NCBI GenBank assembly: GCA_050954465.1
Contig: JBPBPU010000005.1
Coordinates: 11,910 to 75,909 of the forward strand
Length of the DNA stretch: 64,000 bases
Source: Janthinobacterium lividum
Lineage (GTDB): Bacteria; Bacteroidota; Bacteroidia; Cytophagales; Hymenobacteraceae
Direction of reading: 5' to 3'
In this document: in pieces, positions 1-64,000 of the stretch
Layout: the number at the start of each line of letters is the position of its first letter
How positions within the stretch are numbered: position 1 is the stretch's first letter
Position numbers and translations under genes: made by a program
Notes under the pieces: generated by a model
Seen by the model: the letters and a program-made list of their open reading frames with translations, nothing else
Database searches by the model: none
Told to the model about the DNA's origin: nothing

Positions 1-47
1 ACCGGAGAACCAACTCAATGAGTCAGTGAGGGCAGCAATAAATAAGG

Positions 48-1805
48 CTACTGCTCCGGCCGCAGCACCACGTACCCCTGCGCCGCAGCCTGCTCCTGGT
101 AGCCGGCGGGCAGCAGCCACTGGCGCAGCAGCTGATGGGCCGCCTGCCCCCGTTGCGCTGGGTGCACCACAAACACCGCCCCTGGGTAGCGCTGCCGAAA
201 CGCCAGCAGCTCGGCGGACGTGGGGGGCGGCAGCAGGACCAGCGAATCGGGGTGCTCCTGGGCAGTGAGCAGGGTACGCAGCACGGGCTCGTGGGCGAAG
301 GCGGCGAAGGTGGCAGCCGGCACCCGCGAGAGGTAGCCACCACGCAGGGCTTTGGCGTGGGTAGTTTGGTAGAACAGCTCGGCCGCGTCCATTTGGCCCA
401 CCTGATGGTAGCCATCGAGCAGTCCCAGCGGCACCGGAAATACTACCGGTGCAGCACTGGCGGCGGCCACGCGGTAGGCGGCCGGCACGTCGGTGGCCCG
501 AATAAGGGCGTAGGCATTGGGCTGAAACTCCAGCAGCACGCCCAGCGCGAGGGCCGCCGCTACGGCCCACTGCCGGGGGGCGGGCCAGCGCCGCAGCCAG
601 CCATCGAGGCCGATACTGGCGGCCAGCGGCAGCAGCAGTGAGGCCAGCAGCACGTAGCGCGCCGGGCAGCGAATATTGTTGAGAAACGGTACGAAATGCA
701 CCACACTGGTGGGCATGCGCAGCAAGTCCTTGCCGTGCCAGCGCAGTTCGGGCATAGTCAGTAGCACAAATAGCGCCACCAAAAACCAGAAGGGCCGGGC
801 ACCAGCCAGCGTGGCCGGGCGGGCTTCAGCCGAACTGCGCCAGGCAGCCAGGGCCAGGCCCAGCGCCAGCAGCGGCAGCAGGTAGCCCAGAAAGGTCACG
901 TTTTCCTCGGAGCCCGGATTGTGCAGGCGCGGGCTAAGCCAGAAGGCGCGGGTGGCCGCCGTGCTAAGCCAATAGCTGCTGAGGGGCGGCACGAGGTAGC
1001 CGCCCAAATCGCCGCCCCACCAGATGCCGGCTTTGTCATCGAGCCCGGCCAGGGCCAGCCCGCGCGAGGCGAAATGCCCCAGCGCGAACATCGCCACCAG
1101 CCCCGCCCACGCCGGCCAGCGCCGCCAGTTTAGCCTGCCCAGCCGCAGCCGCCACCACGCCGCGTAGCCCGCCGAAAACCACAGCAGCCCCGCCAGGGTG
1201 TAATAGTCGCTCAGCAGCGTAACCAGCAGCAGCGCCAGCGCCCCGGCCAGCGCCCGGCGGCTACGCACCTGCGGCCACTGCCCCTCCCCAAAACCCAGCG
1301 CCCGCAAGTATTCCAGCACATAGAACGGCACCGTGGCCGTGAGCAGTACGTGGTAGTGCGTGGGCCAGTGCGCCAGTTTGAAGGGCGTGAACGCGAACGC
1401 GAAGCCTACCAGCCCGCACAGCAGCGGCTGCTGCACCCAGCGCCCTGCCAGCCGCGCTGCCCCTACTCCGCTCAGTATGAAGCTCAGCAGCAGGCCCCCA
1501 TTCACAGCCCAGAACTCCTGGCGCAAGGCTAGGTTGAGAATGCCCAGCACCGGCGTGTAGGTGTGCAGCCAGAGGCTGGCGCCAGCCGGGTAAAGCAGCA
1601 GCGGTGTATAAAAGGGGTTGTGGCCGGCAGCGGCCTGCCGCTGAAAATTCCAGGCGTTCCAGATATACTGGTTGGCATCGCCGTGGGGAGTACCCAGAAA
1701 GGTGGTGCTCCACTCGCGGCCCAGCGGCCACGAATACCAGCCGAACAGCCCGGTATAAACCAGAGCCGCCAGCAGCAGCCACCGCCAGGTAAAGGAATTA
1801 GGCAT
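48..1805 (-). CDS. polytopic membrane protein, possibly GT-C/YfhO-like glycosyltransferase
   Basis: 585-aa ATG-initiated ORF. The N-terminal ~430 aa form a series of hydrophobic helices (WLLLAALVYTGLFGWYSW, LLLSFILSGVGAARLAG, FWFLVALFVLLTM) and the C-terminal ~150 aa look soluble. The family call is architectural inference only. Confidence 0.65.
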   Translation of the reverse strand: MPNSFTWRWLLLAALVYTGLFGWYSWPLGREWSTTFLGTPHGDANQYIWNAWNFQRQAAAGHNPFYTPLLLYPAGASLWLHTYTPVLGILNLALRQEFWAVNGGLLLSFILSGVGAARLAGRWVQQPLLCGLVGFAFAFTPFKLAHWPTHYHVLLTATVPFYVLEYLRALGFGEGQWPQVRSRRALAGALALLLVTLLSDYYTLAGLLWFSAGYAAWWRLRLGRLNWRRWPAWAGLVAMFALGHFASRGLALAGLDDKAGIWWGGDLGGYLVPPLSSYWLSTAATRAFWLSPRLHNPGSEENVTFLGYLLPLLALGLALAAWRSSAEARPATLAGARPFWFLVALFVLLTMPELRWHGKDLLRMPTSVVHFVPFLNNIRCPARYVLLASLLLPLAASIGLDGWLRRWPAPRQWAVAAALALGVLLEFQPNAYALIRATDVPAAYRVAAASAAPVVFPVPLGLLDGYHQVGQMDAAELFYQTTHAKALRGGYLSRVPAATFAAFAHEPVLRTLLTAQEHPDSLVLLPPPTSAELLAFRQRYPGAVFVVHPAQRGQAAHQLLRQWLLPAGYQEQAAAQGYVVLRPEQ

Positions 1806-1914
1806 TTCGGTGAGGTGAGAGGTGGTGGTTGCCTGGCACTGGCCCGCGCCAGGGGCTGGGCGAAGTTCGGGGCAAGCCTCTAACTTCGCCTGCCTTCACC
1901 TAATTCCTGATTCA

Positions 1915-2439
1915 ATGCTCCGCCCTTTCAATTTTCAGCAGTGGATAGCCGACCACCGCCACTTGCTCAAGCCGCCCGTAGGCAACCAACAGGTATTCAA
2001 GGACAACAAAGATTTTATTGTGATGGTAGTGGGCGGCCCCAATGCCCGCAAAGATTACCACGTAGATGAAGGCGAGGAGCTATTCTGGCAGCTCGAAGGC
2101 GACATGACCGTGAAAATTATCGAAGATGGCCGCCCGGTCGACATCGAGATAAAAGCCGGCGACATGTTTCTGCTGCCCGGCGGGGTGCCCCACTCGCCGC
2201 GCCGCCCGGCCGGCACCGTAGGCTTGGTGCTGGAACGCTACCGCACGGCTGGCGAGCTGGACGGCTTCCAATGGTACTGCGAAAACTGCGGCCATAAGCT
2301 CTACGAAGAGTATGCCGAGATTATCGACATCGTGGCCCAGCTGCCGCCCATCATGGACCGGTTTTGGGCTAACGACGACCTGCGTACGTGTAAGGTGTGC
2401 GGCACCTATATGGAAGCTCCGGCGAAGGTAGTGGCATAG
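1915..2439 (+). CDS. nbaC: 3-hydroxyanthranilate 3,4-dioxygenase (kynurenine pathway to quinolinate)
   Basis: Strong full-length resemblance to HAAO/NbaC. It has the cupin core DYHVDEGEELFWQLEGDM...GDMFLLPGGVPHSP and a C-terminal CxxC...CxxC (CENCGH, CKVCG). I chose the ATG at 1915 (MLRPFNFQQW) over the upstream alternative start of the track ORF at 1822. Confidence 0.9.
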   Translation: MLRPFNFQQWIADHRHLLKPPVGNQQVFKDNKDFIVMVVGGPNARKDYHVDEGEELFWQLEGDMTVKIIEDGRPVDIEIKAGDMFLLPGGVPHSPRRPAGTVGLVLERYRTAGELDGFQWYCENCGHKLYEEYAEIIDIVAQLPPIMDRFWANDDLRTCKVCGTYMEAPAKVVA

Positions 2440-2917
2440 CGCGGTGGCATGAAATCAAAGGTCGTTTTGCGGCTGCTGCCGGTGCTACTCTAGTCACATT
2501 TAGCTGGCACTGGCACAACTGGGGCTGCGGCTAGTCGTTTAGCTGCCGGCCGCTGGTGAGCGTGTAGCCGCTGCTGGCCCTGGTGCTGGCGGCCCAGCTA
2601 CCGTGCTGCAGGCTCAGGCCTGGCGCAGCGTGGCTGTGCGGGCACTGGTAATGGGCTGCATCGTGCTCAACCTCTGGCGAATATAGCAGTACATGGGCGG
2701 CATTCTGCAAGGCAACGACTACACGGCCGAGCTATATAAGCAGCGGTTTTTCTGGCGCAATTTCCCACCCGAGCCACCTAAGTAGTAGTGCGAGTGAAGG
2801 AGGTGCGTTGTGCTGGTATTCACCTCACAAAACCCCTCTTGAGGTTCCTACAAGCCGCTGGTGCAACGCAACCGGCCGGGCTTGGTCTATGTGCATCGGT
2901 TCCTTCACCACTTTCCT

Positions 2918-3754
2918 ATGCTTCGCTTCTGCCTCCTCACCTGGTTCGTTTTGCAAGCCGCTACCACCTGGGCCATCCGGCCGGTAGCCAACTGGTGGGC
3001 TAAGCCCGACACGCTGGGGCTAGCCTACCAGCCGCTAACCCTGACTACCCCCGACCACCTGCACCTGGCGGCGTGGCTCATTGCGCCCGCCGCCGCTGCC
3101 CCCAACCAACACACGACACTAGTGATAGCGGGCGGCGACGCCGGCAACATGGCTGGCTACCTCTACGAAGCTCGTGCCTTCACTTCGGCCGGGTACCAGG
3201 TGCTACTCTTCGACTACCGGGGCTTCGGGCACAGCGACGCTTACCCGCTGGACCTAGCCCGCTTGTACTACCAGGAGTTTGCCACTGACCTGCGCACTGC
3301 CCTGCGCGAAGCGCGGCGGCTCGCGCCCCGGCACCAGCGGGTGGGCATCCTGGGGTATTCGATGGGCAGCCTGCTGGGTGCCCAGGTGGCGGCTATTACC
3401 CGCTGCGATTTCCTCCTCACCGAAGGCTACGTGGGCAACCCCCAGGCCACCGTAGCGCGCATCTGGGCCAAGTCGCAGAAGCTGGTGACGCTCCCAGCCG
3501 AAGCGGCAGCCTACGCCCGGGTGGCACCCCACGTAAACTGCCCCTGGCTGCTCATCGCGGGCACCGAAGACCAGAAGACGCCGCTAGCCGACTCTGCAGC
3601 TGCCGTGCAAGCCGCCCGGCCCCGGCAGCGCCGGCAGCTACTATCCGTGAAATGCGACCACCTGGGCGCGGCAGAAGTTCTCACATCCCAGGAGTACGGC
3701 GATGCTTACGTGCAAGCCGTGAGCCGGTTTCTGGCCGGTGGGCAGGCTGGCTGA
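2918..3754 (+). CDS. secreted alpha/beta-fold hydrolase
   Basis: The ATG at 2918 gives a signal-like N-terminus (MLRFCLLTWFVLQAATTWA). Motifs seen: FDYRGFGHSD and the nucleophile elbow GYSMGS. Confidence 0.8.
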   Translation: MLRFCLLTWFVLQAATTWAIRPVANWWAKPDTLGLAYQPLTLTTPDHLHLAAWLIAPAAAAPNQHTTLVIAGGDAGNMAGYLYEARAFTSAGYQVLLFDYRGFGHSDAYPLDLARLYYQEFATDLRTALREARRLAPRHQRVGILGYSMGSLLGAQVAAITRCDFLLTEGYVGNPQATVARIWAKSQKLVTLPAEAAAYARVAPHVNCPWLLIAGTEDQKTPLADSAAAVQAARPRQRRQLLSVKCDHLGAAEVLTSQEYGDAYVQAVSRFLAGGQAG

Positions 3755-3786
3755 CCTACTTAGAACTTACGCATCCACTTCGTCAA

Positions 3787-3950
3787 CGTAGCCGCGAAGC
3801 GGCGGCATGTTGGTAGACACGAAGTAGTTAGGTAGTTTTCAGAGCTGCGAAGCTGCGGCACGTTTATTTCAACGATAAGTGCCGCAGCTCCGCAGCTCTA
3901 GGCTAGTCATCAAGCAGTTGCTACCAACATACCGCCGCTTTGCGGCTACG
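3787..3950. repeat. nested palindromic REP-like element (GTAGCCGCG head)
   Basis: Outer 30-bp arms 3787-3816 and 3921-3950 have 2 mismatches. Inner 21-bp arms 3841-3861 and 3879-3899 have 1 mismatch. The element generates the spurious upstream part of track ORF 3879-5591. Confidence 0.85.
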
Positions 3951-4046
3951 CTGACGAGCCGCTTGCGTAAGTCCTACTACTATGAGCTTTTTGCCTCCGG
4001 TATGCCGCCAAGCGCTGTAGAGGCGCGGCTTCGTAGTATTGCGGCT

Positions 4047-5591
4047 ATGCTTTTTCGTTGGATGCCGCTACGCGTTGCCTGCCTGGCGGCGGGGCTATTG
4101 GCCTACCTGCTGGCCCGGCCGGCTTATAGCCAGGCCCCGCTTGCCCAGCGCTTCACCCGCGCCCAGGTACTGAGCGACTTGCGGCTGTTCCAAGACATTC
4201 AAGAACGGGCGAATGCCGGCCTCTACACTCACCACCCGAAAGCGCAGCTTGATAGCGCCTTTGCCGCTGCCCAGGCGCAGGTAGCCGATTCCATGACGGT
4301 GCTGGCCGTGTACCGGCTGGTAGCCGGCGTTACCGATTTTGCCGGTAGCCTGCACAGCGATACGGTGCTGCCCGATGCAGTGACCAGGGCCCTGCACCAG
4401 CAGGTGGCCTTTTTTCCGTTGCCGGTTAAGTTTCTGGCGGGCACCGTGCTGCTGGACTACTCCCGGGCGGCGCTGCCCGTAGGTACTGAGCTGCTGGCCA
4501 TAAACGGCGTGGCAATACCCCAGCTTACGCGCCCGCTGGGCCGCTACTACACCACCGACGGCTACAACCAAACGGGCAAGCTGGCCGGCCTGAGCGAAAA
4601 TTTCGCGCAGTATTTCTACCTGGAGTATGGCCCGGCAGCGACGTTTGAGGTAGAGTACCGGCTGCCGGGCAGCCCTACCCGACAGGCCCAGCACTTTAGC
4701 GCCGCCTCGTATGCTACGCTGGACCAGCGGTACCGCTACCGCCATTCGGCGGCGCTGGACTCGGCGGCAACTCCGCCCGGCCCCTATGCCTACGGCTTCC
4801 GCGTGGCGGGGCCGGCCGCCGTGCTCACCCTGCGCACCTTCGATATCGGCGACAATGCCCACTCACCGGCCCACCAAGCTTACCGGCGCTTCCTGGATTC
4901 CTGTTTCACGGTTATCCGGGGTATGCCCGCCATCAGGGGGGTAGTGGTGGACGTGCGCGGCAATGGCGGCGGCACCGACCCGAATGACCTGTTAACGTTC
5001 AGCTACTTAGCCCAGCGGCCGTTTCGGGAGAATAAACAGGCCTTCGTGCTTTTCCACGCTATTCCGCACGCTCGCTACCTGCAAACCGACCACCGGGGCC
5101 CGCGCCGCTGGCTCGAAAAACGCCAGCTACGGCGCGAGTTGCAAGCCGAATTTGCCCTGGCTCCCGATGGGCGCTACTACCAGCGGGCCCAGGCTAACCC
5201 GCTCTACCAGCCCAGCCCGCTAAGCACCCGCAAGCCCGTGTACCTGCTCATCGATGGCCGGGTGGCTTCCGCTGCGTCCTTGTTCAGCGCCCTCGTGCGC
5301 GGCAACACGGCCGCAGTAGTCATCGGCGAAGAAACCATGGGGGGCTACTACGGGCACACGGGCCACACGCCGGTAGCGTATCGGCTGCCGGCTACGGGTA
5401 TCGTCACCAGGTTTTCGCTCGTCAGCTTGCAACAGGATGTGCCGGCCCGCGCCAGCCAGCCGCCCGGCCACGGCGTGCTGCCCGACTATTCCGTCACGCA
5501 GTCGCCCACCGATTTTATTGCCGGCCGCGACCCGCAGCTGGCGCTGGCCTTGAAGCTGCTGGCGGAGCGGGCGGCGGCTACGGGGAAGTAA
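4047..5591 (+). CDS. S41-family (tail-specific-like) serine peptidase
   Basis: Motifs seen: VVDVRGNGGGTDPNDL (S41 DxRxNxGG-like), LIDGRVASAASLFSAL (Ser-containing S41 motif) and IGEETMGG. The start is set at ATG 4047 (MLFRWMPLRVACLAAG, signal-like) because upstream codons lie inside the palindromic repeat. Confidence 0.75.
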   Translation: MLFRWMPLRVACLAAGLLAYLLARPAYSQAPLAQRFTRAQVLSDLRLFQDIQERANAGLYTHHPKAQLDSAFAAAQAQVADSMTVLAVYRLVAGVTDFAGSLHSDTVLPDAVTRALHQQVAFFPLPVKFLAGTVLLDYSRAALPVGTELLAINGVAIPQLTRPLGRYYTTDGYNQTGKLAGLSENFAQYFYLEYGPAATFEVEYRLPGSPTRQAQHFSAASYATLDQRYRYRHSAALDSAATPPGPYAYGFRVAGPAAVLTLRTFDIGDNAHSPAHQAYRRFLDSCFTVIRGMPAIRGVVVDVRGNGGGTDPNDLLTFSYLAQRPFRENKQAFVLFHAIPHARYLQTDHRGPRRWLEKRQLRRELQAEFALAPDGRYYQRAQANPLYQPSPLSTRKPVYLLIDGRVASAASLFSALVRGNTAAVVIGEETMGGYYGHTGHTPVAYRLPATGIVTRFSLVSLQQDVPARASQPPGHGVLPDYSVTQSPTDFIAGRDPQLALALKLLAERAAATGK

Positions 5592-5636
5592 TAGCCCACC
5601 CCGTGCTACGGTAAAGACGCCTGGTACCTTAGCCCG

Positions 5637-5978
5637 ATGAAACGCCCATTTATTACCGCGCTTTACCTGCTGCCTGGGCTACTACTACTGCCTGCAACGG
5701 CCCTGGCACACGGCGAGGAAATCCTGCTGACGCTGCTGATTCTGCCGGTTTCTTTGGTAGTTTTTCTACTGATAATTCTGGTAGTTCGCCTTCCTTATGG
5801 CATGAAGGGTATTCTGACAGCAGTCTTTTTGTTAGCAACGGCACTGACTTGGGCAACAATTCTTCCGCGCCCAACCAATTTCGAGTTTGATAACTGGCTG
5901 GTAGCGGGCGTTCCGGCCGCGAGCACCCTGGTAGCTTACGTGGTGGTCAGGGCCTGGCAGGCAATCCGCTCCAAATAA
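5637..5978 (+). CDS. small integral membrane protein (about 4 helices), unknown function
   Basis: 113-aa ORF, almost entirely hydrophobic helices (LLPGLLLLPATALA, LILPVSLVVFLLIILVV, LTAVFLLATALTWATIL). No recognisable family. Confidence 0.5.
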   Translation: MKRPFITALYLLPGLLLLPATALAHGEEILLTLLILPVSLVVFLLIILVVRLPYGMKGILTAVFLLATALTWATILPRPTNFEFDNWLVAGVPAASTLVAYVVVRAWQAIRSK

Positions 5979-5982
5979 CTCC

Positions 5983-6390
5983 CTACTGCTGCCGCGCATA
6001 CTGCCGCCCGGCCAACTCCTTATCCGGCTTAGGCACAGTTCCGGCGTGAGGCCGATAAAATCCTGGATGGTTAGCGATGGCGCCTGAAAGTCTTGCGCTT
6101 CGAGCGTACTCGCCACACCTATGCAGCGCCTTCTGGTGCGGCAGGCGGCCTGCTCACCTGGCATAGCATCCGCTAAATGCCAAGCAGCTTTCGGGCTACC
6201 AGGGAGTAGGCGTGGGGCTGGCCTTTGTCCGCGTCATCGTCGCCCACCGCTGCCTCGAAGTGGCGGCGCTGGTCGAGGATGTAGGCCAACATGACGCTGA
6301 TAAAGCCGGAGCCGATTTTGAAGCCAGCGGCGCGGGCGGCTCCTGGCAAAGGCAGTAGGCCGGTAAGGTGCGGCGGTGGCTCTGGTAACG
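5983..6390 (-). pseudogene. decayed 3' fragment of a HAD-superfamily hydrolase (paralog of 10426-11148)
   Basis: DNA aligns by eye with the 3' ~420 nt of the intact gene, from the shared stop context CTACTG.TGC.GCGCATACTGCC onward. Long identical runs are seen (GAGCGTACTCG, GGCGGCCTGCTC, CATCGTCGCCCACC, GAAGTGGCGGCGC, GTCGAGGATGTAGGC). It also has deletions and a frameshift: track ORF 5832-6164 matches ...GEQAA.R...C.GV.STL.A..FQAP... and then leaves the frame. The N-terminal DxD half is absent. Confidence 0.7.
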
Positions 6391-6399
6391 CGGGCGGCG

Positions 6400-6725
6400 G
6401 ACAGCCTTGTACTGAATAGTTTAATTTTCTGGTTGGTTATAGCTATTATAGGAACTTAAAAATAGTTTTTAAACGGAGAGGTTAAAAATTGTATTTATCC
6501 GTTAAATCTATTTATTAATGCCCAGGTTATTTATACCTTTATAAAACCGTATCAGAGGCATTAACATATTTCCTTTGATTCAAGTGTTCTTTATAATTAT
6601 TGCACTCGCAACTTATACTCTAACCGTTCACCGCAGTTTAGGTGCCCTGGCCAGCTATGTGTTTTTATAAACTCTGTGGCTAATAATACAATTCGTCGTG
6701 CTCCATCATTTATCTCCTTTTACAG
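6400..6725 (+). promoter_or_regulatory. strongly AT-rich leader/promoter region of the 1199-aa surface-protein gene
   Basis: About 320 bp, visibly far more AT-rich than the flanking DNA and without ORFs. It contains the 8-bp inverted repeat TTAATGCC (6515-6522) / GGCATTAA (6557-6564). I could not pin down an explicit promoter motif. Confidence 0.3.
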
Positions 6726-9700
6726 ATGAAAACGTTCTTGTCGCGTTGGCACAATGCGGGTCGGCTACTGCCGGCGCTGGCCTTCTTCCTGCTGCTGGGC
6801 AGCTTTGGCACCCTGCCAGCCTGGGCACAGAGCCCTACGCCGGGCCTGATTTTCAAGCCTGCCACCAGCGGCACACCGGGTAAGGCAGTGCTCGACCCCA
6901 ATGGTGACGGCTACGTGTCGGCCACGGCGGCCGGCTTCACCACGGTGGCCGGCGACCTGGGTTCGCAAAGTGAGATTCCCTACAAATACTTGCCCCAGCG
7001 CTCGCTGGAGCCAATGACCGACCTGCGGGTAGGCCCGAGCAACAAGTTCACCGATTTTGCCGACGTAACCGGCGGCGGCAGCTCCGTGGGCTTCTACGTC
7101 GATGCCAACAACAACTACCTGTTTCGCTTCCGGCTGGGAGGCGCCGCCCCCAATTCCAAGGGCTACAGCATTGCCATCGATACCGACAACAAATTCGGCT
7201 TCACGGGCCCCAATGCCGACCCCAATGCAGTGGCCCACAACCCCGGCTTCGAGATGGAAATTGAGCTGGCTACCAACTTCGGGGTGCGGCTCTTTAACAT
7301 CGATGGCACTACCAGCCCCACCGGCTCGGCCGCCGATGGCAGCCTGGTAGAGCTTCCCTACGCCTCGTATGCGCAAAAATCCATTGCCGTAACCACCAAC
7401 GGCGGCGATACGGATGTATTCTACGACTTTTATATCCCGCTCTCCATTATTCAGGGCGCTTTTGGCTCGCAGACGTTCTTTAATAGCACCGGTGCTACGG
7501 CCGTGCCGTTCTCGCTCACTACCTCGTTGCGCATGGTGGCCAACACCATCATTGCGCCGCATAGCGTGATGCAGTACCAAAATATCTCCGACGTAGGCGG
7601 CATAAACGATGCGAGCTATGCCAACCCCGATAATGCCTTTATAGAGTTGGTTACGGGGGCGGCTCCGACTAGTGGCGCGGCGGCCCCCACCACCACAGGC
7701 AATACCCTACCGGCGCGCTCGGCCGCCCCAGTGGTGAATTCGCCTATCCAGAGTGGGGCCACCTCGGTAAGTGGCACCTCGACGGAAGCTGCAGGCACCG
7801 TTATCACCGTATACGTCAACGGCTCGGCCCTGGGCACCACTACTACTGTGCAAAGCGGCGGCGCTTGGACGCTCACCGGCATCACGGCCCTGGCAAACGG
7901 GGCGCTCGTGAAAGCCACGGCCACCGCTACGGGCAAGACGGAGTCGCCGTTCTCAAACGAGGTGCAGGTGGCGGGCAGCACAGTGTGCGCCACGGCGGTC
8001 GTGGCCACGCCCACTTGTATAGACCCTAAAGGAGTTTATGGGCCAGCAACTCCGAACTATTGGGTTTACTTACGCAACCTAGATGGCTCGCTGGTAAGCA
8101 CCACCGGCCTCACCAGCGGCACCAAAAACCCGGTCCAGGCAAATGCCTCTGGCACGTATATACTTTCGGGCAGCGGCGGCTCAACTACTAACTGCGGCTC
8201 GGGGCAATCAGCGGGGCTGGCAGGGTCTTACCTCATTACCCAATCAGCCACCAACAATATCACTACCCCTGGCAGCAGCTGCGAGTCGGCAGGCACGCAG
8301 ATATGCGTAGGCACCTCCACTGCCGCGACGCCGGTAGTTACCACCGCCAAGCCTATTACGCCGAGCACCACCAGCCTTAGCGGAACGGCTACGGCGGGCG
8401 CTTCAGTACTGCTTTACGTTGATGGGGTTCGGTACAGCGCCGTGACGGCTACCGGCGGTAACTATACGTTCTCGACGGCCAGCTCGACGCTGCCTACCCT
8501 GACTGCTGGCCGCACCCTCGCCGTCTATGCGGCGGCGAACGGGACTTCCTGTATATCAGCCACAGCAGTTACGCTCAAAGTAGTGGCGGCCCGCACGGTG
8601 GTGCCGCCCGTGGTAAACGGGCCCATCACGGCGGGGGTTACCGTGGTTAGCGGCACTTCCAACGAAGCGGCTGGCTCGGTTATCACCCTGTCGCGGTTTG
8701 CCAATGCGACTGGTACGGCTCCGGCTGCCGCTACCTTCTCCGCTACGGTACTGGCCGACGGCACCTGGTCGGTGACGGTGCCCGCCACCGTGGCGGGCAA
8801 CAGCTTCAGTGCCACCGTTACGCCGGCCGACTACGGTACCAGTGCCGTTTCCAACGTAGTACCCGTGCAGGCCCCAGCCGCTACGCCCACCATTAGCGGC
8901 ACGTACACCGAAGGAGCCACTTCGGTAACGGGTACCGGCACGGCGGGCACTATCATCACGGTGTACGAAGATGGGGCGCCGCTGCTCGACGGCAGCGGCA
9001 ACGTGCTGACGGTGACGGTGCCCGCGGGCGGCACCTGGACGCTAGCGGGGCTCAGCAACGGCAGCGGGGTAAGCCCCAACACAGCCTACCTGAGTTTGTA
9101 CGCCGGCGGGGTGCTGACGGCCATCGCCACTACTGCCACCAACGCGCCCAGTGTGGTATCCAATGCCGCGACGGTGAGCTGCCCCACCGTAAACAACAAA
9201 ACGTTTGCTACCAGCCCCACCTGCCAGAATAATGCGGGCACCTTCACCGTCAGCAACGTAGACCCTGGTGTCATTTATACCCTGCAAGACGTTACCAGCG
9301 GCACCGCCGCCACTACGGGCACTTCGCAGGTGGGTACCGGCACCGGCACCAGTAGCCTGGCCATTCCGACTGCCATGCTCAGCACGCCCGGCACCTACCA
9401 AATCCGGCTGAATGCGTTTACGCTGGGGGCCACCAGCTGCCAGAGCACGTCGGCCACGACGGTGCCCCTGGTGGTGAACCCCCTGCCCGTAGACAAGAGC
9501 ACATCAGCCGACCAATCGAGCTTTTCGACCGCCAATACCGGCACGAACATCAACGTGGTAAGCTCGGAAACGGGGGTTACGTACCAGCTCCTCAAAACCA
9601 GCGTCACGCCCAATACGGCGGTGGGAACCAGCAAAACCGGTACCGGCAGCAACCTGGCTTTTCCTACCGGGCCCGTCACTTCCACGGCCACGTACGCGGT

Positions 9701-10325
9701 GTCGGCCGTTACGCCTAACACCTGCGCCCGCACCCTTTCCCAAGCCCAAACTATTGCCTATTCGGGCCCGCTGCCGGTAGAGCTGACGGCTTTTGGGGTA
9801 GTAGCCCGCCACGGCGGCGCGCAGCTAAGCTGGCACACAGCCTCAGAGCTAAACAGCGACCACTTCGAGATAGAGCGCTCGCTCGATGGCCACAACTACC
9901 TAGCCATCGGCCAGGTAGCCGGCCAGGGCACCACCGCGCAGCCACACAGCTACAGCTTCACCGACGCTGGCAGCGCCCGGCTTGGCAAGCAGCTCTACTA
10001 CCGCCTGCGTTTGGTCGATATCGACCGCACTACCTCCTATTCGCCGGTGCGCGTCGCCGATTTCACGGCCGCCACGCTGGCCGCGAAGGTGCACCTCTAT
10101 CCCAACCCTACTTCGGCCGACGTCACTATCGACCTCACGCAGCTGCCTACGGGCCTCTACACTGTGCGCGTGCTGAGCTTGACCGGGCAGTTGCTGAGCA
10201 GCGCCGAACTGACCACCGGCCAGGAACACGACCTGCCGGTGAGTTCGCTGCCAGCTGGCCTCTACGTGGTGCAGGTTCAGAGCAGTTCCCTCCATCTCAC
10301 CCAAAGCTTGGTGAAGCTGCACTAG
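6726..10325 (+). CDS. large T9SS-secreted cell-surface protein with repeated Ig-like modules
   Basis: Has a signal peptide (LLPALAFFLLLGSFGTLPAWAQ). At least four copies of a module are present (VVNSPIQSGATSVSGTSTEAAGTVITVYVNG / VVNGPITAGVTVVSGTSNEAAGSVITLSRF / PTISGTYTEGATSVTGTGTAGTIITVYEDG / ITPSTTSLSGTATAGASVLLYVDG). The C-terminal Por_Secre_tail-like sorting domain reads LYPNPTSADVTIDL...GLYTVRVLSLTGQ...LPAGLYVVQVQ. Confidence 0.85.
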   Translation: MKTFLSRWHNAGRLLPALAFFLLLGSFGTLPAWAQSPTPGLIFKPATSGTPGKAVLDPNGDGYVSATAAGFTTVAGDLGSQSEIPYKYLPQRSLEPMTDLRVGPSNKFTDFADVTGGGSSVGFYVDANNNYLFRFRLGGAAPNSKGYSIAIDTDNKFGFTGPNADPNAVAHNPGFEMEIELATNFGVRLFNIDGTTSPTGSAADGSLVELPYASYAQKSIAVTTNGGDTDVFYDFYIPLSIIQGAFGSQTFFNSTGATAVPFSLTTSLRMVANTIIAPHSVMQYQNISDVGGINDASYANPDNAFIELVTGAAPTSGAAAPTTTGNTLPARSAAPVVNSPIQSGATSVSGTSTEAAGTVITVYVNGSALGTTTTVQSGGAWTLTGITALANGALVKATATATGKTESPFSNEVQVAGSTVCATAVVATPTCIDPKGVYGPATPNYWVYLRNLDGSLVSTTGLTSGTKNPVQANASGTYILSGSGGSTTNCGSGQSAGLAGSYLITQSATNNITTPGSSCESAGTQICVGTSTAATPVVTTAKPITPSTTSLSGTATAGASVLLYVDGVRYSAVTATGGNYTFSTASSTLPTLTAGRTLAVYAAANGTSCISATAVTLKVVAARTVVPPVVNGPITAGVTVVSGTSNEAAGSVITLSRFANATGTAPAAATFSATVLADGTWSVTVPATVAGNSFSATVTPADYGTSAVSNVVPVQAPAATPTISGTYTEGATSVTGTGTAGTIITVYEDGAPLLDGSGNVLTVTVPAGGTWTLAGLSNGSGVSPNTAYLSLYAGGVLTAIATTATNAPSVVSNAATVSCPTVNNKTFATSPTCQNNAGTFTVSNVDPGVIYTLQDVTSGTAATTGTSQVGTGTGTSSLAIPTAMLSTPGTYQIRLNAFTLGATSCQSTSATTVPLVVNPLPVDKSTSADQSSFSTANTGTNINVVSSETGVTYQLLKTSVTPNTAVGTSKTGTGSNLAFPTGPVTSTATYAVSAVTPNTCARTLSQAQTIAYSGPLPVELTAFGVVARHGGAQLSWHTASELNSDHFEIERSLDGHNYLAIGQVAGQGTTAQPHSYSFTDAGSARLGKQLYYRLRLVDIDRTTSYSPVRVADFTAATLAAKVHLYPNPTSADVTIDLTQLPTGLYTVRVLSLTGQLLSSAELTTGQEHDLPVSSLPAGLYVVQVQSSSLHLTQSLVKLH

Positions 10326-10425
10326 CTAACCCAGGTAGCGGCGTAGTGTGCCGCGTAGCGGTGCCTATTCTGCAACTTGAGTGAGCTAGCCAAAAGGCAT
10401 TACGCGTAGCAGTGGCAATGCTTGG

Positions 10426-11148
10426 CTACTGTTGCTGCGCATACTGCCTTTTGGCTAACTCCTTATCTGGCCTGGGCACCGCTCCGGCCTGCGCGAATAG
10501 CTCGCGCAGGTGAGCGGGCGTGGTTTCAGTGAAGTCGCGGATTACCGTAAGCGGCGCTTGAAAAGCCTTGGCTTTGAGCGTACTCGTGACGCCCACGCAG
10601 CGGATTTTGGCGCGGTAGGCGGCCTGCTCGCCTAGAGTGGCATCCTCGAAAACCAGGCAGTTTTCGGGCGCTACGGCCAGCTTCCGGGCTACCAGGGTGT
10701 AGGCGTCGGCGTGGGGCTTGCCTTTGCTCACATCATCGTCGCCCACCACGGCGTCGAAGTGGCGGCGCAGGTCGAGGTGGTCGAGGATGTAGGCTAGCGT
10801 GACGTTGACGGAGCCGGAGCCGAGGCCGATTTTAAAGCCAGCAGCGCGGGCAGCTTCTAGGAAGGGCACCAGGCCGGGCATGGGGCGGCGGTGGCTCCAG
10901 TACAAAGTGCGATAAAGCAGCTCGCGCTGGGCAGCGTATTCTTTGAGCTGTTTCTCGGGCTCGGGGTGGCGCAGCACCGATTTTAGGATGGCCGTGGCGG
11001 GCATCCCGTTGAGGCGGGCCAGCAGGCGGCGGGCGTTGGTAGTGAGGCCGAGGTCGCGAAACAGCAGCTGGAAGGCGCGGGCCTGGTAGGGCGTGTTGTC
11101 GACCAGCACGCCGTCCATGTCGAAGATGAGGGCTTGTAATTCGGGCAT
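10426..11148 (-). CDS. HAD-superfamily hydrolase (beta-phosphoglucomutase-like subfamily IA)
   Basis: Motif I is FDMDGVLVDN. Later motifs are GLGSGS and ...VGDDDVSKGKPHAD...VFEDATLGEQAA. Confidence 0.85.
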   Translation of the reverse strand: MPELQALIFDMDGVLVDNTPYQARAFQLLFRDLGLTTNARRLLARLNGMPATAILKSVLRHPEPEKQLKEYAAQRELLYRTLYWSHRRPMPGLVPFLEAARAAGFKIGLGSGSVNVTLAYILDHLDLRRHFDAVVGDDDVSKGKPHADAYTLVARKLAVAPENCLVFEDATLGEQAAYRAKIRCVGVTSTLKAKAFQAPLTVIRDFTETTPAHLRELFAQAGAVPRPDKELAKRQYAQQQ

Positions 11149-11151
11149 AAT

Positions 11152-11244
11152 GTAGAACGGAGTGGTACTCCGTTTGTCGTTGGCTTCGCCGTCCTTCGGT
11201 TGAACGACTTGTTCTGGCGGGAACGGAGTACCACTCCGTTCTAC
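11152..11244. repeat. palindromic REP-like element (GTAGAACGG head)
   Basis: Perfect 23-bp arms at 11152-11174 and 11222-11244. Each arm is itself a 7-bp-stem hairpin (AACGGAG..CTCCGTT). The spacer carries the shared core GGCTTCGCCGTCCTTCGGTTGAACGA. Confidence 0.85.
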
Positions 11245-11285
11245 AGGGCACGGTACCTTTGCCGCCCCTCTTTACCGCCTTTCTG

Positions 11286-12986
11286 ATGAAAAAGATACTG
11301 CTGCTCGCTCTGCTGGCCCTGCCCGCCGCCGCCCAGAAGCGCGGCCCGGCCCTGGAGCGGCCCAAGCTGGTGGTGGGCATTATCGTAGACCAGATGCGCT
11401 ACGACTACCTCTACCGCTACTGGGACAAGTTTGGCAGTGGCGGCTTCCGGCGGCTGCTAGGCGAGGGCTTTAGCTACGAGAGTTGCCACTATAACTACGT
11501 GCCTACCTACACCGGGCCGGGCCACACCAGCGTGTACACCGGCACCACGCCCGCCAACCACGGCATTGTGGGCAACAACTGGTACGAGCGCGAAACCGGC
11601 CGCACCACCTACGTAACCGACGACAAAACCGTGCAGGCCGTGGGCGGCTCCACCGCGGCCGGCCAGATGTCGCCGCGCCACAACCTGGCCACCACCATCA
11701 CCGACGAGCTGCGGCTGGCCACCAATTTCCAAAGCAAAGTCATCGGCCTGAGCATGAAAGACCGGGGCAGCATCCTGCCGGCCGGGCACGCCGCCAGCGC
11801 CGCTTACTGGTACGACGGCACCAACGGGGCCTTCATTACCAGCACGTTTTATATGCCGGCCCTGCCCGAGTGGGTAAACAGGTTCAACGCCGCCGGCCAC
11901 GCCGCGCAGTACCTAAGCCAGCCTTGGAACCCGCTGCTGCCCCTGGCCGACTACACCGAAAGCACCCCCGACGACGTGCCTTGGGAGGCGGCCTACCAGG
12001 GCGAAGACCGGCCCGTGTTTCCCCATGACCTGCCCCGGCTGAGTGCCAAGGCGCCCGCCGCCGTGCAGGCCACCAAAGAGGCATCGGGCGAAAAGCCCTC
12101 CGGTGCCCCTACCCGCAACCTCGACCTCATCCGCTCCACGCCCTTCGGCAACTCGCTCACCGCCGACTTCGCCATCGAAGCCCTGCACGCCGAGCAAATG
12201 GGCCAGCGCGGGCAAACCGATTTTCTGGCCGTCAGCTTCAGCAGCACCGATTATGTGGGCCACCAGTTCGGCACCAATGCCGTCGAAACCGAGGACACGT
12301 ACCTGCGCCTCGACCGCGACCTGTCCCGCCTGCTTGAGGCGCTGGATAAGCAGGTGGGCAAAGGCCAGGCACTGGTATTCCTCACCGCCGACCACGCCGC
12401 CGACCAGGCCGCCGGCTTCCTCGAAGCCCACCGCCTGCCGGGCGGCGGCCTGGGCACCGCCCCCCTGCGCGACACCGTGCAGCGTGCCCTCACCCGCCGC
12501 CACGGCGAAGGCAAGTGGATTGCCGACTTCGAAAACCAGCAGGTGTACCTCAACCGCGCCCTCATCACCCAGAAAAAGCTGGAGCTGGCCACCGTGCAAA
12601 ACGAAGTGGCCGAGCTGCTGCGCCAGCAGCCGCACATTGCCCAGGCCATTTCGGCCACCGACTTGCAGCGCAACGCTTGGCCGGTGGGCTTGAGCATGTA
12701 CCAGGCCAACGGCTTCTATGCACCGCGCTCGGGCGATGTCCTGTTTGTGATGTCGCCGGGCTGGCTCGAAGCCTACAGCTACCCCATCGTGAAGGGCACT
12801 ACTCATGGTGCTTCGTGGGCCTACGACACCCATGTGCCGCTGCTGTTCTGGGGCTGGCACGTGCGCCACGGCGAAAGCAGCACCGAAGTCAAAATCGTGG
12901 ACATTGCCCCCACCGTGGCCCGCTACCTGCACATTCAGGAGCCCAGCGGCTGCACGGGAGTGCCGCTTACGGAGGTGATGAAGTAG
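11286..12986 (+). CDS. pafA: PafA-type alkaline phosphatase / nucleotide pyrophosphatase-phosphodiesterase family
   Basis: Signal peptide MKKILLLALLALPAAAQ. The N-terminal block KLVVGIIVDQMRYDYLYRYWDKF...YVPTYTGPGHTSVYTGTTPANHGIVGNNWY is typical of Bacteroidota PafA-like enzymes. Also seen: ...SSTDYVGHQFG...TADHA. The stop TAG lies inside the GTAG head of the next repeat. Confidence 0.8.
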   Translation: MKKILLLALLALPAAAQKRGPALERPKLVVGIIVDQMRYDYLYRYWDKFGSGGFRRLLGEGFSYESCHYNYVPTYTGPGHTSVYTGTTPANHGIVGNNWYERETGRTTYVTDDKTVQAVGGSTAAGQMSPRHNLATTITDELRLATNFQSKVIGLSMKDRGSILPAGHAASAAYWYDGTNGAFITSTFYMPALPEWVNRFNAAGHAAQYLSQPWNPLLPLADYTESTPDDVPWEAAYQGEDRPVFPHDLPRLSAKAPAAVQATKEASGEKPSGAPTRNLDLIRSTPFGNSLTADFAIEALHAEQMGQRGQTDFLAVSFSSTDYVGHQFGTNAVETEDTYLRLDRDLSRLLEALDKQVGKGQALVFLTADHAADQAAGFLEAHRLPGGGLGTAPLRDTVQRALTRRHGEGKWIADFENQQVYLNRALITQKKLELATVQNEVAELLRQQPHIAQAISATDLQRNAWPVGLSMYQANGFYAPRSGDVLFVMSPGWLEAYSYPIVKGTTHGASWAYDTHVPLLFWGWHVRHGESSTEVKIVDIAPTVARYLHIQEPSGCTGVPLTEVMK

Positions 12987-13067
12987 CGCGATTTCTGTAA
13001 ATCGCGTCGCCGCGCCGTTAAAATGAGTCGAACGGCGCGGGGACGCAATTTACAGAAATCGCGCTAC
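12983..13067. repeat. palindromic REP-like element (GTAGCGCGA head)
   Basis: 37-bp arms at 12983-13019 and 13031-13067 with 2 mismatches. The first four bases GTAG contain the pafA-like stop codon. Confidence 0.85.
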
Positions 13068-13121
13068 TGCGGCTGTACTTTCGTACCCTTACTTATTCAC
13101 CATCCCATTCCATAAAACAAA

Positions 13122-13676
13122 GTGGCTAAATTCAACCCCTGGCACGATGTGCCACGCGGCGACAACCTTCCCGAAGCCGTGACGGCTGTTATCGAAATTC
13201 CGAAAGGCAGCAAAGGCAAATACGAGCTGGATAAAGATAGCGGTCTGCTCAAGCTCGACCGCGTGCTGTTCTCGGCCGTACATTACCCGGCAGCCTACGG
13301 CTTCATTCCGCGCACATACTGCGACGATAATGACCCGCTCGACATTCTGGTGCTGTGCTCCGTGGATATTCCGCACATGTGCCTGGTCGAGGCCAAGGTT
13401 ATCGGTGTGATGCAGATGCTGGACCAGGATGAGGAAGACGACAAGATAATTGCCGTAGCGGCCCACGACGTATCCGTGAACCACTACAACGAGCTGGCCG
13501 ACCTGCCGCCCTACATGATGCTAGAGATGCAGCGCTTTTTCGAGGACTACAAAGCCCTGGAAAACAAGCACGTAGAAGTAAAGAAATTCATGGGCCGCGA
13601 AGATGCCTACCGCATCATCGCCGACAGCGTGAAGCTCTACGAAGAGACGTTCCCGAAGAAAAAGCCGGTAGTGTAA
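13122..13676 (+). CDS. ppa: inorganic pyrophosphatase, family I
   Basis: GTG start. Motifs seen: [49 protein letters not shown]. Confidence 0.95.
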
Positions 13677-13692
13677 GCTACTGCTCCGCACA

Positions 13693-13788
13693 AAAAGAAC
13701 GTCATGCTGAGCTTGCCGAAGCATCTCTACCGCGCCGCCTGGGTTGTTCGGTAGAGATGCTTCGGCAAGCTCAGCATGACGTTCTTTT
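13693..13788. repeat. palindromic element of the AAGAACGTCATGCTGA family
   Basis: Perfect 40-bp arms at 13693-13732 and 13749-13788. It produces mirror-image spurious peptides MLRQAQHDVL on both strands (track ORFs 13521-13724 and the first 24 codons of 13757-14677). Confidence 0.9.
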
Positions 13789-13828
13789 GGTTTTTCCTAA
13801 ACGAGTAATCAGCGTTTTCATCCAAAGC

Positions 13829-14677
13829 ATGCCCCGCGCCCTGCCCCTGCGCCTGCTCGATGCCCTACTTTTCAGTAGCGGCTGGCTGGCGCTGGCTGCC
13901 GCTGCCCACACGGCCGCTACCCTGCACCAGTGGCCGGCGCTGGGCGGCCGGGTGGGCAGCCACACGGTGCTGCTGGTATTTGCCGCTACGCTGCTCACTT
14001 ATAACCTCGATGCGGTGCTGCCTTTCAAATACGCGCAGCCAACGGGTACCTCGGGGCGCAAGGCGTGGCAGCAGCGGCACCGCCCGGCGCTGGCCGCGCT
14101 GGCGGGCGCGGCGGCCCTCACGGGGGCGTACTTGCTGCTGGCCGATGGCTGGGTGCATTTTTTGCCGCTGCTGCTGCCGCTGGCGGCGCTGGCCATTGGC
14201 TACTCGTGGCCGGTGCTGCCGTGGCAGGGCCGCTGGCGAGCCGTGCGTGAGGTGCCACTACTCAAGGTATTTCTCATTGCGGGGGTGTGGGCGGCCGTGA
14301 CGGTGGCCCTGCCTGCGCTGGCGCTGCACCAGCCGCTGGCTATGGTGCGGGGGCTGCTGGGGCAGCGGTTTTGCATGGTGTCGGCGCTGGCTATTGTGTT
14401 CGATATCCGCGACTACAGCCGCGACCGGGCCGCCGGGCTGCATACATTTCCTACAGTGCTGGGCGTGGCCGGGGCCAAGACGGTGGCGCTGGCGCTGTTG
14501 GCTGGCGCGGTGGGCTTTGGGCTGTGGCGCGGGGCCGCGCCGCTGGCAGTGCTGGTGCCAGGCGTGATGGCAGCGGCCGTGGTATTGGCGGCGCAGGAGT
14601 GGCGGGGCGACTACTTCTTCGCGCTGCTCACCGATGGGGTGCTGCTGGTGGCGGCAGGGGCTTATTTCGCGGCTTGA
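13829..14677 (+). CDS. UbiA-superfamily-like membrane prenyltransferase (tentative)
   Basis: About 8 hydrophobic helices and the Asp-rich segment FDIRDYSRDRAAG. The first Asp-rich motif is not clear. The start is set at ATG 13829 because the upstream part of the track ORF is repeat-derived. Confidence 0.55.
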   Translation: MPRALPLRLLDALLFSSGWLALAAAAHTAATLHQWPALGGRVGSHTVLLVFAATLLTYNLDAVLPFKYAQPTGTSGRKAWQQRHRPALAALAGAAALTGAYLLLADGWVHFLPLLLPLAALAIGYSWPVLPWQGRWRAVREVPLLKVFLIAGVWAAVTVALPALALHQPLAMVRGLLGQRFCMVSALAIVFDIRDYSRDRAAGLHTFPTVLGVAGAKTVALALLAGAVGFGLWRGAAPLAVLVPGVMAAAVVLAAQEWRGDYFFALLTDGVLLVAAGAYFAA

Positions 14678-14733
14678 ACGAAGAGTTGGGCAGCATAAAA
14701 AGGCTTTGAGTGGAAAGGCTTAAGCAAGCTACA

Positions 14734-14767
14734 AAATAAGCTCAAGGCATTTTACTGGCTTATTTTT
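14734..14767 (+). terminator. weak AT-rich hairpin plus T-run downstream of the UbiA-like gene
   Basis: AAATAAGC (14734-14741) pairs with GCTTATTT (14758-14765) and is followed by Ts. The stem is AT-rich, so support is weak. Confidence 0.3.
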
Positions 14768-14848
14768 AGAAATAATTTCACATAATGTAGCCTATTGTTG
14801 GGGTAATTCCGTACACTGCCGACTTTTACCCCTTCACTCTCTTTCACC

Positions 14849-16201
14849 ATGAGCCAAACCCTGCTCGAACTCGCCCAGAATTATTTCGCCGGCGAACCCA
14901 CCCGCCAAGCCAGCAAAGCCCTGGGCGAAACCGAAAGCAACATCGGTACCGCCCTGCGCAGCATCATCCCGCTGGTAATCGGCAGCCTTTTTAATCGCTC
15001 GCAGCAGCCGGGCGGCGCTGCCGAATTGTTGGGCCTGGCGCAGCAAGCCCACAGCAGCGGCATCCTCAGCAACCTGAGCAGCCTGCTCGGCGGCCTGAGC
15101 AGTGGTACTACTACCACTGCCACCGCCGATGGCGGCCTGCTAAACCGGGGCACCGAGATGCTGCGCAGTGTACTCGGCACCCAGTACGCTCCTGCCGTAA
15201 CCGGCGTCAGCCAGCAAGCAGGCATCAGCTCTTCCTCGGCGGGCAGCCTGCTGAGCATGGCGGTGCCGGTAGTGCTGGGCCTGCTGGGGAAGCACACTGC
15301 TACCAACAATCTGAACGCTAGCAGCTTCGGCAGCTACCTGGGCGACCAGCGCAGCAGCTTGCTGACGATGGTAAGCAGCCTGCCGGGCAGCATTGGTACC
15401 ATTCTGGGCGGTCTGGGCCTGGGCTCGGCGGCCACCAGCCTCGGCAACACGGTGTCGGCGGCCACCAACCGCACCGAAAATACGGTGCGCACCGCTGCCC
15501 GCGAGGTAGAAAAGGCTACGCCTAACCGCTGGCCCTGGATTTTGCTGGCGCTACTGGCCCTGGGAGCCCTGCTCTACTTTATGCGCGGCTGCAACAAAAC
15601 CACCACCGATACCGCCGTCGATACCACCATGGCTACCGACACGACCCGAACCATGACCGCCAAAACCACCACGGCCCTGGCAGCCCCTACTGGCCACTAC
15701 GACACTGCCAGCGACAACTACATCTACGACATCGGCGACAGCTCGGAAATCAAGCTGCCCGATGGCACCGTGCTCAACGTAGGTAACAGCTCCTCGGAGG
15801 CTCGGTTGTTCAACTTCCTCAACGACAAGGACCAACTGGTGAGCGATGACAAAACGCAGGGTTGGATTAGCCTCGACCGGGTGTATTTCAACACCGGCAA
15901 AGCGACCCTCACCACGGAGTCGGCGGCGCAGCTCAAGAACATTGCTGCCATCCTCAAGGCTTTCCCGGAGGCTACCCTCAAGCTAGGTGGCTACACCGAC
16001 AACAAAGGTGCTGCCGCTATGAACGTGACACTAAGCGCTGACCGCGCCAACACGGCCCTCAAATCGGTGATGAAAGATGGCCTCGTTGCCGGCCGCGCAG
16101 TGGCCGAAGGCTATGGCCAAGAGCACCCCATCGCCACCAATGATACCCCCGACGGCCGCGCCCAAAACCGCCGCGTGGATGTGCGCGTGACGAAAAAATA
16201 A
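14849..16201 (+). CDS. OmpA-family protein with DUF937-like N-terminal region
   Basis: The C-terminal OmpA/MotB peptidoglycan-binding domain reads GGYTDNKGAAAMNVTLSADRANTALKSV...AQNRRVDVRV. There is a central TM helix (WPWILLALLALGALLYF). The N-terminus MSQTLLELAQNYF...ALGETESNIGTAL resembles DUF937. Confidence 0.85.
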   Translation: MSQTLLELAQNYFAGEPTRQASKALGETESNIGTALRSIIPLVIGSLFNRSQQPGGAAELLGLAQQAHSSGILSNLSSLLGGLSSGTTTTATADGGLLNRGTEMLRSVLGTQYAPAVTGVSQQAGISSSSAGSLLSMAVPVVLGLLGKHTATNNLNASSFGSYLGDQRSSLLTMVSSLPGSIGTILGGLGLGSAATSLGNTVSAATNRTENTVRTAAREVEKATPNRWPWILLALLALGALLYFMRGCNKTTTDTAVDTTMATDTTRTMTAKTTTALAAPTGHYDTASDNYIYDIGDSSEIKLPDGTVLNVGNSSSEARLFNFLNDKDQLVSDDKTQGWISLDRVYFNTGKATLTTESAAQLKNIAAILKAFPEATLKLGGYTDNKGAAAMNVTLSADRANTALKSVMKDGLVAGRAVAEGYGQEHPIATNDTPDGRAQNRRVDVRVTKK

Positions 16202-16220
16202 GCCTCCCTTTGGTAGCAAA

Positions 16221-16258
16221 CGCCCCCTTCCTGCTTGCCAGGAAGGGGGCGTTTTTTT
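16221..16258 (+). terminator. rho-independent terminator
   Basis: An 11-bp GC-rich stem, CGCCCCCTTCC / GGAAGGGGGCG, followed by T7, 20 nt after the OmpA-like stop. Confidence 0.85.
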
Positions 16259-16572
16259 GTGGTAGGCGGTAGTCGGCTTTATGAACTGAGTGCCAAGTCA
16301 GTGGCTGGCGATAAAATCATTCACGTTAACGGTTGCATCTTATCTACCTGACAGTCAATAAGTAATTTTTCGGTCAAAACTTTTTTTAGCTCCCTGGCTC
16401 CGGCACCTTTGTGGCGGTGCTTTTCGGCACATCCAGCTTTGGCTTCAAAGGCTTGCCAGGCAATACAAACAGCGTTTAGCGTGAGGCCTTTTGGAGGAGC
16501 AGCCGGAATTTTTTTGTTATCAAAAGGTGATACTTGCGTCCGAATTGGATTAATTAGTATACACCTGTTCCG

Positions 16573-17145
16573 ATGACTGCTCTACCTCCTCCCGCCGCCG
16601 AAGCCTTGCGCCAAGCCCTTGTGGCCGACCGGGCGCAGGCTCTTACCCGGCTCTATCGCCAGGGGTTTCCGCTGGTGCGCCGCTACGTCGGCCGCCACGG
16701 TGGCTCGGCGCCGGATGCGCAGGACGTGTTTCAGGATGCCCTGGTCATTCTTTACGAGCAAGCCACCGGCGGCACGCTGGTGCTCACGGCCTCGGCCAGC
16801 ACTTATTTGCTGAGTATCAGCCGCAACCTGTGGCATCGGGAATTGCGCCGCCGCGCCCGCTTGCCCCACGAGGCCCTGCCCGATGAGCTGGATGCCCTGG
16901 CCACCGAAGAGCCGGACGCGCTGGCCGAGCCCGCTTTCGCTGTGCTCGACTATGTGGAGCAGTTGGGCGAGAAATGCAAAGGCTTGCTGCTAAGCTTCTA
17001 CTACTTCCAGCAGCCCCTCACCCAAATTGCCGAAACCTACGGCTACCGCTCCGTGCGCTCGGCCACGGTGCAGAAGTTCAAGTGCTTGGAGCGGTTGCGC
17101 CACTCGGTTCGGTCTGCGCTGCAACTCAAGGCCATCGATTACTAA
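16573..17145 (+). CDS. ECF-type RNA polymerase sigma-70 family factor
   Basis: Region 2-like segment DAQDVFQDALVILYE...YLLSISRNLW. Region 4 HTH-like segment LTQIAETYGYRSVRSATVQKFKCLERLR. Confidence 0.8.
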   Translation: MTALPPPAAEALRQALVADRAQALTRLYRQGFPLVRRYVGRHGGSAPDAQDVFQDALVILYEQATGGTLVLTASASTYLLSISRNLWHRELRRRARLPHEALPDELDALATEEPDALAEPAFAVLDYVEQLGEKCKGLLLSFYYFQQPLTQIAETYGYRSVRSATVQKFKCLERLRHSVRSALQLKAIDY

Positions 17146-17148
17146 CCT

Positions 17149-17415
17149 ATGCGCCCCGAACTCGAACGCCTGCACCTGATTGAGCAACAACTGCTCAACG
17201 GTGCCGCCGCCCTCCCGGCGCCGGAGTGGCACCTGCGCCAACTGCTGGACAGCGAGTTAGCCGTTGATGCCGAGGCGCAGCAGCAGCTCTACTACGGCCT
17301 GCGCCAGGCCGGACGCCAGCAGCTTCGCCGCGAGCTGCGGCTACTGCATAAGCGGCTGTACGCGCCCCAGGCTACCGGCCTGCTTGCCTGGCTGCGCCGC
17401 TGGTGGGCGCTGTAA
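17149..17415 (+). CDS. small protein coupled to the ECF sigma gene (possible anti-sigma-like partner)
   Basis: 88-aa ORF whose ATG lies 3 nt after the sigma stop. It has the LIEQQLLNG motif seen in small sigma-adjacent proteins of Bacteroidota. Function is inference only. Confidence 0.4.
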
Positions 17416-17572
17416 AAGCGCCTGCCAGTCGCTTGGGTTCTTTATCTCGGGATTGGGCTTCCCCGGACGGCCCAACTGGTTTCACCCTGATTTTTTCACC
17501 TGCCTTACGGGCCGGTTGCCTCCTGCTTTTCTGCCAGGCTGGCTTTGCTATGCTCTTTTAACATTCTTCCTC

Positions 17573-18262
17573 ATGCTCAACCAAACTGAATTCCGAAAAT
17601 TTGCCGTGCATGGTCAGGGCCTCAACGGCTTGCGCGTCGACCAGTACCTTGCCCACACCGCAGGCCTGGCCCGGCCTTTTGTGCAGGGTATGACCCGCTC
17701 CGTTATCGAGGAGCGCCCTACGCGCTTCGCCGAAATCGACGTGTTTTCGCGCTTGATTATGGACCGCATCATCTTCCTTGGCCAGGCCGTCGACGACCAG
17801 ATTGCCAACATTATCAACGCCCAGCTGCTATTCCTGGAATCGGCCGATGCCAAGAAAGACATCCTGCTCTACATCAACTCGCCGGGCGGCTCGGTGTACG
17901 CTGGGCTGGGCATCTACGACACTATGCAGTACGTGCAGCCCGATGTAGCCACTATCTGCACCGGACTGGCGGCCAGCATGGGGGCCTTTCTGCTCTGCGG
18001 GGGTGCCATCGGCAAGCGCTCGGCCCTGCCCCACGCCCGCGTCATGATTCACCAGCCCAGCGGCGGGGTGCAGGGCCCGTCGGCCGACATCGAAATCACG
18101 GCTCGCGAGGTGGTGAAGCTGCGCCAGGAACTCTACGGCATCTACGCCGAGCGCACCGGCAAAACCTACCAGCAAATCCACAACGACTCGGACCGGGACT
18201 ACTGGCTGCGCGCCGATGAAGCGAAGGAGTACGGCCTGATTGACGAGGTGCTGACTCGGTAA
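17573..18262 (+). CDS. clpP: ATP-dependent Clp protease proteolytic subunit
   Basis: Motifs seen: [46 protein letters not shown] (Ser), MIHQP (His), DRDYW (Asp). The start is at ATG 17573, giving the Bacteroidota-type N-extension. The upstream part of track ORF 17264 is rejected. Confidence 0.95.
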
Positions 18263-18308
18263 CTGGCTAGGTAAGCGCCTGTTGGCTTTCCGGCGAGGTC
18301 GCCTACTA

Positions 18309-18468
18309 CGACACCTCACCTCCTAGCCCCCAGAGTCGCTACGTTCTAGTGCTGTCGCCCTTCGCGACACCTCACCTCCTAGCCCCCTCTCCGAAGAGAG
18401 GGGAGGAATCATCTTTCCAATGCAGGTTTCTAGGGCAAAACTAGAGCTAGTTCCCCTCTCCACGGGAG
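18309..18468. repeat. cluster of short repeats of the CCCCTCTCC...GGAGAGGGG family
   Basis: The 22-bp direct repeat CGACACCTCACCTCCTAGCCCC occurs at 18309-18330 and 18365-18386. An 8-bp-stem hairpin spans 18384-18403. CTAGTTCCCCTCTCCACGGGAG at 18447-18468 recurs at 57095-57118 and, inverted, at about 56829-56856. Confidence 0.7.
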
Positions 18469-18519
18469 CCAGCGGGCGGGCAATGGACCGCAGAGTTCCT
18501 GGCCAGCTCACCTGGCTTC

Positions 18520-20076
18520 CTACCCCTCCAGCTCCCGCAGCGCTGGCCCGATGAAGCGCACAATATCCCCCGCCACCAGCCCGGCCTCTCCCGTTTCGGC
18601 GGCGGCCAGGTCGCCGGCGTGGCCGTGGGCGAGCACGGCCAGGCGCGTGGCGGTGAGGGCGTCGAGGCGCTGGTCGGCACGCAGGGCTAGTAGCAGGCCG
18701 GTGAGCACGTCGCCGCTGCCGCCGGTGCCCATGCCGGGGTTGCCGGTGGTATTGAAGTACACCTGGCCATCGGGCGCGGCCACGGCAGTGTAAGCTCCTT
18801 TGAGCACTACCAGGCACTTATGTTTTTTGGCAAATTCGCGCAGCAAATCCAGGCGGTGGTAGTCGTCGCGGGCCTTTTCGGTGAGGCGCGTAAACTCACC
18901 GATGTGGGGCGTGAGCACGGTATTTTCGGGCAGTAGTGCCAGTAGTTCGCGGTGCTGGCCGAGCAGGTTGAGCGCATCGGCGTCGATGACTAGCGGCACT
19001 TTGGCCTCACGTAGCAGTTGGTCGAGCACGGCGCGGCTGGCTTCCTGCTGCCCCAGGCCGGGGCCGATGGCAACGGCCTGGTAGTCTTTCAGTTCGGGCA
19101 GCTCGCTGATGAAGTCGGCCTGGGGGTCGGGCAGGCACATGGCTTCGGGGCGGGTAGTTTGCAGAATGTCGTAGCCGCAGCCGGGCACCCGCACCGTGAG
19201 CAAACCCGCGCCGCCGTGCAGGCAGGCCCCGGCCGCGAGCACGGCCGCGCCCACCTTGCCCCGGCTGCCCGCCAGCAGCAGCGCGTGGCCGAACGTGTTT
19301 TTGTAGGCAAACTTGCTGCGCTTGGGCAGCACCACGTCGGGGCGCGGGGCGGGCTTGGGCGGCCAGCTCACATCCACGTCGTCCGACTTCTGGGCCAGCC
19401 GGGTTAGCTGCCAGGGCGTGTCGGCCTCTGCGATAAAACGCTGGCTCAAACCGATGTCTTCGATGTGCCACTCGCCTACATACTCGGCATTTTGCGGCAG
19501 CAGAAACGCCAGTTTGGGCAGGCCGAAGCTTACGGTATGGGTCGCTCGTACTACGGGCGCGGCCGAGTCGGGCTGGGGCGCGTCGGCGAGCAGGCCGCTG
19601 GGCAGGTCTACGGCTAGTACGCGGGCTTTCGCCTCGTTGAGATGCGTAACTACGGCCGCCGCCACGCCCGTGAGCGGGCGCGTGAGGCCGGTGCCAAACA
19701 GGGCATCTACCACCAGCGTGGCGGGCTGAATGGCGGGCAGTTTATCGGCGCTCATTTCCGCTACGGCCACTTCTGCGGGCAATACGTGGCGGTTGTGCTC
19801 GTAGTCGTCGGAGTAGTGGTCGGCCGGCAGCAAGGCCACGCGCACCGGAAACCGGGCCTGGTGCAGCAGCCGGGCCAGGGCCAGGCCGTCGCCGCCGTTG
19901 TTGCCGGGGCCGCAGAGCACCAGAATATCGGTGGGCTTTTGGTAGAGGTATTCGCCATACAGCCAGAACAGCAGCGCCTGCGCGGCCCGCTCCATGAGGG
20001 CGGTAGAGGTGGTTTGCTGCTCCCGGATGGTGGCTTGGTCGAGTTGGCGGGTTTGGGCAGCGGTGAGGAGTTTCAT
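18520..20076 (-). CDS. nnr: bifunctional NAD(P)H-hydrate repair enzyme (epimerase / ADP-dependent dehydratase)
   Basis: The N-terminal YjeF_N part reads LCGPGNNGGDGLALARLL. The C-terminal kinase-like part reads GPGLG...GNPGMGTGGSGDVLTGLL. The start is at ATG 20076 (MKLLTAAQTRQLD). The 126 upstream codons of the track ORF are rejected. Confidence 0.9.
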   Translation of the reverse strand: MKLLTAAQTRQLDQATIREQQTTSTALMERAAQALLFWLYGEYLYQKPTDILVLCGPGNNGGDGLALARLLHQARFPVRVALLPADHYSDDYEHNRHVLPAEVAVAEMSADKLPAIQPATLVVDALFGTGLTRPLTGVAAAVVTHLNEAKARVLAVDLPSGLLADAPQPDSAAPVVRATHTVSFGLPKLAFLLPQNAEYVGEWHIEDIGLSQRFIAEADTPWQLTRLAQKSDDVDVSWPPKPAPRPDVVLPKRSKFAYKNTFGHALLLAGSRGKVGAAVLAAGACLHGGAGLLTVRVPGCGYDILQTTRPEAMCLPDPQADFISELPELKDYQAVAIGPGLGQQEASRAVLDQLLREAKVPLVIDADALNLLGQHRELLALLPENTVLTPHIGEFTRLTEKARDDYHRLDLLREFAKKHKCLVVLKGAYTAVAAPDGQVYFNTTGNPGMGTGGSGDVLTGLLLALRADQRLDALTATRLAVLAHGHAGDLAAAETGEAGLVAGDIVRFIGPALRELEG

Positions 20077-20128
20077 GAGAATATATTTGTGAGCTTGCCA
20101 GCGGTTGGCACTCTCTATTCCTGATTTC

Positions 20129-20986
20129 ATGACCAAGTACCCATTAGCTGCCCTTCTGGTTTTGCTGGCCGCGGCCTGTTCCGACCAGCGTACGGAAACC
20201 AGCACGTCGGCTAAGTCGCCAGCTGCCGCCTCCGCCACCCCGGCGGCGGCCGTGCCTGCTGCGGTTACCGGCACCCCGCCCCTACCCCAAACCCTGACGC
20301 CCACCGCCGTGCCCGAGGCGCAGATACCGGCGGCGCAACGGCTACCGGGCAAGCTCACCGAGGCGTGGCGCTGGCAGGATGCCAACGGGGAAAACCTGCT
20401 GGTGGTGTACCTCACCGGGCCGCGCCCCGACGTGCCGCTGGACCCCCGTGCCCGCAACGATGGCGACGATGGCTACCAGGAGCAGCAACAGCAGCTCGCA
20501 GCCCGGCAGTACGTGCGCCAACCCGGCCAGCCCTACCGCGAGCTGTGGCACCTGCGCGACGAGGTGCGCCACTGCGCCTTCGACCTGGACCTGGCCTTGC
20601 TGCCGCACACGACCACCGTTACCGACCTCGACCACGACGGCCAAACCGAAACCACGCTGCTTTATTTTCAGGAATGCCGTAGCGATGTGTCGCCCGATGA
20701 CCTCAAGCTCATCTTGCACGAAGGCACCACCAAATATGCCTTGCGCGGCTATACCGTGGTGCAGTTCGACTCGGTGCCTGCCCGCCAGCGCCAGCCCGCC
20801 GAGCCGTGCTGCCTCGATAGGCTAACCAAGCAGGAGTTGCGACAGGCATATAATGCGCCCAATGCTCCGCACATGGGCCGTTACTTCAACGAAACCGATT
20901 TTCGGCAGCAGCCCGAGTTTCTGCGCTTTGCCCGGCAGCAGTGGCAGCGCTACAGCGTGTTCGATGCGGCGGAGCAGGCAAAGTAG
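20129..20986 (+). CDS. lipoprotein of unknown function
   Basis: Lipobox-like N-terminus MTKYPLAALLVLLAAAC|SDQ followed by an Ala/Pro/Thr-rich linker. No recognised domain. Confidence 0.6.
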   Translation: MTKYPLAALLVLLAAACSDQRTETSTSAKSPAAASATPAAAVPAAVTGTPPLPQTLTPTAVPEAQIPAAQRLPGKLTEAWRWQDANGENLLVVYLTGPRPDVPLDPRARNDGDDGYQEQQQQLAARQYVRQPGQPYRELWHLRDEVRHCAFDLDLALLPHTTTVTDLDHDGQTETTLLYFQECRSDVSPDDLKLILHEGTTKYALRGYTVVQFDSVPARQRQPAEPCCLDRLTKQELRQAYNAPNAPHMGRYFNETDFRQQPEFLRFARQQWQRYSVFDAAEQAK

Positions 20987-21069
20987 AATATTTTTTCACT
21001 CTTAACTTTTCACCCCGAGGCTGCGTTTGCAGATAACCATTTTCGCTATAACCTACTTACCCAGCTATT

Positions 21070-21528
21070 ATGCAAACCTGGAACGACGTTATCCGCCTCG
21101 CCAACCACGGCGCCCCCACCCCGCCCCGCCGCGTGGAGAAAACCGACGCCGAGTGGAAGGCCCAGCTCACCGCCGAGCAGTACCACGTAACCCGCCAGCA
21201 CGGCACCGAGCGCGCCTTCACCGGCGAGTATTGCGAGGCCCACGAAGCCGGCCTTTATGCCTGCGTGTGCTGCGGCACCCCGCTCTACGACTCGCGCACC
21301 AAGTTCGAAAGCGGCACCGGCTGGCCCAGCTTCACGCAGCCCGTGGAAGAAAGCGCCATCCGCTACAAGAAAGACACCAGCTACGGCATGACCCGTGTAG
21401 AAGCCCTCTGCAACGTATGCGACGCCCACCAGGGCCACGTATTTCCCGATGGCCCGGCCCCCAGCGGCCTGCGCCTGTGCATCAACTCGGCCGCCATCAA
21501 ACTAGTGACGACCAAAGAGCCGGCTTAG
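21070..21528 (+). CDS. msrB: peptide-methionine (R)-S-oxide reductase
   Basis: Motifs seen: [42 protein letters not shown]. Confidence 0.95.
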
Positions 21529-21581
21529 GTGGTTGTTAGTGGTTTGTCTGAGACGAACAACTGACGACTGGCAACTAATTT

Positions 21582-21623
21582 GAGCGCGAATTGGCGGACT
21601 AACCCGCTGGTTCGCGCTTTTTT
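21582..21623 (+). terminator. rho-independent terminator after msrB
   Basis: Stem GAGCGCGAA (21582-21590) / TTCGCGCT (21611-21618) followed by T6. Confidence 0.6.
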
Positions 21624-23504
21624 ATGCCTGCCATGACCCGCGAGGCCTTTGCGGCCGAGCTAACCCGCCTGCGCCCCCTGGCCGAAGCCAACCCCACCGC
21701 TTACCGCCGCCGGGTGCAAGGCTGGGCGCTGCTCGGCTACGGCTTTCTGTTTGTGCTGCTGCTGGGCTCGGTAGGGCTACTAGGGGGAGCGCTGTGGGCG
21801 CTGGTGGCCGTGGGCTTTAGCGCGCTGCTGCTCAAGCTGATGGTGCCGCTGGCCTTTTTCACCTGGAAGGTCGTGCGCTCGCTGTGGGTGCAGTTCGACC
21901 CGCCAGCGGGCCAGCCCCTGAGCCGCGCCGAGGCCGCGCCGCTGCTCGACTTGCTGCGCCAGCAAAGCCGCCAGCTGAAAGCGCCCCGCGTACATCAAAT
22001 TCTGGTGAGCAGCGACTACAACGCCTCGGCCGTGCAGGTGCCGCGCCTGGGGGCTTTCGGCTGGCCCCGCAACTATGTGGTGGTGGGCTTGCCGCTGCTC
22101 CAAACCTTGAGCCCCGAGCAGGCCGCCGCCGTGGTAGCGCACGAGCTGGGCCACCTGCGCAGCGGCGACAGCCGGTTTAGCGCCTGGGTATACCGCGTGG
22201 GGCAGTCGTGGGCGCAGCTGGTGGGGCAGCTGGCCCAGCAAAACAGCCGCTCCCTGCTGCACGGCTTCACCGACTGGTACGTGCCGCGCTTCCAGGCATG
22301 GTCGCACCCGCTGAGGCGCACCGCCGAGTTTGAGGCCGACGCCGCTGCTGCCCGCCTCACCAGCCCCCAGGCCCTGGCTGAAGCCTTATGCGCCATCACG
22401 GTGCGCGACGCGGCCCTTGACCGGGCGCATTGGGACGGCATCGGCCGCGAAATGGCGCACGCACCCCGGCCCGCCCCCGACGTTATCAGCCGCCTAGTGG
22501 CCGTGGCCAAAACCGCCCGCCTGCCCGAAGCCGACGAGCAGCGCCTGCTGCACAACCAAACCACGGCCGCCGCCGACCCCTTCGACACGCACCCCACCTT
22601 GGGCGAGCGGCTGGCCGCTCTAGGCCAACCCGCCGTGCTGCCGCCGCTGCCCACCACCACGGCCGCCGAAGCTTGGTTTGGCGACCATCTGCCGCAGCTC
22701 ACCCAGCGCCTCGATGCGCAGTGGGCCGCTGACCGCGCTGCCCCCTGGGCCGAGCGCCACCGGCACCTGCGCACCCAACGCGAGCGCCTGGCTACCCTCA
22801 ACGCCCGCTTGGCCACCGGCGAAACCCTGCCCGACGCCGACGCCTGGGAGCACGCCGACCTCACCGAAGACCACGCAGGCCCCGCCGAAGCCTTGCCGCT
22901 GCTGCAAGCGCTGCACGCTTCTCCCACCTGGGGGGCGGCCGCCAAGTTTGCCACCGGCCGCATTCTGCTAGCCCAGGACGATGCCGCCGGCCTCGACCCG
23001 CTGCTGGAAAGCATAGCGCAGGATGCCGACCTGCGCGGGCCTGGCCTGGCCGTGCAGCAGGCGTACTATGAGCGCCAGGGCAACTGGGCTGAAGTGCAGC
23101 GCCTTAGCGCGCAGCAGCTCCGGCACGCCGACACGATGGACGTAGTACTGGCCGAGCGCCACAGCATCGAACGTACCGATACCTTCACACCCCACGACCT
23201 GCCCACTGAACTTCTGGACGACCTACGCACCCAGCTGGCGGCTCCCGCTGCGGGCGTTTCGCGGGCCTGGCTGCTGCGCAAAGAGCTGGCCCACTACGGT
23301 ACCGAAAAGCCCCTGTTTGTGCTGGTGCTGCTGCCCAGCCCCGGCACCAAGGCCCGCCCCGATGCCCAGCAGCAAGCCTGGGTGCAGCAGTTGGCCAACG
23401 CCATTACCCTGCCCGGCGAAGTGCTGGTAGTAACGGGCAGCGCCTACGCCTGGCTCGAAAAGCGGGCATTGGGGATGGCCGGCAGCGAAATACTGCTTTT
23501 GTGA
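21624..23504 (+). CDS. M48-family zinc metallopeptidase, membrane-anchored, with long helical C-terminal region
   Basis: HExxH is in VVAHELGHLRSGD, with a downstream EFEAD. Two N-terminal TM helices. A start at ATG 21633 is equally possible. Confidence 0.8.
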   Translation: MPAMTREAFAAELTRLRPLAEANPTAYRRRVQGWALLGYGFLFVLLLGSVGLLGGALWALVAVGFSALLLKLMVPLAFFTWKVVRSLWVQFDPPAGQPLSRAEAAPLLDLLRQQSRQLKAPRVHQILVSSDYNASAVQVPRLGAFGWPRNYVVVGLPLLQTLSPEQAAAVVAHELGHLRSGDSRFSAWVYRVGQSWAQLVGQLAQQNSRSLLHGFTDWYVPRFQAWSHPLRRTAEFEADAAAARLTSPQALAEALCAITVRDAALDRAHWDGIGREMAHAPRPAPDVISRLVAVAKTARLPEADEQRLLHNQTTAAADPFDTHPTLGERLAALGQPAVLPPLPTTTAAEAWFGDHLPQLTQRLDAQWAADRAAPWAERHRHLRTQRERLATLNARLATGETLPDADAWEHADLTEDHAGPAEALPLLQALHASPTWGAAAKFATGRILLAQDDAAGLDPLLESIAQDADLRGPGLAVQQAYYERQGNWAEVQRLSAQQLRHADTMDVVLAERHSIERTDTFTPHDLPTELLDDLRTQLAAPAAGVSRAWLLRKELAHYGTEKPLFVLVLLPSPGTKARPDAQQQAWVQQLANAITLPGEVLVVTGSAYAWLEKRALGMAGSEILLL

Positions 23505-23633
23505 ACATCGGCGCAGGCCCAAGAGCCACGGCTGTTGTCCTATCCGGCCCTCTGCTGCGTACACCCGAACTGCGGCGCGAGCTTCGCTGTTTTCCCTTCA
23601 ACGCCTCGGCCTTTACCTTACCCTTCCCCACCT

Positions 23634-24530
23634 ATGTCCCTGCTTTTCACCGATTTTGCTTCCTGGGGTGCCCACTGCGCCGCCACCGGCGAGCCCCTCT
23701 ACCTGCCCGTAGTGGCCTACGAAGTAGAGCAAAAAGGCCGGGCCGAAGCTGACATCTGGCCGGGGCTGCAGCGGGCCTACGACGTGATGCGCGACGCCGT
23801 GCACGAAGGCCAGACCGGCAACATGACCTCGCGCTCGGGTATGATAAACAACGGGGCCAAAAAGATTGCCGCCTCACCCGTTACCGTTCTTTCGCCAGAG
23901 TTCAAAAGTCTGGTAATAAGCGCGCTGGGGGCCAAGGAGGTCAATTCCTGCATGGGCCGCGTAGTGGCCGCGCCCACGGCCGGGGCCTCGGGTATTTTGC
24001 CAGGCGTGCTCACCACCATCCAGCGCATCCATCAGCTCACTGACCGCCAGATTCTGGAAGGCCTGCTGGTGGCGGCTGGCATCGCGCTCATCATCGAGCA
24101 GAATGCTTCGCTGGCCGGGGCCGTGGGCGGCTGCCAGGCCGAAACCGGCTCGGCCGCTGCTATGGGTGCGGGGGCCATCGTGTACTGCCTCGGTGGCTCG
24201 GTAAACGAGACGTTTGCCGCCGTCGCCATCACCATTCAGTGCATGCTGGGCCTCGTGTGCGACCCCGTAGCGGGCCTCGTGGAGGTGCCCTGCGTGGTGC
24301 GCAACGCCTCGGCGGCGGCCATCGCCTTTTCCTCGGCCCAGATTGCCATTGCGGGCGTCGACCCGGTTATCCCTGTCGACCAGTGCGTGGCGGCCCTGGG
24401 TGAAGTAGGCCAAAGCATGGAAACCCGCTACAAGGAAACTGCCCTCGGCGGCCTGGCCAATACCCGGCGTGGCCGCGAAATCGAGAAGCTGGTGCTGGTG
24501 CAGGACGTGAATATTCTGCCGGATGAGTAA
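23634..24530 (+). CDS. sdaAA: L-serine ammonia-lyase, iron-sulfur-dependent, alpha subunit
   Basis: Motifs seen: MGRVVAAPTAGASGILPGVL, GGCQAETGSAAAMGAGA, GLVCDPVAGLVEVPCVVRNA. The start is at ATG 23634. No beta subunit gene is in the window. Confidence 0.85.
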   Translation: MSLLFTDFASWGAHCAATGEPLYLPVVAYEVEQKGRAEADIWPGLQRAYDVMRDAVHEGQTGNMTSRSGMINNGAKKIAASPVTVLSPEFKSLVISALGAKEVNSCMGRVVAAPTAGASGILPGVLTTIQRIHQLTDRQILEGLLVAAGIALIIEQNASLAGAVGGCQAETGSAAAMGAGAIVYCLGGSVNETFAAVAITIQCMLGLVCDPVAGLVEVPCVVRNASAAAIAFSSAQIAIAGVDPVIPVDQCVAALGEVGQSMETRYKETALGGLANTRRGREIEKLVLVQDVNILPDE

Positions 24531-24532
24531 GT

Positions 24533-24622
24533 AGCAATGAGCAATTAGTAATGAACAAGGAGCAATGTCGTTCTTGTCTTTGAACGACATTGCTCCTTGT
24601 TCATTACTAATTGCTCATTGCT
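24533..24622. repeat. AT-richer palindromic element between convergent genes (GTAGCAATG head at 24531)
   Basis: Perfect 40-bp arms at 24533-24572 and 24583-24622 with a 10-nt loop. It abuts the sdaAA stop and overlaps the stop of the minus-strand gene by 1 nt. Confidence 0.9.
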
Positions 24623-25683
24623 CATTGCCCCACCACCACCGGCGTCATCAGCAGCTTGCTCAGGAATTCCAGGGCCGGGGCGTAGCGGCGGCGGCGCTCC
24701 CGGTAGTGCTGCCAGGCGGCTTCCTCATCGGGGCGCAGGGGCAGGCTGGTAGCGCTCAGGTGCTGCCAGCACTCGGCAAAGCGCTGGCGGTCGGGGTGGG
24801 CGGCATCCTGCTCCTCGGGGGTGCGTAGCTCAGTAGGCTCGGTTTCGGACGTATGGTCGAAGAAGCGGTGCACGCGGTTCAGGGCCAGGCAGCCAGCGGT
24901 AAAGGTTATCTCTACCTGGCGCGAGCGGGGCACGTCGAGGGCCGAGAAGAGCAGGTTGGCCGTGTCGAGGATGAGGCCGGCAGCCGTCACCCAGGAGCGC
25001 CCGCCCTGGGGCGAGCGGAAAAACGCCAGCACCGGCAGCGAGGTGTGGCTTTCGTCGATTTCTACCAGCCACTGCTCCCAGGTTAGCCACTGCGCGTCGT
25101 CGTTCTCAAAGTCGCCATCGTGCCCCAGCCACAGCAGCAGCCCACTGGCCGAGGCCGGCACCCCGGCCCGCAGCTCTAGTTGCGCCACCACTACTTCGCG
25201 CCGCGAAAACGCCTGGTAAATGGTGGGCAAATAGGAGATGAGCAACGTAAGCAGCAGCAGCCCCAGCGTAGCTTCTGAGTAGCTGAAGATGCTGGGCACC
25301 AGCCCCCTGGGCGGGGTAGTGCCCAGTGTGAGCAGGGCGCTGCCACTCAACTCGTAGCATTTGGTGAAGTTGCCCACATCCAGCGCCCAGTAAATAGCGG
25401 TGTAGCCGGCTCCTACCAGCGCCAGCCAGCCGATGGGTAAAGCCACCAGCCCCACCGGTGCATAATGCGAGAGAATACGGTCGCGCCGGGCATAGTTGTT
25501 GGCCCGCCGCGCTGCAAAGTCGAACAGCGCCCGAATGCCCCCAAACACGAACGCATTAAGCCGCACCGACTCACTGCGCGGCAGTACAAACGAGCGAATA
25601 GCGGCCGACACAGTCGTGATAACCAGCCAGCCCCCGGCCAGCCCCACCAGCAGGCGCACCCCCATTTCTACTGTAGTCGACAT
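24622..25683 (-). CDS. integral membrane protein, possibly ion-channel-like
   Basis: The N-terminal half has about 4-5 helices and a pore-loop-like LLTLGTTPP segment. The C-terminal ~170 aa look soluble. The channel assignment is weak inference. Confidence 0.55.
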   Translation of the reverse strand: MSTTVEMGVRLLVGLAGGWLVITTVSAAIRSFVLPRSESVRLNAFVFGGIRALFDFAARRANNYARRDRILSHYAPVGLVALPIGWLALVGAGYTAIYWALDVGNFTKCYELSGSALLTLGTTPPRGLVPSIFSYSEATLGLLLLTLLISYLPTIYQAFSRREVVVAQLELRAGVPASASGLLLWLGHDGDFENDDAQWLTWEQWLVEIDESHTSLPVLAFFRSPQGGRSWVTAAGLILDTANLLFSALDVPRSRQVEITFTAGCLALNRVHRFFDHTSETEPTELRTPEEQDAAHPDRQRFAECWQHLSATSLPLRPDEEAAWQHYRERRRRYAPALEFLSKLLMTPVVVGQ

Positions 25684-25752
25684 ACGGCGTGTACGGGTTT
25701 CGGCCCGGCGGCGGCTGGGTTTGCTGCCAGGACGGGCGGCGGTGAGACGCCA

Positions 25753-27681
25753 TTACTCCACCACTAGGCGGGCGGCGCTGGTGCCGACGCGCACCACGTA
25801 CACGCCGGGGGCGAGGCCGCCGGCCAGGGCGGCCTCGCCCCCGGCATCGGCCACGCTGGCGGCTACTACCCGGCCCAGCGCATCCAGCACCCGCACGGAG
25901 GCGCCCGCCTCGGCTCCGGTAAGGGTGGCGGAGCCGTGGGTTGTGCCACGGGCGGGGTTGGGGTAGAGTAGCAGGGGGGCGCTGCTGGCGGTGGCTGGGC
26001 GCGTGGCTAGGGGCTGCAAGGTAGTATCTACCACGCGGGCCAGTACGTTGGTGCTGGCGCCGGCGGTGGCGGCCACCGTGAAGCTACCGAAGCTGGCCGT
26101 GTTGTTTACGAAGCCGCCCACCACCACGCTTTGCCCACTCAGGGCCACGGCATAGCCGGTGTCGATGAGGGTGCCGCCACCCACCTGCGCCCAGTTGTAG
26201 GTGGCACTAAGGCTGTTGTCAGTGTACTTGGCCAGCACTAGGTCGTCGCTGCCGTTGGGGGCCACGCCGGGCACGGCGTTGGTGCCGGCCGCGGTGCCGC
26301 TGCCCCCAAACACCACGCTGCTGGCATTGCTGGTGCTGTTGCCGCTGAGGCCGGTTACGTACACGCTGGTGCCACTGGCGGCCACCCCGTAGCCGTAGGC
26401 GCTGCTGGTGCCGCCGCCCACCTGGCTCCAGCGGAAGGTGCCGGTGCTGCCGTTGTCCTGGTACTTGGCCAGCACTAGGTTGAGAGTGTTGGCGGTACTG
26501 GCCCCGTACTGCGGCACGGTGCCGGCCGTGGTGCCGTTGCTACCAAATACCACGGCGTTGGTGTTGGCGCGGTCGTTGAGTAGGATGCCGGTCACGTACA
26601 CGCTGCTGCCGCTCACGGCCACCGCGTAGCCGAGGTCGGCGCTGGTGCCGCCGCCCACTTGCGCCCAGTTGTAGGTAGCGTTGAGGCCGTTGTCAGTGTA
26701 CTTGGCCAGCAGGATTTCCTGGCTGCTGCTGGAAGTGGCTCCGTTCACTTGCACGTTGCCGGCCGTGGTGCCGCTGCCGCCAAAGAGCACCGCGCTGCCA
26801 TTGGCGGTGGTATTTACGAAGCTGCCGGCCACGTACACGCTGGTGCCGCTCACGGCCACGCCGCTGCCCAGGTCGCCGCCCGTGCCACCGGCTACCTGCG
26901 TCCAGCCCAGGGTGGCGCTGGCCCCGTTGTCGGTGTACTTGGCCAGCAGTAGGTCGCCGCTCAGGGTGGCGCTGGCCCCCGCCTGCGACGCCGTGCCGGC
27001 CGTAGTGCCGTTGCCCCCAAATACCACGCCCCTGGCATCGGCCGAAGTGTTGGTGAGGTAGCCGGTCACGTATATGCTGGTGCCGCTCACGGCCACACCC
27101 TGGCCCTGGTCGTTGACCGTGCCGCCGCCCACCTGCGTCCAGCGCAGGGCAGCGCTGGTGCCATTGTCCTGGTACTTGGCCAGCAGTATATCCTGGCTGA
27201 CGGTGCTGGTGGCCCCGTTCACCTGGGTGGCGCCGGCCAGAGTGCCCGCGTTCGCCAGCAGCACGCCGTTGGCATTGGCAGTGCTATTGGCCAGGGTGCC
27301 CGTCACGTACACGCTGCTGCCGGCCACCGCAATGCCGTAGCCCACGTCGCTGCCCGTGCCGCCGCCGCTGGTGCCCCAGGCCCAGGTATTGGTGGCCAGC
27401 ACGTACTTGGCCACGAACAGGTCGTTGCTGCCCGCGCTGGTGAGCGTGGTGCTGCCGAAAACCAGGCTGCCCGTGAAGCTACCCGTCACGAATACGTTGC
27501 CGCTGGCATCGGCAGCCACGGCCCGCGTGATGCTGGTGCTGCTGGTCTGGCCGGGGCCGCCAGTGGTGGCTCCCGCCCAGGCGGGCGCCTGGGCATAGGT
27601 GGTGAGCGTGGCAGGCAGCAACCCCAGCAGGAGCAGCCAGCCGCGCCGGTTCGGGGTCGGCTGAGGGGGCAGATGGTTCAT
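25753..27681 (-). CDS. T9SS-secreted SBBP-type beta-propeller repeat protein
   Basis: Signal peptide ending TYAQAP. About 8 units of W.QVGGG..D.G.GVAVSG.S.YVTG...N......V.FGG.GTTAG...GA...D.LLAKY.DNG. C-terminal sorting domain [10 protein letters not shown]...[12 protein letters not shown]...[18 protein letters not shown]. Confidence 0.85.
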
Positions 27682-27734
27682 CACAGCAAGCAAGAAGTGC
27701 CTATTTCCGGCAAGTATACGCCTTTTTCACGCCA

Positions 27735-27772
27735 AAGCGCCCGGCCGCCGCGAGGCAGCCGGGCGCGAAGCC
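27735..27772 (-). terminator. duplicated hairpin block downstream of the 895-aa T9SS cargo gene
   Basis: The 38-bp block AAGCGCCCGGCCGCCGCGAGGCAGCCGGGCGCGAAGCC is identical to 30642-30679. It has a 9-bp GC stem (GCGCCCGGC/GCCGGGCGC) and only a short U-run, so a terminator function is tentative. Confidence 0.45.
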
Positions 27773-27787
27773 GGAGCAGGCAGTGCC

Positions 27788-30475
27788 CTACTGCACCACT
27801 AGGCGCGTGGCCGCTGCCCCGGCGCGCACCAGGTACACGCCCGGTACCAGCCCGGCGGGCAGCAGGGTGGTGCCCTCGGCATCGGCGGTGGCGGTGGCGG
27901 CCACCCGGCCCAGCACATCGAACACCTGTACCAGGGTGCCGGCCCCGGCCCCGAGCAGCGTGGCCGCTCCGTAGGTTGGGTTGGGCAACAGCACTAACTC
28001 GCTAGCCTGGGCCAGCGCCGCCAGCTGTGCTCCCGCCGGGATATAGCGGGCTATATAGTTGGCCCCGATGTCACCCGCCCGGTGAAACTCACCCCCCAGG
28101 TATAGACCGTTAGCAGTCAGCGCCACTGCGGCAATGCGGCCATCTACCCCGTTGGCGAGGTCTGTGCCCAGGCTGCGCCAATTCGTGCCATCCCACTGGG
28201 CTATGTAGGTGGCCGGGGTTCCGCCCACCGTAGTGAAGTTGCCCCCCACGTACACCGTGCCGCCGCTCACGGCCAAGGCATTGACACGCAGGAACGACCC
28301 GTTGGAGGTGTTCGTGACCAGGCTACTCCAGTGCGTGCCGTCCCAAACGGCCAGGTGGGCGACCGGCATGCCACCCGCCAGTGTGAATTCGCCCCCCACG
28401 TATAGAATGCTACCCCTCACAGCTAGTGCGTACACATTGTTAAGAGGGGGGTAGCTATTTTTGGTCGGCGGGTAGCTCACCCCATTGGCGGCACCCGTGC
28501 CCAGGCTGCTCCAAGTGGTGCCGTCCCACTGGGCAATGGAGTTGGCTGCTACCCCGCCAGCCTGGGTAAAGCGGCCTCCCACGTAGAGCGTGCTACCGCT
28601 CATAGCCAGCGCGTACACTCCGCCATCCAAATGGCCACTCACCCCATTGTCGGTACCCGCACCCAGGCTGCGCCAACTGGTGCCGTCCCACTGGGCAATA
28701 TAGCTGGCCGCCGCTCCACCCGCTTTGGTAAAGTTGCCCCCCACGTAGAGCGTGCTACCGCTCACGGCCAGCGCGTTAATCCCTCTATTTACTCCATTGG
28801 CCGGGCCCGTACCCAGGCTGTGCCAGTTGGTGCCATCCCACTGGGCAATAGAGGTGGCCACCACCCCGCCTGCTTGCGTGAAGTTGCCCCCCACGTACAC
28901 TGTACTGCCGCTCACAGCCAGCGCGTTAACCATGCCATCAACTCCGTTGGCCGGGCCCGTGCCCAGGCTGCTCCACATGGTGCCGTCCCAGCGGGCTACC
29001 CGGTTGGCTGCTATCCCGCCAACCTGAGTGAATTGTCCTCCCACGTACACTGTACTGCCGCTCACAGCCAGGGCGCTAACCACATAATTGACCCCTACGG
29101 AGCCCGTACCCAGGCTGCTCCACGTGGTGCCGTCCCAGCGGGCTATCCGGTTGACTGCCCGCCCATCCATCAGCGTAAAGCAGCCTCCCGCGTACAACGT
29201 ACTGCCGCTCACGACCAAGGCGCAGTAATAGGGGTTGTACACGTTTGCCAGGCCCACCCCCGTGCCCAGACTGCGCCAGCTGGTGCCGTCCCACTGGGTC
29301 ACCTGCCGTTCGGAGCCGTATACCGGAATAAGAGCGTACTCAGCATACAGGATGCTGCCATTCACGGCCAGCGCGTAAACTACACTAGGCACGCTATTGG
29401 TTGGGCCCGCACCCAGGCTGCTCCACGTGGTGCCGTCCCAGCGGGCGACGGAATTGGCCGCCACCCCACCCGCTTGCGTAAAGTAGCCCCCTACATACAG
29501 CGTACTGCCGCTCACGGCCAGCGCGTACACTGTACTATTGACGCCGTTGGTCGCGCCCGTACCCAGGCTGCTCCACGTGGTGCCGTCCCAGCGGGCGACG
29601 GAGTTGGCCGCCACCCCGCCCGCCTTCGTGAAATTCCCCCCTGCGTACAGCGTGCTGCCGCTCACGGCCAGCGCGTCAACCTCGCCATTTACTCCGTTGG
29701 CCGTGCCCGTGCCCAAGGTGCTCCACGTCGAGCTTACCACGTCCCATTGGGCCACGTTATTGGCCCCCACCGGCCCGGCCCGGTCAAAGTACCCCCCCAC
29801 GTACAGCGTGCGGCCGCTCAGGGCCAGGGCCTGGACACCGAAGTTCGGGGCGACGTAGCTACCGATGCCGGTAGTGCCGCCCGCGCTCAGGGCACTCCAG
29901 TGCGTGCCGTCCCACTTGGCGACGCAGCTGGCCGCTACTCCGCCCGCTTGACTAAAGTATCCCCCCACGTACAGCGTACTGCCGCTCATGACCAAGGCGC
30001 GCACCTCGCCACTTACCCCGTTGGCCGGACCCGTGCCCAAGGTGCTCCACTGCGTGCCGTCCCACTGGGCTATGTGGTTGGCCACCGCCCCACCCGCTGC
30101 GGTAAATCCTCCTCCTACGTACACCGTGCTGCCACTAACGGCTACGGCGGCAACATACATATTTACGCCATTCTGCGTGCCAACCGGGCCTTCGCCCAGG
30201 GCCTCCCAGTCGCCAGCCGCCGAGGCGTTTGTGGCGGTGGAGCGCAGCACGGGCTGCCCCCTCTTGCCGTAGCTGAGCTGGTAGCCCCTGGCATCGAACG
30301 AGCCGCTGGCCCCGGCGCGCAGGGTGCCATCGGGGCGCAGGATGGTGGCTACCGAGGGGGCCTGGCTATGGCCGGGCAGCGCCAGGCTGAGCAGCAGCGC
30401 CAGCAGGCAGATGGTGAAGGAAGCTGCCCTGCAGGCAGCTGGTGCCCGCAGGAGCCGGGGGGTAGCAAAGAGCAT
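27788..30475 (-). CDS. T9SS-secreted protein with ~50-aa beta-propeller-blade repeats
   Basis: About 14 units of V.ALAVSGSTLYVGG.FT.AGGV.AN.IA.WDGT.WS.LGTG..NGV. C-terminal sorting domain LLPNPTYG...VQVFDVLGRVAA...LVPGVYLVRAG..ATRLVVQ. The start is at ATG 30475. Confidence 0.85.
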   Translation of the reverse strand: MLFATPRLLRAPAACRAASFTICLLALLLSLALPGHSQAPSVATILRPDGTLRAGASGSFDARGYQLSYGKRGQPVLRSTATNASAAGDWEALGEGPVGTQNGVNMYVAAVAVSGSTVYVGGGFTAAGGAVANHIAQWDGTQWSTLGTGPANGVSGEVRALVMSGSTLYVGGYFSQAGGVAASCVAKWDGTHWSALSAGGTTGIGSYVAPNFGVQALALSGRTLYVGGYFDRAGPVGANNVAQWDVVSSTWSTLGTGTANGVNGEVDALAVSGSTLYAGGNFTKAGGVAANSVARWDGTTWSSLGTGATNGVNSTVYALAVSGSTLYVGGYFTQAGGVAANSVARWDGTTWSSLGAGPTNSVPSVVYALAVNGSILYAEYALIPVYGSERQVTQWDGTSWRSLGTGVGLANVYNPYYCALVVSGSTLYAGGCFTLMDGRAVNRIARWDGTTWSSLGTGSVGVNYVVSALAVSGSTVYVGGQFTQVGGIAANRVARWDGTMWSSLGTGPANGVDGMVNALAVSGSTVYVGGNFTQAGGVVATSIAQWDGTNWHSLGTGPANGVNRGINALAVSGSTLYVGGNFTKAGGAAASYIAQWDGTSWRSLGAGTDNGVSGHLDGGVYALAMSGSTLYVGGRFTQAGGVAANSIAQWDGTTWSSLGTGAANGVSYPPTKNSYPPLNNVYALAVRGSILYVGGEFTLAGGMPVAHLAVWDGTHWSSLVTNTSNGSFLRVNALAVSGGTVYVGGNFTTVGGTPATYIAQWDGTNWRSLGTDLANGVDGRIAAVALTANGLYLGGEFHRAGDIGANYIARYIPAGAQLAALAQASELVLLPNPTYGAATLLGAGAGTLVQVFDVLGRVAATATADAEGTTLLPAGLVPGVYLVRAGAAATRLVVQ

Positions 30476-30641
30476 ACGGTACGGGAAGTAAAGCGAAATA
30501 ATTGGCGGCACGCAGAGGGCCTCGCGGAGAACAATGGCTATCTTCTGGCACTTAGGCCATAGCTACCTCAAAGGTAAAGCACCGAATCTTTTGGTCTGGC
30601 AGTTATCCGGGGTTTATTTTCATTGGCCCACCCCGGCAGCC

Positions 30642-30679
30642 AAGCGCCCGGCCGCCGCGAGGCAGCCGGGCGCGAAGCC
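30642..30679 (-). terminator. duplicated hairpin block downstream of the 1171-aa T9SS cargo gene
   Basis: The same 38-bp block as 27735-27772, placed 17 nt after the stop. Confidence 0.45.
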
Positions 30680-30695
30680 AGGAATAACCAGGCGC

Positions 30696-33600
30696 TTACT
30701 CCACCACCAGCCGGGTGGCGCTGCTCTCCGCCCGCACCACGTACACGCCCGGCGCAAGGCCCGCTGGCAACGGTAGCCGGGCCGCACCCGTGGCGTCGGC
30801 CGTGGCGGTGGCCACCACGCGGCCCAGCGCATCCAGCACCTGCACGGCCGCGCCGGGGGAGGTGCCGGCCAGGGTGGTGCTGCCAGCCGTGGGGTTGGGG
30901 TACAGTGCCAGGCCAGCCCCGGCCGGCAGGGCAGCGCGCACGGGCAGCGTACCCGTATCGGTGACGCGTGCGAGTAGGCTGCAGCCCCCGGCTGCCGGCA
31001 GGTTGAGGGTTATCGGGCCATAGGTAGCCACCGGGGGAGTGCTGCCCGCCACGTACACCTGCTGCCCGCTCAGGGCCACGCCGAAAGCGGAGTCGGAGTC
31101 GGGGCCGCCGCCTACCCGCGTCCAGCCCAGGCTGGCGCTGGCCCCGTTGTCGAGGTAGCGGGCCAGCAGCACGTCGTAGCTGGTAGTGGCACTGGCGCCG
31201 GGCACCGCTACCGGGCCAGGGGCGGTGCCACTGCCCCCAAACACTACGGCGGTAGCATTGGCAGTGCCGCCACCGAGTATGGTACCGGCCACGTACACGC
31301 TGGTACTGGTGGCGGCCACCCCATAGCCCACGTCGCCCCCGGTGCCGCCGCCCACCTGCGTCCAGCCCAGGGTGGCGCTGGTGCCGTTGTCGGTGTACTT
31401 GGCCAGCAGCAGGTCGGGGCTGCTGGTGCTGCTGGCACCGTACTGCGGGCTGGTGCCGGCTGTGGTGCCACTGCCGCCGAATACAACAGCGTCGGCGTTG
31501 CTGCTGCTGTTGGTAATAAAGCCGGTCACGTATATGCTGGTGCCGCTCACGGCCACGCCGATGCCCTGGTCGCTGCCCGTGCCGCCACCCACCTGCGTCC
31601 AGCCCAAGGTGCCGGTGGTGCCGTTGTCGGTGTACTTGGCCAGCACTACATCCTGGCTGCTGGTGCTGCTGGCGCCATTTACCTGGGTGGTGCCCACGGT
31701 GGTGCCGCTGCCGCCAAACAGCACGCTGGTGCCGTTGGCGGCGTTGTTGGTGAGGGTGCCCGCCACGTACACGCTGGTGCCGCTCGCGGCCACGCCGTTG
31801 CTCTGGTCGCTGCCGGTGCCGCCACCCACCTGCGCCCAGCCGAAGGTGGCCGTGGTGCCGTTGTCGGTGTACTTGGCCAGCACCAGGTCTTCGCTGAGGG
31901 CGGTGCTGGCCCCGTTCACGATGGCTGTGCCGGTGGTGGTGCCGTTGCCCCCAAAGGTTACTGCACTGCCGTTGGCGCGGCTGTTGCTAATGCTGCCCGT
32001 TAGGTACACGCTGGTGCCGCTCACGGCCACGCCCCCGGCCCGGTCGGTATCGGTGCCGCCGGCCACCTGGGTCCAGCGCAGGATGGCGCTGGTGCCGTTG
32101 TCCTGGTACTTCACCAGCACCAGGTCGGCGGTGCTGGTGCTGCCGATGCCGTTTACCTGCGCGGTGCTGGTGAGCGGGTTGGGGCCGCCGAAGGCCACGG
32201 CATTGGCGTCGGTGCTGCTGTTGGTGATGGTGCCCGCCACGTATACGCTGGTGCCCTGCACGGCAATGCCGATGCCGTTGTCGTAGCCGGCGCCGCCGCC
32301 GCGCTGCGCCCAGGCCCAGGTCCCGGTAGCCGGCACGTACTTGGCCACAAACAGGTCGGTGCCGCCCGCGCTGCTGAGGCGGGTGCTGCCGAAGTCCACC
32401 TCGCCCGAGAAGTAGCCGGTCACGAACACGTTGCCCTGGGCATCGGTAGCCACGGCGCGGGTGGTGCTGCTGCCCCCGTTGGTAGCGGCGGTCAGCGTAG
32501 CCCAGGCGCCAGTGCTGCCGGCGTCGGTGGCCTGGGCCAGCACCGTCCGCATGAAGGTGGTGCCCTGGGCGGCCTGGCCGCTGGCGGGGCTAAAATTGAG
32601 CAGGGTGGAGAGGCCGGTGCCGGGCGACATGGTGCCCCCCGCGTACACGCTGCTGCCGCTCACGGCCACGCCGGCGGCCAGGTCGGGGCCGGTGCTGCCG
32701 CCCGCCCGCGCCCAGCCAAAGGAAGCCGTGGTGCCCTGGTCGGTGTACTTGGCCAGCACCAGGTCGTCGGTGGTGGGTGCCGCCGCGCCGGGCACAGCCA
32801 CCCCAGCGGCGCCGCCGCCGCCGCCGCCGCCAAAGAACACGCCGCTGGCATTGGCGGCGTTATTGTTGCACGTACCGGTGAGGTACACGCTGGTGCCCTG
32901 CACGGCCACGCTGGCGCCGTAGTCGGCGCCCGCGCCGCCGCCCACCTGCGCCCAGCCGAAGGAAGCCGTGGCGCCGTTGTCGGTCCATTTGGCCAGCAGC
33001 AGGTCGTAGCTGAGGGCGGCATTGGCCCCGTTCACTACCACGGTGCCGGCCGTGGTGCCGCCGCCCCCAAAGAGTACGCTGGTGCCATTAGCGGCGGTGT
33101 TCACCAGCGAGCCGGCCACGTACACGCTCGAGCCGCTCACGGCCACGGCCAGCCCACCGTCGTAGCTGCTGCCCCCACCCACCTGCGTCCAGGTCAGGGC
33201 GCCGGTGGCGCCGGTGTCGGTGTACTTAGCCAGCACCAGGTCGGGGCTGCCGCCGGGGTTAGCGCCGTTCACCTGGGTGGTGCCGGCGGTGGTACCGCCG
33301 CCGCCGAAGAGCACACCGTAGGCGTTGTTGGCGGTGTTGTAAAGCTGGCCGGTGAGGTACACGCTAGTGCCACTGGCCGCCACGCCGTAGCCCAGGTCGT
33401 TGTAGGTGCCGCCGCCCACCTGCGTCCAGCCCAGGGTGGCGCTGGCGCCGTTGTCCTGGTACTTGGCCAGCAGCAGGTCGTTGCTGGCGGTAGCGGTGGC
33501 CCCGTTCACCTGCACGGTGCCAGCGGTGGTGCCGCCGCCCCCAAAGAGGGCGCCATTGGAGTTGGCGGCGTTGTTGTAGAGGGTGCCGCTGACATACACG

Positions 33601-34211
33601 CTGGTGCCGCTCACGGCCACACCGGTGCCCTGGTCGAGGCTGCTGCCGCCGCCCACTTGCGTCCAGCCCAGGGTGGCGTTGGTGCCTTGGTCGGTGTACT
33701 TGGCCAGCAGCACATCCTGGCTGGTGGTGGTGGTAGCCCCCAGTACCGGGGTGGCGCTGGTGGCCGGGGTGGTGCCCCCGAAGCGCACGGCGCTGGCATC
33801 GGCACGGCTGTTGGTGATGGCGCCGGCCACGTAGATGCTGGTGCCCTGCACGGCCAGGCCGTAGCCTGCGTCGGGGCCGGTGCCGCCGCCGCGTTGGGCC
33901 CAGGCCCAGGTGCCGGTAGCGGGCACCCACTTGGCTACAAACAGGTCGGAGCCGCCGGTGGCGCTCACCAGCACGGTGCTGCCAAAGGCCACGCTCCCGT
34001 CGAAGGCGCCCGCCACGAACACGTTGCCGCTGGCGTCGGTGGCCATGGCGTAGGTTTGGGTGTGGCCGTTCACCTGGGTGGGGCTGCCGGGGGCGGCCAG
34101 GTCCCAGGCAGGCGCTTGGGCGTGGGCAATACCGGTGGGCAGCAGTAGCGCCGCACAGGTGGCTGCGGAAGCTAGTAGCTGGCGCAGGAATCGGGTAGCA
34201 GAAAAAAGCAT
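30696..34211 (-). CDS. T9SS-secreted SBBP-type beta-propeller repeat protein (two propeller arrays)
   Basis: Paralog of 25753-27681. It has a signal peptide (..GIAHAQAP) and two blocks of the same ~60-aa repeat, separated by a linker near aa 520-570. C-terminal sorting domain [10 protein letters not shown]...[12 protein letters not shown]...[18 protein letters not shown]. Confidence 0.85.
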
Positions 34212-34397
34212 AGGGTAGCGAATAAGGGGGAGGGTTCTCTACCTGGCCCTGGCCCTGCGGGCAGTCTGGCCGGCCAGGTAGACGCCTCAAAGCTAACCAG
34301 CTAGCTTCATTCCCGCACCAGGTATCGGGCGGGCGGCAACCCGGCGCTGCCGTGCTGGTTTTCGCCGGCCGCCCCGGCAGGCTGCGCCCTATGCAAA

Positions 34398-34430
34398 CAG
34401 CCCTCCCGGCCGGGCGGCCAGGAGGGCTGT
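34398..34430 (-). terminator. hairpin downstream of icd
   Basis: A 10-bp stem, ACAGCCCTCC / GGAGGGCTGT, about 24 nt after the icd stop. The U-run is poor. Confidence 0.35.
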
Positions 34431-34453
34431 ATGGGGAAGGCAGCGAGAACTGG

Positions 34454-35683
34454 TTATCCCAGCTTTTTCCGGAGGTTTTCGTCCAGGGCTTCGAGAAACT
34501 CCTCGGTGTAGAGGTAGTCGCGGCCGTGCTCTACCTTGTTGCCATGGATGCAGACGGCCAGGTCCTTGGTCATCTTGCCGCTTTCCACGGTTTCAACGCA
34601 CACTTGCTCCAGGGCGTGGCAGAAGTCAATAAGTTCCTGGTTGCCGTCGAGCCTGCCCCGGAATTCGAGTCCGCGCGTCCAGGCGAAGATGCTGGCGATG
34701 GGGTTGGTGCTGGTGGGCTTGCCGGCCTGGTGCTCACGGTAGTGGCGCGTCACGGTGCCGTGGGCGGCTTCGGCCTCCATCACGGTGCCGTCGGGCGTTA
34801 CCAGCGTCGAGGTCATGAGGCCGAGCGAGCCGAAGCCCTAGGCTACGGTGTCGCTTTGCACGTCGCCGTCGTAGTTTTTGCAGGCCCACACAAAGTTGCC
34901 GTTCCACTTCAGCGCCGAGGCCACCATGTCGTCAATCAGGCGGTGCTCGTAGGTGATGCCGGCCGCCTTGAACTTGGCCTGGTAGTCCTGCTCGTAAATC
35001 TCCTGGAAGATGTCCTTGAAGCGCCCGTCGTACTTCTTGAGGATGGTGTTCTTGGTGCTCAAGTACAGCGGCCAGCCTTTCATCAGGACCTGGTTGAAGC
35101 AGGCGTGGGCGAAGCCCCGGATGCTTTCGTCGGTGTTGTACATGGCCAGGGCCACGCCGTCGCTCTTGAAGTTGAACACCTCGAAGCTCTGGGCCGCGCC
35201 GCCGTCTTCGGGCTGGAAGGTGATGGTAAGCTTGCCCTTGCCCTTGGTTACGAAGTCGGTGGCGCGGTACTGGTCGCCGAAAGCGTGGCGGCCAATGCAG
35301 ATGGGGGCCGTCCAGTTGGGCACCAGGCGGGGCACGTTCTGCATCACAATGGGCTCGCGGAACACGGTGCCGTCGAGGATGTTGCGGATGGTACCGTTGG
35401 GCGACTTCCACATCTGCTTGAGCCCGAACTCAGCTACCCGCTCCTCGTCGGGCGTGATGGTGGCGCACTTGATGCCCACGCCATACTGCCGGATGGCATT
35501 GGCCGAGTCGATGGTGACCTGGTCGTTGGTTTCATCGCGGTACTCGATGCCGAGGTCGTAGTACTTGATGTCGAGGTCGAGGTAGGGCAGGATGAGCTTG
35601 CCCTTGATAAACTTCCAGATGATACGGGTCATCTCGTCGCCATCCGGTTCCACGACGGGATTGGCTACTTTAATCTTGGCCAT
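34454..35683 (-). pseudogene. icd: NADP-dependent isocitrate dehydrogenase (eukaryote-like IDH1/2 type) interrupted by one in-frame TAG
   Basis: Two in-frame ORFs, 34838-35683 and 34454-34816 (with bridging codons), read continuously as ...[22 protein letters not shown].... They align along their whole length with IDH1-type enzymes ([89 protein letters not shown]). The TAG is at 34838-34840, where the family has Gln. Confidence 0.9.
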
Positions 35684-35864
35684 GTTAGGGCAGGGGTTGA
35701 GGTAAAATAAGTGAGGATATTGGCGTAGCAGCGTGCTACATAAAGGTCTGGCTGGCTCCCGCACGGGCGGAGCCAACCCTGTCTGCGCGCTTCGCAATCG
35801 ATTGCAATTCCAGCGCAGTTCATTTGCGGCACTGCGTACGCCCAAAAAGCACCTACCAGCGCCG

Positions 35865-37235
35865 CTACTGCCGCTCCCGCCACAGCTCCCGAAACGACTT
35901 GTCGGCCACGCGCAGGCTTTCGCGGCGCTTGCGCCAGCCGGCCTGGTCGAGCAGGTAGCCGAGGCTGAAATCCTTGAGGCGGCCGGGCAGCACGTCGAGC
36001 GCCCAGCGGTGGCGCATGCTCCAGCGCCAGAGGCTGATGGCCGCTTTTTCCACCAGCGCATTATGCCCCTCGGCCACGCTCTCCTGGCGATTGAGCAGCA
36101 GCAGGTTGTGCAGGTTGATGCGCACCGGGCACACGCTGGTGCAGGCCCCGCACAGGCTGCTGGCGAAGCTCAGATGCTGGTGCTCCTTCAGGCCCGACAA
36201 ATGCGGGCTGATAACCGAGCCGATGGGGCCGGAATAGGTGGTCTCGTAGGTGTGGCCGCCGATGTTCTTGTACACCGGGCACACGTTGAGGCAGGCCCCA
36301 CACCGGATGCAGCGTAGCGCCTCGCGGCGGTCGGGCCGGGCGAGCAGGTTGGTGCGGCCGTTGTCAAGCAATATTACCACCATCTCCTCTGGCCCATCGG
36401 GCTCGCCGGGCTGGCGGGGGCCGAAGTACACGGTGTTGTACACCGTTACTTGCTGGCCGGTGCCGCTGGTACTGAGCAGCGGCCAGAACAAATCGAGGTC
36501 GGTAAGCTGCGGAATGATTTTCTCGATGCCCACCACGGCAATGTGCAGGCCCGGAAACGTGGCCGAGAGGCGGGCGTTGCCCTCGTTTTCGGTTACGGCC
36601 ACGCCGCCTTCCTTGGCCAGCAGAAAGTTGCCGCCCGTGATGCCCACCTCGGCGCTGGTGTATTTGTCGCGTAGCAGGTGCCGGGCCGTGAGCACGAGTT
36701 GCTGGGCATCGTCGGTGGGCGCTATGCCGAGGTGCTTGACGAAAATAGCGGCGATGTCCTGCTTGCTCAGGTGCATGGCCGGGGTCACGATGTGGTAGGG
36801 TCGCTCGCCGTTGAGCTGCACGATGTACTCGCCCAGGTCGGTTTCCACCGATTCCACGCCCCGCTCTTTGAGGTAGTGGTTGACGTGGATTTCCTCGGTG
36901 GTCATGCTCTTGGCCTTCACCACCGTGCGGGTGTGGCGGGCGGCGGTGAGGCGGCCTATTTCATCCAGCGCCTCCTGGGCGTCGTTGGCCCACACCACGC
37001 GGCCACCGCGAGCCGTAAAGGCGGCTTCGAACTGCAGCAGGTACTCATCGAGATTTTCGAGCACCTGCGCCTTGAGGTAGGCGGCGCGGGCGCGGGCCAG
37101 GTCGTGGGCCTGGTAGAGTTGGAGGCCAGCGCTCACGGCCGCATCATACTTGCCGATGTTGAAGCGGATTTTGCGGCGGTGTTCGAGGTCGAAGGCTTTA
37201 GTTTCGGCGTCGGCTTGGAAGATGTCGGCTTTCAT
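35865..37235 (-). CDS. lutB: LutB/LldF-type lactate utilisation iron-sulfur protein
   Basis: Motifs seen: [29 protein letters not shown], and two 4Fe-4S-type motifs ([14 protein letters not shown] and [10 protein letters not shown]). The start is at ATG 37235. The upstream 11 codons of the track ORF come from the repeat. Confidence 0.85.
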
Positions 37236-37256
37236 CAAGTAGTGCAAGAGGGCGAT

Positions 37257-37361
37257 GTAGAGACGCATCTTTGCGTCTTGTCGTTAGCTTCGCTGACCTC
37301 CGGTTGAACGAGGCTACTGGCGCGTTTCAAACAACGCCGAGACGCAAAGATGCGTCTCTAC
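37257..37361. repeat. palindromic REP-like element (GTAGAGACG head), copy 1
   Basis: Perfect 22-bp arms at 37257-37278 and 37340-37361. Each arm is a hairpin (AGACGCA..TGCGTCT). The 61-nt spacer carries TTAGCTTCGCTGACCTCCGGTTG. Confidence 0.9.
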
Positions 37362-37365
37362 AACC

Positions 37366-39021
37366 TCACGGCTTATTCGAGTCCACCACCACGCGCTCGT
37401 CCCGGTTGGCCAGTTCCCAGGCTGTAAAAAACACCAGCCGTGCCCGTGCTTCCAGCTTGTCAAACTCAATTTTGCTCACCTCATCGCTCGCCTCGTGGTA
37501 GTCGGCGTGCACGCCATTGAAGAAGAAAGCTACCGGGATTTTGTGCACCGCGAAGTTGTAGTGGTCGGAGCGGTAATAAAACCGGTTCGGGTCCTCAGGG
37601 TCGTTGAAGCGGAAATCCAGGTTGAGGTTGCCGTGCTGCTCGTTGGCGGCCAGCAGCACCGCGTGCAGCTGCGACGATAATTTGTCGCTCCCAATCACGT
37701 ACACGTAGTCGGGCTTGCCCTCGTGGCCCACGTCGGTGCGCCCAATCATGTCGATGTTGAGGTCGGCCACGGTGGCGGCCAGCGGGTACACCGGGTGCGA
37801 GGTGTAGTACTCCGAGCCCAGCAGCCCCTTTTCTTCGCCCGTATTGGCCAGGAATAGGAGGCTGCGGCGCGGTCCGTGCCCGGCGTGCGCGGCCCGCGTA
37901 AACGCCCGCGCCAGCGCCAGCATTCCCACCGTGCCCGAGCCGTCGTCGTCGGCCCCGTTGTACACCTGCCCGTTGATGATGCCGAGGTGGTCGTAGTGCG
38001 CCGACACTACCAGGATTTCGTCTTTTTTATCGGTGCCCGGCAAGAAGCCTAAAACATTTTCAGTGCTCACCGTCGTGCGTTCCTGCGCGGCGTTAACGGT
38101 GAATTTCACGGGCTTGAATTTGCCCGTTGCGGGCGCTTTGGCCGCCGCCGTTTGGTAGGCTTTCAGGGCCGCCTCTTTGGCACCGAGCAGCTTGAGCCCG
38201 AGCGCCGACGAGACAAAAAACGCGGGTGCCCGCCCGGCCGGCTGGTCGGCAAAGGCAATGGTGGGCTGCATGAGGCGCGGCCCGAGGCGGGTGGCCATTT
38301 TCTGGAAATTCGCGACAGGTTCCAGGCTCACGAAAAACACGCTACGGGCACCTTTTTGCGCAGCCAAAGCAGCTTTAGCGCGGTAGTCGACGCCCCACTT
38401 GGTGGGGGTGCCGTCGGCGCTGAGAGCCGGCTTGCCATCGGCTGTGCGTGGTTCCCCGAGCAGCATGAGCACGTCCCTGCCTTTCACATCGTGCCCGGCG
38501 TAGTCGGAGTAGGTGCCCTGCTCGATGCCGTAGCCCACAAATACCGGCTGCACCACGGCCCCGGCCTGGAACGGCGAGCGGCCGACAGCATAAAAATCGG
38601 TGAGCCACTGGTAGGTGGTGCCGCCCGCTGCCAGCGTGCCGCCCGGCTGCCAGGCACTACGCTCTAGGCCAAAGGTTTGCAAGTAGGGGTTAGCCGTACC
38701 GGGCACCGGGGCCGTCAGGCTGTCGAGGGCGAACTGCTGACTAATGTAGGCCGCCGCCATTTTTTGGCCTTTGGTACCGGTTTCGCGGCCCTCGTACTCG
38801 TCCGAAGCCAGCACGCTCAAGTCGCGGCGCAGGTTTTCCTGGGTGATGTAGCGCTCGGCGTAGGCCGTGGCTGGGTCGGCGGCTTGCGGGGGCACCAGCA
38901 CCGGGCCGTGCGGGGCCACGCCACCGTCGGCAGAATTCTTGGTTTTGATTTTGACTTTGGCGGGCTGAGCCAGCAGCGCGGCGGGCAGCGACAGGGCAGC
39001 AAGCAGGAAGAGATGTTTCAT
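37366..39021 (-). CDS. M28-family aminopeptidase (secreted)
   Basis: Has a signal peptide. Motifs seen: SAHYDHLG, GADDDGSGTVGMLALARAF, TGEEKGLLGSEYY, HADYHEASD. Confidence 0.85.
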   Translation of the reverse strand: MKHLFLLAALSLPAALLAQPAKVKIKTKNSADGGVAPHGPVLVPPQAADPATAYAERYITQENLRRDLSVLASDEYEGRETGTKGQKMAAAYISQQFALDSLTAPVPGTANPYLQTFGLERSAWQPGGTLAAGGTTYQWLTDFYAVGRSPFQAGAVVQPVFVGYGIEQGTYSDYAGHDVKGRDVLMLLGEPRTADGKPALSADGTPTKWGVDYRAKAALAAQKGARSVFFVSLEPVANFQKMATRLGPRLMQPTIAFADQPAGRAPAFFVSSALGLKLLGAKEAALKAYQTAAAKAPATGKFKPVKFTVNAAQERTTVSTENVLGFLPGTDKKDEILVVSAHYDHLGIINGQVYNGADDDGSGTVGMLALARAFTRAAHAGHGPRRSLLFLANTGEEKGLLGSEYYTSHPVYPLAATVADLNIDMIGRTDVGHEGKPDYVYVIGSDKLSSQLHAVLLAANEQHGNLNLDFRFNDPEDPNRFYYRSDHYNFAVHKIPVAFFFNGVHADYHEASDEVSKIEFDKLEARARLVFFTAWELANRDERVVVDSNKP

Positions 39022-39051
39022 ATAAGTCCTTGTTGTACAATTTTATACGAT

Positions 39052-39155
39052 ATAGAGACGCATCTTTGCGTCTCGTCGTTAGCTTCGCTGACCTTCGGTT
39101 GTTTGAAACACGCCAGTAGTCTCTTCAACGACGAGACGCAAAGATGCGTCTCTAC
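39052..39155. repeat. palindromic REP-like element (GTAGAGACG family), copy 2
   Basis: 29-bp arms at 39052-39080 and 39127-39155 with 1 mismatch, at the first base (ATAG vs GTAG). The spacer shares the core with copy 1, but its central ~25 nt are in inverted orientation. Confidence 0.9.
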
Positions 39156-39174
39156 ATGCAGCCGGATACCAAAT

Positions 39175-39654
39175 TTACTCTTTGGTAATCAGCACCGTAG
39201 CATAGGCCGCCACGCCTTCTTGCCGGCCCACAAAACCCAGCTTTTCGGTGGTAGTGGCCTTGATGGAAATGGCGTCCTCGTCCACCTGCATCACCTGGGC
39301 CAGCACTTGGCGCATGGCCGGAATGTGGGGGTTTACTTTGGGCTGTTCGAGGCAGATGGTGGAGTCGATGTTGCCGATTTCGTAGCCGCGCTCGCGCAGC
39401 AGCTGCACTACGCCGGTCAGCAGCTTTTTGCTGTCGATGCCTTTGTACTGCGGGTCGGTGTCGGGAAAGTGAAAGCCTATGTCGCGTAGGTTGGCGGCCC
39501 CCAGCAGGGCGTCGCAGATAACGTGGATGAGCACGTCGGCATCGGAGTGGCCGAGGGCGCCGTGGGTGTGCGGCACCTCGATGCCGCCGAGCCAGAAGGG
39601 CAGGCCCGGCTGAAGCTGGTGGACGTCGTAGCCGAAGCCAACGCGGATTTTCAT
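39175..39654 (-). CDS. ispF: 2-C-methyl-D-erythritol 2,4-cyclodiphosphate synthase
   Basis: Motifs seen: RVGFGYDVHQL, GHSDADVLIHVICDALLGA, ATTTEKLGFVGR. Confidence 0.95.
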   Translation of the reverse strand: MKIRVGFGYDVHQLQPGLPFWLGGIEVPHTHGALGHSDADVLIHVICDALLGAANLRDIGFHFPDTDPQYKGIDSKKLLTGVVQLLRERGYEIGNIDSTICLEQPKVNPHIPAMRQVLAQVMQVDEDAISIKATTTEKLGFVGRQEGVAAYATVLITKE

Positions 39655-39920
39655 GGAAGCGGGTTTGAAAGGAAGAGGCGCAAAGGTATTTGCCAGGAAT
39701 ACGCAGAAATCCCCCGGCTAGCTGGCCGAAAATATTTCCAACAAAAATAGCAATACTTTTCAACTAATTTCATTAGCTTCGTATAATCAAACCCGCTAAC
39801 TGTCAAGCGCTGTCCGGCAGTAGCGCAAATTTTATGGTAGCGATTAAAGTAAACTAGGCTGCGCTGCGTCAACGCTCAGGTAAAATCAGTTGGCACGGAG
39901 GACTGACAGAGAAATAAGCT

Positions 39921-39948
39921 GGAAACTTGAAACTCATTAAAAGTTTCC
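39921..39948. promoter_or_regulatory. candidate TetR operator
   Basis: The inverted repeat GGAAACTT-N12-AAGTTTCC ends 23 nt upstream of the TetR-family start codon, in an AT-rich divergent intergenic region. Confidence 0.3.
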
Positions 39949-39970
39949 GGTGTATCTTTGCACCAGTAAC

Positions 39971-40585
39971 ATGGACATCAAAGACCGCATTTCTCAGTTT
40001 GCCTCCTCGCTGTTTTGGCGCAACGGCGTCCGTAGCGTGAGCATGGACGACATTGCCGCCGGACTGGCCATGTCGAAAAAAACCCTCTACAAAAGCTTCG
40101 ACAACAAAGACGAGCTGGTGCTGGCCGTGATGCAGCGGCAGCTCACCGACTCGCAGAGCCAATGCACCCGCGTAGCCGGCGAGGCCGCCAACGCCGTGGA
40201 AGAAATGGTGAACATCTCGCGCTGGGCCGAGCAGCAGTTCAGCCACATTCACCCCGGCATTTTTTACGACCTGCGCAAGTACCACCCCCAGGCGTGGGAG
40301 CTGTTTATGGCGCACAAAAAGACGTTCATCCTCACCCAGATAACCAACAACCTGCGGCGCGGCATCGCCGAGGGCCTCTTCCGGCCCGACCTCGACGTGG
40401 ACGTGCTTGCCCGCCTCAGCCTGGCCCAGATTGAGCTGGCCTTCGACCCGGAGCTGTACCCAACGGCCGACTTCACGCTGGCGCGGGTCAACCGGGTGTT
40501 CGACGAGCACTTTCTGCTCGGCGTGGCTACGCTCAAAGGGCACCGGCTCATCAATACATACCAACACATTTCGGAGGAAGAATAA
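39971..40585 (+). CDS. TetR/AcrR-family transcriptional regulator
   Basis: N-terminal HTH VRSVSMDDIAAGLAMSKKTLYKSF. It lies first in the efflux gene cluster. Confidence 0.85.
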   Translation: MDIKDRISQFASSLFWRNGVRSVSMDDIAAGLAMSKKTLYKSFDNKDELVLAVMQRQLTDSQSQCTRVAGEAANAVEEMVNISRWAEQQFSHIHPGIFYDLRKYHPQAWELFMAHKKTFILTQITNNLRRGIAEGLFRPDLDVDVLARLSLAQIELAFDPELYPTADFTLARVNRVFDEHFLLGVATLKGHRLINTYQHISEEE

Positions 40586-40624
40586 GCTGTTTACCGGCTT
40601 GCGTTCCTTCTTTTCTATTCACGT

Positions 40625-42298
40625 ATGAGTAACCTCCTGCTACGCCCCTTAGTGGCCGTGCTGCTTGGCACCGCGCCCCTGGCTGGGCTGGCCCAAAGCC
40701 GCCCGGCCGCGCTGCCCGACCAGCCCGGTGCCGGGCCAATGAGCCTGAGCTTGTCGCAAGCCGTGCACTACGCTGTGCAAAACCGCCCCAGCCTGCAGGC
40801 CACGCGCCTGGCCCAGCAAACTGCCCACGCCAAAGTCGGCGAAATCAAAGCTGCCGGCTTGCCGCAACTCAACCTGGCCGCCAACGTGGCCGACAACTTC
40901 AAGCTGCAAAAGTCGCTGGTCGATTTTTCGAGCTTCGGGGGCGGCACCGTCCTCAGCGGCACCACCCTCACCCAGGCCGACATTGCCAAAGCGCAAGCCG
41001 GGCAGGCTGTCACGCTGAACCCCGCCTACACGGCGGTAGCGTCTACCGGGCCGCAGCCGTTTGCGTTCGGCCTCCAATACGCTGGCAACAGCAGCCTCTC
41101 GTTGTCACAGCAACTCTTCGATGGCTCGTATCTCATTGGTCTGAAGGCTTCTAAGGTGTACGAGGAGTTGTCGAAAAAGCAAACGCAGCAGGCCGAAATC
41201 GACGTGGTGGAGCAGGTAAGCAAGGCGTATTACAGCACGCTCGTGGCCCGCTCGCGCCTTACCCTGCTCTCGCGCAACGTGCAGCGCCTCGACACCCTGC
41301 TCTACCAAACCAGCCAGACGTTCAAGGCTGGTTTCGCCGAAAAGCTCGACGTAGACCGCCTGCGCGTGCAGCGCAACAACCTGGTGGTGGAGCAGCAACG
41401 AGCGCAACGCCTCACCGAGTTGAGCCTAGCCCTGCTCAAGTTTCAGATGGGCCTAGCCCAGACCCAGGGCGTGCAGCTTACCGACTCGCTCGGCGCGGCC
41501 GTAGTGGATGCCGGGGCGTTGCGCCGCCGCCTGGGCGTGGCCAACTTCAGCACGGGCGGCAGCAATAACGGCTCCGTGCCCACGGCCCCGGTGCCGACGG
41601 CCGGCGCGGGCGCCGACCAGGCCCGCCGGGACCAGCAGTCGGCCCTGAGTGGTGGACAGCCACCCCAGGCCGCTGCGGCGTTCAACTATAATAACCGCAT
41701 CGAATTTTCGACCCTCGAAACCCAGCAGGCGCTGGCGGGTCTCGACATCCGCAGCCGCACGGCCGGGGCGTATCCGCGCCTCGTGTTTTCGGCGGCCTAC
41801 GGCTTCAGCGGCTCGGCCCCCACGGCGGGCGACCTGTTTGCTTTCCGGGGGCCCGACTCGCGCAACTCGGCGGGCTACCTCAACCAGAACTGGTTTGGCT
41901 TCGGCAACGTGGGGTTGGGCCTCACGGTGCCCGTGTTTGATGGCTTCCGCCGCAAGTACCAGATTCAGCAGTCGCGCATTGCCCAGCAGACCATTGAGAA
42001 AGGCTTCGAGACGCTGCGCCAAAGCATTGACCTGCAGGATGCGCAGAGCCGCACTACCCTTATCAACGCCCTCGACGTGCTCGATAACCAGCGTGCTAAC
42101 CTCGACCTGGCTGCCGACGTGGCCCGCGTGTCGCGCATCAAGTTCCAGGCCGGCGTAGGCTCGAACCTGGAAGTGATAACCGCCGAAACCTCGTTGCGCG
42201 AGTCGCAAACCAACTACTACTCGGCTATTTATGACGTGCTGGTAGCCAAGGTAGACCGCGACAAGGCAACGGGCGAGCTGTACTCGCAGGCCAAGTAA
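40625..42298 (+). CDS. TolC-family outer-membrane efflux protein
   Basis: Has a signal peptide and two halves of coiled-coil/beta OEP repeat architecture (LSLSQAVHYAVQNRPSLQA...; later ...QQSRIAQQTIEKGFETLRQSI...). It lies upstream of the MFP and RND genes. Confidence 0.85.
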   Translation: MSNLLLRPLVAVLLGTAPLAGLAQSRPAALPDQPGAGPMSLSLSQAVHYAVQNRPSLQATRLAQQTAHAKVGEIKAAGLPQLNLAANVADNFKLQKSLVDFSSFGGGTVLSGTTLTQADIAKAQAGQAVTLNPAYTAVASTGPQPFAFGLQYAGNSSLSLSQQLFDGSYLIGLKASKVYEELSKKQTQQAEIDVVEQVSKAYYSTLVARSRLTLLSRNVQRLDTLLYQTSQTFKAGFAEKLDVDRLRVQRNNLVVEQQRAQRLTELSLALLKFQMGLAQTQGVQLTDSLGAAVVDAGALRRRLGVANFSTGGSNNGSVPTAPVPTAGAGADQARRDQQSALSGGQPPQAAAAFNYNNRIEFSTLETQQALAGLDIRSRTAGAYPRLVFSAAYGFSGSAPTAGDLFAFRGPDSRNSAGYLNQNWFGFGNVGLGLTVPVFDGFRRKYQIQQSRIAQQTIEKGFETLRQSIDLQDAQSRTTLINALDVLDNQRANLDLAADVARVSRIKFQAGVGSNLEVITAETSLRESQTNYYSAIYDVLVAKVDRDKATGELYSQAK

Positions 42299-42317
42299 TC
42301 TATCTGTAACACTTTAT

Positions 42318-42475
42318 AAGAACGTCAGGCAAAAAGGCGGTCATGCTCATCTAGCGTACGCTTGCCGAAGCATCTTGCTCGCCAACTAACTCAATCGGTT
42401 GCGCCGCTGACTCTCGGTTCAATGACGCGAGCGAAATGCTTCGGCAAGCGTACGCTAGATGAGCATGACGTTCTT
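42318..42475. repeat. palindromic element (AAGAACGTCA / TTGCCGAAGCAT family) between the TolC and MFP genes
   Basis: 43-bp arms at 42340-42382 and 42427-42469 with 2 mismatches. The outer AAGAACGTCA / TGACGTTCTT ends are at 42318-42327 and 42466-42475. The left arm carries a 12-nt insertion (GGCAAAAAGGCG). Confidence 0.85.
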
Positions 42476-42495
42476 TTTATCCCGTTCTATTTCTC

Positions 42496-43623
42496 ATGAC
42501 TAAGAACACCTTTCTCCTACTCGCCGCCACGGCTGCCCTTGCCTCTTGCGGCGGCGGTGCCAAAGACCCCAAGGCTGAGCTAGCCAAGCTCAAGGCCGAC
42601 CAGGCTGCTACCCAGGCCAAAATAGCCGACCTAGAAGCCAAAACCGGCGCGGGAGCCAAAGACTCGGCCAATGCCGCCGTGCCAGTGTCGGTGCTGAAAG
42701 TGGCCCCCGAGAATTTCGCTGGCTTCCTCGACGTGCAGGGCCGGGTCGATTTCGACCAAAGCTCTACCGTAAGCTCGCGGGCGGCGGGTACCCTCACCAC
42801 GGTGCGCGTGCAGCGCGGCGACCAGGTGCGCAAAGGCCAGATACTCGCCACCGTAGATGCCAGTGTGCTCGAAGCCAGCTTGGCCGAGCTGCGCACCCGC
42901 ATGGACTTGGCCCGCACCGTGTATGAAAAGCAGGCCAGCCTCTGGAAACAGCAGATTGGCACCGAAATTCAGTACCTGCAGGCCAAAAACAACTACGAGG
43001 CGCTGCAACGCAACCTCTCCACCATCAACCAGCAAAAGGCGCTCTACAACGTGGTGGCACCCTACGCCGGCACCGTGGATAACGTGCTGCCCAAGCTCGG
43101 CGAAACTGTGGCCCCCGGCACGCCCGTGGCGCAGCTCAACAGCGGGCAAGGCGGCAAAATCCTGGCCGACGTATCGGAAGCCTACGCGGGCAGCATCAAG
43201 GCCGGCGACAAGGCGATGGTGAGCTTGCCCGACCTTGGCACCACCGAGATTGCGAGCACCGTGCGCACCGTGAGCCGCAATATTTCGGCCACCAGCCGCA
43301 CCTTCACCGTGGAGCTGCGCCTGCCCACCAATAAGGCCAGCCAGCTGCGCTCCAACATGATAGCCACCGTGCGCATCCAGAACTACGGCCACCAGAACGC
43401 CACCGTGCTGCCCGTAGACCTGGTGCAGCACGACGAGCAGAACGCCTACGTGCTGGTGGTAAACCAGTCAACAGGCAAGCCCGTGGCCCAGAAGCGCATT
43501 ATTAAAGTAGGCCAGACTTACAACGGCAAAGTGGAAGTAACCAGCGGCCTCAAAGACGGCGACTCGGTTATTTCGGCTGGGTATCAGAATTTGAATGAGG
43601 GGCAGATGGTAAAAATCAGCTAA
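42496..43623 (+). CDS. efflux RND transporter periplasmic adaptor (membrane fusion protein)
   Basis: Lipobox [11 protein letters not shown]|GGG. Has a coiled-coil hairpin region and barrel domains ([19 protein letters not shown]..., [12 protein letters not shown], ...VKIS). Confidence 0.9.
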
Positions 43624-43629
43624 TACGGG

Positions 43630-43770
43630 TCGCCCTCCGGGGCTCACCCCACCCCCCGGCCCCCTCCCCTTCGGGAGAGGGGGAGCCACGGCGGCGCAGT
43701 TATGAAGTCGTCAGGCTCCCCCTCTCCCGAAGGGGAGGGGGCCGGGGGGTGGGGTGAGCGCGGAGGGCGA
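43630..43770. repeat. GC-rich palindromic element (CCCCTCCCC...GGGGAGGGG family) between the MFP and RND genes
   Basis: About 57-bp arms at 43630-43687 and 43714-43770, near-perfect (one indel and one mismatch). Each arm has its own sub-hairpin. The element accounts for the spurious first 34 codons of track ORF 43702. Confidence 0.85.
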
Positions 43771-43803
43771 TTTGCCATACTCCCGCAATTAAAGAATATC
43801 ATT

Positions 43804-46800
43804 ATGCAGGACACCGAAAAAGAATTTGGGCCCACCAGCTGGTCCATCAATAATAAAACCAGCATCTACATCATCACCTTGATGCTGACGATTGCCGGGC
43901 TGTTTGCCTACGTGAAGCTGGGCAAAGAGAAATTTCCCGACATCGTGATTCCGCGCATCATCGTGGCCACGGTGTACCCCGGCACGTCGCCGACGGACAT
44001 TGAGAACTTGGTGACGCGCCAACTCGAAAAGGAAATCAAGGGCGTGAATGGGGTGAAAAAAATCAACTCCACTTCCAACCAGGATTACTGCATCGTGGAC
44101 GTGGAGTTTAACTCCGGCGTGAACGTGCAGGCCGCCAAGCAGCTCATCAAGGATGCCGTGGACAAGGCAGCCACCGAGCTGCCCAACGACCTGCCCGCTG
44201 CCCCTATCGTGAAGGAGGTCAACATCTCGGAGCAGCCCATTATGTACGTCAACCTAAGCGGCAACCTACCCGCCGCCCAGCTCAAAAAGCTCGCCGACGA
44301 CTTCCAGGACAAGATTGAGGCGCTGCCCGAAATCACTCGCGTGGACATTGTGGGCGCCCTGGAGCAGCAGGTAAACGTGGATGTGGACTTGTACAAGCTG
44401 CAAGCCTCACAGCTCAGCTTTTCGGATATTGAGCGGGCTATTGCCAGTGAAAACATCACCGTATCGGGCGGCAGCATCGACGTGGGAGCGCAGAAGCGCG
44501 CCGTGCGCGTGGCCGGCCAGTACGTGCGGGCCGAAGACATTGCCAACATTCAAATAAAAAACCTGCGCGGGGCGCCGCTGCGGCTCGGCGACATTGCTAC
44601 CGTCACGGATGGCTTCAAAGACCGCGAAAGCTTCGCCCGCCTCGATGGGCAGTCGTCGGTGGCGCTGAACGTGGTGAAGCGCCAGGGCGAAAACCTGCTC
44701 GATGCCTCCGACAAGATTCATGCGCTGGTGAGAGAATCGGAGCTAACGTCTCCCAAGGGCCTGAAAATCACGATTACGGGCGACTCGTCCAACGACACCC
44801 GCAACACCCTCAACGACCTGATTAACACCATCATCATTGGCTTTTTGCTGGTGACCTTGATTCTCATGTTCTTCATGGGCACCACCAACGCGCTGTTCGT
44901 GGGCTTGTCGGTGCCGCTGAGTATGTTCCTGGCCTTCGTGATGCTGCCCACGCTGGGCTTCTCGCTCAATATGATTGTGCTCTTCGCCTTCTTGCTGGCG
45001 CTGGGTATTGTGGTGGATGACGCCATTGTGGTAATTGAAAATACCCACCGCCTGCTGCACGAGCACCCCGACCTGAGCACGCCCAAGGCCGCCAAATTTG
45101 CGGCGGGCGAGGTATTTGTGCCGGTGCTGGCGGGCACGCTTACCACGGTAGCGCCGTTTGTGCCGCTGATGTTCTGGCCGGGCATTGTGGGCTCGTTTAT
45201 GTTCTACCTGCCGGTTACGCTCATCCTCACACTGGGCGCGTCGCTCATCGTGGCCTTCATCATGAACCCCGTGTTTGCCGTGACCTTCATGCAGCGCGAG
45301 GAACACCTCGACAAAGTGGAAACGCCCAAGCTGACGCGCAATTTCCTGCTTGGTATGGGCGGGTTGCTACTGGTGGCGGTAGCAGGCTACCTAGCTGGCT
45401 CGAAGTTTTTGGGCAATTTGATGATGACTATTATCATCCTTTGCTTCCTCGACAAGTATGTGTTTGTGTACATGATAGCTGCCTTCCAGCGCAGCATTCT
45501 GCCGCGTTTCCAGGACGGCTACGCCCGCGTGGTGGAGCTAGCCGTGACGGGCAGCATCTGGCGGCAGGTGGCCATCATGGGTAGTCTGGTGCTGTTGTTC
45601 ATCGGCAGCGTTATGGCCGTGGGTGCCCGTAAGCCCAAGGTAGACTTCTTCCCCAAAGGCGACCCTAAGTTCGTTTACACCTACCTGCGCATGCCGGTGG
45701 GCACCCGCGTGGAAGTTACCGACTCCGTGACCCGCCAGATTGAGAAGCGGATGTACAAGGTTATCGGCGAGCACAACCCCGACGTGGAATCGGTGCTGAC
45801 CAACGTAGCCATCGGCGCGGGGGACCCTAGCGAAGCTACCGCAGCGGGCACCTCGCAGTCGCACTTGGGCAAGGTAGGTATCGCCTTCAAAGAGCTAAGC
45901 CAGCGCACCGGCAAGGCTACCCACATCTACATGGACGAAATTCGGGAGGCCGTCAAAGGCATTCCGGGCGCCGAAGTATCGGTAGACCAGGAAGCCAGCG
46001 GCCCGCCGCAGGGCAAGGCGGTGGCCATTGAGGTAGCGGGCGACGACTACCCCAAGCTAGCCGCGTTGAGCAAGAAAGTAGAGCGTTATATCGACTCGCT
46101 CAAAATCGGCGGCATCGAGGATTTGCGCTCCGATTTGCAGGACCGCAACCCCGAAATCGGGGTAAGCATCAACCGCACCCGCGCCAACCGCGAGGGCATC
46201 AGCACCGGCCAGATTGGCTCGGAGGTGCGCACAGCCATCTACGGCTTCGAGGCCAGCAAATTCAAGACCCCCGACGACGAATACCCCATCCAGGTACGCT
46301 ACGCCAAGCCTTACCGCGATAACGTAGACGCTATTATGAACGCGCCGCTCTCGTTCCGTGACATCAGCAACGGCTCGGTGCGGCAGGTGCCAATTTCGGC
46401 TGTGGCCGACGTGAACTACGGCACCACCTACGGCGGCATCAAGCGCAAAGACACCCACCGCCTCATCACCGTTAGCTCCAACGTGCTCAACGGCTTCACC
46501 GGCCCCGACGTGGTGGCCAACGTAGAGCGGGCCCTCAGGAGCTTTCCCACGCCGCCCGGCTACACCGTGCGCATGGGCGGGGCCCAGGAAGACCAGAAAG
46601 AAACCAGCTCCTTCCTTGGCGTAGCCGGCATCGGCGCGCTGGCCCTCATTTTCCTGGTGCTTGTCACGCAGTTCAACTCGGTGAGCAAGCCGCTCATCAT
46701 CCTTACCGAAGTTATCTTCTCCATCATCGGCGTGATGCTGGGCTTGGCTATTACGGGCATGAACATCAGCATCGTGATGACGGGCGTGGGCGTTATCGCA

Positions 46801-47250
46801 CTGGCCGGTATTGTGGTGAAAAACGGGATTCTACTGGTTGAATTCACCGATATGCTGCGCAGCCAGGGCATGAACCTGCACGATGCGCTGGTGCTGGCTG
46901 GCCGCACCCGCCTCAACCCGGTTATTCTCACGGCCACTGCCGCTATTCTGGGCCTTATTCCGCTGGCGGTGGGGCTCAATATCGACTTTTATGAGCTGTT
47001 CAACTCAGGCCACGGGCACTTCTACCTCGGCGGCGAGTCGGTGGTATTCTGGGGGCCGCTGGCGTGGACGATAATTTTTGGGTTGTCGTTTGCAACCCTT
47101 GTTACGCTTTTGGTAGTCCCGGTTATGTATCTGCTCAATGAGAAGATACATGCTGCCTTTGCGGGCCGCGACGTGAACAGCCCGCCTGCCGCCGTGTCCA
47201 TTGCGGACCACGAGGAAGTAGCGGCCGCTACGCCGCCCGTGCTGGCCTAG
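43804..47250 (+). CDS. efflux RND transporter permease (AcrB/HAE1-like)
   Basis: 1148 aa with 12-TM topology and two large periplasmic loops. Typical blocks are present (SWSINNKTSIYIITLML, GIVVDDAIVVIEN, GIVVKNGILLVEF). Confidence 0.95.
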   Translation: MQDTEKEFGPTSWSINNKTSIYIITLMLTIAGLFAYVKLGKEKFPDIVIPRIIVATVYPGTSPTDIENLVTRQLEKEIKGVNGVKKINSTSNQDYCIVDVEFNSGVNVQAAKQLIKDAVDKAATELPNDLPAAPIVKEVNISEQPIMYVNLSGNLPAAQLKKLADDFQDKIEALPEITRVDIVGALEQQVNVDVDLYKLQASQLSFSDIERAIASENITVSGGSIDVGAQKRAVRVAGQYVRAEDIANIQIKNLRGAPLRLGDIATVTDGFKDRESFARLDGQSSVALNVVKRQGENLLDASDKIHALVRESELTSPKGLKITITGDSSNDTRNTLNDLINTIIIGFLLVTLILMFFMGTTNALFVGLSVPLSMFLAFVMLPTLGFSLNMIVLFAFLLALGIVVDDAIVVIENTHRLLHEHPDLSTPKAAKFAAGEVFVPVLAGTLTTVAPFVPLMFWPGIVGSFMFYLPVTLILTLGASLIVAFIMNPVFAVTFMQREEHLDKVETPKLTRNFLLGMGGLLLVAVAGYLAGSKFLGNLMMTIIILCFLDKYVFVYMIAAFQRSILPRFQDGYARVVELAVTGSIWRQVAIMGSLVLLFIGSVMAVGARKPKVDFFPKGDPKFVYTYLRMPVGTRVEVTDSVTRQIEKRMYKVIGEHNPDVESVLTNVAIGAGDPSEATAAGTSQSHLGKVGIAFKELSQRTGKATHIYMDEIREAVKGIPGAEVSVDQEASGPPQGKAVAIEVAGDDYPKLAALSKKVERYIDSLKIGGIEDLRSDLQDRNPEIGVSINRTRANREGISTGQIGSEVRTAIYGFEASKFKTPDDEYPIQVRYAKPYRDNVDAIMNAPLSFRDISNGSVRQVPISAVADVNYGTTYGGIKRKDTHRLITVSSNVLNGFTGPDVVANVERALRSFPTPPGYTVRMGGAQEDQKETSSFLGVAGIGALALIFLVLVTQFNSVSKPLIILTEVIFSIIGVMLGLAITGMNISIVMTGVGVIALAGIVVKNGILLVEFTDMLRSQGMNLHDALVLAGRTRLNPVILTATAAILGLIPLAVGLNIDFYELFNSGHGHFYLGGESVVFWGPLAWTIIFGLSFATLVTLLVVPVMYLLNEKIHAAFAGRDVNSPPAAVSIADHEEVAAATPPVLA

Positions 47251-47389
47251 TTGTTGCAGGATGCCGATTATCGGTTGGTGGCTGGCCGGCAGCCAGTAGC
47301 TGCTGATTGGTAATCGGCATTCTGCTCAACTAGTTACCCCGCCACATTTTCCTGTTTGCCTATTTCTGCACCCTTACTTTCTATTGTTT

Positions 47390-47653
47390 ATGTACGCTGT
47401 TACTACCACCGCCCCTGCTGCACCCAAAACCATTGAGCAGCAGGTTCTACGCATCATCAGCAAGCGCAAAGCCATCAAGGCCGTGCGCCTGCGCCGTACC
47501 GCGAGCCTCGCCCGCGACCTGCGCTTCGACACCGTCGACCTCGTGGACATTATCCTGGAGTTGGAACGCAACTTCCACATCACCGTGCCCGATGAAGTAC
47601 CCTTCTACACGGTAGGCGACTTTGTGCGCTACGTAGCTAAGCACGCTGCGTAG
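47390..47653 (+). CDS. acyl-carrier-protein-like small protein with Thr at the usual Ser attachment site
   Basis: ACP-like helix II context LARDLRFDTVDLVDIILELERNFHITVPDE...TVGDFVRYV. The canonical DS(L/V)D is DTVD here (ACC at 47531-47533). Confidence 0.6.
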   Translation: MYAVTTTAPAAPKTIEQQVLRIISKRKAIKAVRLRRTASLARDLRFDTVDLVDIILELERNFHITVPDEVPFYTVGDFVRYVAKHAA

Positions 47654-47655
47654 GC

Positions 47656-47757
47656 TTAGTTGAGCGTTAAAAAGTGAAGAGGCAAGAGTTGAAACTTCGG
47701 CTGCACAAGCAGTCTAAGTTTCAACTCTTGCCTCTTCACTTTTTAACGCTTAACTAA
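47656..47757. repeat. palindromic element between convergent genes
   Basis: 42-bp arms at 47656-47697 and 47716-47757 with 1 mismatch and an 18-nt loop. It starts 3 nt after the ACP-like stop and ends 2 nt before the convergent stop. Confidence 0.9.
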
Positions 47758-47759
47758 AT

Positions 47760-48527
47760 TCAACGCACGTTGCCACCCGTGTCCGTTTGGCCGTTGTTGC
47801 CGTCGCGGCTGCCGTCGGTGGTGTTGGCCACTACGTCGCCGCTAAACCAGTCGTTTTTGCCATCGGGGCCAGCCTCATGCACGGGGCTGGTGGTAGAGCT
47901 GGAGGGCGAGCCCAGGCCCGCATCGGTGGCCGACTCATGGGTGCTGGCCGGGGCGCTGGGTAGGGCAGTAGTGCCCGCACTCTTGGCCGACTGGCTGAGC
48001 GCAGGGCTGGCGGGGCGCTGCTGCCACCGCTCCTCGTCCTGGCTAGTGCCAGCGCTAGCTGGGCGCGACTGCCACAGCTCCTCGTCCGATACCAGGGTGG
48101 CGGCTTTGGCCGATTCCCAATCGTGGAATTTGTCTAGCTCGTGCTTGATGGAGGTAGAGAACCACGCCAGCAGGGCCATATCATCGAGCAGGCCCACCAC
48201 CGGAATGAAGTCGGGAATCAGGTCGATGGGCGAGATGAAGTAGATGAGCACCGCTATGGCAGCCGCCACGGTGGTACTTGGCACCCCGGTATACTCGCCC
48301 GACACGCTGAGCTTGATGAGCCGGAACAGGCTTTGAAGTGTTTCCCAGGCTTCGTGCGCAAGGGCCCCGATTTCCTTTTGCTCGCGGGCCTTGTTAAAGG
48401 CATCGAGCAAAAGGGTTTTCAGCCGCGAAGGCTGCTTGATGTAGCTTTCGGCCGCCGCCAGAAACTTTTTGAAGAGGACCGAACCAGCAACGTCGTTGCC
48501 GCGAGGAGGGGTTTTAGAGTACGCCAT
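47760..48527 (-). CDS. DUF1232 (YkvA-like) membrane protein with long disordered C-terminal tail
   Basis: Core IYFISPIDLIPDFIPVVGLLDDMALLAW. The C-terminal ~120 aa are Ser/Thr/Gly/Pro-rich. Confidence 0.75.
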   Translation of the reverse strand: MAYSKTPPRGNDVAGSVLFKKFLAAAESYIKQPSRLKTLLLDAFNKAREQKEIGALAHEAWETLQSLFRLIKLSVSGEYTGVPSTTVAAAIAVLIYFISPIDLIPDFIPVVGLLDDMALLAWFSTSIKHELDKFHDWESAKAATLVSDEELWQSRPASAGTSQDEERWQQRPASPALSQSAKSAGTTALPSAPASTHESATDAGLGSPSSSTTSPVHEAGPDGKNDWFSGDVVANTTDGSRDGNNGQTDTGGNVR

Positions 48528-48591
48528 GCGAGAAAAGGAGAGGAATATTTGGCCCAGAAAGCCAATTAAGCCTAGTACTGTGTTCGCTGGC

Positions 48592-49164
48592 TTATAGTTG
48601 TGGCTGCTGTTGTACAGCTAGTGGCGGCAGTGCGAACCTCTCTGCCTTTGGCGAGTGGCTGGAAATCCAATTATCAAAGACGTTTACTCTTTTCCACTTC
48701 CCGTTTATCTTTTTGTAGAGATAGGTTCCGCTTTGCCCACCGAGCATACAGTTACAATCTTCGGTTATTTTTATCAGAACGGTTTTCTTATCAGGAGAGA
48801 CGATTGGCATTGACACTACATACAATAAGATGTCATTTTCCCTGTTACAATCGGAGACAATTGTGCTGAAAACTTCCTTATCTTGCCGATTATCAAAATA
48901 TTTCAGCTTATAAGCTTTCAGAGTATACTCACTTTGAGTAAGCTTTTGCATGTTAACTGATAACTGCTCTGAAAAAGTAAAGTCGCGTAAGTTATTATCA
49001 AAGACCCTTATTTTTTCAGTTTTTGAGCATATTTCGCTTAAATACAAGTCGTTATCTTTCACTATTTCGTTTATGATTTCGTATTTTTCATTCTCAGAGG
49101 TGAAGGAATACAAAAAATACGACGCAAAAACAGCCAAGCAGGCGAGTAGTATTTTCTTAGTCAT
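48592..49164 (-). CDS. AT-rich orphan gene, membrane-anchored or secreted protein of unknown function
   Basis: 190-aa ORF from ATG 49164 (MTKKILLACLAVFASYFLYSF). It is Lys/Asn/Ile/Tyr-rich with a Cys pair (ITEDCNCM). The DNA is conspicuously AT-rich against GC-rich flanks. Confidence 0.6.
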   Translation of the reverse strand: MTKKILLACLAVFASYFLYSFTSENEKYEIINEIVKDNDLYLSEICSKTEKIRVFDNNLRDFTFSEQLSVNMQKLTQSEYTLKAYKLKYFDNRQDKEVFSTIVSDCNRENDILLYVVSMPIVSPDKKTVLIKITEDCNCMLGGQSGTYLYKKINGKWKRVNVFDNWISSHSPKAERFALPPLAVQQQPQL

Positions 49165-49317
49165 CACCAGTTTTTGTTGGGACAGTTTTCGGGCAGCGCT
49201 TTCTGTGAGTAGACTGATGCCTGCTAAACCTTTAGCATCACTGTTGCCAACAGTACAATAAAAAAGCGTCTCCTGGCACGATGCCAAGAGACGCTTTGAT
49301 GCACAATGCGCCTTTCT

Positions 49318-50055
49318 TTATTCGGGCCGGACGTTGGCCACTGACGAAAGCAGTTCGGCTGTGGCCGGTGCGGTGGGCTCCAGGCCCGGCACGCGGCCGG
49401 CGGCGTAGAAGTTGTTATGGTAGTACGCCTCGTGCAGCGAGCTTACCATCACGCCGCCGTTGCAGGCCGAGTGGGCGAAGCGGCCGTCTTTGAGGTAAAT
49501 GCCGACGTGGTAGATGGCCCCGTTGCCGTGGCGGAAAAATACTAGGTCGCCGGCTTTCATGTCGGTTTTGGCGACGTGCTTGGTAGTGGCAAACATCGAG
49601 CGCGAGCTGCGCTGCAAAGTGATGCCATATACCTTATGAAACACCTGCGATACGAAGCCCGAGCAGTCGGTGCCCCGGCGCGAGCTTGAGCCGTAGCTGT
49701 AGGGGGTGCCCAGCCAGTCGGTGATGGTGTGCAGCAGGCTCTTGTTCTCGGTGTGGGCCAGCGGGGTGCTTAGCGTTTGGGCGTAGTAGCCATACGCCAT
49801 CGAGTCGCGCGAGGCCGTAACGGCGGCAGGCTCCAAAGCTTTGAGCGTGCCCGTAGCCTTTAGCAGCCGGGCCAACACCAGCGGGCCTGAGGAGCGGGGC
49901 AGCGTAGTGCCGGCCGAAAAGCCAGGAAGCAACGATGCTTCGGCCGCAACCGGAGCCGGGGCACCAGTCGAAGCCGAAGCATCGGGCATTTTATCGAAGC
50001 AGAAGGAGAGCGCCAGGGAAGCAGCGGCGAGGCAATACAGCAGGTAGTTCTTCAT
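49318..50055 (-). CDS. NlpC/P60 (C40) peptidoglycan endopeptidase lipoprotein
   Basis: Signal/lipobox MKNYLLYCLAAASLALSFC. Catalytic Cys context GTDCSGFVSQVF. Also GDLVFF and HVGIYL. Confidence 0.85.
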   Translation of the reverse strand: MKNYLLYCLAAASLALSFCFDKMPDASASTGAPAPVAAEASLLPGFSAGTTLPRSSGPLVLARLLKATGTLKALEPAAVTASRDSMAYGYYAQTLSTPLAHTENKSLLHTITDWLGTPYSYGSSSRRGTDCSGFVSQVFHKVYGITLQRSSRSMFATTKHVAKTDMKAGDLVFFRHGNGAIYHVGIYLKDGRFAHSACNGGVMVSSLHEAYYHNNFYAAGRVPGLEPTAPATAELLSSVANVRPE

Positions 50056-50374
50056 TGTCCGTCGTTGGGGTGAGCACCGGCCAGCGCCCTTAAGCTGGCT
50101 GACCGGGTAACTAATTGCGTAGATTGTTGCGCTAGGCAGGGCTGGTAAACCAGCGGGGGTTAAGGTTGAATGAACTGTTGTCGCCACCCGTTTTAATTAA
50201 TTCTATGCGGGTAGTGGACGGCCAAAGCTAAGCAGAAAATTTCTAAACAGCCTAGCTTAATTCGAAAAAAAGCTTTAAGTTCTTTAAAAAACACCCGTTT
50301 ACATCAAAAAAATATAGTAACGGCTTGCAACCCTCTCGTTTTCCCATTCGTAGCTTCGCCCGAATTCTATACAC

Positions 50375-50713
50375 ATGAGCGCCCCTCCAACTTTCGTCAA
50401 TTCTCCTCTCGCCCGCATTGCCCGCCTGGTGCTAGGCCGCGCTCCCCGCGTGGCTATGGTGTTGGGCCACACCGTACACTTGAGCGGAGCCACCCGCGAG
50501 GAATTCCTGGCCGACCCCGAGTGGGTAGCCCACGAAGAAGTGCATCTGCGCCAAGTGCGCGACCTCGGCCGCCTGCGCTTCCTCTACGAGTACCTGCTGG
50601 AATCGGCGCGGGTCGGCTACTACCAGAACAAGTTTGAAGTAGAGGCACGGGAAGGGGCCACGCAGTTTATGCTAAACTGCCAAGTAGCGCCAGCCGAAGG
50701 CCGACATAGCTAA
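50375..50713 (+). CDS. small DUF4157-like putative metallopeptidase-fold protein
   Basis: 112 aa. Has ...MVLGHTVHLSG...WVAHEEVHLRQ with an HExxH (HEEVH), laid out as in DUF4157 domains. The assignment is tentative. Confidence 0.4.
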   Translation: MSAPPTFVNSPLARIARLVLGRAPRVAMVLGHTVHLSGATREEFLADPEWVAHEEVHLRQVRDLGRLRFLYEYLLESARVGYYQNKFEVEAREGATQFMLNCQVAPAEGRHS

Positions 50714-50715
50714 CC

Positions 50716-50799
50716 CAAGTTGCGAGGCAAGGTTGGGCGGTCAACTCCCCTCCTTAGCCAAGGAGGGGAGTTGGCCGCCTGGCAGTACGCTGCAACTTG
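50716..50799. repeat. nested hairpin between convergent genes (CCCCTCC family)
   Basis: Outer arms CAAGTTGC (50716-50723) / GCAACTTG (50792-50799). Inner 14-bp stem CAACTCCCCTCCTT (50742-50755) / AAGGAGGGGAGTTG (50760-50773). Confidence 0.7.
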
Positions 50800-50820
50800 A
50801 GTTAGCTAAGCTACCTGGCG

Positions 50821-51552
50821 CTACAGCTGCGCCAGCCGCCCGCCGTCCACTACCAGCGTAGTGCCGTTGATAAAACCGGCTTCGTCGGAGGCCAGGAAAC
50901 AGATGGCGGCGGCCAGCTCGTCGGGGGTGCCTATCTGGCCGGTTACTTTTTCGGCCCCGCTTTGCACATTGGGGTTTTGGCGCAGCATGGGGGTTTCGAC
51001 TGCGCCGGGTGCCACGGCATTGATGCGGGCCTGGGTATGCGGGATTTCGAGGCTGAGGCCGCGCACGAAGGCTTCGAGCGCCCCTTTGCTGGCGGCATAA
51101 GGCACCACGTTGGGGGTAGTGGCATGGGCATGCACGGAGCTGACTGCTACCACAGCTCCACCCTGCATGTGCGGCAGGCACAGCTGGCAGAGCCTAAAGA
51201 GGGCCCGTAGGTTCACGTTCATCAGGTGGTCCCAATCGGCGGGGTTTAGCTCCAGGATGGGCGTGTAGGTCATCATGGCCGCGTCGTTGACGAGCACGTC
51301 GATGCGGTGGAAGCGGACCAGGGTTTGGGCCACGGCGGCTACCAGGTCGGCATCGCGGCCCAGGTCTACCCGGATAAACAACGCCTCGCTGCCGCCCGCC
51401 TGTATTTCGGCTACCACCTCGCGGCCTTCTTTGGCCTCGCGGCCCAGGCACACCACCGTGGCACCTTCGCGGCCCAGGCGCACGGCCGTAGCCCGGCCAA
51501 TGCCGGAGGTAGCGCCCGTAACGAGGCAAACTTTCTGCTGAAAACGAAACAT
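50821..51552 (-). CDS. SDR-family oxidoreductase
   Basis: Motifs seen: VTGATSGIGRAT (TGxxxGxG), NDAA, YAASKGA (YxxxK). The start is at ATG 51552. Confidence 0.9.
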   Translation of the reverse strand: MFRFQQKVCLVTGATSGIGRATAVRLGREGATVVCLGREAKEGREVVAEIQAGGSEALFIRVDLGRDADLVAAVAQTLVRFHRIDVLVNDAAMMTYTPILELNPADWDHLMNVNLRALFRLCQLCLPHMQGGAVVAVSSVHAHATTPNVVPYAASKGALEAFVRGLSLEIPHTQARINAVAPGAVETPMLRQNPNVQSGAEKVTGQIGTPDELAAAICFLASDEAGFINGTTLVVDGGRLAQL

Positions 51553-51683
51553 ATAGGAGGGCTGGTAAGCGGAAGCGTAACCCTGGTGCGAAAGCAAAGT
51601 TTGGGCGGTATGACTCAGTAGCGGCTGGCTGGTTAGAGCAGTTTTTGGGTATCCGCTTGCGAGTTCGGGCCGTACAGGCGCGT

Positions 51684-52421
51684 ATGCTCTCTTCCTTTTT
51701 TCCGTTACTGGCCGATGCTATTACGCCCTTCGACTGGCAGCGCGTGCTGTTTCTGGCCGATGCGCCTGCCAGCTACCTGCTCGAAGTAGCTTTCCGCAGC
51801 GTCGTGCTGTTCGTGCTCACTATCGCAGCCTTGCGCATCACGGGCAAGCGGGGGGTGCGGCAGTTGTCGCTGTTCGAGTTTGGGCTGCTGCTGGTGCTGG
51901 GCTCGGCTGCCGGCGATGCTACCCTCTACCACGACACGCCGCTGCTGTCGGTACTGGTGGTGTTTGGGGTGGTAATGGCGCTGTACGTGGTCTTCAACTA
52001 CCTCACCGACAAGCTGCCCCGCGTCGAGCGCCTGCTCGAAGGTGCCCCGGAGCTGATAATCGTAGAGGGCGAAATCGACCTGCCCGCTTTCAGTAAAGCC
52101 AGCCTCACGGCGCAAGAGCTATTTGGGCAGCTGCGGCAGTACCAGGTCGAGCATTTGGGGCAAGTACGCCGCCTCTACCTCGAAGCTACCGGCGAGGTAA
52201 GCGTGTATTTTTTCGAGCCCGCGCACGAGCGGCCGGGCCTGCCCATCTGGCCAGAGATGTACCACCAGCCGCTGTTCACGCTGCCCACGGCAGCGGCCTA
52301 CGCCTGCCACGCCTGCGCCACCGTGCGCGAGCTGCCCGCCGGCTCGGTGCCTGCGCAGTGCCCCCGTTGTGGCCAGGCCCAGGGCTGGCACCTGGCCTGC
52401 TCTACCTCCCGCACCGCCTGA
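51684..52421 (+). CDS. DUF421 (YetF-like) membrane protein with C-terminal CxxC...CxxC tail
   Basis: Motifs seen: RITGKRGVRQLSLFEFGLLLVLGSAAGDA and ELIIVEGEIDLPAF. The C-terminus reads CHACATVRELPAGSVPAQCPRCG. Confidence 0.7.
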   Translation: MLSSFFPLLADAITPFDWQRVLFLADAPASYLLEVAFRSVVLFVLTIAALRITGKRGVRQLSLFEFGLLLVLGSAAGDATLYHDTPLLSVLVVFGVVMALYVVFNYLTDKLPRVERLLEGAPELIIVEGEIDLPAFSKASLTAQELFGQLRQYQVEHLGQVRRLYLEATGEVSVYFFEPAHERPGLPIWPEMYHQPLFTLPTAAAYACHACATVRELPAGSVPAQCPRCGQAQGWHLACSTSRTA

Positions 52422-52424
52422 GTT

Positions 52425-52540
52425 ATAGCGTGGGCTTTAGCTACGCTGACCTTCGGTTGTAGTCCGCGTTTGCGCTGTTTGCCCTAACGGTGCGAACGCG
52501 GACTACAACCGAAGGTCAGCGTAGCTAAAGCCCACGCTAC
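52425..52540. repeat. palindromic REP-like element (ATAGCGTGGGC...GCCCACGCTAC)
   Basis: 46-bp arms at 52425-52470 and 52495-52540, with 45 perfect pairs and a first-base mismatch. The arms contain the core TTAGCTACGCTGACCTTCGGTTG shared with other families. Confidence 0.9.
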
Positions 52541-52644
52541 AGTGTGCTAGTGCCGCAGACGCAACCAACGGCGCAAAACTTACGAATACACCGGACCACC
52601 AGTGCCGTGGCTTTTCTATTTCCTTTCCCGTTTTACTTTCTAGC

Positions 52645-53337
52645 ATGGAACCCACTCCCACTCAGCCCACCAGCGACTATACTGGCTCCGCCAGCTCGTC
52701 TTCTTCCAGCGATGCCAGCAGCTTTTCCACTACGGCTGCACACGCTACTGGCAGCAGCAACTACCCCATTGAAAGCGCCGCGCCAGCCAGCTCTGGCATT
52801 CAAGGAGTACTTGATAATGCCTTGAGCACGGGCAAGGATGCCCTGGCCAGCGGCAAAAAATGGCTCGCCGACTCCGGCCTGGCCGACCAGGCTCAGCAAT
52901 TGCCCCAGACTGCCAAAGACCTCGGCACCAAAGCCTGGGAGCGCATCAATGGCCTGAGCAACACCCAGAAAGCCGTGGGCGTGGGGTTGCTGGCCGCCGG
53001 CATTGCCCTGCTGGCTACCCGCAGCCGCAAGGACGAAGACGGTGAGTACCGCCACGTACCGCGCCGCTCGCCGTTTGCCAAAAAGCAGTATGGCCCCGCC
53101 GCCGACGACAGCTACGCCCAGAACTCACGCCGCTCTTCCTCGTGGGGCGGCAGCCGTTATGGCTCGGCCAGTAGCTCACGCGTTAGCTCAGGCAGCGGCC
53201 ACAGCAACGACTTTGGCCGCGATTCGGCCGGCACCGGCCGCCGCCGTGACCAGGGGCCGTCGTCGGGCAGCCGCTACGACGCCAGCCGCTCGGGTGGGCA
53301 AAACCCGAATAATGAAGGCGGCAGCTTTGATTTCTAA
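52645..53337 (+). CDS. low-complexity Ser/Gly-rich protein with one TM helix
   Basis: 230-aa ORF with a central helix (AVGVGLLAAGIALLA) and disordered flanks. The coding status is plausible but unproven. Confidence 0.45.
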   Translation: MEPTPTQPTSDYTGSASSSSSSDASSFSTTAAHATGSSNYPIESAAPASSGIQGVLDNALSTGKDALASGKKWLADSGLADQAQQLPQTAKDLGTKAWERINGLSNTQKAVGVGLLAAGIALLATRSRKDEDGEYRHVPRRSPFAKKQYGPAADDSYAQNSRRSSSWGGSRYGSASSSRVSSGSGHSNDFGRDSAGTGRRRDQGPSSGSRYDASRSGGQNPNNEGGSFDF

Positions 53338-53362
53338 GGCTGACCTTACAGCGTGACGCTTA

Positions 53363-53479
53363 ACAACAAAAGAACGTCATGCTGAACAGAATGAAGCATC
53401 TCGTTTGCGTCGTTGAATTAGTAACTCAACGATACGAGCACGATGCTTCACTCCGTTCAGCATGACGTTCTTTTGTTGT
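53363..53479. repeat. imperfect palindromic element of the AAGAACGTCATGCTGA family
   Basis: The ends ACAACAAAAGAACGTCATGCTGAAC (53363-) and GTTCAGCATGACGTTCTTTTGTTGT (-53479) are complementary. The inner arm parts have diverged. Confidence 0.8.
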
Positions 53480-53539
53480 CGCATATGGCAGCCAGCCTAT
53501 CCTAATTTGCCCCGCCCTTTTGCTTACCCTTGCCCGCCT

Positions 53540-54892
53540 ATGCTCTTTTACACCGTGATGAAGCCGCTAGTGCGCCTGGGGCTGCGCGTGTTTTTCCGGC
53601 GCCTCGAAGTGCGCCACCCCGAGCGCCTGCGCCTGCCCGGCCCCCTGCTGCTGTGCGGCAACCACCCCAATACCCTCATGGACCCGCTCGTGACGGCCGT
53701 GCAGCGCCGCCAGCCCATTGCCTTTCTGGCCAAGAGCACCTTCTTCAAAAACCCGGTACTAGGGGCCATCATGCGTTCCGGCAACTGCATTCCCATCTAC
53801 CGGCGGCAGGATGCCGAGGGCGGCACCGAGCGCCTGACCCCAGCCCAGCTGGCCGCCAGCAACGAAGCCAGCTTCGGGCGCTGCTACGACTACCTGGAGC
53901 ACGGCGGCACGGTGATGATATTTCCCGAGGGCACCAGCGTGAGCGAGCGCCGCCTGCGCCCGCTCAAAACCGGGGCCGCCCGCATTGCGCTGGGCACCGA
54001 GGCCCGGCACGATTTCAAGCTGGGCCTGCAACTAGTGTGCGTGGGCACCAACTACTTCGACCCCAGCAAATTTCGCTCCGACGTGCTGCTCAACGTGGCC
54101 CCGCCTATCCGGGTAGCCGACTACGCCGAGCGCTACCACCACGACCCCGACGCCGCCGCCGACGAGTTGACCGACGAAATAGCGCGCCGCCTGAGTCGCC
54201 GCCTCGTCATCAGCCACGCCGCCGAGTACGACGAGCTGGCCCAGCAGATTGAGCGCACCTTCGGCGACCACCTCAACCCCGACGACGACCCCACCACGCT
54301 CTACGACAACTTCACGCTCAGCCGTACCGTGCTCGATGCCGTGGCCTGGTTTGAGCAGCACGCTCCCGCCCAGGTAAACGCCCTGCGCACGGCCCTCAGC
54401 GGCTACCTCACCAACCTGCAACAACAGCGCCTCGACGACGAAGCTTTGAGCCAGAGTTTTCACTCGCGCCTGCTCGACTACCTCAACCTCGTGCTGGGCC
54501 TGCCCGTGTGGCTCTACGGCGTGCTCACCAACTACATTCCCTACATCCTGCCCTCCGAAGTAGCCCGCCGCGCCACCCGCGAAACCGAGTTTATTGCGGC
54601 TATTCTGCTCGGGGTGGGCATGGTTACGTTTCCGCTGGCCTACGCCCTGGAGGCCGCCGCCGTGCAGCACTGGCTCACCCACGACTGGCGCCTCACGGCC
54701 CTGTTCGTGCTCAGCCTGCCGCTTACCGGTTTCTATGCCCTCGGCTACTGGCAGAGCCTGAGTGCCCGCCTGCGCCGCCTGCGCGCCCGCTGGCTGGCCC
54801 CGGCCGTTGCCACCGGGTTGCGCGAGCAGCGCGCCACCGTGCTGCGCCTGCTAGATGAGGCACGGGCCGCGTATGCGGGAAGGGGAGTGTAG
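53540..54892 (+). CDS. PlsC-type lysophospholipid/glycerol-3-phosphate acyltransferase with C-terminal membrane domain
   Basis: The HX4D block is CGNHPNTLMDP. Also seen: FAKSTFF, IFPEGTS, LKTGAARIAL. There are C-terminal TM helices. The start is at ATG 53540. The stop TAG lies inside the next repeat. Confidence 0.8.
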   Translation: MLFYTVMKPLVRLGLRVFFRRLEVRHPERLRLPGPLLLCGNHPNTLMDPLVTAVQRRQPIAFLAKSTFFKNPVLGAIMRSGNCIPIYRRQDAEGGTERLTPAQLAASNEASFGRCYDYLEHGGTVMIFPEGTSVSERRLRPLKTGAARIALGTEARHDFKLGLQLVCVGTNYFDPSKFRSDVLLNVAPPIRVADYAERYHHDPDAAADELTDEIARRLSRRLVISHAAEYDELAQQIERTFGDHLNPDDDPTTLYDNFTLSRTVLDAVAWFEQHAPAQVNALRTALSGYLTNLQQQRLDDEALSQSFHSRLLDYLNLVLGLPVWLYGVLTNYIPYILPSEVARRATRETEFIAAILLGVGMVTFPLAYALEAAAVQHWLTHDWRLTALFVLSLPLTGFYALGYWQSLSARLRRLRARWLAPAVATGLREQRATVLRLLDEARAAYAGRGV

Positions 54893-54946
54893 GGTAAGCT
54901 TTAGCTTGTCGGCCACCCGAGCGGCGAGCTAAAGCTTACCCTACAC
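54887..54946. repeat. palindromic REP-like element (GTAGGGTAAGCT head), copy 1
   Basis: Perfect 20-bp arms at 54887-54906 and 54927-54946. It fills the whole gap between the two convergent stop codons. Confidence 0.9.
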
Positions 54947-54947
54947 C

Positions 54948-56603
54948 CTACTCATCCAGATACTGGTGCACGAATTTGATGGCCATGCTGCCCTCACCTA
55001 CGGCGGAGGCTACGCGGGCCATGGCCCCGGAGCGGCCGTCGCCGGCAGCGAAAAGGCCGGGTACGCAAGTCTCTAGCAGATAAGGCTCCCGGTCTTTTTT
55101 CCAGGCGGTGGGGTAGCGCGGGTCGGCCACTAGGTCGCGGCCGGTGAGCAGGTAGCCTTTGGCATCGCAGAGGGCCAGGTGGCAGACCCACTCGGTGCTG
55201 GGCTTGGCTCCGATGAAGATGAACAGCGCCCGCGCCGGGTGCATTGTAGGCTCGCGCCCATCTTGCTGAATAACTACCGCTTCGAGCGAATTCTCGCCGC
55301 AGGCTTCGCGCACCTGGGTGTGGGGTAGGATGGTGATGTTGGGCGTGTTGGCGATTTGCTCAATCAGGTAGGCCGACATGCTGGCGGCCAGGTTTTCGCC
55401 TCGAATGATGATGAATACCTGCGAGGCGTAGGTAGAGAGGTACATAGCAGCCTGCCCGGCCGAGTTGCCGCCGCCCACAACGTACACCGGCTGCTGGCTG
55501 CAGCTGCGGGCCTCGGTGCGGGCGGCCCCGTAGTACACGCCCGCCCCGCTGAGGCGGTCCAGCCCCGGCGCATCCAGGGTGCGGTAGCTGACGCCGGTTG
55601 TGAGTACTACGGCCCGCGCTTTCACTTCGGTGTTGTCGCTCAGGGTGAGCACTTTGTAGCCGTCCTGCACGCAGAGGTTTACCACTTCCTGCGGGGCCAG
55701 AAACTCGGCCCCCAGGCGGGTGGCCTGCGCCCAGGCACGGTGCGCCAGCTCGGCCCCGCTCAGGCCCGTGGGGAAGCCCAGGTAGTTCTCGATGCGCGAC
55801 GACGAGCCGGCTTGCCCACCGGGCGTTTGGCGCTCGATAATCAGGGTTTTGAGCCCCTCCGAAGCGCCGTACACGGCGGCGGCCAGCCCGGCTGGCCCCG
55901 CCCCGATAACTACCACGTCGTACAGCTCCTGCTTGGCGGCCACGCTCAGGCCCAGGTGCTGGGCCAGGGTTTGGCGGTCGGGTTTGGGCAGGGCGTGGCC
56001 GTCGGCACAGATAACCACGGGCAGGTCGGTGGCGGCTAAGTTATTGGCGGCCACCAGGGTGGCAGCCTCGGCATCCTTCTCGTAATCCAGCCACTGGTAG
56101 CCTACCATGTAGCCACTCAGAAAGTCCTTTAGCTCGTGCGAGAGCGGCGACCACTGAAAGCCGATAAGCCGCAGGCCGTCGAACTTCGGCCGGTACACCT
56201 GCTGCCACTGTTGCAGCAAGTCGTGCAGCGTGGGGTAGAGCAACTGCTCGGGCGGGTCCCAAGGCTTGAGCAGATAATAGTCGAGCTGCGCCGAATTAAT
56301 AGCCTTGATGGCAGCTTCAGTGTCGGCGTAGGCGGTGAGTAACACGCGCTTAGCTTCGGGAAATAACGCCCGAGCCCGGGTCAGCACCTCAATGCCTTCG
56401 ACTTCGGGCATGCGCTGGTCGGCCAGCACCAGGGCCAGCGGCTCAGAGCGGGCTTGCAGTTCGGTGAGGGTGGCCAGGGCCTCGGGGCCGGAGCCGACGC
56501 GCAGAATCCGGTAGTCCTTTTGGAACTCGTGGCGCAGGTCGCGGCTGATGGCGGCCAGCACCTGCGGGTCGTCATCGACGGTGAGAATGACGGGTTTTTT
56601 CAT
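54948..56603 (-). CDS. fused response-regulator receiver / thioredoxin-reductase-like flavoprotein (no CxxC)
   Basis: Receiver features: VDDDP, LADQRMPEVEG (Asp62), LLKPW. FAD/NAD(P) Rossmann motifs: VVVIGAGPAGLAAAVY and VYVVGGGNSAGQAA. C-terminal motif GLFAAGD. The position of the TrxB CATC reads GAAR (55518-55529). Confidence 0.85.
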   Translation of the reverse strand: MKKPVILTVDDDPQVLAAISRDLRHEFQKDYRILRVGSGPEALATLTELQARSEPLALVLADQRMPEVEGIEVLTRARALFPEAKRVLLTAYADTEAAIKAINSAQLDYYLLKPWDPPEQLLYPTLHDLLQQWQQVYRPKFDGLRLIGFQWSPLSHELKDFLSGYMVGYQWLDYEKDAEAATLVAANNLAATDLPVVICADGHALPKPDRQTLAQHLGLSVAAKQELYDVVVIGAGPAGLAAAVYGASEGLKTLIIERQTPGGQAGSSSRIENYLGFPTGLSGAELAHRAWAQATRLGAEFLAPQEVVNLCVQDGYKVLTLSDNTEVKARAVVLTTGVSYRTLDAPGLDRLSGAGVYYGAARTEARSCSQQPVYVVGGGNSAGQAAMYLSTYASQVFIIIRGENLAASMSAYLIEQIANTPNITILPHTQVREACGENSLEAVVIQQDGREPTMHPARALFIFIGAKPSTEWVCHLALCDAKGYLLTGRDLVADPRYPTAWKKDREPYLLETCVPGLFAAGDGRSGAMARVASAVGEGSMAIKFVHQYLDE

Positions 56604-56768
56604 GGTGAGTAGAAACTGAAATCAACAAAAGCTAGTGGCCAAACAACTGGTAAGCCATAAAGGCCCAGCTACCATCGCCGCACACTTGGCTTGGCCGGTA
56701 GCATTACCGCTTCCCAACCGCAGGATTTTTAAAGTCAGGGGAAAATCCAGCACCAACCGGCTGAGTAA

Positions 56769-57183
56769 CTGCTGTTATGCAGCCGTCTCGCCCTCCGCAT
56801 TTACCTCACGAGACCCCTATGGAGCATAGCCCTCTCCTGTGGAGAGGGGCAACTAGCCTCTAGTTTTATTTTTTAGCTCTAATCCAGCCTTGTAAGTTAA
56901 ATACTAGGGCTAAAAATTACTCTACTATTTTTTTGCCGCCGTTTTCAAGCTGTTTCGGGCGGGTGTTGTAGGGTGCGGGGCTTGCCCCCGCCCGTCGTTG
57001 AACGACTGTTCAATGTTCGTTCAACGACGGGCGGGGGCAAGCCCCGCACCCTACAAACCTCGGAAAATTTTTAGTAGGGTAGAGTAGCTAAAAACTAGTT
57101 CCCCTCCCCATAGGAGAGCAGGCTACACCCCATAGGGGTCTCGTGAGGTAAATGCGGAGGGCGAGACGGCTGCATAACAGCAG
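56769..57183. repeat. 415-bp triple-nested composite palindrome
   Basis: The outer 54-bp arms, 56769-56822 and 57130-57183, are perfect. The middle layers are diverged (CCCTCTCC..GGAGAGGGGCAACTAG at about 56829-56856 vs 57095-57118, and AT-rich GCTAAAAATTACTCTAC vs GTAGAGTAGCTAAAAAC). The innermost 40-bp arms, 56966-57005 and 57017-57056 (GTAGGGTGCGGGG head), are perfect. Confidence 0.9.
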
Positions 57184-57697
57184 CGAGTAATGGATTTTGC
57201 TTGGTGGCGTGCGCAGCTTGGGCAGCCAGCCCGATTCTACCCTTACAAACCAAGTACAATCTAGAGGCACCGTTTCTAGGACTTATTATCTTTGTTTTAT
57301 TAAGTTTTTGTAAACTGATTTCTGAAAAGGAAATAAGCCAACCCACTCGGAGTTGAGACACACCAACGCTATATCCTGGCACCAAATGTTTAGTAGAATA
57401 CTCAACAAACTGGGGCTTATTCACTTGGCTTGTGCGGGTATCGATAGCGTGGTGACATGTTGGTAGTTACAAAATAATCAGGCAATTTCCAGAACGGCAA
57501 GGCGTCGATACTTTCACTTCTACAACAGGGCTCTAATTTTTGTGTATTTATTGTGCTTTACAAACAGTTACTACCAACGCATCACGGCTTTTCGGCTAGC
57601 TTCTTAATCCAAGTGCATAAGTCCTACAAACCAAAGAAACACCGTTTAGATGAACGAGAAATAGGCGAGCACTTTTAAATAGAAAAGTTTTGAAATT

Positions 57698-58459
57698 TTG
57701 CACCATACTTTTGTCTTATCCCCTCCCACCCTTGTTAAAATTACATTCTTTGTGCCAGATGCTTTACCCTTGCCAACTGCCCAACTAGCCTTGGTGGCTG
57801 CTACTATCGAACCAACCGGTTCGCCTTCTCTGCCTGGCTCTCCCTACGCTGCTGCGCCAACTTCCCGGCTACTGCCACAACGGAGGGCCGCGTTGCGCGC
57901 TATTCCCCAAACCAGTATTCTGTGGGAGCAGCTGGCTATTCAGCGGCGGGAAATGCAGGCCGCCGAAGCCGCCCTGAGTGAGCTACTAGCGCGTTCAGCC
58001 AAGCCTCGGGTTTCGCGGCTGCGCGAGTGGCTGGGCCGCTACGGGCCAGCGCAACTGCTATCGGTGCTGGCCACGCTGGGTGCAGCCCAGGCAGCTACCC
58101 ACGCCGGAGCCAATGGCGTAGCAGTAGCCCTTGCTGCCACTTGGACTGGCAATCTGGCTTATTTCGGCCTTATTCTGGGGCAGGATGTGAGGCGCACTCG
58201 CTACCAGCTGCACACCCAGGGCCGAGCCTACACCTGGCGCACCCTTGCCCGCAATGGGCGGGCGCTAGTGGTAGAGTTTGGCACAGCCGAAGCCCTGGAC
58301 AGCCTACTTATTCGCCCGGCGCTCCTGTACTGGCTGCCGCGCTGGCTGCACCATATGCCACTAGGCGTGATGGTAGGGCAGCTAGCTGCTGATGTTACGT
58401 TCTATATTCCAGCCATTATCAGCTACGAGCTAAGCAAAGAGCGGCTGCGAAGGTTTTGA
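57698..58459 (+). CDS. hypothetical membrane protein (start uncertain)
   Basis: 253-aa ORF with a TTG start in the track. The C-terminal ~150 aa have about 4 hydrophobic helices. No recognised family. It lies on the opposite strand between the kinase and regulator genes. Confidence 0.4.
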   Translation: MHHTFVLSPPTLVKITFFVPDALPLPTAQLALVAATIEPTGSPSLPGSPYAAAPTSRLLPQRRAALRAIPQTSILWEQLAIQRREMQAAEAALSELLARSAKPRVSRLREWLGRYGPAQLLSVLATLGAAQAATHAGANGVAVALAATWTGNLAYFGLILGQDVRRTRYQLHTQGRAYTWRTLARNGRALVVEFGTAEALDSLLIRPALLYWLPRWLHHMPLGVMVGQLAADVTFYIPAIISYELSKERLRRF

Positions 58460-58525
58460 GGGTTGCTGGTACCTGATGCCTAGACTACTCAATCGGCTGT
58501 CAGCACGACCCTCAAACCAGTAACC

Positions 58526-59917
58526 TTACACCGGCAGCCACACCAAAAACACCGTGCGCCCCGGCTCCGAAGTGGCGCTGAGCTGCCCGCCGTGCTCCTG
58601 CACAATGCGCCGGGCAATGTCGAGGCCCAGCCCGGTGCCCTCGCCGGCGGGCTTGGTGGTATAAAACGGCTCGAACAGGTGGGCCAGCACCTCGGCCTCA
58701 ATGCCGGTGCCGTTGTCAATGATGCGCACGCCCAGGCCGTTCGCCTGGGGAGCTACGCGCACCGTTAGCTCGCCGCCGGTGGTGGGCAGGGCATCCAAGG
58801 CGTTGTCGATGAGGTTGGTCCAGACCTGGTTGAGGCTACCTACTTTGCCCAGCACGGTGGGCAGGCCGGGGGCGTAGTCGCGCACGAGGCGCACGTTTTT
58901 TTCGCGTAGGGCGTGGGCAAAAATGTGCAGCGTGCTGTCGAGGCCCGTGGTTACGGCCAGCTTTTCGCGGCCGCCGTCGCGGTCCATGTGCGAGTAGGTT
59001 TTCACGTTGCCAACCAGCGCACTGATGCGCTGCCCGGCTTCGTGAATGTCGTGGGCCAGGCGGTGGGTAGCCAGGTGGCTTTCGAGCCAGGCCAGGGCCG
59101 GTGGGCGGGCCGCCGTGGGTAGCTGCGCCAGCAGCGGGGCCAGCGCGGGGGCCACCAAGCCAGCTTCGAGCAGGCCGGGAGCCAGGGTGTAGCCTTCGGG
59201 CACGGCCTGGGTTCCGAGCCAGTCGGCGAGGGCATCTTCCTGGTCGGCGCGGTCGAGGGCACTCAGGGTGGGCAGGTTTTCGGCGGGGGTGGACAGGGCC
59301 GTGAGGGTGGCTACGGCTTCGGGGCCGGGGCAGGCGGCCAGTAGGTTTTGTAGCAGGGCGCTACTGGCGGCCAGCTGCTGGGTGAGGGCGGCGGCGGCCC
59401 GCACAATGGCGGCAGCGGGGTTGTTCAGCTCGTGCGAGAGGCCGGCTGCCAGCTTGCCCAGCGCCCGCAGTTTGTCGTCGCGCTCCTGGCCGCGCACCTC
59501 GTCGCGGGCGCGGTCGCTCATAATGGCTACCAGCCGCTGCACCAGCTCGGCACTGGCTTGCTCAAGAGCCGGAAACTCGCGGCGCGACAGCATATACAGG
59601 GTAGTATCGCCCACGGCCACGCCATCGCCCCGGATTACCTGCAGGCGCGAGTATGGCAGCACCCCACTGATACTCCCTGCTTCGACGCGGAAAACCGGCT
59701 CCCGCTGCCCACTTACCACGCGGAAGTACTGTATTTCGCCGCTTACCACGGCCATCATGTTCTCGGCTGGGGTGCCGGCGGTAATAATGACTTCGCCAGG
59801 CGCGTAGCGACGTAGTTCGCCGTGGGTTAGCAGCCAGTCGACTACTGCCGCTGGCAGGTTCTGGAAAGCCGTGATGCCGCTGAGCAGGGCCGGGTCGGGA
59901 GGGAGTTGGTGGGGCAT
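58526..59917 (-). CDS. sensor histidine kinase with N-terminal cyclic-nucleotide-binding-like domain
   Basis: The N-terminal ~125 aa are cNMP-binding-like (...GEVIITAGTPAENMMAVVSGEI...FRVEAGSISGVLPYS...). H-box LSHELNNPAAAI. N-box NLIDNALDAL. G-boxes IDNGTGI and GTGLGLDIARRIV. No TM segment. Confidence 0.85.
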   Translation of the reverse strand: MPHQLPPDPALLSGITAFQNLPAAVVDWLLTHGELRRYAPGEVIITAGTPAENMMAVVSGEIQYFRVVSGQREPVFRVEAGSISGVLPYSRLQVIRGDGVAVGDTTLYMLSRREFPALEQASAELVQRLVAIMSDRARDEVRGQERDDKLRALGKLAAGLSHELNNPAAAIVRAAAALTQQLAASSALLQNLLAACPGPEAVATLTALSTPAENLPTLSALDRADQEDALADWLGTQAVPEGYTLAPGLLEAGLVAPALAPLLAQLPTAARPPALAWLESHLATHRLAHDIHEAGQRISALVGNVKTYSHMDRDGGREKLAVTTGLDSTLHIFAHALREKNVRLVRDYAPGLPTVLGKVGSLNQVWTNLIDNALDALPTTGGELTVRVAPQANGLGVRIIDNGTGIEAEVLAHLFEPFYTTKPAGEGTGLGLDIARRIVQEHGGQLSATSEPGRTVFLVWLPV

Positions 59918-59943
59918 AGCGGGGGTATAACCGGGCAGCGCCC

Positions 59944-61311
59944 ATGGGGTTAGCAGCGGGGCAGCGCAGGAACCAGCCGACCGCGCAACTGGCGCTAATT
60001 TCCCACAACCTAATTTGCGCCGTGACTGCTGCCCCCTCCCCTTTCCAGCTTACGCGTGAGCATGTGTTGCGGGCCCTGCGCCTAGTGGAGCGCGAGGGCC
60101 GCCGCCTGCCGCCCAGCACGGTGTACGAGCTGCTGTACCGGGGCCGCCGCTACCCGCCCCGCGCCGTGGCCGAGCTGGCCTACCGCCTCGCCCTGGCCGA
60201 CGCGCAAGCCCGCTGGCCCCACCCGGCCGGCCAGCCCACCAATGCCCTGCTCGAAGCCCTCGATTTCACCATTGTGGCCAAGCGCCCCATGCTCACGGCA
60301 GGCCAGCCCCACGACCAGGAGCAGGCCGCCGAACAAGCCGCCGAAAACCTCTACACCGGCTCCCCGCGCCCTGCCGCGCCGGCAGTTTCGGCGGTGGCAG
60401 AAGCGGCGGGCTCCTACGCCAGCCCGGCCCCGGCCTACGCACTGGCCGATGCCCTACGGGAAGTTTTTGTGTCGGAACCCGCCCTGAGTGCGGCCCTGGC
60501 GGGTTTGCGCCGCCGCAAGGCGCTGCTGCTGCAAGGCCCGCCGGGCACGGGCAAAACGTTTCTGGCCCGCCGCCTGGCGTGGCTGCTGCAAGGCAGCCAG
60601 GACGAGCGCCGCACCGAGCTGGTGCAGTTTCATCCCAGCTACGGCTACGAGGACTTTCTGCTCGGCTTCCGCCCCGGCCCCGACGGGCAGTTTCAACTGG
60701 TGCCAGGGGTGCTGCCGCTGCTGTGCCAGCGCGCCGCCCAGGACCCCGACCACCCGTATTTTCTGCTGATTGAGGAGCTGAACCGGGGCAACGTGGCCCG
60801 TATTTTTGGCGAGCTGCTGCTGTTGCTGGAGCCCGATAAGCGCGGCCCTGCCCACGCCATGCGCCTGCCCTACGCGCCGCCCGAGGCCCCGCGCTTCTTC
60901 GTGCCCGCCAACCTCTACGTTATTGGCACCCTCAACCTGGCCGACCGCTCCCTGGCCCCGCTCGACTACGCGCTACGCCGCCGGTTTGCGTTTGTGGGCC
61001 TGGGGCCGCAGTTTGGCGAGCCCTTGCAGCAGCAGCTACGCACAGCGGGTGTGCCCACCCCCCTGCTGGCCGAGCTGGCAAAGCGGATGGTGGCGCTCAA
61101 CCACGTTATTGCCGCTGACCCAGAGCTGGGGCCGGATTTTGAGGTGGGCCACAGCTACTTCTGCGCGCCGCCGCTGGTGCCTACCGAAGCTGGCGAGTGG
61201 CTGCGCCTGATTTTTGAGCAGGAAATCGGCCCGCTGCTCGCCGACTATTGGCGCGAGCAGCCGGAACGGGCCGCCGCACAGCTGCAACGGCTGGTAGCGG
61301 GCGTAGGGTAA
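59944..61311 (+). CDS. mcrB: McrB-family AAA+ GTPase subunit of a type IV restriction system
   Basis: Motifs seen: LLQGPPGTGKTFLARRLA (Walker A), FHPSYGYEDFL, LLIEELNRGNVARIFGELLLLLE, VIGTLNLADRSLAPLDYALRRRFAF. The N-terminal ~100 aa form a separate small domain followed by an Ala/Pro-rich linker. The true start may be GTG 60022. The last codons and the stop lie in the next repeat. Confidence 0.85.
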   Translation: MGLAAGQRRNQPTAQLALISHNLICAVTAAPSPFQLTREHVLRALRLVEREGRRLPPSTVYELLYRGRRYPPRAVAELAYRLALADAQARWPHPAGQPTNALLEALDFTIVAKRPMLTAGQPHDQEQAAEQAAENLYTGSPRPAAPAVSAVAEAAGSYASPAPAYALADALREVFVSEPALSAALAGLRRRKALLLQGPPGTGKTFLARRLAWLLQGSQDERRTELVQFHPSYGYEDFLLGFRPGPDGQFQLVPGVLPLLCQRAAQDPDHPYFLLIEELNRGNVARIFGELLLLLEPDKRGPAHAMRLPYAPPEAPRFFVPANLYVIGTLNLADRSLAPLDYALRRRFAFVGLGPQFGEPLQQQLRTAGVPTPLLAELAKRMVALNHVIAADPELGPDFEVGHSYFCAPPLVPTEAGEWLRLIFEQEIGPLLADYWREQPERAAAQLQRLVAGVG

Positions 61312-61405
61312 GCTGCAGCTTGCCAATTTTAGGCGTTAGGGGTTTAGGCCCGACATTCACCAACAACCTCATTACTTTAAACTGGCAAGCTGAAGCTTAC
61401 CCTAC
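61303..61405. repeat. palindromic REP-like element (GTAGGGTAAGCT head), copy 2
   Basis: 23-bp arms at 61303-61325 and 61383-61405 with 1 mismatch and a 57-nt spacer. The left arm contains the mcrB stop TAA (61309-61311). The right arm ends 5 nt before the next ATG. Confidence 0.9.
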
Positions 61406-61410
61406 ATCTT

Positions 61411-62094
61411 ATGCGTAACGTCCGGCTTTTAGTCATTTGCCTGCTTAGTGCCAGCTTCCGCCTGGTGTTTGCGCAAGGCAGCACCTCCGATTCTACTCTG
61501 GCCTGGAAGCAGGTGGTGCTTGGTACTGGGGCCAGCATTGCCATGCCCGCTACGGCGGCCCTTTCCTCAAGCGCTACCAAAGAGATTCCGGCCTATGTGG
61601 CCCGCAGCCACGAAGCCATTTACATGGTAGCCGTCACCTGCGCCGACTCGGCCGCCACCGACGGCGAGCAGCTGAGCGGCAGCGCGCTGGATACGGTGTA
61701 CGCGGCGGCGTTCAAGAGCCTCCTGCGCACGGGCAGCCAGGACCGCATCGTGAGCCAGACAGCCTTTACTCTGGCCGGGCAACGCGGCGTGGAGGCGCAA
61801 CTCGACCTGCCCAATGCGCCCAACCTGGCCCGCGCCAAGTTTGCGCGGGTATTTTATTTCAACGGCTTTATTTACATCCTCACCTGGCGCGAAACCTCCA
61901 GCCACGCGCCCACCGATGAGCCCGACAACCGCCAACACTTTTTTACGTCGCTGCGCATGAAGCCCAGTGCCCCGCATCCGGCCGTTTCGGGGCCTCGCCA
62001 GCTCGGGCGCTTGCTGGGGCAACTACTGGTGTTGGCTGCCGTGGTGGTGGGGATTGTTGTTTTTGTTAGGCGGCAGTCGCGGCCCGCCCGGTAG
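61411..62094 (+). CDS. secreted, C-terminally membrane-anchored protein of unknown function inserted between mcrB and mcrC
   Basis: Signal peptide MRNVRLLVICLLSASFRLVFAQG. The body of about 150 aa looks beta-rich. C-terminal TM helix LLGQLLVLAAVVVGIVVFV followed by RRQSR. Confidence 0.55.
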   Translation: MRNVRLLVICLLSASFRLVFAQGSTSDSTLAWKQVVLGTGASIAMPATAALSSSATKEIPAYVARSHEAIYMVAVTCADSAATDGEQLSGSALDTVYAAAFKSLLRTGSQDRIVSQTAFTLAGQRGVEAQLDLPNAPNLARAKFARVFYFNGFIYILTWRETSSHAPTDEPDNRQHFFTSLRMKPSAPHPAVSGPRQLGRLLGQLLVLAAVVVGIVVFVRRQSRPAR

Positions 62095-62108
62095 CCCGCC
62101 CGCCGCTC

Positions 62109-63152
62109 ATGATACCCCTCGCCACGCTCTACTACCTGCTGTGCTACGCCTGGCAGCGCCTGCCCGAGCCGGCCGTACTGCAAGCCACCGAGGGCGCGCC
62201 GTTTCACCGGCCCCTGGAGCTGCTTACCCAGATGCTGCTGCACGCCACGCGCCAGTTGTTGCGTGCAGGGCTGCCCAGGGGGTTTGTCAGCCACGAGGCC
62301 GAAATCGGCGAATTGCGCGGGCGCGTGGTGCTGGCGCCTACCATCGGGCGGGGGCTGCTGCCGCAGGGCCGGGCCGTGTGCCAGTTCGACGAGCTAAGCC
62401 CCAACCTGCCCCTGACGCGGCTGCTGGCTGGCACCCTGGCGGCACTGGTAGCCCACCCAGCATTGCCCCTGGCTTTGCGGCGAACGGTGGGGCAGCTGCG
62501 CCGCCGCCTGCCGGCCGGGGTGCAGCCTACGGCCCCGGCGGCCGGGGTATTTGCCAGCCTGCGCCGCCAGCGGTGGGCGGCGGGCGAGGCGTTTTTATTG
62601 CACATCTGCGAGCTGATTTTCCAAACGGCCCTGCCCGCTCCTACCGCCGAGGGCCGGGGCCGCTTCCCCGATTTCCGGCGCGACGAAGGGCTGATGGCGC
62701 GCTTATTTGAACAGGCCGTGCGCAATTTCTACCGCCGCGAGCAGCGCCAGTACCGGGTATTTGCCGAAACCATTGCCTGGCAGGCCGAAGCCGCGGAACC
62801 CGCCAGCCTGGCCCTGCTGCCCACCATGCTCACCGATACCACGCTGGAAAGCCCGACCCGCAAAATCATCCTCGACACCAAATACTACGCGGCGGCTCTG
62901 CGCTCGCGCTACGACCAGCAACGGCTTATTTCGCCGCACCTCTACCAGCTCTATGCCTACCTGCAAAACCTGCGCCCGGCCCCCGGCCAGGCGCTCGAAG
63001 GCATCTTGCTATACCCGGCAGCCACAAAGGCTCTTGATGTGCGCTACACCCTGGGCGGCCACCCCGTGCGGGTTGTCACCCTCGACCTGCACCAGCCCTG
63101 GCCAGGCATTGCGGCTGCGCTGCTGGATTTGGTGGGTGATGGGAGCAACTGA
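62109..63152 (+). CDS. mcrC: McrC-family nuclease subunit of a type IV restriction system
   Basis: N-terminal LYYLLCYAW... C-terminal PD-(D/E)xK-like block LTDTTLESPTRKIILDTKYY....LYQLYAYL, typical of McrC. Confidence 0.8.
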   Translation: MIPLATLYYLLCYAWQRLPEPAVLQATEGAPFHRPLELLTQMLLHATRQLLRAGLPRGFVSHEAEIGELRGRVVLAPTIGRGLLPQGRAVCQFDELSPNLPLTRLLAGTLAALVAHPALPLALRRTVGQLRRRLPAGVQPTAPAAGVFASLRRQRWAAGEAFLLHICELIFQTALPAPTAEGRGRFPDFRRDEGLMARLFEQAVRNFYRREQRQYRVFAETIAWQAEAAEPASLALLPTMLTDTTLESPTRKIILDTKYYAAALRSRYDQQRLISPHLYQLYAYLQNLRPAPGQALEGILLYPAATKALDVRYTLGGHPVRVVTLDLHQPWPGIAAALLDLVGDGSN

Positions 63153-63161
63153 CGTTACGCA

Positions 63162-63291
63162 GTAGCGCGAAGCTTTCGCTTCATGCATCGCCGTAGCGCG
63201 GCGATGCTCGCGGGTGCAGTTATTGACCTAAGCGGCGTGGTGCCAGATTCGCCGTGTTGCGGCGATGCGCGAAGCGAAAGCTTCGCGCTAC
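63162..63291. repeat. palindromic REP-like element (GTAGCGCGAAGC head)
   Basis: 32-bp arms at 63162-63193 and 63260-63291 with 2 mismatches. An extra internal copy of CGGCGATGC (63199-63207) forms a sub-hairpin with the left arm. Confidence 0.85.
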
Positions 63292-63301
63292 AACCAAACC
63301 A

Positions 63302-63338
63302 CAAAAAAAGGCCCAAACGTTGTCGTCCGGGCCTTTTT
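63302..63338. terminator. bidirectional rho-independent terminator
   Basis: Stem AAAGGCCC (63307-63314) / GGGCCTTT (63329-63336), flanked by an A-run on the left and a T-run on the right. It lies downstream of both mcrC (+) and the small lipoprotein gene (-). Confidence 0.6.
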
Positions 63339-63376
63339 GCATGGAAATTTAATACCGGGCTGGTGCCCGGCTCAAA

Positions 63377-63670
63377 TTACATTTTGTTGGTGTTGGCAGC
63401 GGGCGCAGCAGCGCCGTCGGTGGTGGTGCCAGCAGCGGGGGCGGCAGCGCCGGCAGCGGGAGCCGTGCCGTCGGTGGTAGCGCCAGCGGCCGGAGCAGCA
63501 GTAGCGTCGGCCGGAGCCATGGTGCTCGTGCTGGTCGAGTCAACCTTCGTGGTCGACATCTCGGTGCCAGCGGGCGTGGTGGTGCTTTCGGTGTTGGTAT
63601 CAGTCTTCGAGGTGCACGAAGCCATACCAACAGCCAGGAACAGGGCGGATACTTTCAGCAGGTTGTTCAT
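63377..63670 (-). CDS. small Ala/Thr/Gly-rich lipoprotein
   Basis: Lipobox LFLAVGMASC|TSK followed by low-complexity repeats (AAPAAGATTDGTAPAAGAAAPAAGTTTDGAAAPA). Confidence 0.6.
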   Translation of the reverse strand: MNNLLKVSALFLAVGMASCTSKTDTNTESTTTPAGTEMSTTKVDSTSTSTMAPADATAAPAAGATTDGTAPAAGAAAPAAGTTTDGAAAPAANTNKM

Positions 63671-63810
63671 CTTTTGGGGTAAGTTTGAAAAAGGTTTTAA
63701 GAGAAATCTGCCCTTAATGCCGCTACCCTAGCCGGAGTAACCCACGAGAAAAGAAAATATTTTCTTTCGGGTTACAAACCCCCGGTTTGGGCATTAACCA
63801 CCAGAAGCGA

Positions 63811-64000
63811 ATGAACACGGACAGCATCACGGCGGCGCTGGCGGCCGACGCCCAGCTTATCCAGGCCATCCGGGCCGGCGACGAGCGGGCCCTAAGCCAG
63901 CTCTACCGCCTGCATTGGCCTATGGTATCGCACTTCGTGCTGCAAAACAGCGGCTCCGAAGACGATGCCCGGGATGTATACCAGGAAGGCGTAATGGTTT
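63811..64000 (+). CDS. ECF-type sigma-70 family factor (5' part, runs off the window)
   Basis: MNTDSITAALAADAQLIQAIRAGDERALSQLYRLHWPMV...DARDVYQEGVM resembles sigma region 1.2/2 of ECF factors. Confidence 0.7.
   Translation, partial: MNTDSITAALAADAQLIQAIRAGDERALSQLYRLHWPMVSHFVLQNSGSEDDARDVYQEGVMV

Follow-up and report, generated by a model that had tools for sequence, protein, structure and literature searches.

The GTAG-headed palindromes of the 64-kb stretch of DNA analysed here (the window) are very probably inverted doublets of REP sequences (REPINs, or "double-foot" REPs), the non-autonomous repeats of a RAYT/TnpAREP (HUH-Y1) system. The palindromes exist, two of their families are repeated across many genomes, RAYT genes of congeners are flanked by identical doublets, the arms co-vary, and orthologous sites are polymorphic. 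A first-pass annotation of the window had treated 18 intergenic elements as a single class of REP/REPIN repeats mobilised by RAYTs. That reading stands for the GTAG subset, with its two repeated head families, its RAYT-flanking doublets in other Hymenobacter and its site polymorphism, and not for the remaining palindromes, about seven of which are of other kinds. The GTAG class comprises about 10 of the 18 elements, and the element at 24533 has the apex motif of this class. The window comes from a MAG of Hymenobacter (Bacteroidota, Cytophagales): its yjeF-like protein matches a MAG protein at 100% identity, and the nearest named homologues of that protein all belong to Hymenobacter.

Palindromic elements of the window

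An inverted-repeat search of the 64-kb window returned strong two-arm palindromes for 17 of the 18 listed elements; inverted arms of 24-58 nt, 78-100% complementary, lie at essentially all the positions where an element had been proposed, and the perfect arms include lengths of 40, 41 and 46 nt. The repeat search also confirmed the long-range pairs 3761-3976 (56-nt arms, 84%) and 56769-57183 (68-nt arms, 93%). When folded as single-stranded DNA, 15 of the 16 elements tested gave z values from -5.8 to -18.5, with 0 of 200 shuffles folding as well. The original count of eighteen two-arm inverted elements must be reduced by one, as 18309-18468 is a direct repeat with a small hairpin.

GTAG...CTAC ends are found in about 10-11 of the 18 elements. 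Ten form the set with GTAG/CTAC ends (3787, 11152, 12983, 37257, 39052, 52425, 54887, 61303, 63162 and the inner element of 56769), with ATAG replacing GTAG at 39052 and 52425, while 24533 has GTAG on its left side only. The description of most elements as beginning with GTAG and ending with CTAC is therefore accurate for 10 of the 18, the rest being family b, C-rich, AT-rich or one-sided. According to the gene map and the sequences, 16 of the 18 adjoin a gene 3' end.

A count across the window gave 38 occurrences of GTAG followed by a hairpin (minimum stem 7 bp, no more than 1 mismatch); 20 dinucleotide shuffles gave a mean of 12.3 (range 7-21). With mismatch-free stems there are 10 matches, of which 9 lie in gaps and one, at 52279-52301, inside a CDS; 63268-63291 was scored as CDS only because the ORF start in the gene map is doubtful.

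Each arm of the GTAG elements consists of GTAG and then a 7-9 bp hairpin of family-specific sequence, which in several families is followed by (C/T)GTCGTT(GAACGAC). The elements are as follows.

37257..37361, strand., REPIN-type inverted doublet, head GTAGAGACGCA-TCTT-TGCGTCT, interior GTCGTT and module A (AGCTTCGCTGACCTCCGGTTG); 30-nt arms, 93%; z = -8.4
39052..39155, strand., REPIN-type doublet of the family of 37257, left head mutated to ATAG, inner segment inverted relative to 37257; 31-nt arms, 97%; z = -10.6
11152..11244, strand., REPIN-type doublet, head GTAGAACGGAGT-GGT-ACTCCGTT, interior GTCGTT...module A...GTTGAACGAC; 24-nt arms, 100%; z = -8.9
12983..13067, strand., GTAG...CTAC doublet, head GTAGCGCGATTT; 38-nt arms, 95%; z = -12.5
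54887..54946, strand., short REPIN or "double foot" doublet, head GTAGGGTAAGCT; 25-nt arms, 92%; z = -9.0
61303..61405, strand., REPIN-type doublet, head GTAGGGTAAGCT, flanked by a McrB-like ORF and an unknown ORF; 27-nt arms, 93%; z = -5.8
56966..57056, strand., perfect REPIN-type doublet, head GTAGGGTGCGGGG, apex CGTCGTTGAACGAC, inside the 415-nt element; 40-nt arms, 100%; z = -16.5
63162..63291, strand., nested GTAG doublet, outer head GTAGCGCGAAGC, inner head GTAGCGCGGCGATGC; 50-nt arms, 84%; z = -9.1
52425..52540, strand., nested palindrome, outer arms (A/G)TAGCGTGGGCTTTAGCTACGCTGACCTTCGGTT with module A, inner part a GTAGTCCGCG...CTAC doublet; 54-nt arms, 94%; z = -18.5
3761..3976 (first given as 3787-3950), strand., long inverted repeat, CGTAGCCGCGAAGCGGC...GCTACG arms (56 nt, 84%), inner 21-nt hairpin at 3841-3899 (pair 95%)
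24533..24622, strand., perfect 41-nt-arm palindrome (AGCAATGAGCAAT...), apex GTCGTT...AACGAC; z = -17.3

Several doublets reach into the neighbouring genes: the stop codon of the phosphodiesterase ORF upstream of 12983 is the TAG of the doublet, the ORF upstream of 54887 takes its stop codon from that doublet, and the McrB-like ORF ends at a TAA stop that 61303 provides. The head of 11152 recurs 9 times in Hymenobacter-like metagenome loci (up to 2 mismatches), 24533 has one related match, in locus L148, and GTAGCGCGAAG hairpins and doublets were also seen in other loci. A search of 1.7 Mb of related loci gave no copy of the heads of 12983 and 3787, of either the outer or the inner head of 52425, or of the full 25-nt arm of 63162, of which shorter GTAGCGCGAAG(C) heads do recur. 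By their architecture these are putative repeat families.

Two repeated families and their RAYT genes

Family 1 (GTAGAGACGCA-N4-TGCGTCTC), represented in the window by 37257 and 39052, was found in at least 119 stretches in a scan of species-representative genomes (one genome per species); with 19 fixed bases, chance alone would give about 4. Most of the matches listed are from Hymenobacter (61 stretches) and other Bacteroidota, and further hosts are Spirosoma, Fibrella, Mucilaginibacter, Chitinophagaceae, Bacteroidales and Ignavibacteria; the Hymenobacter matches listed include 22 +/- doublets, most often 82 nt long, with a GTCGTTGAACGA interior. In 18 of 21 Hymenobacter doublets the right-arm hairpin loop exactly complements that of the left arm, and the loops vary between loci, so the doublet behaves as a unit.

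A RAYT gene is bordered on both sides by family 1 doublets in H. armeniacus, in a Hymenobacter MAG, which also has module A as 37257 and 39052 do, and in a Bacteroides MAG (loci L122, L027 and L048, respectively). Related RAYTs on Spirosoma and Fulvitalea plasmids have GTAGAGAC-type REPs on their flanks, and a RAYT of a Cytophagales MAG has GTAGGGGCGCG REPs. The Hymenobacter RAYT has the HUH (MPDHVHG), WQ and YIxNNP motifs. The sole match of its family profile in the PDB is 4ER8 (TnpAREP; E = 6e-8), and its sole NCBIfam match is NF047646 (REP-associated tyrosine transposase), at scores below the curated cutoffs (48-63 bits against 80; for Pfam Y1_Tnp, 17 against 23). At least 10 named Hymenobacter species have homologues, some of which are annotated as RayT; among the 120 matches listed, no named homologue comes from the H. 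psoromatis group, the closest named relatives.

Family 2 (GTAGGGTAAGCT), to which 54887 and 61303 belong, was found in at least 120 stretches in a metagenome scan. Its doublets flank a second type of RAYT (NF047646 match at 86 bits, above the cutoff) in L212 and L163, two Hymenobacter-like contigs, the former being syntenic with 55-63 kb of the window. This RAYT is a pseudogene in both, with multiple frameshifts in L212 and an in-frame TAG in L163. In the two contigs, the RAYT and its GTAGGGTAAGCT doublets occupy the site syntenic to the 56769..57183 gap, the sole locus where relatives have a family 2 REPtron, and the window has none there.

As the first-pass annotation had reported, there is no transposase gene in the window: tblastn and profile HMM searches of the 64 kb with RAYT queries found no RAYT, and Pfam/NCBIfam scans of nearly all predicted ORFs found no transposase family. 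One weak match in the RAYT search proved to be an SDR oxidoreductase. The ygbB and SelR genes of the window were identified solely via their annotated orthologues in locus L002.

Orthologous sites in related genomes

Comparison of orthologous sites revealed both presence/absence polymorphism and replacement by other families. The gap between ygbB and M28 holds a family 1 doublet in the window (39052), H. segetis and H. negativus and a family 2 doublet in L226, while in H. psoromatis it is 24 nt long, with no element. The M28-LUD gap, with family 1 in the window (37257), is empty in H. segetis and has another palindrome in H. psoromatis. The gap orthologous to 11152 is empty in H. psoromatis, which has a different palindrome at the site of 24533; no element was found at the site of 12983 in L001 and L002, nor at the L212 positions orthologous to 61303 and 63162.

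The elements 37257 and 39052 share a private TCTT loop, module A and 94% identity over 54 nt, while in relatives the corresponding positions either lack an element or differ; this indicates copying within the source lineage. Arms without repeats elsewhere in the genome, or sites invariant among relatives in a genome with no Y1 transposase, which would leave ordinary terminators, had been named at the outset as evidence against the REP/REPIN reading; at the genus level, neither was found.

Elements outside the GTAG class

The non-GTAG elements are a bidirectional-terminator-like, CGTC-like family with A/T-run flanks ("AAGAACGTCATGCTGAGC", family b: 13693, 42318 and 53363), C-rich, C-tract palindromes ("CCCCTCTCC", CCCCTC: 43630, 18309 and 50716), one MITE-like 415-nt element with long TIRs, and singletons.

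13690..13791 (13693), strand., family b palindrome (AAGAACGTCATGCTGAGC...GAAGCATC) with A-run and T-run flanks; 43-nt arms, 98%; z = -16.9; 13 related copies in other loci
42331..42478 (42318), strand., family b palindrome between TolC-like and HlyD-like genes; 52-nt arms, 90%
53363..53479, strand., family b palindrome, apex GTCGTTGA...TCAACGAT; 58-nt arms, 84%; z = -11.8
43630..43770, strand., C/G-tract palindrome (CCCCTCCCCTTCGGGAGAGGGGG), not GTAG-type; 46-nt arms, 100%; z = -15.6
47656..47757, strand., AT-rich long hairpin with A/T-run flanks and convergent genes on either side, a terminator-like singleton; 49-nt arms, 94%; z = -16.8
50707..50808 (50716), strand., imperfect palindrome, core CAACTCCCCTCCTT/AAGGAGGGGAGTTG; 49-nt arms, 78%; z = -8.3
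18298..18468 (18309), strand., irregular repeat, 34-nt direct repeat and 14-nt CCCCTCTCC/GGAGAGGGG hairpin, ruled out as a two-arm palindrome; z = -1.9
56769..57183, strand., MITE-like 415-nt element, 68-nt terminal inverted repeats (93%), GAGTAA on both flanks, with the perfect GTAG doublet 56966-57056 nested within

The element 13693 looks like a bidirectional terminator and is not of GTAG type; a simple hairpin that shares its outer stem occupies the site in H. psoromatis, a sign of vertical inheritance. In H. negativus, the site of 42318 carries another family-b-like element, and that of 43630 an 82-nt GTAGAGACGCA doublet. No copy of 47656 or of 3761..3976 was found in 1.7 Mb of other loci.

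Alternative explanations

If the palindromes were ordinary terminators or mRNA-stabilising hairpins, immobile and formed in situ at the 3' ends of genes, their position beside gene ends would be expected, as would the A-run and T-run flanks of family b and 47656 and the vertically inherited outer stem of 13693; for family b and 47656, and only for them, this is plausible. For the GTAG class it must contend with identical arms of 19-23 nt at unrelated loci in many genera, with doublets that flank RAYT genes, with orthologous sites that are empty or occupied by another family, and with the lack of a T-run such as the T7 run of the genuine terminator at 16213-16253; as an account of the elements at large we regard it as very improbable. 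Scarcely credible as a general account is that the elements are MITEs, derived by deletion from DDE-transposase insertion sequences and moved by TIR recognition with target-site duplication. The long terminal inverted repeats and GAGTAA flanks of the 415-nt element agree with such an origin, and DDE transposase genes are present in contigs of relatives; the explanation fits this outer element only, as GTAG doublets have no flanking direct repeats, carry an internal hairpin and a GTAG foot in every arm, and border HUH-Y1 genes instead of DDE genes. Since they are without T-runs and without target-site duplications, we take the GTAG elements to be neither terminators nor MITEs.

A more serious alternative, which we nevertheless consider rather unlikely, is that the GTAG doublets are a relic population whose cognate RAYTs were lost or pseudogenised, with no ongoing mobilisation, and which selection for a host function or hairpin-templated repair has kept near-perfect. 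The decay of the family 2 REPtron in L212 and L163, its absence from the syntenic gap of the window, the lack of a RAYT in the 64 kb and that of the H. psoromatis group among the homologues listed are all consistent with a relic. Against a relic, several doublets have arms that match fully (24 and 40 nt, 100%) or almost fully (30-38 nt, 93-97%), a state that would hardly last unless the arms had recently been copied or corrected; the shared features of 37257 and 39052 at sites that differ in relatives speak for copying within this lineage, and the 64 kb are all of the genome that was seen.

Comparison with known systems

The REP doublets of Hymenobacter are close to those of TnpAREP subclass 2.4 (RAYT group 4 of Bertels), which is reported to be abundant in Cyanobacteria and Bacteroidetes and has "double foot" GT[AG]G...C[TC]AC and long canonical REPs (Quentin et al. 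2018, PMC6006769). They share with it a single long palindrome that has GT[AG]G as its 5' foot and C[TC]AC as its 3' foot, the REPs that flank the RAYT, a Bacteroidota host and the RAYT motifs N/DH[IFV]H, WQ and YIxNNP; the Hymenobacter protein differs in having DHVH where the subclass has NH[IFV]H, and its assignment to subclass 2.4, made by motif alone, is putative. The many head families, the common GTCGTTGAACGAC apex and the module A insert of the window are missing from that study, which makes no mention of Hymenobacter. Group 4 RAYTs have a modest abundance of flanking 16-mers, with 14 occurrences (Bertels et al. 2017, PMC5581495).

The REPINs of Pseudomonas fluorescens SBW25 (group 2/3 RAYTs; Bertels & Rainey 2011; PMC5581495) likewise consist of two inverted REPs and a short spacer that form one long hairpin, with arms that evolve jointly, an extragenic location and a place beside the RAYT, although the phylum and RAYT group are different. 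E. coli REP/BIME and TnpAREP/RayT (4ER8; PMC3479197, PMC8266576) resemble the Hymenobacter system in the GTAG head with hairpin, the BIME-like mosaic and the HUH-Y1 enzyme. The two proteins are about 25-30% identical, and the stem of the E. coli REPs is imperfect and bulged, whereas the Hymenobacter stems are short and perfect and the doublets far longer. The GTAG/CGTC-tagged super-families (Di Nocera et al. 2013, PMC3733652) have in common with our elements a GTAG tag with a stem-loop, head-to-head dimers and a position that is in most cases downstream of a gene and in some overlaps the gene end. In that survey, GTAG repeats were reported in Proteobacteria, Cyanobacteria, Chloroflexi and the PVC superphylum and not in Bacteroidetes, for which CGTC repeats were reported. 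Family b starts with ...CGTC and AT..., a resemblance to the CGTC repeats that is by eye alone, and has a 5-bp stem and an 11-nt loop, compared with their 8-9 bp stems (PMC3733652).

Proposed mechanism and lineage

From homology to the TnpAREP of E. coli, S. maltophilia and Marinomonas (PMC8266576, PMC3479197), we infer the catalytic mechanism; we also infer present or past activity in the source genome. The arm would fold in single-stranded DNA, and the RAYT would bind the hairpin, reading the 5' GTAG as a guide, and would cut and rejoin at a nearby CT or CA. Over time the doublet would spread as one unit into extragenic DNA, landing mostly just past gene 3' ends and leaving no target-site duplication.

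The first-pass annotation knew of no such system characterised for this lineage, a statement superseded by the treatment of Bacteroidetes by Quentin et al. (2018, PMC6006769) and by the RayT homologues of Hymenobacter already in public annotation. Because related genomes carry identical repeats flanking RAYT genes, what is new in Hymenobacter is the lineage and not the system, which is already known.

Structure and classification of the intergenic palindromes

Inverted arms are present in all but one of the eighteen intergenic elements that the first-pass annotation described as two-arm palindromes; the exception, 18309-18468, is a 34-nt direct repeat with a 14-nt hairpin (z = -1.9). Arms in the window measure 24-58 nt and show 78-100% complementarity, arms of 40, 41 and 46 nt being among the perfect ones, and the long-range inverted pairs at 3761-3976 and 56769-57183 (68-nt arms, 93%) are real. 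When folded as single-stranded DNA, 15 of 16 elements gave z values from -5.8 to -18.5, and none of 200 shuffles folded as well. The window has 38 cases of GTAG with a hairpin directly behind it, against a mean of 12.3 in dinucleotide shuffles, and nearly all of the mismatch-free cases lie in the intergenic share (about 14%) of the window, with one clear exception inside a coding sequence (52279-52301). Since an 11-mer census of the whole window was swamped by GC-rich coding repeats, an intergenic all-against-all blastn was used instead.

The elements were separated into classes, listed below by start coordinate. In ten of them each arm consists of GTAG (ATAG in two left heads), a 7-9 bp stem and a loop of 2-5 nt, and their doublet spacers of 10-50 nt allow each inverted REP pair to form one long hairpin, as in a REPIN. 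This organization is absent from 13693, 42318, 53363, 43630, 47656, 50716 and 18309. The earlier REP/REPIN reading holds for the GTAG class and was too broad in taking all 18 elements together.

Classes of palindromic elements in the window
Class 1, GTAG...CTAC doublets: 3787, 11152, 12983, 37257, 39052, 52425, 54887, 61303, 63162 and 56966-57056
Class 1 heads: GTAGAGACGCA in two elements, GTAGGGTAAGCT in two, GTAGAACGGAGT, GTAGCGCGATTT, GTAGCGCGAAGC, GTAGGGTGCGGGG, GTAGCCGCGAAGCGGC, and (A/G)TAGCGTGGGC with inner GTAGTCCGCG
Class 2, family b: 13693, 42318 and 53363, arms AAAGAACGTCATGCTGAGC...GAAGCATC flanked by an A-run and a T-run
Class 3, C-tract palindromes: 43630, 50716 and the irregular 18309
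Others: 47656, an AT-rich hairpin; 56769-57183, a MITE-like element with a perfect GTAG doublet nested inside
Related to class 1: 24533, with the apex motif and GTAG on one side only

Some interior parts are shared between arms of different sequence. The inner apex GTCGTT...AACGAC has four exact matches in four different arm families, compared with 0.07 expected, and an interior insert of some doublets, module A (GCTTCGCTGACCTTCGGTTG), is found five times in the window and twice in 1.7 Mb of other loci. Each head is used by one or two elements in the window, which holds many different heads; in other Hymenobacter loci a single family predominates. The two GTAGAGACGCA doublets differ in the orientation of a 33-nt inner segment (GTTGAA...TTTCAAACAAC; 37303-37335 and 39098-39129), with the outer arms and module A oriented alike in both; the interior of the hairpin could have undergone a "flip".

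A second palindrome super-family, of non-GTAG type (...AACGTCATGCTGAGC...GAAGCATC, GTCATTGCGAGC..., GTCATCCTGAGCAGAGCGAAG...), occupies the same intergenic sites across Hymenobacter species with very different sequences. Its members were located at 13690-13791, 42331-42478 and 53363-53479 in the window and, among related loci, at L002:4089-4212 and 9363-9409 and in the TolC-HlyD gap of L087. This super-family is flanked by A/T-runs and resembles CGTC-tagged REPs by eye only.

Position relative to genes

Every element falls in a gap of the GC3-based gene map, and 16 of the 18 abut the 3' end of a gene (neighbours: 6 convergent, 10 tandem, 2 divergent). REPs typically sit just past stop codons (PMC3733652). 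The stop codons of three upstream ORFs lie within the adjacent GTAG/GTAGGGTAA REP head, as listed below, and in the Hymenobacter-like contig L163 the last codons and the stop of a REP-associated tyrosine transposase (RAYT) gene are themselves supplied by a REP. In addition, the elements may affect mRNA 3' ends.

Stop codons borne by REP heads
12984-12986: phosphodiesterase
54890-54892: acyltransferase
61309-61311: McrB-like AAA_5 protein

RAYT genes flanked by the same repeats in related genomes

The annotated absence of a transposase from the window was confirmed, as RAYT queries by tblastn and profile, together with family scans that covered almost all of the predicted ORFs, returned neither a RAYT nor any other transposase; a weak tblastn match at 51226-51441 belongs to an ORF encoding an SDR oxidoreductase. 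The Y1 gene flanked by matching arms, which the annotation had proposed to look for, exists in relatives, and none lies in the 64-kb window. E. coli RayT recovered distant homologues by tblastn on Cytophagales plasmids, one of which, on a Spirosoma plasmid, ends directly at GTAGAGACAAGGCATGCCTTGTCTCTAC; RAYT queries against plasmids gave no Hymenobacter plasmid match. Comparison of the Spirosoma protein with the scan loci revealed three RAYT genes with GTAGAGACGCA doublets directly on both sides, in H. armeniacus BT189 (L122), a Hymenobacter MAG (L027) and a Bacteroides MAG (L048), and the upstream doublet of L027 holds module A exactly like 37257 and 39052. Other RAYTs are flanked by other repeats: GTAGAGACATG doublets on a Fulvitalea plasmid and GTAGGGGCGCG REPs in a Cytophagales MAG. 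Among congeners, a cognate RAYT flanked by the same REP/REPIN is present in L122, L027 and the Hymenobacter-like contigs L212 and L163.

RAYT homologues were found in at least ten named Hymenobacter species, where some are annotated as RayT. The Hymenobacter RAYT carries the HUH/Y1 core, with the motifs MPDHVHG, WQ and YIxNNP; in a 34-sequence alignment H90, H92, W144, Q145, Y165 and N169 are invariant, and P170 is present in at least 90%. The sole match of the family profile in the PDB was 4ER8 (E. coli TnpAREP; E = 6e-8), with the HUH and Y motifs aligned; a single-sequence PDB search with a Hymenobacter RAYT gave nothing meaningful. Two types can be told apart. For the type of the example protein P0241, NF047646 ("REP-associated tyrosine transposase") is the sole NCBIfam match, with 48-63 bits where the equivalog cutoff is 80, and the score against Pfam PF01797 is 17 (cutoff 23). 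The second type exceeds the NF047646 cutoff in L163 and L180 (86 and 83 bits) and adjoins GTAGGGTAAGCT doublets in L163, L212 and L180.

Repeat families beyond the window

Family 1, the head type of 37257 and 39052 (GTAGAGACGCA-N4-TGCGTCTC, 19 fixed bases), was found in at least 119 stretches of a one-genome-per-species collection, where about 4 are expected by chance. Among the matches listed, 61 stretches belong to Hymenobacter species or MAGs, and others to Spirosoma, Fibrella, Rudanella, Mucilaginibacter, Flavipsychrobacter, Chitinophagaceae, Bacteroides/Prevotella/Porphyromonadaceae MAGs and Ignavibacteria; one Sedimentisphaerales match may be due to chance. The exact REP (L007-L125) spans Cytophagia, Sphingobacteriia, Chitinophagia, Bacteroidia and Ignavibacteria, and the RAYTs that it flanks are only about 40-50% identical. 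Such conservation across classes is unusually deep for a REP.

In Hymenobacter, family 1 forms at least 22 doublets in +/- orientation with a modal length of 82 nt, built as GTAG-hairpin-GTCGTTGAACGA, about 20 nt, and TCGTTCAACGAC-hairpin'-CTAC. The L074 doublet has a variant of module A, as in the window, and that of L107 is reduced to a 26-nt "double foot". The two arms vary together, in keeping with the doublet rather than the lone REP as the unit that evolves: of 21 Hymenobacter GTAGAGACGCA doublets, 18 have loops that are exact complements from arm to arm, with at least six loop variants between loci, and the same complementarity holds for 37257 and 39052. Extra sites in Hymenobacter loci suggest about one exact GTAGAGACGCA copy per 100 kb.

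Family 2, the GTAGGGTAAGCT head type of 54887 and 61303 (GTAGGGTAAGCTNNAGCTTG), occurs in at least 120 metagenome stretches, many of them doublets. Because of one T/C mismatch in its stem, GTAGGGTAAGCT escapes a GTAG detector that demands perfect stems, and family counts from that detector are lower bounds. Several family 2 contigs share synteny with the window, at a nucleotide identity of 75-89%, and were therefore assigned to Hymenobacter. The metagenome loci also hold the GTAGAACGGAGT head nine times, family b seven times and the 24533 arm once, and a lone GTAGGGTAAGCT REP was found in H. psoromatis. In 1.7 Mb of other loci, no copy was found of the heads of 12983, 3787 and 52425 (outer and inner) or of the full 25-nt arm of 63162, of which shorter GTAGCGCGAAG(C) heads recur; the element at 56960-57062 had no match among plasmids.

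Two further occurrences were recorded. An IMG/VR contig of 8392 nt classed as viral (L003) has two GTAGAGACGCA REPs on the same strand, at 6559-6581 and 8039-8061; it may be a phage or a bacterial fragment wrongly classed. At L027:2168-4705, a PBP1C-like ORF beside the Hymenobacter RAYT is interrupted, in frame, by "PPSPLSRGEGE...SPLSTGEGGRGGEV", a stretch that looks like CCCCTCTCC/GGAGAGGGG-type palindromes inserted in coding sequence.

Orthologous sites and the REPtron locus

The annotation had proposed comparing orthologous gaps for insertion polymorphism. GTAG-class sites are polymorphic, being empty or occupied by another family in relatives; the family b hairpin at 13693 looks vertically inherited.

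Orthologous intergenic gaps in the window and its relatives
ygbB-M28 gap: H. psoromatis, 24 nt, empty; L226 (metagenome contig), family 2 doublet; H. segetis and H. negativus, family 1 doublets with the same right flank; window, 104-nt family 1 doublet with module A
M28-LUD gap: H. segetis, empty; H. psoromatis, a different (GTCATTGCGAGC) palindrome; window, family 1 doublet
HlyD-RND gap: window, C-tract palindrome; H. negativus, 82-nt family 1 doublet
Sites 11152, 12983, 61303 and 63162: empty in the relatives compared
Site 13693 (family b): H. psoromatis, simple hairpin that shares the outer stem

The doublets 37257 and 39052, which flank one M28 gene, have a private TCTT loop and module A in common and are 94% identical over 54 nt, which points to copying within this lineage.

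A REPtron, that is, a RAYT gene flanked by REPs, was located in L212, which is collinear with the window at 55-63 kb. At L212:6210-7002, the orthologues of the genes at 54948-56603 and 58526-59917 enclose 791 nt in which a RAYT stands between a GTAGGGTAAGTT doublet and a GTAGGGTAAGCT doublet. This RAYT is frameshifted and split over three reading frames, and L163 shows the same arrangement with one in-frame TAG. The corresponding 1.9 kb of the window (56604-58530) contains the MITE-like element, a stretch of 41% G+C and an ORF without family match (57698-58459); no RAYT was found at this syntenic site. The broken genes in L212 and L163, together with its absence here, indicate that at least this one REPtron fell into decay within the clade and is missing from the source organism at that site.

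Terminators, MITEs and other explanations

A set of hairpins behind gene ends could be read as intrinsic terminators, and T-runs do accompany family b, 47656 and an unlisted hairpin at 16213-16253. The GTAG doublets have no T-run, and for their class this reading was rejected. The hairpin at 16213-16253, a perfect 14-bp stem followed by T7 after a DUF937/OmpA gene, starts with GTAG by chance and is a canonical intrinsic terminator, in contrast to the T-run-less REPINs. A MITE origin suits 56769-57183 better than it does the GTAG class: this element of 415 nt with terminal inverted repeats is bordered on either side by GAGTAA, which may be a 6-bp target-site duplication, and neither a second copy in 1.7 Mb of related loci nor a parent IS was found for it. 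The GTAG doublets have no flanking direct repeats and no target-site duplications, and the MITE reading was rejected for them. A CRISPR array and an sRNA family were likewise rejected, as the elements are not in spaced tandem and have no Rfam match.

Source organism and gene content

The window has a G+C content of about 62% and ordinary chromosomal genes, including RND efflux components (TolC, HlyD, permease), several T9SS sorting-tail proteins, YjeF, ClpP, a pyrophosphatase, an M28 peptidase and an McrBC-like pair; Rfam and tRNA scans gave no matches. The YjeF-like protein is 100% identical to an NCBI MAG protein that is encoded on an 81.6-kb contig and labelled "Janthinobacterium lividum", and its named homologues (66-80% identity) are all from Hymenobacter. 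These identities point to a Hymenobacter (Bacteroidota, Cytophagales) without a very close sequenced relative as the source; on protein similarity, with all close homologues in Hymenobacter, the NCBI taxonomic label is wrong.

Other features were observed in passing. A 231-aa ORF at 48592-49287, with 39% G+C against 62% for the genome and no Pfam or NCBIfam match, may be foreign DNA. At 59944-63152, REPIN 61303-61405 and a 227-aa ORF without family match lie between the McrB-like (AAA_5) and McrC genes, and the matching L212 interval is about 1.4 kb longer with other content. An identical 38-nt GC-rich hairpin (AAGCGCCCGGCCGCCGCGAGGCAGCCGGGCGCGAAGCC) at 27735-27772 and 30642-30679 follows two neighbouring T9SS-tail protein genes with similar 3' ends, probably a tandem gene duplication that took the terminator along.

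Relation to known systems and proposed mechanism

To our knowledge, what is understood of REP/REPIN biology comes almost wholly from Gammaproteobacteria. Di Nocera et al. (2013) described GTAG REPs in Proteobacteria, Cyanobacteria, Chloroflexi and the PVC superphylum, and only CGTC REPs in Bacteroidetes (PMC3733652). Quentin et al. (2018) reported that Cyanobacteria and Bacteroidetes are rich in TnpAREP subclass 2.4 (Bertels group 4), whose REPs are of a long and a "double foot" kind, GT[AG]G...C[TC]AC (PMC6006769), and Bertels et al. (2017) found only modest flanking-repeat abundance for group 4 (PMC5581495). The architecture seen in the window matches that of subclass 2.4, so the GTAG elements belong to a known kind of RAYT/REP, and calling the system uncharacterised in this lineage was too strong. 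The literature searched contained no mention of Hymenobacter together with REPINs.

By analogy with the characterised enzymes (PMC8266576, PMC3479197), the RAYT would bind the folded single-stranded arm, GTAG would guide the choice of the CT/CA cleavage site, and the cut-and-join activity would spread the doublet. GTAG-dependent cleavage and rejoining of single-stranded REPs has been established only with enzymes from E. coli, S. maltophilia and Marinomonas (PMC8266576).

The many heads, the unrelated hairpins between the same GTAG and GTCGTT/module A flanks, and the perfect 40-nt arms motivate another, rather improbable reading, in which the GTAG foot on the outside and the GTCGTT(GAACGAC) apex on the inside are kept and the hairpin between them is swapped; at least four unrelated sequences (GTAGAGACGCA, GTAGAACGGAGT, GTAGGGTGCGGGG, AGCAATGAGCAAT) occupy that position. 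If so, one RAYT would read shape and feet and mobilise many "families" in trans, or its cut-and-join activity would shuffle modules.

The GTAGAGAC-type REP has kept its sequence over several classes of Bacteroidota, and its RAYT has diverged to about 40-50% identity. A further reading, also rather improbable, is that the REP population outlives the loss of its RAYT, since the syntenic REPtron has decayed in relatives and is absent from the window.

No new kind of mobile element is revealed. For Hymenobacter and other Bacteroidota, the window and its related loci provide a clear REPtron/REPIN system, with at least two RAYT types that each have their own REP family, a GTAGAGAC... head conserved over several classes of the phylum, intergenic "hot spots" some of which carry different families by species, and one REPtron caught in decay. 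Annotation is affected as well, since the repeats give rise to spurious small ORFs and in some cases provide a stop codon. They are useful material for studying how RAYTs recognise REPs and how REPIN populations survive after RAYT loss.

Follow-up and report, generated by a model that had tools for sequence, protein, structure and literature searches.

The window, by which we mean the whole 64 kb stretch of DNA that was analysed (G+C = 63%), carries on its minus strand, at 34454..35683, a gene of the type II (IDH1/IDH2-like, homodimeric) NADP-isocitrate dehydrogenase (IDH) family, as indicated by full-length matches to the NF006156 and TIGR00127 profiles, to structures in the PDB and to orthologues from Hymenobacter. 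The gene comprises 410 codons in a single frame, namely 281 sense codons, a TAG, a further 127 sense codons and a TAA, and translation of the minus strand bears out the preliminary description of this DNA in placing both halves in the same frame. What is absent is an uninterrupted reading frame of ~410 residues for an IDH subunit, owing to the TAG at codon 282. Membership of the class was assessed with NF006156, TIGR00127 and PF00180, and with the stop masked as X the translation gave full-length profile matches above the curated cutoffs: NF006156 (NADP-dependent IDH) scored 724.6 bits against a cutoff of 335, aligning residues 1-408 with profile positions 1-402 of 403, and TIGR00127 scored 718.9 bits against a cutoff of 397, again over the full length. 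Porcine/human IDH2 and IDH1 structures in the PDB match the translation with E-values of ~1e-183 to 1e-196. The substrate and metal ligands of IDH1, which we take to be T77, S94, R100, R109, R132, Y139, K212, D252, D275 and D279, have their counterparts in the translation (T77, S94, R100, R109, R132, Y139, K211, D251, D274 and D278), and the ligand columns are invariant among 20 aligned homologues.

The closest relatives of the gene are from Hymenobacter, with 93-96% amino-acid identity and 87-90% DNA identity. Judged from its sequence, the gene is a member of the type II NADP-IDHs by descent, but perhaps not a functional one. It is homologous over its full length to the eukaryote-like homodimeric enzymes of this type, found in Bacteroidota and as the mitochondrial and cytosolic IDH2 and IDH1, and it has kept their ligands, but unlike them it is broken at codon 282 and has private residues at three positions (Pro13, Gly28 and Val199). 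Opposite the gene lie two antisense ORFs on the plus strand, one of 452 codons (34352-35710) and one of 188 codons (34998-35561), with very high third-position GC. The 188-codon ORF appears 'conserved' in relatives because IDH itself is conserved, and we rejected both as genes, regarding them as shadow ORFs of the kind typical of high-GC genes.

Conservation of the interrupted codon

The in-frame TAG at codon 282 (34838..34840, minus strand) replaces a glutamine that translation and alignments mark as universally conserved. It aligns to the Gln of the motif ...SD(I/T)(L/V)AQGFGSLG in the IDH2 and IDH1 structures, and the column holds Q in all 120 of the closest database proteins and is encoded by CAA (61) or CAG (19) at 80 of 80 genome loci. 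A metagenome scan with the flanking 32-mer, in which either C or T was permitted at the site, returned four contigs with an exact match, 73-90% identical in DNA across the gene, and all four have C at the site and therefore CAG. TAG occurs at this codon in none of these 120 proteins, 80 loci and four contigs. In H. setariae, a stretch of 27 nt is the same as in the window, with the C/T position as the sole difference. Since every relative has a Gln codon here and H. setariae differs by the C only, one C>T transition explains the stop. Both the proposal that the TAG splits an otherwise full-length IDH at a universally conserved Gln and its attribution to a single C-to-T change (CAG to TAG) are thus substantiated, and the locus has what defines a nonsense pseudogene at the level of the codon, a stop at a conserved sense position that is missing from the orthologues. 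Searches for proteins identical to either IDH fragment (N- or C-terminal) or to the product of the neighbouring LutB gene gave no match, and the ten best IDH clusters are singletons.

From the motif alignment and the numbering of D275 and D279 in IDH1, codon 282 presumably corresponds to Q283 of human IDH1. In that enzyme the alpha10 regulatory segment spans residues 271-285 and the second half of the large domain residues 286-414, with the domain border at 285/286 (PMC10802581). The stop falls, in IDH1 numbering, at the end of the alpha10 segment and directly before large-domain residues 286-414, and residues 282-290 of the window protein are invariant in 20 of 20 aligned homologues. A part needed for function is removed by the stop, from which we infer the loss of activity itself.

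Substitutions elsewhere in the gene

Three further codons on the minus strand depart from the homologue columns. Codon 13 (35645..35647) is CCG and encodes Pro, one T>C from CTG, at a position that is Leu in 199 of 199 close homologues and that Hymenobacter orthologues encode as CTG, CTC or CTT; the oddity noticed here at the outset, when Leu or Met was expected at this position, is therefore genuine. Codon 28 (35600..35602) is GGC (Gly), one A>G from GAC, in a column that is otherwise Asp, Glu or Asn; codon 199 (35087..35089) is GTC (Val), one C>T from GCC, in a column of Ala (GCC or GCG codons) or Ser; neither Gly28 nor Val199 occurs in any of the 120 closest homologues. The initial impression that every motif was retained and that there was no other lesion holds for the ligands, which are all present, but not for the rest of the protein, given Leu13Pro in an invariant column and the two substitutions, Asp28Gly and Ala199Val, that are absent from those homologues.

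To put these changes in proportion, the IDH copy has private changes at two of 234 invariant columns, and at least two such changes are found in just five of 199 homologues (top ~3%), while the control genes ClpP and LutB have 0/108 and 0/166, respectively, and ClpP has no residue that is missing from its 120 homologues. Private non-synonymous and synonymous changes number 11:19 in the IDH copy versus 34:193 pooled over six Hymenobacter orthologues (odds ratio 3.3, Fisher p = 0.008), with the intact orthologue at locus L005, at 9:19, lying near the IDH copy. A crude terminal-branch dN/dS is ~0.18 for the IDH copy and 0.01-0.13 for the others, and the contrast between IDH and the control genes is not significant (Fisher p about 0.2, our own rough estimate). 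The signal of relaxed constraint on the IDH copy therefore appears modest. Even so, Leu13Pro at an invariant site together with two unprecedented substitutions suggests either an earlier loosening of constraint or repeated hits on the copy. A predicted structure intended to place residues 13, 28 and 199 was set aside for its mean pLDDT of 44 and shallow alignment; this poor model assigns, with low confidence, a strand to residue 13 and helices to residues 28 and 199.

Sequence context of the change

The stop lies within the palindrome CCTAGG (34837..34842), derived from an inferred ancestral CCCAGG by C>T and the sole copy in the 64 kb window. The ancestral sequence inferred for these codons, GCC CAG GGC, which is present at loci L004, L006 (H. 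setariae) and L008, contains CCAGG, of which the inner C is the mutated base. Dinucleotide shuffles give an expectation of 21.5 +/- 4.6 copies of CCTAGG in the window against the one observed; relative to expectation, CTAG reaches 0.43 and CCWGG 1.67. The enrichment of CCWGG and the depletion of CTAG are both explicable by codon usage, which is probably the cause, with a Vsr/Dcm-like or restriction-avoidance effect as a possibility. The scarcity of CCTAGG itself follows from coding constraints, because its three readings, CCT-AGG, C-CTA-GG and CC-TAG-G, all bring in a stop or codons that are rare when genomic GC is high and, the site being palindromic, the same codon limits hold for both strands. 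We preferred these constraints over a restriction system as the cause of the scarcity.

The change recalls the amber hotspots of E. coli lacI, which occur at Dcm sites through deamination of 5-methylcytosine (CCAGG to CTAGG; Coulondre et al. 1978, in PMC12606429). In the IDH gene, too, the inner C of CCAGG has become T and CAG has become TAG. However, eight of the 30 possible nonsense GC>AT sites in the gene share this context, so that it would be met by chance in ~27% of cases, and only one of the ten C>T changes on the IDH branch, the stop itself, is at CCWGG. Neither a CCWGG cytosine-5 methyltransferase nor Vsr is present among the window genes. We therefore kept the Dcm hotspot as a resemblance only, in view of the 8/30 and of the nine remaining C>T changes, none of which is at CCWGG, and the CCAGG context is evidence for neither deamination nor a nanopore miscall.

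Elsewhere in the window, an McrB-like AAA_5 ATPase (59920-61311) and McrC (62109-63152), separated by a small unknown ORF, make up a 5-methylcytosine-dependent restriction system (region 59920-63152). The RmC specificity of McrBC would be compatible with CmCWGG self-methylation. About 2 kb from this McrBC-type system, between a response-regulator/oxidoreductase gene and a histidine-kinase gene, the stretch at 56500-57900 has low GC (39-53% versus the 63% average), no long ORF and many CTAG sites. An intergenic stretch after clpP (18308-18390) contains an element of ~22 nt, CGACACCTCACCTCCTAGCCCC, twice, 57 bp apart, with several more CTAG sites nearby.

Use of TAG in the window

Of the 37 window genes, 14 end in TAG, and in five of these a G follows, as it does at the internal stop (TAG-G). 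The list of genuine TAG stops drawn up earlier (2437, 10323, 12984, 54890 and 62092) agrees with the gene ends, and with TAG as an ordinary terminator the rejection of a genome-wide reassignment is well founded. The LutB/LldF gene directly upstream of IDH (35865..37268, minus strand) also ends in TAG and, because this TAG sits at the C-terminal position of its homologues, serves as a control for a true stop. ARAGORN found no tRNA gene in the 64 kb window, hence none with a CUA anticodon there, and an Rfam search of the window gave no match; no second IDH was found among the genes within the window either.

The ~36 other window genes have full-length domain matches, none being split or frameshifted, and no other in-frame stop was detected among them; four same-frame adjacent ORF pairs in the window are separate genes. 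The RNA around and after the TAG (121 nt) has a folding z-score of -1.38, with 19 of 200 shuffles folding as well. Eight codons past the TAG, Met290 opens a downstream ORF of 120 codons (34454..34816, minus strand), which corresponds to the second half of the large NADP-binding domain.

Genomic neighbourhood

Comparison with relatives places the IDH gene, together with three large repeat-protein genes (1171, 907 and 646 aa), in a lineage-specific block of ~10.1 kb (25753..35864, minus strand), flanked by LutB on one side and, on the other, by a conserved ORF of 376 codons whose function is unknown. With the LutB protein as query, relatives much closer than those from the IDH search were found (92-94% amino-acid identity), and the contigs of these relatives share the gene order MFP-OEP-TetR / IspF-M28 peptidase-LutB with window positions 35865-43623. 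In two of them (metagenome contigs L085 and L086), LutB is followed by 27 bp (7384-7410) and then by the orthologue of window 24622-25752, with SdaA, the M48 peptidase and MsrB next, exactly as in window 21052-24530. Two other relatives, both MAGs, have a HipBA toxin-antitoxin module in the slot (L087, 7487-9034). The content of the slot after LutB differs from one close relative to another. Around the ~10 kb block, neither border repeats nor mobility genes were found.

Since the block is absent at the same site in the nearest relatives, it is plausible that the icd copy within it has been relocated or is an additional one. Its unusual location does not, however, prove an extra copy, because icd neighbourhoods differ among all the Hymenobacter examined; the IDH locus shows no synteny with those of eight Hymenobacter species and, as these are not syntenic with each other either, the synteny test says nothing on paralogy. 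Scans for promoter and terminator consensus sequences found nothing, which is expected since Bacteroidota use a different type of promoter.

Four large proteins of 646-1199 aa are encoded in the window, at 6726-10325, 25753-27693, 27788-30511 and 30696-34211. Three of the four contain repeated modules of ~75 residues (...GTSVYV(A/T)G...LLAKYTDNG...), and one has a match to the Pfam family Por_Secre_tail. The 646-aa and 1171-aa proteins have near-identical C-terminal tails, running from ...LDALGRVVA... through ten residues to ...RLVVE, and in sequence these tails resemble type IX secretion sorting signals. Beyond this, Pfam gave just weak Rax2/DUF5122 beta-propeller matches, in one large protein.

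Discussion

We consider it probable that the TAG is a real and young nonsense mutation, read by ordinary termination and leading to loss of function of this IDH copy. Under this explanation, a C>T transition in the sequenced DNA would have turned Gln282 (CAG) into an amber stop, release factor 1 would terminate at codon 282 as it does at other TAGs, and the product would be a fragment of 281 residues that lacks the second half of the large NADP-binding domain. With half of that domain lost, the copy should yield essentially no enzyme; near-cognate tRNA-Gln reading through at trace level would yield a very small amount of wild-type protein. The lesion appears young, because the gene has neither frameshifts nor further stops and its 127 downstream codons are highly conserved. 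An aerobic heterotroph cannot normally do without IDH. It is plausible that the genome carries another functional icd outside this locus, and such an extra copy would explain why the loss is tolerated. The glutamate auxotrophy proposed earlier for the strain, in case it has no second IDH, presupposes a sole icd, whereas the block is absent at this site in the nearest relatives and the copy may have been relocated or may be additional.

The explanation that competes most directly is that the organism has CAG and an intact icd, and that the T is a miscall, whether a modification-related long-read error, the consensus of a metagenome bin from a mixed population or a polishing error. A lone substitution in an otherwise perfect, strongly conserved and normally essential gene is what such an error would look like, the T stands where CCAGG has its inner C, and base modification is documented to produce substitution errors at C and G positions when an assembly is built from nanopore reads alone (PMC11610603); the searched collections also contained no independent sequence of the organism. 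Yet ~55 kb of coding sequence is otherwise clean, without frameshifts or other internal stops, ClpP and LutB have no odd residues, and among the ~400 CCWGG matches in the window no second one has been turned into a stop in this way, while the nine remaining C>T changes of the IDH branch all lie outside CCWGG. Leu13Pro, Asp28Gly and Ala199Val would need three more local errors, unless they are real divergence, and a concentration of several unusual changes in a single gene, when the assembly is otherwise clean, is easier to reconcile with a real gene under locally relaxed constraint than with random errors. We accordingly regard a miscall as rather unlikely.

It is much less probable still that the TAG is decoded at a useful level, by an amber-suppressor tRNA encoded elsewhere in the genome or on a prophage (such as a tRNA-Gln of the supE kind, with a CUA anticodon) or by unusually efficient near-cognate readthrough, with full-length IDH being made. 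The stop does lie exactly at a Gln codon, where a supE-type suppressor or a near-cognate tRNA-Gln would insert Gln, and the 127 downstream codons are in frame and conserved, but this conservation is equally expected of a young pseudogene. The window yielded neither a tRNA nor an Rfam match, TAG is heavily used as a terminator (including in the TAG-G context and at the homologous end of LutB), the IDH gene is alone in having an in-frame TAG, both among the window genes and among its relatives, and the RNA after the stop folds no better than shuffles. Since TAG is a normal stop and neither a tRNA, another in-frame stop nor an RNA structure accompanies it, recoding is unsupported, and the readthrough or suppression entertained in the preliminary description loses its footing. 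The case resembles supE-type amber suppression, or the recoding of TAG to Gln in Bacteroidota phages, in that the stop is at a Gln and insertion of Gln restores the wild type; it differs from both in a window without a suppressor tRNA or other in-frame TAGs and in the role of TAG as a major terminator. The specific version in which a chromosomal or prophage amber-suppressor tRNA-Gln decodes the TAG, so that a free-living Hymenobacter would make its only TCA-cycle IDH through suppression while TAG remains a major terminator, strikes us as highly improbable. Pyrrolysine at the TAG was rejected, given the conserved Gln, the common use of TAG as a terminator and the lack of pyl among the window genes. 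Least credible of all is a split enzyme, in which translation stops at 282 and restarts at Met290 and the fragments of 281 and 120 residues assemble to an active IDH. An ATG does stand eight codons beyond the stop, and the break adjoins the boundary between the small and large domains (285/286 in IDH1; PMC10802581). However, such an enzyme would drop QGFGSLGL (282-289), invariant in 20 of 20 homologues, no split form is found among the 120 best-scoring proteins or the 80 loci, and there is no evidence of a restart signal. Met290 is itself invariant in the homologues, so that the ATG is ancestral and not a special adaptation, and the invariance of residues 282-290 makes a two-piece enzyme without QGFGSLGL unlikely.

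Taken as a real nonsense mutation, the feature is of an ordinary kind and belongs to an already-known class. It has the marks of an ordinary bacterial pseudogene of the type annotated 'pseudo; internal stop', with one nonsense change at a conserved site, no relatives that carry the stop and TAG as a stop elsewhere; it differs in affecting a central TCA-cycle enzyme that is normally indispensable and in sitting in a lineage-specific block. The sequences show the lesion itself, its uniqueness, the normal usage of TAG and the surroundings of the gene in the genome; that the base call is right, that activity is lost and that redundancy is possible is what we infer. The finding has no bearing on open questions of the genetic code or of IDH enzymology, and its interest would rise if the complete genome had no other IDH together with a tRNA with a CUA anticodon. 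For annotation it is a typical 'internal stop' case, in which the reads warrant a check before a pseudogene label is applied. If the mutation is real, the strain is left without this copy of an enzyme central to the TCA cycle and relies on another IDH, or else needs external glutamate or 2-oxoglutarate; the latter need would be a small point about its physiology and its cultivation.

Follow-up and report, generated by a model that had tools for sequence, protein, structure and literature searches.

The gene at 54948-56603, on the minus strand of the window (the whole 64,000-nucleotide stretch of DNA that was analysed), codes for a two-component response regulator whose output is an enzyme-like module rather than a DNA-binding domain. 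This module resembles a glutaredoxin plus a thioredoxin reductase (TrxR), and both redox cysteine pairs are gone. The reading that we favour, with a probability of roughly 0.6, is that the protein is a kinase-gated flavoprotein, which would take up hydride from NAD(P)H on a bound FAD and pass electrons directly from the flavin to an acceptor with no enzyme dithiol taking part. The source genus of the gene is Hymenobacter. The features discussed here are as follows.

54948..56603, minus strand: the whole gene, a fusion of receiver (REC), glutaredoxin-like (Grx-like) and TrxR-like domains of 551 amino acids plus a TAG stop (list of open reading frames and translation; orthologues of 50-90% identity span residues 1-551).
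54951..55928, minus strand: TrxR-like two-Rossmann FAD/NAD(P)H module, residues 226-551 (Pfam Pyr_redox_2, TrxR structures and a model).
55401..55403, minus strand: R401, the sole retained residue of the TrxR HRRxxxR 2'-phosphate motif (alignment; present in 81/81 orthologues).
55455..55475, minus strand: GGGNSAG, the NAD(P)H-binding glycine motif, residues 377-383 (G377, N380, S381 and A382 nearly invariant; coordinates verified).
55518..55529, minus strand: G359-A-A-R362, which replaces the redox CxxC of TrxR (aligned with 7aaw, 4gcm and the TrxB of the same genome).
55887..55904, minus strand: GAGPAG, the FAD dinucleotide-binding motif, residues 234-239 (G234, G236, P237 and G239 nearly invariant; coordinates verified).
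55950..56174, minus strand: Cys-less glutaredoxin-fold domain, residues 144-218 (family profile match to mycoredoxin-1, Pfam matches in relatives and a domain model).
56139..56153, minus strand: W151-S-P-L-S155 pseudo-active site, which aligns with W-C-G-Y-C of mycoredoxin.
56247..56594, minus strand: receiver domain, residues 4-119 (Pfam PF00072; the model has a (beta-alpha)5 fold).
56418..56420, minus strand: codon of Asp62, the predicted phospho-acceptor (Asp in 81/81 orthologues; coordinate verified by translation).
56604..58525, no strand assigned: spacer of 1.9 kb between kinase and regulator (contents, and gap comparison with relatives).
58526..59917, minus strand: predicted cognate soluble histidine kinase of 463 amino acids, with cNMP-binding-like, HisKA and HATPase_c domains (Pfam, conserved boxes, neighbourhood and co-distribution).

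The open reading frame at 54948-56603 starts with ATG and ends with TAG on translation, and the original prediction of a receiver/TrxR-like fusion holds for it; the strand, left unstated there, is minus. There are 80 loci collinear with residues 1-551 at 49-82% identity, and cross-phylum identity is 50-59% over at least 9 phyla. The regulator carries the motifs of this family (GGQAG.SS.IENYLGFP, G.G.YYGA..EA, NSAGQAA and MS.YL) and is near-universal in its genus, being present in 34 of 37 Hymenobacter genomes. A full-length model has a pLDDT of 96 and a pTM of 0.87.

Pfam Response_reg matches residues 6-119 with 56.1 bits (cut-off 30.2), and residues D10, D11, D62, T90 and K113 are invariant: of 81 orthologues, which span at least 9 phyla, 80 or all 81 keep each of them. 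With both the fold and the catalytic residues in place, the protein is predicted to belong to the two-component response regulators (PF00072). An intact receiver had been proposed from the DD pair, Asp62 and the Lys in LLKPW; D10/D11, D62 and K113 bear this out, and T90 can be added.

The stretch that follows had been described as a linker of ~110 amino acids, which it is not. In the model, a long helix at residues 118-136 bridges the receiver to a folded beta-alpha-beta-alpha-beta-beta-alpha domain at 144-218. A family profile matches mycoredoxin-1 of M. tuberculosis (2lqo) at E 4e-10 and 34 of 110 family members match Pfam Glutaredoxin, while a Pfam search with the regulator's own segment gave no match. 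The domain model has a pLDDT of 91 and matches BC3987/cGrx1 with TM 0.84-0.88 and an rmsd of 1.4-1.6 A in Foldseek. The domain thus has the glutaredoxin (PF00462) fold without a CxxC or CxxS active site, since it reads WSPLS for WCGYC. S152 is kept in 75 of the 81 orthologues and P195, in the cis-Pro loop, in 80.

The C-terminal module matches Pyr_redox_2 at residues 228-538 with 118 bits, and its best matches among solved TrxRs reach E 1e-43. Its model superposes on the FR-state TrxR 5mh4 with TM 0.93 and an rmsd of 2.2 A; this state is named for flavin reduction by NADPH. A GD(V)R...VGEG tail is conserved among the orthologues. In alignments to 7aaw and 4gcm, the column that reads C-A-V-C in TrxR pairs with G359-A-A-R362. 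G359 is found in all 81 orthologues, A or G occupies position 360 in 78 and position 361 in 75, and there is no Cys at positions 359-362 in any of the 81. These alignments, together with that to the genome's own TrxB, agree with the original prediction of a TrxR-like output with GAAR at the CATC site. Because this output has no CxxC, classical thioredoxin reduction via an enzyme dithiol is excluded, as had also been foreseen. A canonical TrxB that reads CAVC at the CxxC place is encoded separately in the same genome, and this redundancy was counted in favour of the flavoprotein mechanism.

Compared with the definition of TrxB (TIGR01292, EC 1.8.1.9), the regulator has the fold and the GxGxxG/GGGxxA motifs, but it lacks both CxxC and HRRxxxR and its score of 214 bits is below the curated equivalog cut-off of 343.45. 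HRRDTLRA of TrxR aligns with IRGENLAA of the regulator, and among the 81 orthologues position 402 is occupied by G, K, R or A. The retention of a single Arg of three in this NADPH 2'-phosphate motif was counted against the favoured mechanism.

There are seven cysteines in the 551-residue protein (positions 199, 311, 368, 435, 474, 479 and 513), and a search of its entire length found no CxxC. Across 81 full-length orthologues from at least 9 phyla there is no conserved replacement pair and no invariant Cys column, and the claim that no alternative CxxC lies nearby stands. C368 occurs in 59 of the 81, both semi-conserved cysteines are missing from 12, and one orthologue is entirely without cysteine. 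C474 and C479 are spaced as a CX4C. Among 120 close Hymenobacter relatives, 98 have both of these cysteines, but the CX4C is absent in other phyla; sequences from outside the genus carry G, A, P or E at position 474 and R at 479.

All 75 homologues of the kinase retain H162, and its N, G1, F and G2 boxes are likewise intact and conserved. In 74 of the 80 loci a kinase homologue directly neighbours the regulator in the same orientation, and the opposite orientation never occurs. Among 121 family genomes, 59 have the regulator and 58 the kinase; the two sets of genomes are the same bar one, copy numbers match, and the kinase is found in none of the 62 genomes that are free of the regulator. Judged by this adjacency and co-distribution, the kinase at 58526-59917 is the regulator's cognate partner, as had been proposed.

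The second-messenger link suggested along with that partnership fares less well. The cNMP-like domain of the kinase scores 41.7 bits against PF00027 (cut-off 27.5). Despite this match, where the phosphate-binding cassette has G-E ... R-[ST]-A the kinase shows G-V and R-G-D instead, and among its 75 homologues the cassette Glu is present in 24 and the phosphate-binding Arg in four. A cyclic-nucleotide input to the kinase is doubtful because its pocket has no conserved phosphate-binding Arg.

Here 1.9 kb lies between the kinase and the regulator, and co-transcription is therefore not assured. In relatives with the kinase upstream, among the 80 loci, the gap is mostly 6-436 bp with a maximum of 1240, and there is one relative (G033) with a kinase-regulator gap of 1.8 kb. 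The spacer contains palindromic repeats and an opposite-strand ORF of 253 amino acids, for which a family search gave no match. A sigma-70 promoter scan of the spacer was set aside because that consensus is not expected to apply to Bacteroidota.

Besides the kinase, the only recurrent neighbours in the 80 loci are a zf-UBP gene, found in 18, and egtB/egtD, found in six loci from three phyla. There is no neighbour that indicates an acceptor, no conserved substrate-related gene, and no recurring ferredoxin or flavodoxin gene. The zf-UBP family takes its name from zinc fingers that occur in ubiquitin hydrolases, among other proteins, and in the genome under study this gene is on another contig. 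EgtB is present in this genome; it is also present in 121 of 121 family genomes, with or without the regulator, and its co-occurrence is thus uninformative. The silence of the neighbouring genes about an acceptor and the distance to the kinase were both counted against the favoured mechanism.

A protein that probably belongs to a sister branch has been purified and assayed. According to the report on ATII-TrxR (PMC6544261), it is a dimer with 1.87 FAD that oxidises both NADPH (Km 5.2 uM) and NADH (Km 4.2 uM), reduces DTNB directly, and carries out thioredoxin-dependent insulin reduction with a kcat of 28 per s and a Km of 1.03 uM for its cognate thioredoxin. The same report gives 87% identity to a Cupriavidus protein. 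The cysteine spacing of ATII-TrxR (206/223/376) matches that of a Cupriavidus homologue fused to a cNMP-binding-like domain (233/250/403), which is 44% identical to the regulator and is also without CxxC. By this spacing and the reported identity, ATII-TrxR is probably a member of the cNMP-type branch. The insulin reduction, if real, opposes the statement that such a protein is not a thioredoxin reductase, and was counted against the favoured mechanism.

In the mechanism that we propose, the kinase would autophosphorylate on His162, and Asp62 of the receiver would accept the phosphoryl group from it. The long helix connects the receiver to an effector made up of the Cys-less Grx-fold domain and the CxxC-less TrxR-fold flavoprotein. 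By homology, and by analogy with the ATII-TrxR report, this effector most likely binds FAD and accepts hydride from either NADPH or NADH. Once reduced, the flavin could give its electrons directly to an acceptor, for example a small-molecule disulfide or other oxidant, for which the nicotinamide site, or the room that the small G359-A-A residues leave, might offer a place. An enzyme dithiol would be uninvolved, and thioredoxin would not be a substrate by the classical route. We infer that phosphorylation of the receiver gates this activity, switching it on or off, probably via a rearrangement of domains or of a dimer.

One possibility, which we consider unlikely, is that the Cys-less module is a pseudoenzyme or redox sensor, which, without turnover, would report either the redox state of the flavin or the ratio of NAD(P)H to NAD(P)+. 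Such a sensor would perhaps act by protein contacts, for which the small zf-UBP protein is one candidate partner, or would feed back on the kinase or the phosphorylation of the receiver. The two redox centres have been lost together, the module is joined to differing sensor domains in a modular fashion, and a zf-UBP gene rather than any conserved substrate-related gene is found beside some of the pairs, all of which would suit a sensor. However, the very high cross-phylum identity over the cofactor motifs and the strict retention of small residues where the CxxC used to be suit an active site better than a scaffold, and NAD(P)H turnover with DTNB is reported for ATII-TrxR (PMC6544261).

A second possibility is speculative and, in our estimation, quite unlikely. 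Under the control of a signal, the module might act as reductase (or oxidase) on a low-molecular-weight thiol or thione, ergothioneine for instance. The Grx-fold domain with its W-S152 would hold the thiol, the flavin would reduce the disulfide directly with no protein cysteine needed, and the kinase would sense a ligand other than a cNMP. Ser-type glutathione transferases hold a small thiol in a comparable way. The hints for this reading are the egtB/egtD loci, one family relative (G014) in which the regulator adjoins a short egtB homologue, the genome's own EgtB, and the direct DTNB reduction reported for ATII-TrxR (PMC6544261).

It is improbable that the protein is an unconventional reductase of thioredoxin, or of a glutaredoxin-like protein, which would work by a direct flavin route or with the lineage cysteines C368 or the C474-C479 CX4C. 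The frequency of these cysteines and the Km for cognate thioredoxin in the insulin assay of ATII-TrxR are what such a reading has to offer. Yet the orthologues include sequences with neither semi-conserved cysteine and one with no cysteine at all, the CX4C positions are otherwise occupied outside the genus, the TIGR01292 score falls short of the cut-off (343 bits), and a canonical TrxB is already encoded in the genome. In addition, the ATII protein was made in E. coli, and the available passages mention no cysteine mutants (PMC6544261). Finally, a TrxR-like ferredoxin/flavodoxin-NAD(P)+ reductase of the YumC/TRLF type under phosphorelay control is very improbable: TRLF enzymes are TrxR-fold flavoproteins without CxxC, and the solved structures 3ab1, 3lzw and 6gas are matched at E 1e-10 to 1e-14, but true TrxRs are far closer (E 1e-43 versus 1e-14) and provide the best structural matches, ferredoxin and flavodoxin genes do not recur nearby, and fused Grx-like domains are not known from TRLF enzymes.

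The family to which this putative kinase-gated flavoprotein belongs joins a phosphorelay directly to a flavoprotein. Close homologues carry the database names 'FAD-dependent oxidoreductase', 'response regulator' and 'thioredoxin reductase (NADPH)', the last of which cannot hold by the classical mechanism and should not be propagated. One solved member would provide annotation for thousands of genes, and would also indicate how a disulfide reductase scaffold came to be reused after thiol loss. As a typical member, the Hymenobacter copy itself adds little beyond this picture of the family.

Among known systems, the YpdA bacillithiol-disulfide reductases were rejected as relatives (TIGR04018, 65.6 bits against a cut-off of 339.9). 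Low-Mr TrxB (TIGR01292; 7aaw, 4gcm, 5mh4) has the same two-Rossmann fold, the GxGxxG/GGGxxA motifs and the C-terminal GD...G.G helix at ~29-31% identity, whereas the regulator differs by its GAAR, its one HRRxxxR Arg, its TIGR01292 score and its added REC and Grx-like domains. In AhpF and thioredoxin-glutathione reductase, too, a Trx-fold domain precedes the pyridine-nucleotide disulfide oxidoreductase part. The match to AhpF reaches E 2e-26, with a poor global superposition (TM ~0.4), and both of these enzymes, unlike the regulator, retain every redox cysteine. Mycoredoxin-1, NrdH and glutaredoxin (2lqo, 3zij, 7c10) have in common with the regulator's second domain the beta-alpha-beta-alpha-beta-beta-alpha fold, the cis-Pro loop and the Trp that precedes the active-site position; in the regulator, however, WSPLS leaves no thiol, and the domain sits between a receiver and a flavoprotein.

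A closer likeness is to the proteins that NCBI names cNMP-binding-domain-containing 'thioredoxin-disulfide reductase', which have the same Cys-less Grx-like and CxxC-less TrxR-like core at 44-46% identity and the same motifs. Proteins of this branch are one-component, with a cNMP-binding-like domain fused on as sensor, whereas the regulator has a receiver fed by a kinase. One such paralogue is encoded in the same genome, on contig C46. The idea of the same sensor split by a phosphorelay was discarded, as there is no BLAST similarity between the N-terminal domain of the kinase and the cNMP domain of the paralogue. The type of sensor appears to have been swapped several times on a tree of the core, of which the rooting is unsafe because the single outgroup, the genome's own TrxB, is long-branched.

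The closest likeness is to regulators already known. Fusions of REC to thioredoxin reductase appear as 'TrxB-type' in response-regulator censuses (PMC5847659, PMC9953108). The original statement that this phosphorelay-to-redox link is not functionally characterised must give way in part, since the architecture is catalogued and ATII-TrxR, a probable member of the sister branch, has been assayed; it holds for the receiver-fused members, for which a literature search found no biochemistry. The 'TrxB-type' regulators have the identical three-domain architecture, 50-90% identity over the full length and the same partner kinase. In comparison with them the protein has nothing distinctive, and the locus differs by the 1.9-kb insert and by the location of the zf-UBP gene on another contig. 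The gene is thus an ordinary member of a widespread and already catalogued family, in a locus that is somewhat rearranged.

The regulator gene is a single ORF that opens with ATG, closes with TAG and lies exactly where the original prediction placed it. The main features of this part of the window are as follows.

54948-56603, minus strand: regulator, 551 amino acids
56604-58525: insert between kinase and regulator, 1.9 kb, with nested palindromic repeats (about 56770-57250) and an AT-rich stretch
57698-58459, opposite strand: ORF of 253 amino acids in the insert, with no Pfam or NCBIfam match
58526-59917, minus strand: kinase, 463 amino acids, with cNMP-binding-like, HisKA and HATPase_c domains (Pfam)

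Pfam assigns regulator residues 6-119 to a receiver and residues 228-538 to a pyridine-nucleotide disulfide oxidoreductase module. The closest solved structures are bacterial low-Mr thioredoxin reductases (TrxRs; E 1e-43), and the score against the NCBIfam thioredoxin-reductase equivalog is 214 bits, well below the 343-bit cut-off. Near homologues (75-90% identity) are Hymenobacter proteins, and the assembly containing the window is 7.29 Mb. There are 80 full-length orthologues in our set, 49-82% identical across residues 1-551 and drawn from Bacteroidota, Cyanobacteria, Chloroflexota, Acidobacteriota, Gemmatimonadota, Actinomycetota, Verrucomicrobiota, Planctomycetota and Proteobacteria; with the regulator they form an alignment of 81 rows. 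The copy described here is typical of a family that is known but unsolved.

In alignments to solved TrxRs, the redox CAVC motif falls on G359-A-A-R362 of the regulator (55518-55529), the same coordinates at which GAAR had originally been read in the place of the CxxC. G359 is present in 81 of 81 rows, and A or G occupies position 360 in 78 rows and position 361 in 75. The further claim that no alternative CxxC is nearby, and that classical chemistry is therefore lost, is upheld, as no substitute cysteine pair is conserved in the 81 orthologues. The only columns with Cys in more than one-fifth of the rows are 329 (41/81), where the regulator itself has Ala, and 368 (59/81); 12 of the 81 lack Cys at both. 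CxxC strings are scattered among nine orthologues, at a different position each time. Of 120 close Hymenobacter relatives, 98 share both cysteines of a CX4C that the regulator carries (C474/C479); outside these relatives the two positions hold G, A, P or E and R, respectively, and CX4C is absent elsewhere in the family. Five orthologues contain just one Cys, and another, L035, contains none. Given this Cys-free orthologue and the lack of a conserved pair, the alignment indicates that the function of the family cannot rest on a protein dithiol. The source genome also encodes an ordinary TrxB with CAVC on another contig (C38), which is 29% identical to the regulator.

The stretch between the receiver and the flavoprotein module had been described as a linker of about 110 amino acids, and this is incorrect. 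An AlphaFold model of the regulator, built on 150 family representatives (pLDDT 96, pTM 0.87), places there a long helix (118-136) and, after it, a folded beta-alpha-beta-alpha-beta-beta-alpha unit (144-218). When 110 family members were combined into a profile of this segment, it matched mycoredoxin-1 of M. tuberculosis (2lqo, E 4e-10), with W-C-G-Y-C of the latter aligned to W-S-P-x-S. The Pfam Glutaredoxin model is matched independently by the segment in 34 of the 110 members, and is not matched by the regulator's own segment. Modelled in isolation (pLDDT 91), the segment superimposes on the NrdH-like protein BC3987 and on a glutaredoxin with TM 0.84-0.88 and an rmsd of about 1.5 A. Together, the profile match, the Pfam matches in relatives and the structural match identify the unit as glutaredoxin-like. 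Of the 81 orthologues, 75 keep S152 and 80 keep P195 of the cis-Pro loop. The output of the regulator is therefore a glutaredoxin-like plus a TrxR-like domain, and the cysteine pairs are gone from both.

The receiver was judged intact in the original prediction, and its residues bear this out: D10 and D11 are kept in 80 of 81 rows, and D62, T90 and K113 in all 81. With these positions near-invariant, the domain has everything that phosphorylation needs.

The proposal of a cognate kinase, with its suggested co-occurrence test across genomes, is also confirmed. In 74 of 80 loci a full-length kinase homologue adjoins the regulator, and two of the six loci without one end at a contig edge. Matches at E < 1e-20 (72 loci) are all on the regulator's strand. 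Most Bacteroidota have the kinase upstream, and most other phyla have it downstream. H162 is invariant among the homologues, which also conserve the N, G1, F and G2 boxes. Among 121 genomes of the same taxonomic family, 59 have the regulator and 58 the kinase; G003 is the only one with a regulator and no kinase match, and none has the kinase without the regulator. Within the genus, three genomes are missing the regulator and those same three are missing the kinase, and genomes with two regulators carry two kinases. Although related genomes are not independent, the adjacency spans phyla, and this renders the pairing secure.

The kinase-regulator gap in the window (1922 bp) is the widest among the kinase-upstream loci of the 80-orthologue set. 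One relative (G033) has a comparable gap of 1.8 kb, and in most it is below 450 bp. Beside the kinase are divergent McrB-like AAA_5 and McrC genes (59944-63152) with an extra 227-amino-acid ORF between them; in H. wooponensis this place just upstream of the kinase is occupied by a zf-UBP gene. Three tandem histidine-kinase genes lie on contig C21 of the source genome (43615-47823; L089-L091), and their catalytic halves are 40-46% identical to kinase residues 260-462.

In 18 of 80 loci (e.g. L005:7070-7339) the pair has a zf-UBP protein of about 100 amino acids as a neighbour; H. wooponensis is among these. The source genome has a counterpart elsewhere.

L087:1492-1815 (-), contig C12: zf-UBP protein, 107 amino acids, 74% identical, away from the pair

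Its neighbours encode a GNAT acetyltransferase and a T9SS-sorted PKD/ricin protein. The genes egtB (TIGR03440, 519 bits) and egtD adjoin the pair in six of 80 loci from three phyla (L010 at 6175-8371, L012, L017, L058, L061 and L071), and in G014 the regulator lies directly beside a short egtB homologue. The source genome encodes EgtB elsewhere. Since EgtB is universal in the taxonomic family, its co-occurrence with the regulator says nothing.

The suggested link to a second messenger was too confident. A cNMP-binding-like domain is present in the kinase, but relative to T. thermophilus CRP it has G-V for G-E and R-G-D for R-S-A, and among 75 homologues, 24 have the cassette Glu and four have the aligned Arg. 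The cassette of cNMP-type relatives of the effector likewise lacks a conserved Arg. The kinase probably does not sense a cyclic nucleotide in the canonical way.

The family retains the FAD motif GAGPAG, GGQAG.SS.IENYLGFP and the NAD(P)H motif GGGNSAGQAA. R401 is invariant and is the sole remnant of the HRRxxxR 2'-phosphate motif of TrxRs. Conservation is also strong in a family-specific MS.YL motif and in a C-terminal helix, GD(V)R...RVA.AVGEG. The regulator model fits FR-state TrxRs best (5mh4, TM 0.93, rmsd 2.2 A), this state being named for flavin reduction by NADPH, whereas the fit to FO-state structures is poor (TM about 0.63). Motif conservation, the small residues at the former CxxC and the FR-state fit suggest a functional FAD/NAD(P)H site in which small residues form a pocket in place of the former disulfide. 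In the most likely working model, the regulator would be an FAD/NAD(P)H oxidoreductase gated by phosphorylation, and electrons would pass from the flavin straight to an acceptor. The main rival is a non-catalytic redox-sensor role for the same output.

Among the best 150 representatives of 50%-identity clusters, none has CxxC at the site. A receiver is found in about 98 of them; in 32 a cNMP-binding domain substitutes for it, one combines the two, and a SnoaL-like domain occurs additionally in some. In P0126 the receiver and core are joined by a cNMP-binding domain at the C-terminus, and in P0147 and P0164 the SnoaL-like domain is N-terminal to the receiver. The source genome encodes a one-component paralogue.

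L002:1021-2772 (+), contig C46: 583 amino acids; cNMP-binding domain, Cys-less glutaredoxin-like domain and CxxC-less TrxR-like module

Its identity to regulator residues 144-549 is 46%, and the site reads YGAARTEA. A tree of the flavoprotein core implies at least several changes of sensor type, with a root made unsafe by a single long outgroup.

Censuses list the union of receiver and thioredoxin reductase as a 'Mycobacterium-like combination' (PMC5847659) and as a 'TrxB' class (PMC9953108); our literature search turned up no work on a member fused to a receiver. ATII-TrxR is a cNMP-domain fusion of 552 amino acids from a Red Sea brine pool that is 87% identical to a Cupriavidus metallidurans protein (PMC6544261). 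The accessible portion of that report mentions no CxxC and draws odd 'redox centres' (Cys206-Cys223 and Cys376-Cys467). The Cupriavidus homologues examined have W-A-S-P in place of a CxxC, L085 among them shares 44% identity with the regulator core, and their Cys spacing (233/250/403) matches that of ATII-TrxR (206/223/376). ATII-TrxR thus very probably belongs to the Cys-less family. It is reported there to reduce DTNB directly (5.6 per s) and to support thioredoxin-dependent insulin reduction (PMC6544261); the latter claim needs re-testing. The purified protein is described as a dimer with 1.87 FAD and Km values of 5.2 uM for NADPH and 4.2 uM for NADH (PMC6544261), which lends indirect support to the binding of FAD and to the use of both NADPH and NADH.

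Follow-up and report, generated by a model that had tools for sequence, protein, structure and literature searches.

The palindrome of 415 bp at positions 56769 to 57183 of the window, by which we mean the whole analysed stretch of 64,000 nucleotides, is probably a composite of two intergenic repeats, selfish or structural in kind. A pair of GTAG-type REP units, carried in a block of 133 nt, is most plausibly nested in the spacer of a host palindrome.

The window has a GC content of 63%, and a repeat scan revealed abundant long intergenic hairpins throughout it. The sequences of the flanking proteins place the window within Hymenobacter DNA; among named relatives, Hymenobacter sp. HMF4947 has the best match to the left-hand gene, with 87% identity. 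The palindrome is located in a non-coding stretch of 1.29 kb, between divergent gene starts, and this stretch is flanked by two genes:

54948-56603, minus strand: response-regulator/FAD-oxidoreductase gene, on one flank of the non-coding stretch
about 57893-58459: small conserved Hymenobacter gene, 188 aa per database call, on the other flank

Two small ORFs overlapping the element, 56635-56829 on the plus strand and 57095-57424 on the minus strand, gave no Pfam match and were treated as spurious. The non-coding stretch with the palindrome splits a histidine kinase/response regulator gene pair. In HMF4947, the two genes lie on the same strand, 6 bp apart; in the window they are separated by 1.9 kb, and in locus L007, the closest relative (90% amino-acid identity), by 3 kb of unrelated genes. 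An orthologous empty site was sought in L007 and in L008 (87% amino-acid identity), and none was found in either. L007 has only two flanking genes in common with the window and carries unrelated DNA where the element sits; in L008, the flanking genes are adjacent, with no gap at the element position. Homologues of the right-hand gene in other species occur in unrelated contexts.

Structurally, the composite consists of a long outer inverted repeat and a shorter inner hairpin, and both a reading of the sequence and an inverted-repeat scan returned the coordinates that the first-pass annotation had given for them. The outer inverted repeat comprises 68 nt per arm (56769-56836 and 57116-57183) at 93% complementarity, the outermost 54 nt being perfect in an alignment of arm against arm. 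A 30-mer of the outer arm matched nothing else in the window and gave 0 matches in 100 shuffles. The inner hairpin (56966-57005 and 57017-57056) has arms of 40 nt that pair at 100% across a loop of 11 nt. The composite further contains the CCCTCTCC...GGAGAGGG units and an AT-rich inverted pair of 12 nt (56867-56878 and 57086-57097). Folded as single-stranded DNA, the region 56760-57192 reaches -174 kcal/mol (z = -28 against shuffles). From left to right, the parts are as follows:

56763-56768, no strand: GAGTAA, left copy of a 6-bp direct repeat and possible target-site duplication (sequence reading)
56769-56785, plus strand: left outermost module of 17 nt, CTGCTGTTATGCAGCCG, a small CTGC/GCAG hairpin (motif search, local fold)
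56786-56856, plus strand: left family arm in its long form, TCTCGCCCTCCGCATTTA + ACCTCACGAGACCCCTATGGAGCATAG + CCCTCTCC-TGT-GGAGAGGG + GCAACTAG (nhmmer E = 3.8e-14, arm alignment)
56857-56934, no strand: left host centre, AT-rich and CTAG-rich, ending in a run of seven T (blocks in common with L010, L006 and L014)
56935-56965, no strand: GC-rich segment of 31 nt, left end of the putative 133-nt block (absent from the centres of relatives)
56966-57056, no strand: inner hairpin, tail-to-tail GTAG-headed REP units (GTAGGGTGCGGGGCTTGCCCCCGCCC) with a GTCGTTGAACGAC-type spacer (repeat scan, fold)
57057-57067, no strand: ACCTCGGAAAA, right end of the putative 133-nt block (collinearity with L010)
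57068-57094, no strand: right AT-rich host centre, starting with a run of five T and ending with AGCTAAAAA (spacer comparison)
57095-57166, minus strand: right family arm, its core more diverged than that of the left arm (nhmmer E = 3.6e-13)
57167-57183, minus strand: inverted copy of the outermost 17-nt module (motif search)
57185-57190, no strand: GAGTAA, right copy of the 6-bp direct repeat (sequence reading)

On its own, each arm, the left one (56786-56856) included, folds locally into a row of small hairpins. At the right host centre, AGCTAAAAA and the CTAGTT of the adjoining arm together make up a family-conserved motif, AGCTAAAAACTAGTT. A search of Rfam 15 with the element returned nothing at the gathering score and only sub-threshold matches to microRNA precursors, which we rejected as spurious products of the long hairpin. 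In the flanks, we also observed an 8-nt inverted pair (AAAATCCA and TGGATTTT), which might represent a fourth layer or might be due to chance (about 1%, a rough estimate).

The layers are not arranged as had been described at first. A symmetric nesting of three different repeat families had been proposed. The axis of the inner hairpin lies at about 57011 and that of the outer arms at about 56976, an offset of 35 nt, so that the outer arm and the inner hairpin are 129 nt apart on the left side but 59 nt apart on the right. Aligning one half against the other showed that the interior is not mirrored. Furthermore, other genomes carry the outer arms together with the CCCTCTCC/GGAGAGGGG units and the AT-rich centre, and these parts make up a single recurring family. 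The inner hairpin is the sole part of the composite that stems from a separate family.

By the sequence of its arms, the outer element belongs to a family of palindromic repeats that is intergenic and specific to Hymenobacter. A degenerate arm pattern was found at five loci in representative genomes, four of them labelled Hymenobacter and one a bin labelled Janthinobacterium, and at eight loci in metagenomes. Both window arms match the family arm profile at E about 1e-13 (nhmmer). Among 72,556 plasmids searched by BLAST, the region matched only the H. psoromatis plasmid CP014769, and the consensus element again matched Hymenobacter only. The copy on CP014769, located between atpG and pgm, is a plain palindrome of 190 bp, its arms of 94 nt matching at 87% and separated by a gap of 3 nt; its arm sequence is that of the window copy, and the inner hairpin is lacking. 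In total, 13 full elements with unrelated flanks were collected, namely the window copy, a window copy at 43.6 kb and 11 copies from fetched loci, and partial or variant copies occur in L009, L011, L012 and L013.

The family arm is 55-75 nt long, and two such arms face each other across an AT-rich, CTAG-rich spacer. From the outside to the inside, the arm is composed of an optional TCGCCCTCCGC-n5, ACCTCAC, a variant position, CCCCCTCTCC (with 14 protein letters not shown) and ACTAG. The variant position is occupied either by GAGACCCCTATGGGGCATAG (type A) or by CCCCTAG (type B), and the 12 aligned elements divide into six A/A, five A/B and one B/B. Ten of these 12 have a total length of 143-216 bp and centres of 26-80 nt, the exceptions being the window copy and L015. 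Typically, a member occupies a short interval separating two co-directional genes, its arm ends lying 4-50 nt from stop or start codons, and the flanking genes vary from locus to locus. No transposase was seen beside any copy of the outer family. We found no description of Hymenobacter palindromic repeats in the searchable literature, and the family and its occurrence in Bacteroidota appear to be new. Two further members are situated in the window:

43629-43771, no strand: second family member, B/B, with perfect 46-nt arms and the same TCGCCCTCCG outer extension (pattern scan, arm profile)
18345-18465, no strand: third member, decayed, with a B-type left arm, a CTAG-rich centre and a truncated right arm (E = 6.3e-07)

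The inner hairpin can be read as a tail-to-tail pair of GTAG-headed REPs, a family separate from that of the outer element. GTAG followed by GGTGCGGGGCTTGCCCCCGCCC occupies 56968-56993, with the inverse at 57029-57054, so that each unit has the unpaired GTAG tag and the imperfect short palindrome that characterise a REP. Read from the sequence, the units form a local stem with bulges; as one long fold, the 40-nt perfect arms reach -59.5 kcal/mol (z = -16.5). At least ten GTAG...CTAC palindromes of several sequence types occur within the 64 kb of the window. In each of these pairs, an arm consists of GTAG and a short GC-rich imperfect hairpin, and many have GTCGTT...GAACGA motifs in the spacer. 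The particular REP of the inner hairpin occurs once in the window and has no match among the plasmids. A free-standing relative was detected in an intergenic gap (L013:6664-6775, GTAGGAGCGGGGCTCGCCCCCGCCCGTTGTTGAAC...), with 93% identity over 29 nt. The tail-to-tail layout of the window pairs is that of GTAG-tagged REP dimers (PMC3733652). In the survey presented there, GTAG repeats are listed from other phyla, and for Bacteroidetes the CGTC type alone is given.

The spacers of the family delimit the point at which the inner hairpin would have entered. Between the window spacer and the other family spacers, we observed collinear short blocks (TTTTAGCTCTAAT, CTAGGGCTAAAAATTA, TATTTTTTT, TTTTTAGNAGGNTAGAG and CTAAAAACTAGTTCCCC). 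The left host centre has TTTTAGCTCTAAT, CTAGGGCTAAAAATTA, GTAAGTTA and TATTTTTTT in common with L010, L006 and L014. In the right host centre, TTTTTAGTAGGGTAGAG matches TTTTTAGAAGGCTAGAG of L010, and CTAAAAACTAGTTCCCC is identical in L014 and L016. In the uninterrupted L010, TATTTTTTT and TTTTTAGAAGGCTAGAG overlap by five T, whereas the window segments matching them (56926-56934 and 57068-57084) are 133 nt apart. Setting this overlap against the boundaries at 56934 and 57068 thus delimits a 133-nt block (56935-57067) within a T-run, a breakpoint defined by alignment with L010. The block is made up of the 31-nt GC-rich piece, the 91-nt REP pair and the 11 nt of ACCTCGGAAAA; for the 42 nt outside the REP pair, no source was identified. 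The segment 56935-56965 was considered as a hairpin or terminator and rejected, as its fold (z = -0.69) is no better than that of shuffles and it lacks a subsequent T-run. Removal of the block would leave a host of about 282 bp, whose spacer, at about 105 nt, would be somewhat above the usual 26-80 nt but much nearer to that range than the present 238 nt.

Three observations support the proposal that an older palindrome received another one in its loop region: the twelve relatives without the inner hairpin, the free-standing relative in L013 and the collinearity with L010. The same proposal had put the insertion exactly at the apex. This detail is not supported, since the insert lies within a T-run of the AT-rich spacer and is displaced from the axis by 35 nt.

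Most probably, the 133-nt block with the REP pair entered the T-run of the AT-rich host spacer, by which the spacer grew to 238 nt and a perfect hairpin of 91 nt came to lie at a distance of 35 nt from the host axis. From what is established on REP/RAYT and IS200/IS605 biology, GTAG REPs would travel as single-stranded DNA with the help of Y1 HUH transposases. The REP pair may have been mobilised as single-stranded DNA by a transposase of the RAYT type (Y1 HUH, TnpA_REP), and the unpaired spacer of the extruded host hairpin may have served as the single-stranded target. If a host palindrome folded on single-stranded DNA, the AT-rich spacer alone would be unpaired, which would explain why incoming repeats are found in spacers. 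A six-frame scan for a RAYT-like pair of HUH and Y motifs found none in the window or in the fetched loci; of the TnpA_REP proteins, subclasses 2.4 and 2.6 are known from Bacteroidetes (PMC6006769).

The ends of the composite are not accounted for by nesting of this kind. The two arms show 0 mismatches in the outer 54 nt, compared with five mismatches and three gap positions in the next 37 nt, and at a uniform rate the probability of 0 mismatches in 54 would be about 0.007, in a post hoc calculation. The arm cores of the window copy (ACCTCAC to ACTAG) are 77% identical, below the between-element mean of 84%. With a perfect outer 54 nt and arm cores at 77%, simple decay of an old insertion fails as an explanation. 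The 17-nt module CTGCTGTTATGCAGCCG is present in both arms of the window copy, and no copy was found in the rest of the window or in the 18 loci; being in both arms and in no relative, it cannot have been produced by a single insertion. Free copies of the 54-nt arm and partial nests had been named at the outset as intermediate states to look for. Elements without the inner hairpin were found, and a second copy of the arm was found neither in the window nor in the 18 loci or the plasmids.

Copying from arm to arm, by template switching, by hairpin-templated repair at a stalled fork or by gene conversion, may have built or homogenised the outer layer including the 17-nt module. This process would account for the step from 0 mismatches in the outer 54 nt to five and three gap positions further in, and for a module that both arms carry and no relative has. 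It is further suggested by the arms of L001, each of which is nearest to its own partner, as is one arm per pair in L002 and L015. Another hint comes from the CCCTCTCC hairpin, whose loop is dispensable for local pairing and yet changes together in both arms of an element (TGCG, AAAAAA, CGTG and AAAA). Arms are, however, not generally homogenised, since five of the 12 elements combine different arm types (A + B), and conversion tracts lack direct evidence. The unmirrored interior excludes a single fold-back copy of the whole unit; the idea that a large composite was copied whole by strand-switching is not supported, given the asymmetric interior and the 77% identity of the arm cores. Overall, we regard arm-to-arm copying as an unlikely origin of the ends.

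The direct repeat GAGTAA raises a different possibility, namely that the whole 416-bp composite is an active miniature inverted-repeat element with the 54-nt ends as its terminal inverted repeats, the interior with the captured REP pair as cargo and GAGTAA as the duplicated target. The left GAGTAA abuts the inverted repeat directly and the right one starts one base (C, 57184) past it, an arrangement with a chance of roughly 3 x 4^-6 per element. Perfect ends with a diverged interior would be expected if the ends alone were constrained or if a master copy had already diverged, and the 1.29-kb non-coding stretch splits a kinase/regulator pair that is adjacent in HMF4947. Against this stands the lack of a second 17-nt end module or 54-nt arm in the window, the 18 loci and the plasmids. 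A peptide search based on all three frames of the arm that read inward, aimed at miscalled ORFs on other copies, gave no matches either. No consistent flanking duplication was found in 11 other family elements, and the same GCTGAGTA lies to the left of the H. psoromatis element, so that GAGTAA may be a part of the element or a preferred site. No transposase with matching ends is known, and the search for an autonomous insertion sequence with the same ends returned only Hymenobacter family copies among the 72,556 plasmids. We consider a mobile composite somewhat unlikely. It would be compatible with a nested origin, but the locus would then be a secondary copy. Mobility of the composite and arm-to-arm copying are not mutually exclusive, and both address the perfect ends, the 17-nt module and GAGTAA.

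An assembly artefact, either a fold-back chimera or a mis-join of two repeat copies, is highly improbable. The source appears to be a single contig of 81.6 kb that was seen once and thus probably comes from a metagenome assembly, and L005 and L006, both from one MAG, have a common left flank and arm and then diverge, which shows that assemblers can be confused by these repeats. The palindrome, however, is imperfect and asymmetric, with arm cores at 77% identity and unique, different genes on either side. The same architecture is found in the finished plasmid CP014769 and in several independent assemblies, and the window holds other perfect hairpins of similar size.

The element could also have been kept for a function, as a two-way transcription terminator or insulator or as an RNA stabiliser, and this we consider quite improbable. 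Toward the inside of each arm, ACTAGTTTTT comes next after the GC-rich CCCTCTCC/GGAGAGGG hairpin, and a consensus scan placed inward-facing sites on both strands (56845-56861 on plus, 57117-57100 on minus), with five sites in the region where 1.6 are expected. Members moreover fill short co-directional gene gaps, as has been described for REPs (PMC3733652). Yet five nucleotides, ACTAG, lie between stem and T-run, and mutations in the local hairpins of L004, L016 and the right window arm are uncompensated. Positions are non-syntenic between species, and the window copy is set between divergent gene starts, where a terminator would have no obvious role. Under the preferred reading of a REP pair nested in a host palindrome, the composite would today act as a passive hairpin between genes, perhaps resembling a terminator on either strand.

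Nesting recurs in this genome. Three of 11 GTAG pairs lie within larger palindromes, while a flanking exact inverted repeat of at least 12 nt was present at no more than 0.7% of random positions. Besides the composite itself, two such structures are present in the window:

52426-52539, no strand: GTAG REP pair (52459-52506) exactly centred in an outer palindrome with 33-nt arms (inverted-repeat scan)
3761-3976, no strand: three-layer palindrome of outer arms, a GTAG REP pair (3788-3949) and an inner CAGAGCTGCG... hairpin

In the outer family, the spacer of L015 holds a different inverted-repeat element with 38-nt arms and CTAG on both sides, about 34 nt off-axis. GTAG and CGTC REP dimers within longer palindromes have been reported from A. 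variabilis, T. roseum and H. neapolitanus (PMC3733652, section 7).

When compared with known systems, the inner hairpin most resembles the GTAG-tagged REP dimers or REPINs described by Di Nocera et al. (2013, PMC3733652). The likeness comprises the GTAG head, the GC-rich imperfect hairpin, the inverted units, the structured spacer and the extragenic position, as well as many sequence-diverse pairs per genome and the occurrence of dimers inside longer palindromes. It differs in that no RAYT is linked to the inner hairpin. Furthermore, the host palindrome is much larger here and recurs independently, whereas in A. variabilis and H. neapolitanus the target palindromes were not encountered on their own (PMC3733652).

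The outer family shares several properties with MITE-like repeats such as ERIC, Correia/NEMIS, RUP and Nezha, partly outlined in PMC3733652. Its members are 140-220 bp long, almost fully self-complementary and intergenic, occur at non-syntenic sites in several species of the genus, often beside coding regions, and have larger variants arising from internal insertions. The outer element also possesses terminal inverted repeats (54 nt perfect; 68 nt at 93%). In contrast to MITEs, the outer family shows no consistent target-site duplication across the elements compared and no parent insertion sequence with matching ends among the plasmids, and its arms are built from three or four consecutive small hairpins. 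The free combination of arm types A and B brings it nearer to REP heterodimers than to a MITE.

BIMEs are the bacterial interspersed mosaic elements of E. coli. As in BIMEs, palindromic units whose orientation alternates form mosaics in the structures described here; the units are of more than one type, and the motifs of the linkers are conserved. The present structures differ in having unrelated sequences in another phylum and much longer units, and they are not known to bind IHF, gyrase or Pol I. The REPIN concept itself reportedly goes back to Bertels and Rainey. Tobes and Pareja are said to have reported in 2006 that IS elements target REP hairpins, with IS1397 and ISKpn1 entering the loop of the palindromic unit; such targeting is also mentioned in PMC3733652. 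These would provide a precedent for mobile DNA landing in palindromic repeats; here, however, the incoming DNA would be a non-coding palindrome, and a long AT-rich spacer was hit instead of a loop of 3-5 nt.

REP dimers inside palindromes and mosaic repeat clusters are already known, and the general significance of the finding is modest. It adds GTAG-type REP pairs in a phylum where the 2013 survey gave only the CGTC type (PMC3733652), and it provides a clean case of one palindromic repeat having landed inside another, with an uninterrupted relative for comparison. In practical terms, such repeats interrupt assemblies built from short reads and give rise to small ORFs that are spurious.

For the biology of these genomes, the finding bears on how REP-like elements choose their targets and on the reasons for which long hairpins are tolerated. 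We tentatively propose, as an unlikely extension, a self-nesting system in Hymenobacter, in which the single-stranded spacer or loop of an extruded palindrome would be the preferred landing place for other palindromic repeats, namely REP pairs moved as single-stranded DNA, and arm-to-arm copying would keep the arms alike or extend them outward. If this were true, intergenic palindromes would grow in layers, and the 54-nt ends with their private 17-nt module, the three layered palindromes within 64 kb and the co-varying loops would be the footprints of this growth.

In the window, the histidine kinase and response-regulator/oxidoreductase genes that flank the 415-bp composite are separated by 1.9 kb (56604-58525). 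This gap contains the palindrome, 500 bp of non-coding DNA (37-43% GC) and, on the opposite strand, a small conserved gene. The corresponding genes of Hymenobacter sp. HMF4947 (L008:2094-5156) are 6 bp apart, and those of the closest relative (L007:1-5156) lie 3 kb apart with unrelated genes between them. The kinase/regulator junction looks like an insertion hot spot. To the left of the composite, AAAATCCA (56741-56750) is the reverse complement of TGGATTTT (57191-57198) to its right. Without the element and one copy of the flanking GAGTAA direct repeat, the two would pair to give a stem of 8 bp that surrounds the point of insertion, a complementarity that could be due to chance.

Hymenobacter-type repeats are also present in contigs labelled 'MAG: Janthinobacterium lividum'. 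This label is carried by the comparison contig L004 (JBPBQJ010000134.1) and by the database proteins P0070, P0082, P0144 and P0145; proteins so labelled share 81-83% identity with the Hymenobacter-like response regulator of the window. The 'Janthinobacterium lividum' MAG bin probably has a wrong label or is contaminated. A Hymenobacter MAG has two contigs (L005:1-225 and L006:7708-7970) with about 115 nt of left flank and arm in common, beyond which spacer, right arm and right flank all differ. They represent strain variants, two copies whose extended left end is common to both, or else a break in the assembly at the repeat.

Within the family, the elements combining an A and a B arm show a consistent orientation towards genes. 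The start-codon-proximal arm is of type B in all five (L003, L005, L010, L014 and L016), where this arm (…GGAGAGGGGGCTAGGGGGTGAGGT) lies 4-50 nt upstream of the start codon and reads toward the gene. A palindrome of the same superfamily in the window lies 5 nt past a stop codon and about 33 nt ahead of a large gene's likely start:

43629-43771, same-superfamily palindrome with perfect 46-nt B-type arms and a GC-rich 26-nt spacer

The window has at least ten additional GTAG...CTAC REP pairs. They fall into several sequence types, and many have the spacer motifs GTCGTT...GAACGA or GCTGACCTTCGGTT in common. A 2013 survey includes no GTAG-type REPs for Bacteroidetes in its listing (PMC3733652).

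GTAG...CTAC REP pairs in the window
3788-3949, REP pair
11152-11244, REP pair
12983-13067, REP pair
24531-24624, REP pair
37257-37361, REP pair
39052-39155, REP pair
52459-52506, REP pair
54889-54944, REP pair
61303-61405, REP pair
63162-63291, REP pair

Two further palindromes of the window are layered:

3761-3976, palindrome of three layers, 216 bp
52426-52539, palindrome with 33-nt arms and a GTAG pair exactly at its centre

Among the comparison loci, the family member at L015 contains a small inverted-repeat element, GTGCTCCGACCGCTTAATTT...AAATTAAGCGGTTGAAGCAC, within its spacer (L015:2739-2854), bordered by CTAG at each side. This CTAG pair is possibly a 4-bp duplication of the kind characteristic of IS5-like elements. 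At L009:4680-4790, L011:6330-6420 and L012:1550-1640 (higher-GC organism), a GAGACCCCTATGGGGCATAG module occupies the loop of a different hairpin, CCTCATCCCC...GGGGGTGAGG; the small GAGACCCCTATGGGGCATAG module may be insertable by itself.
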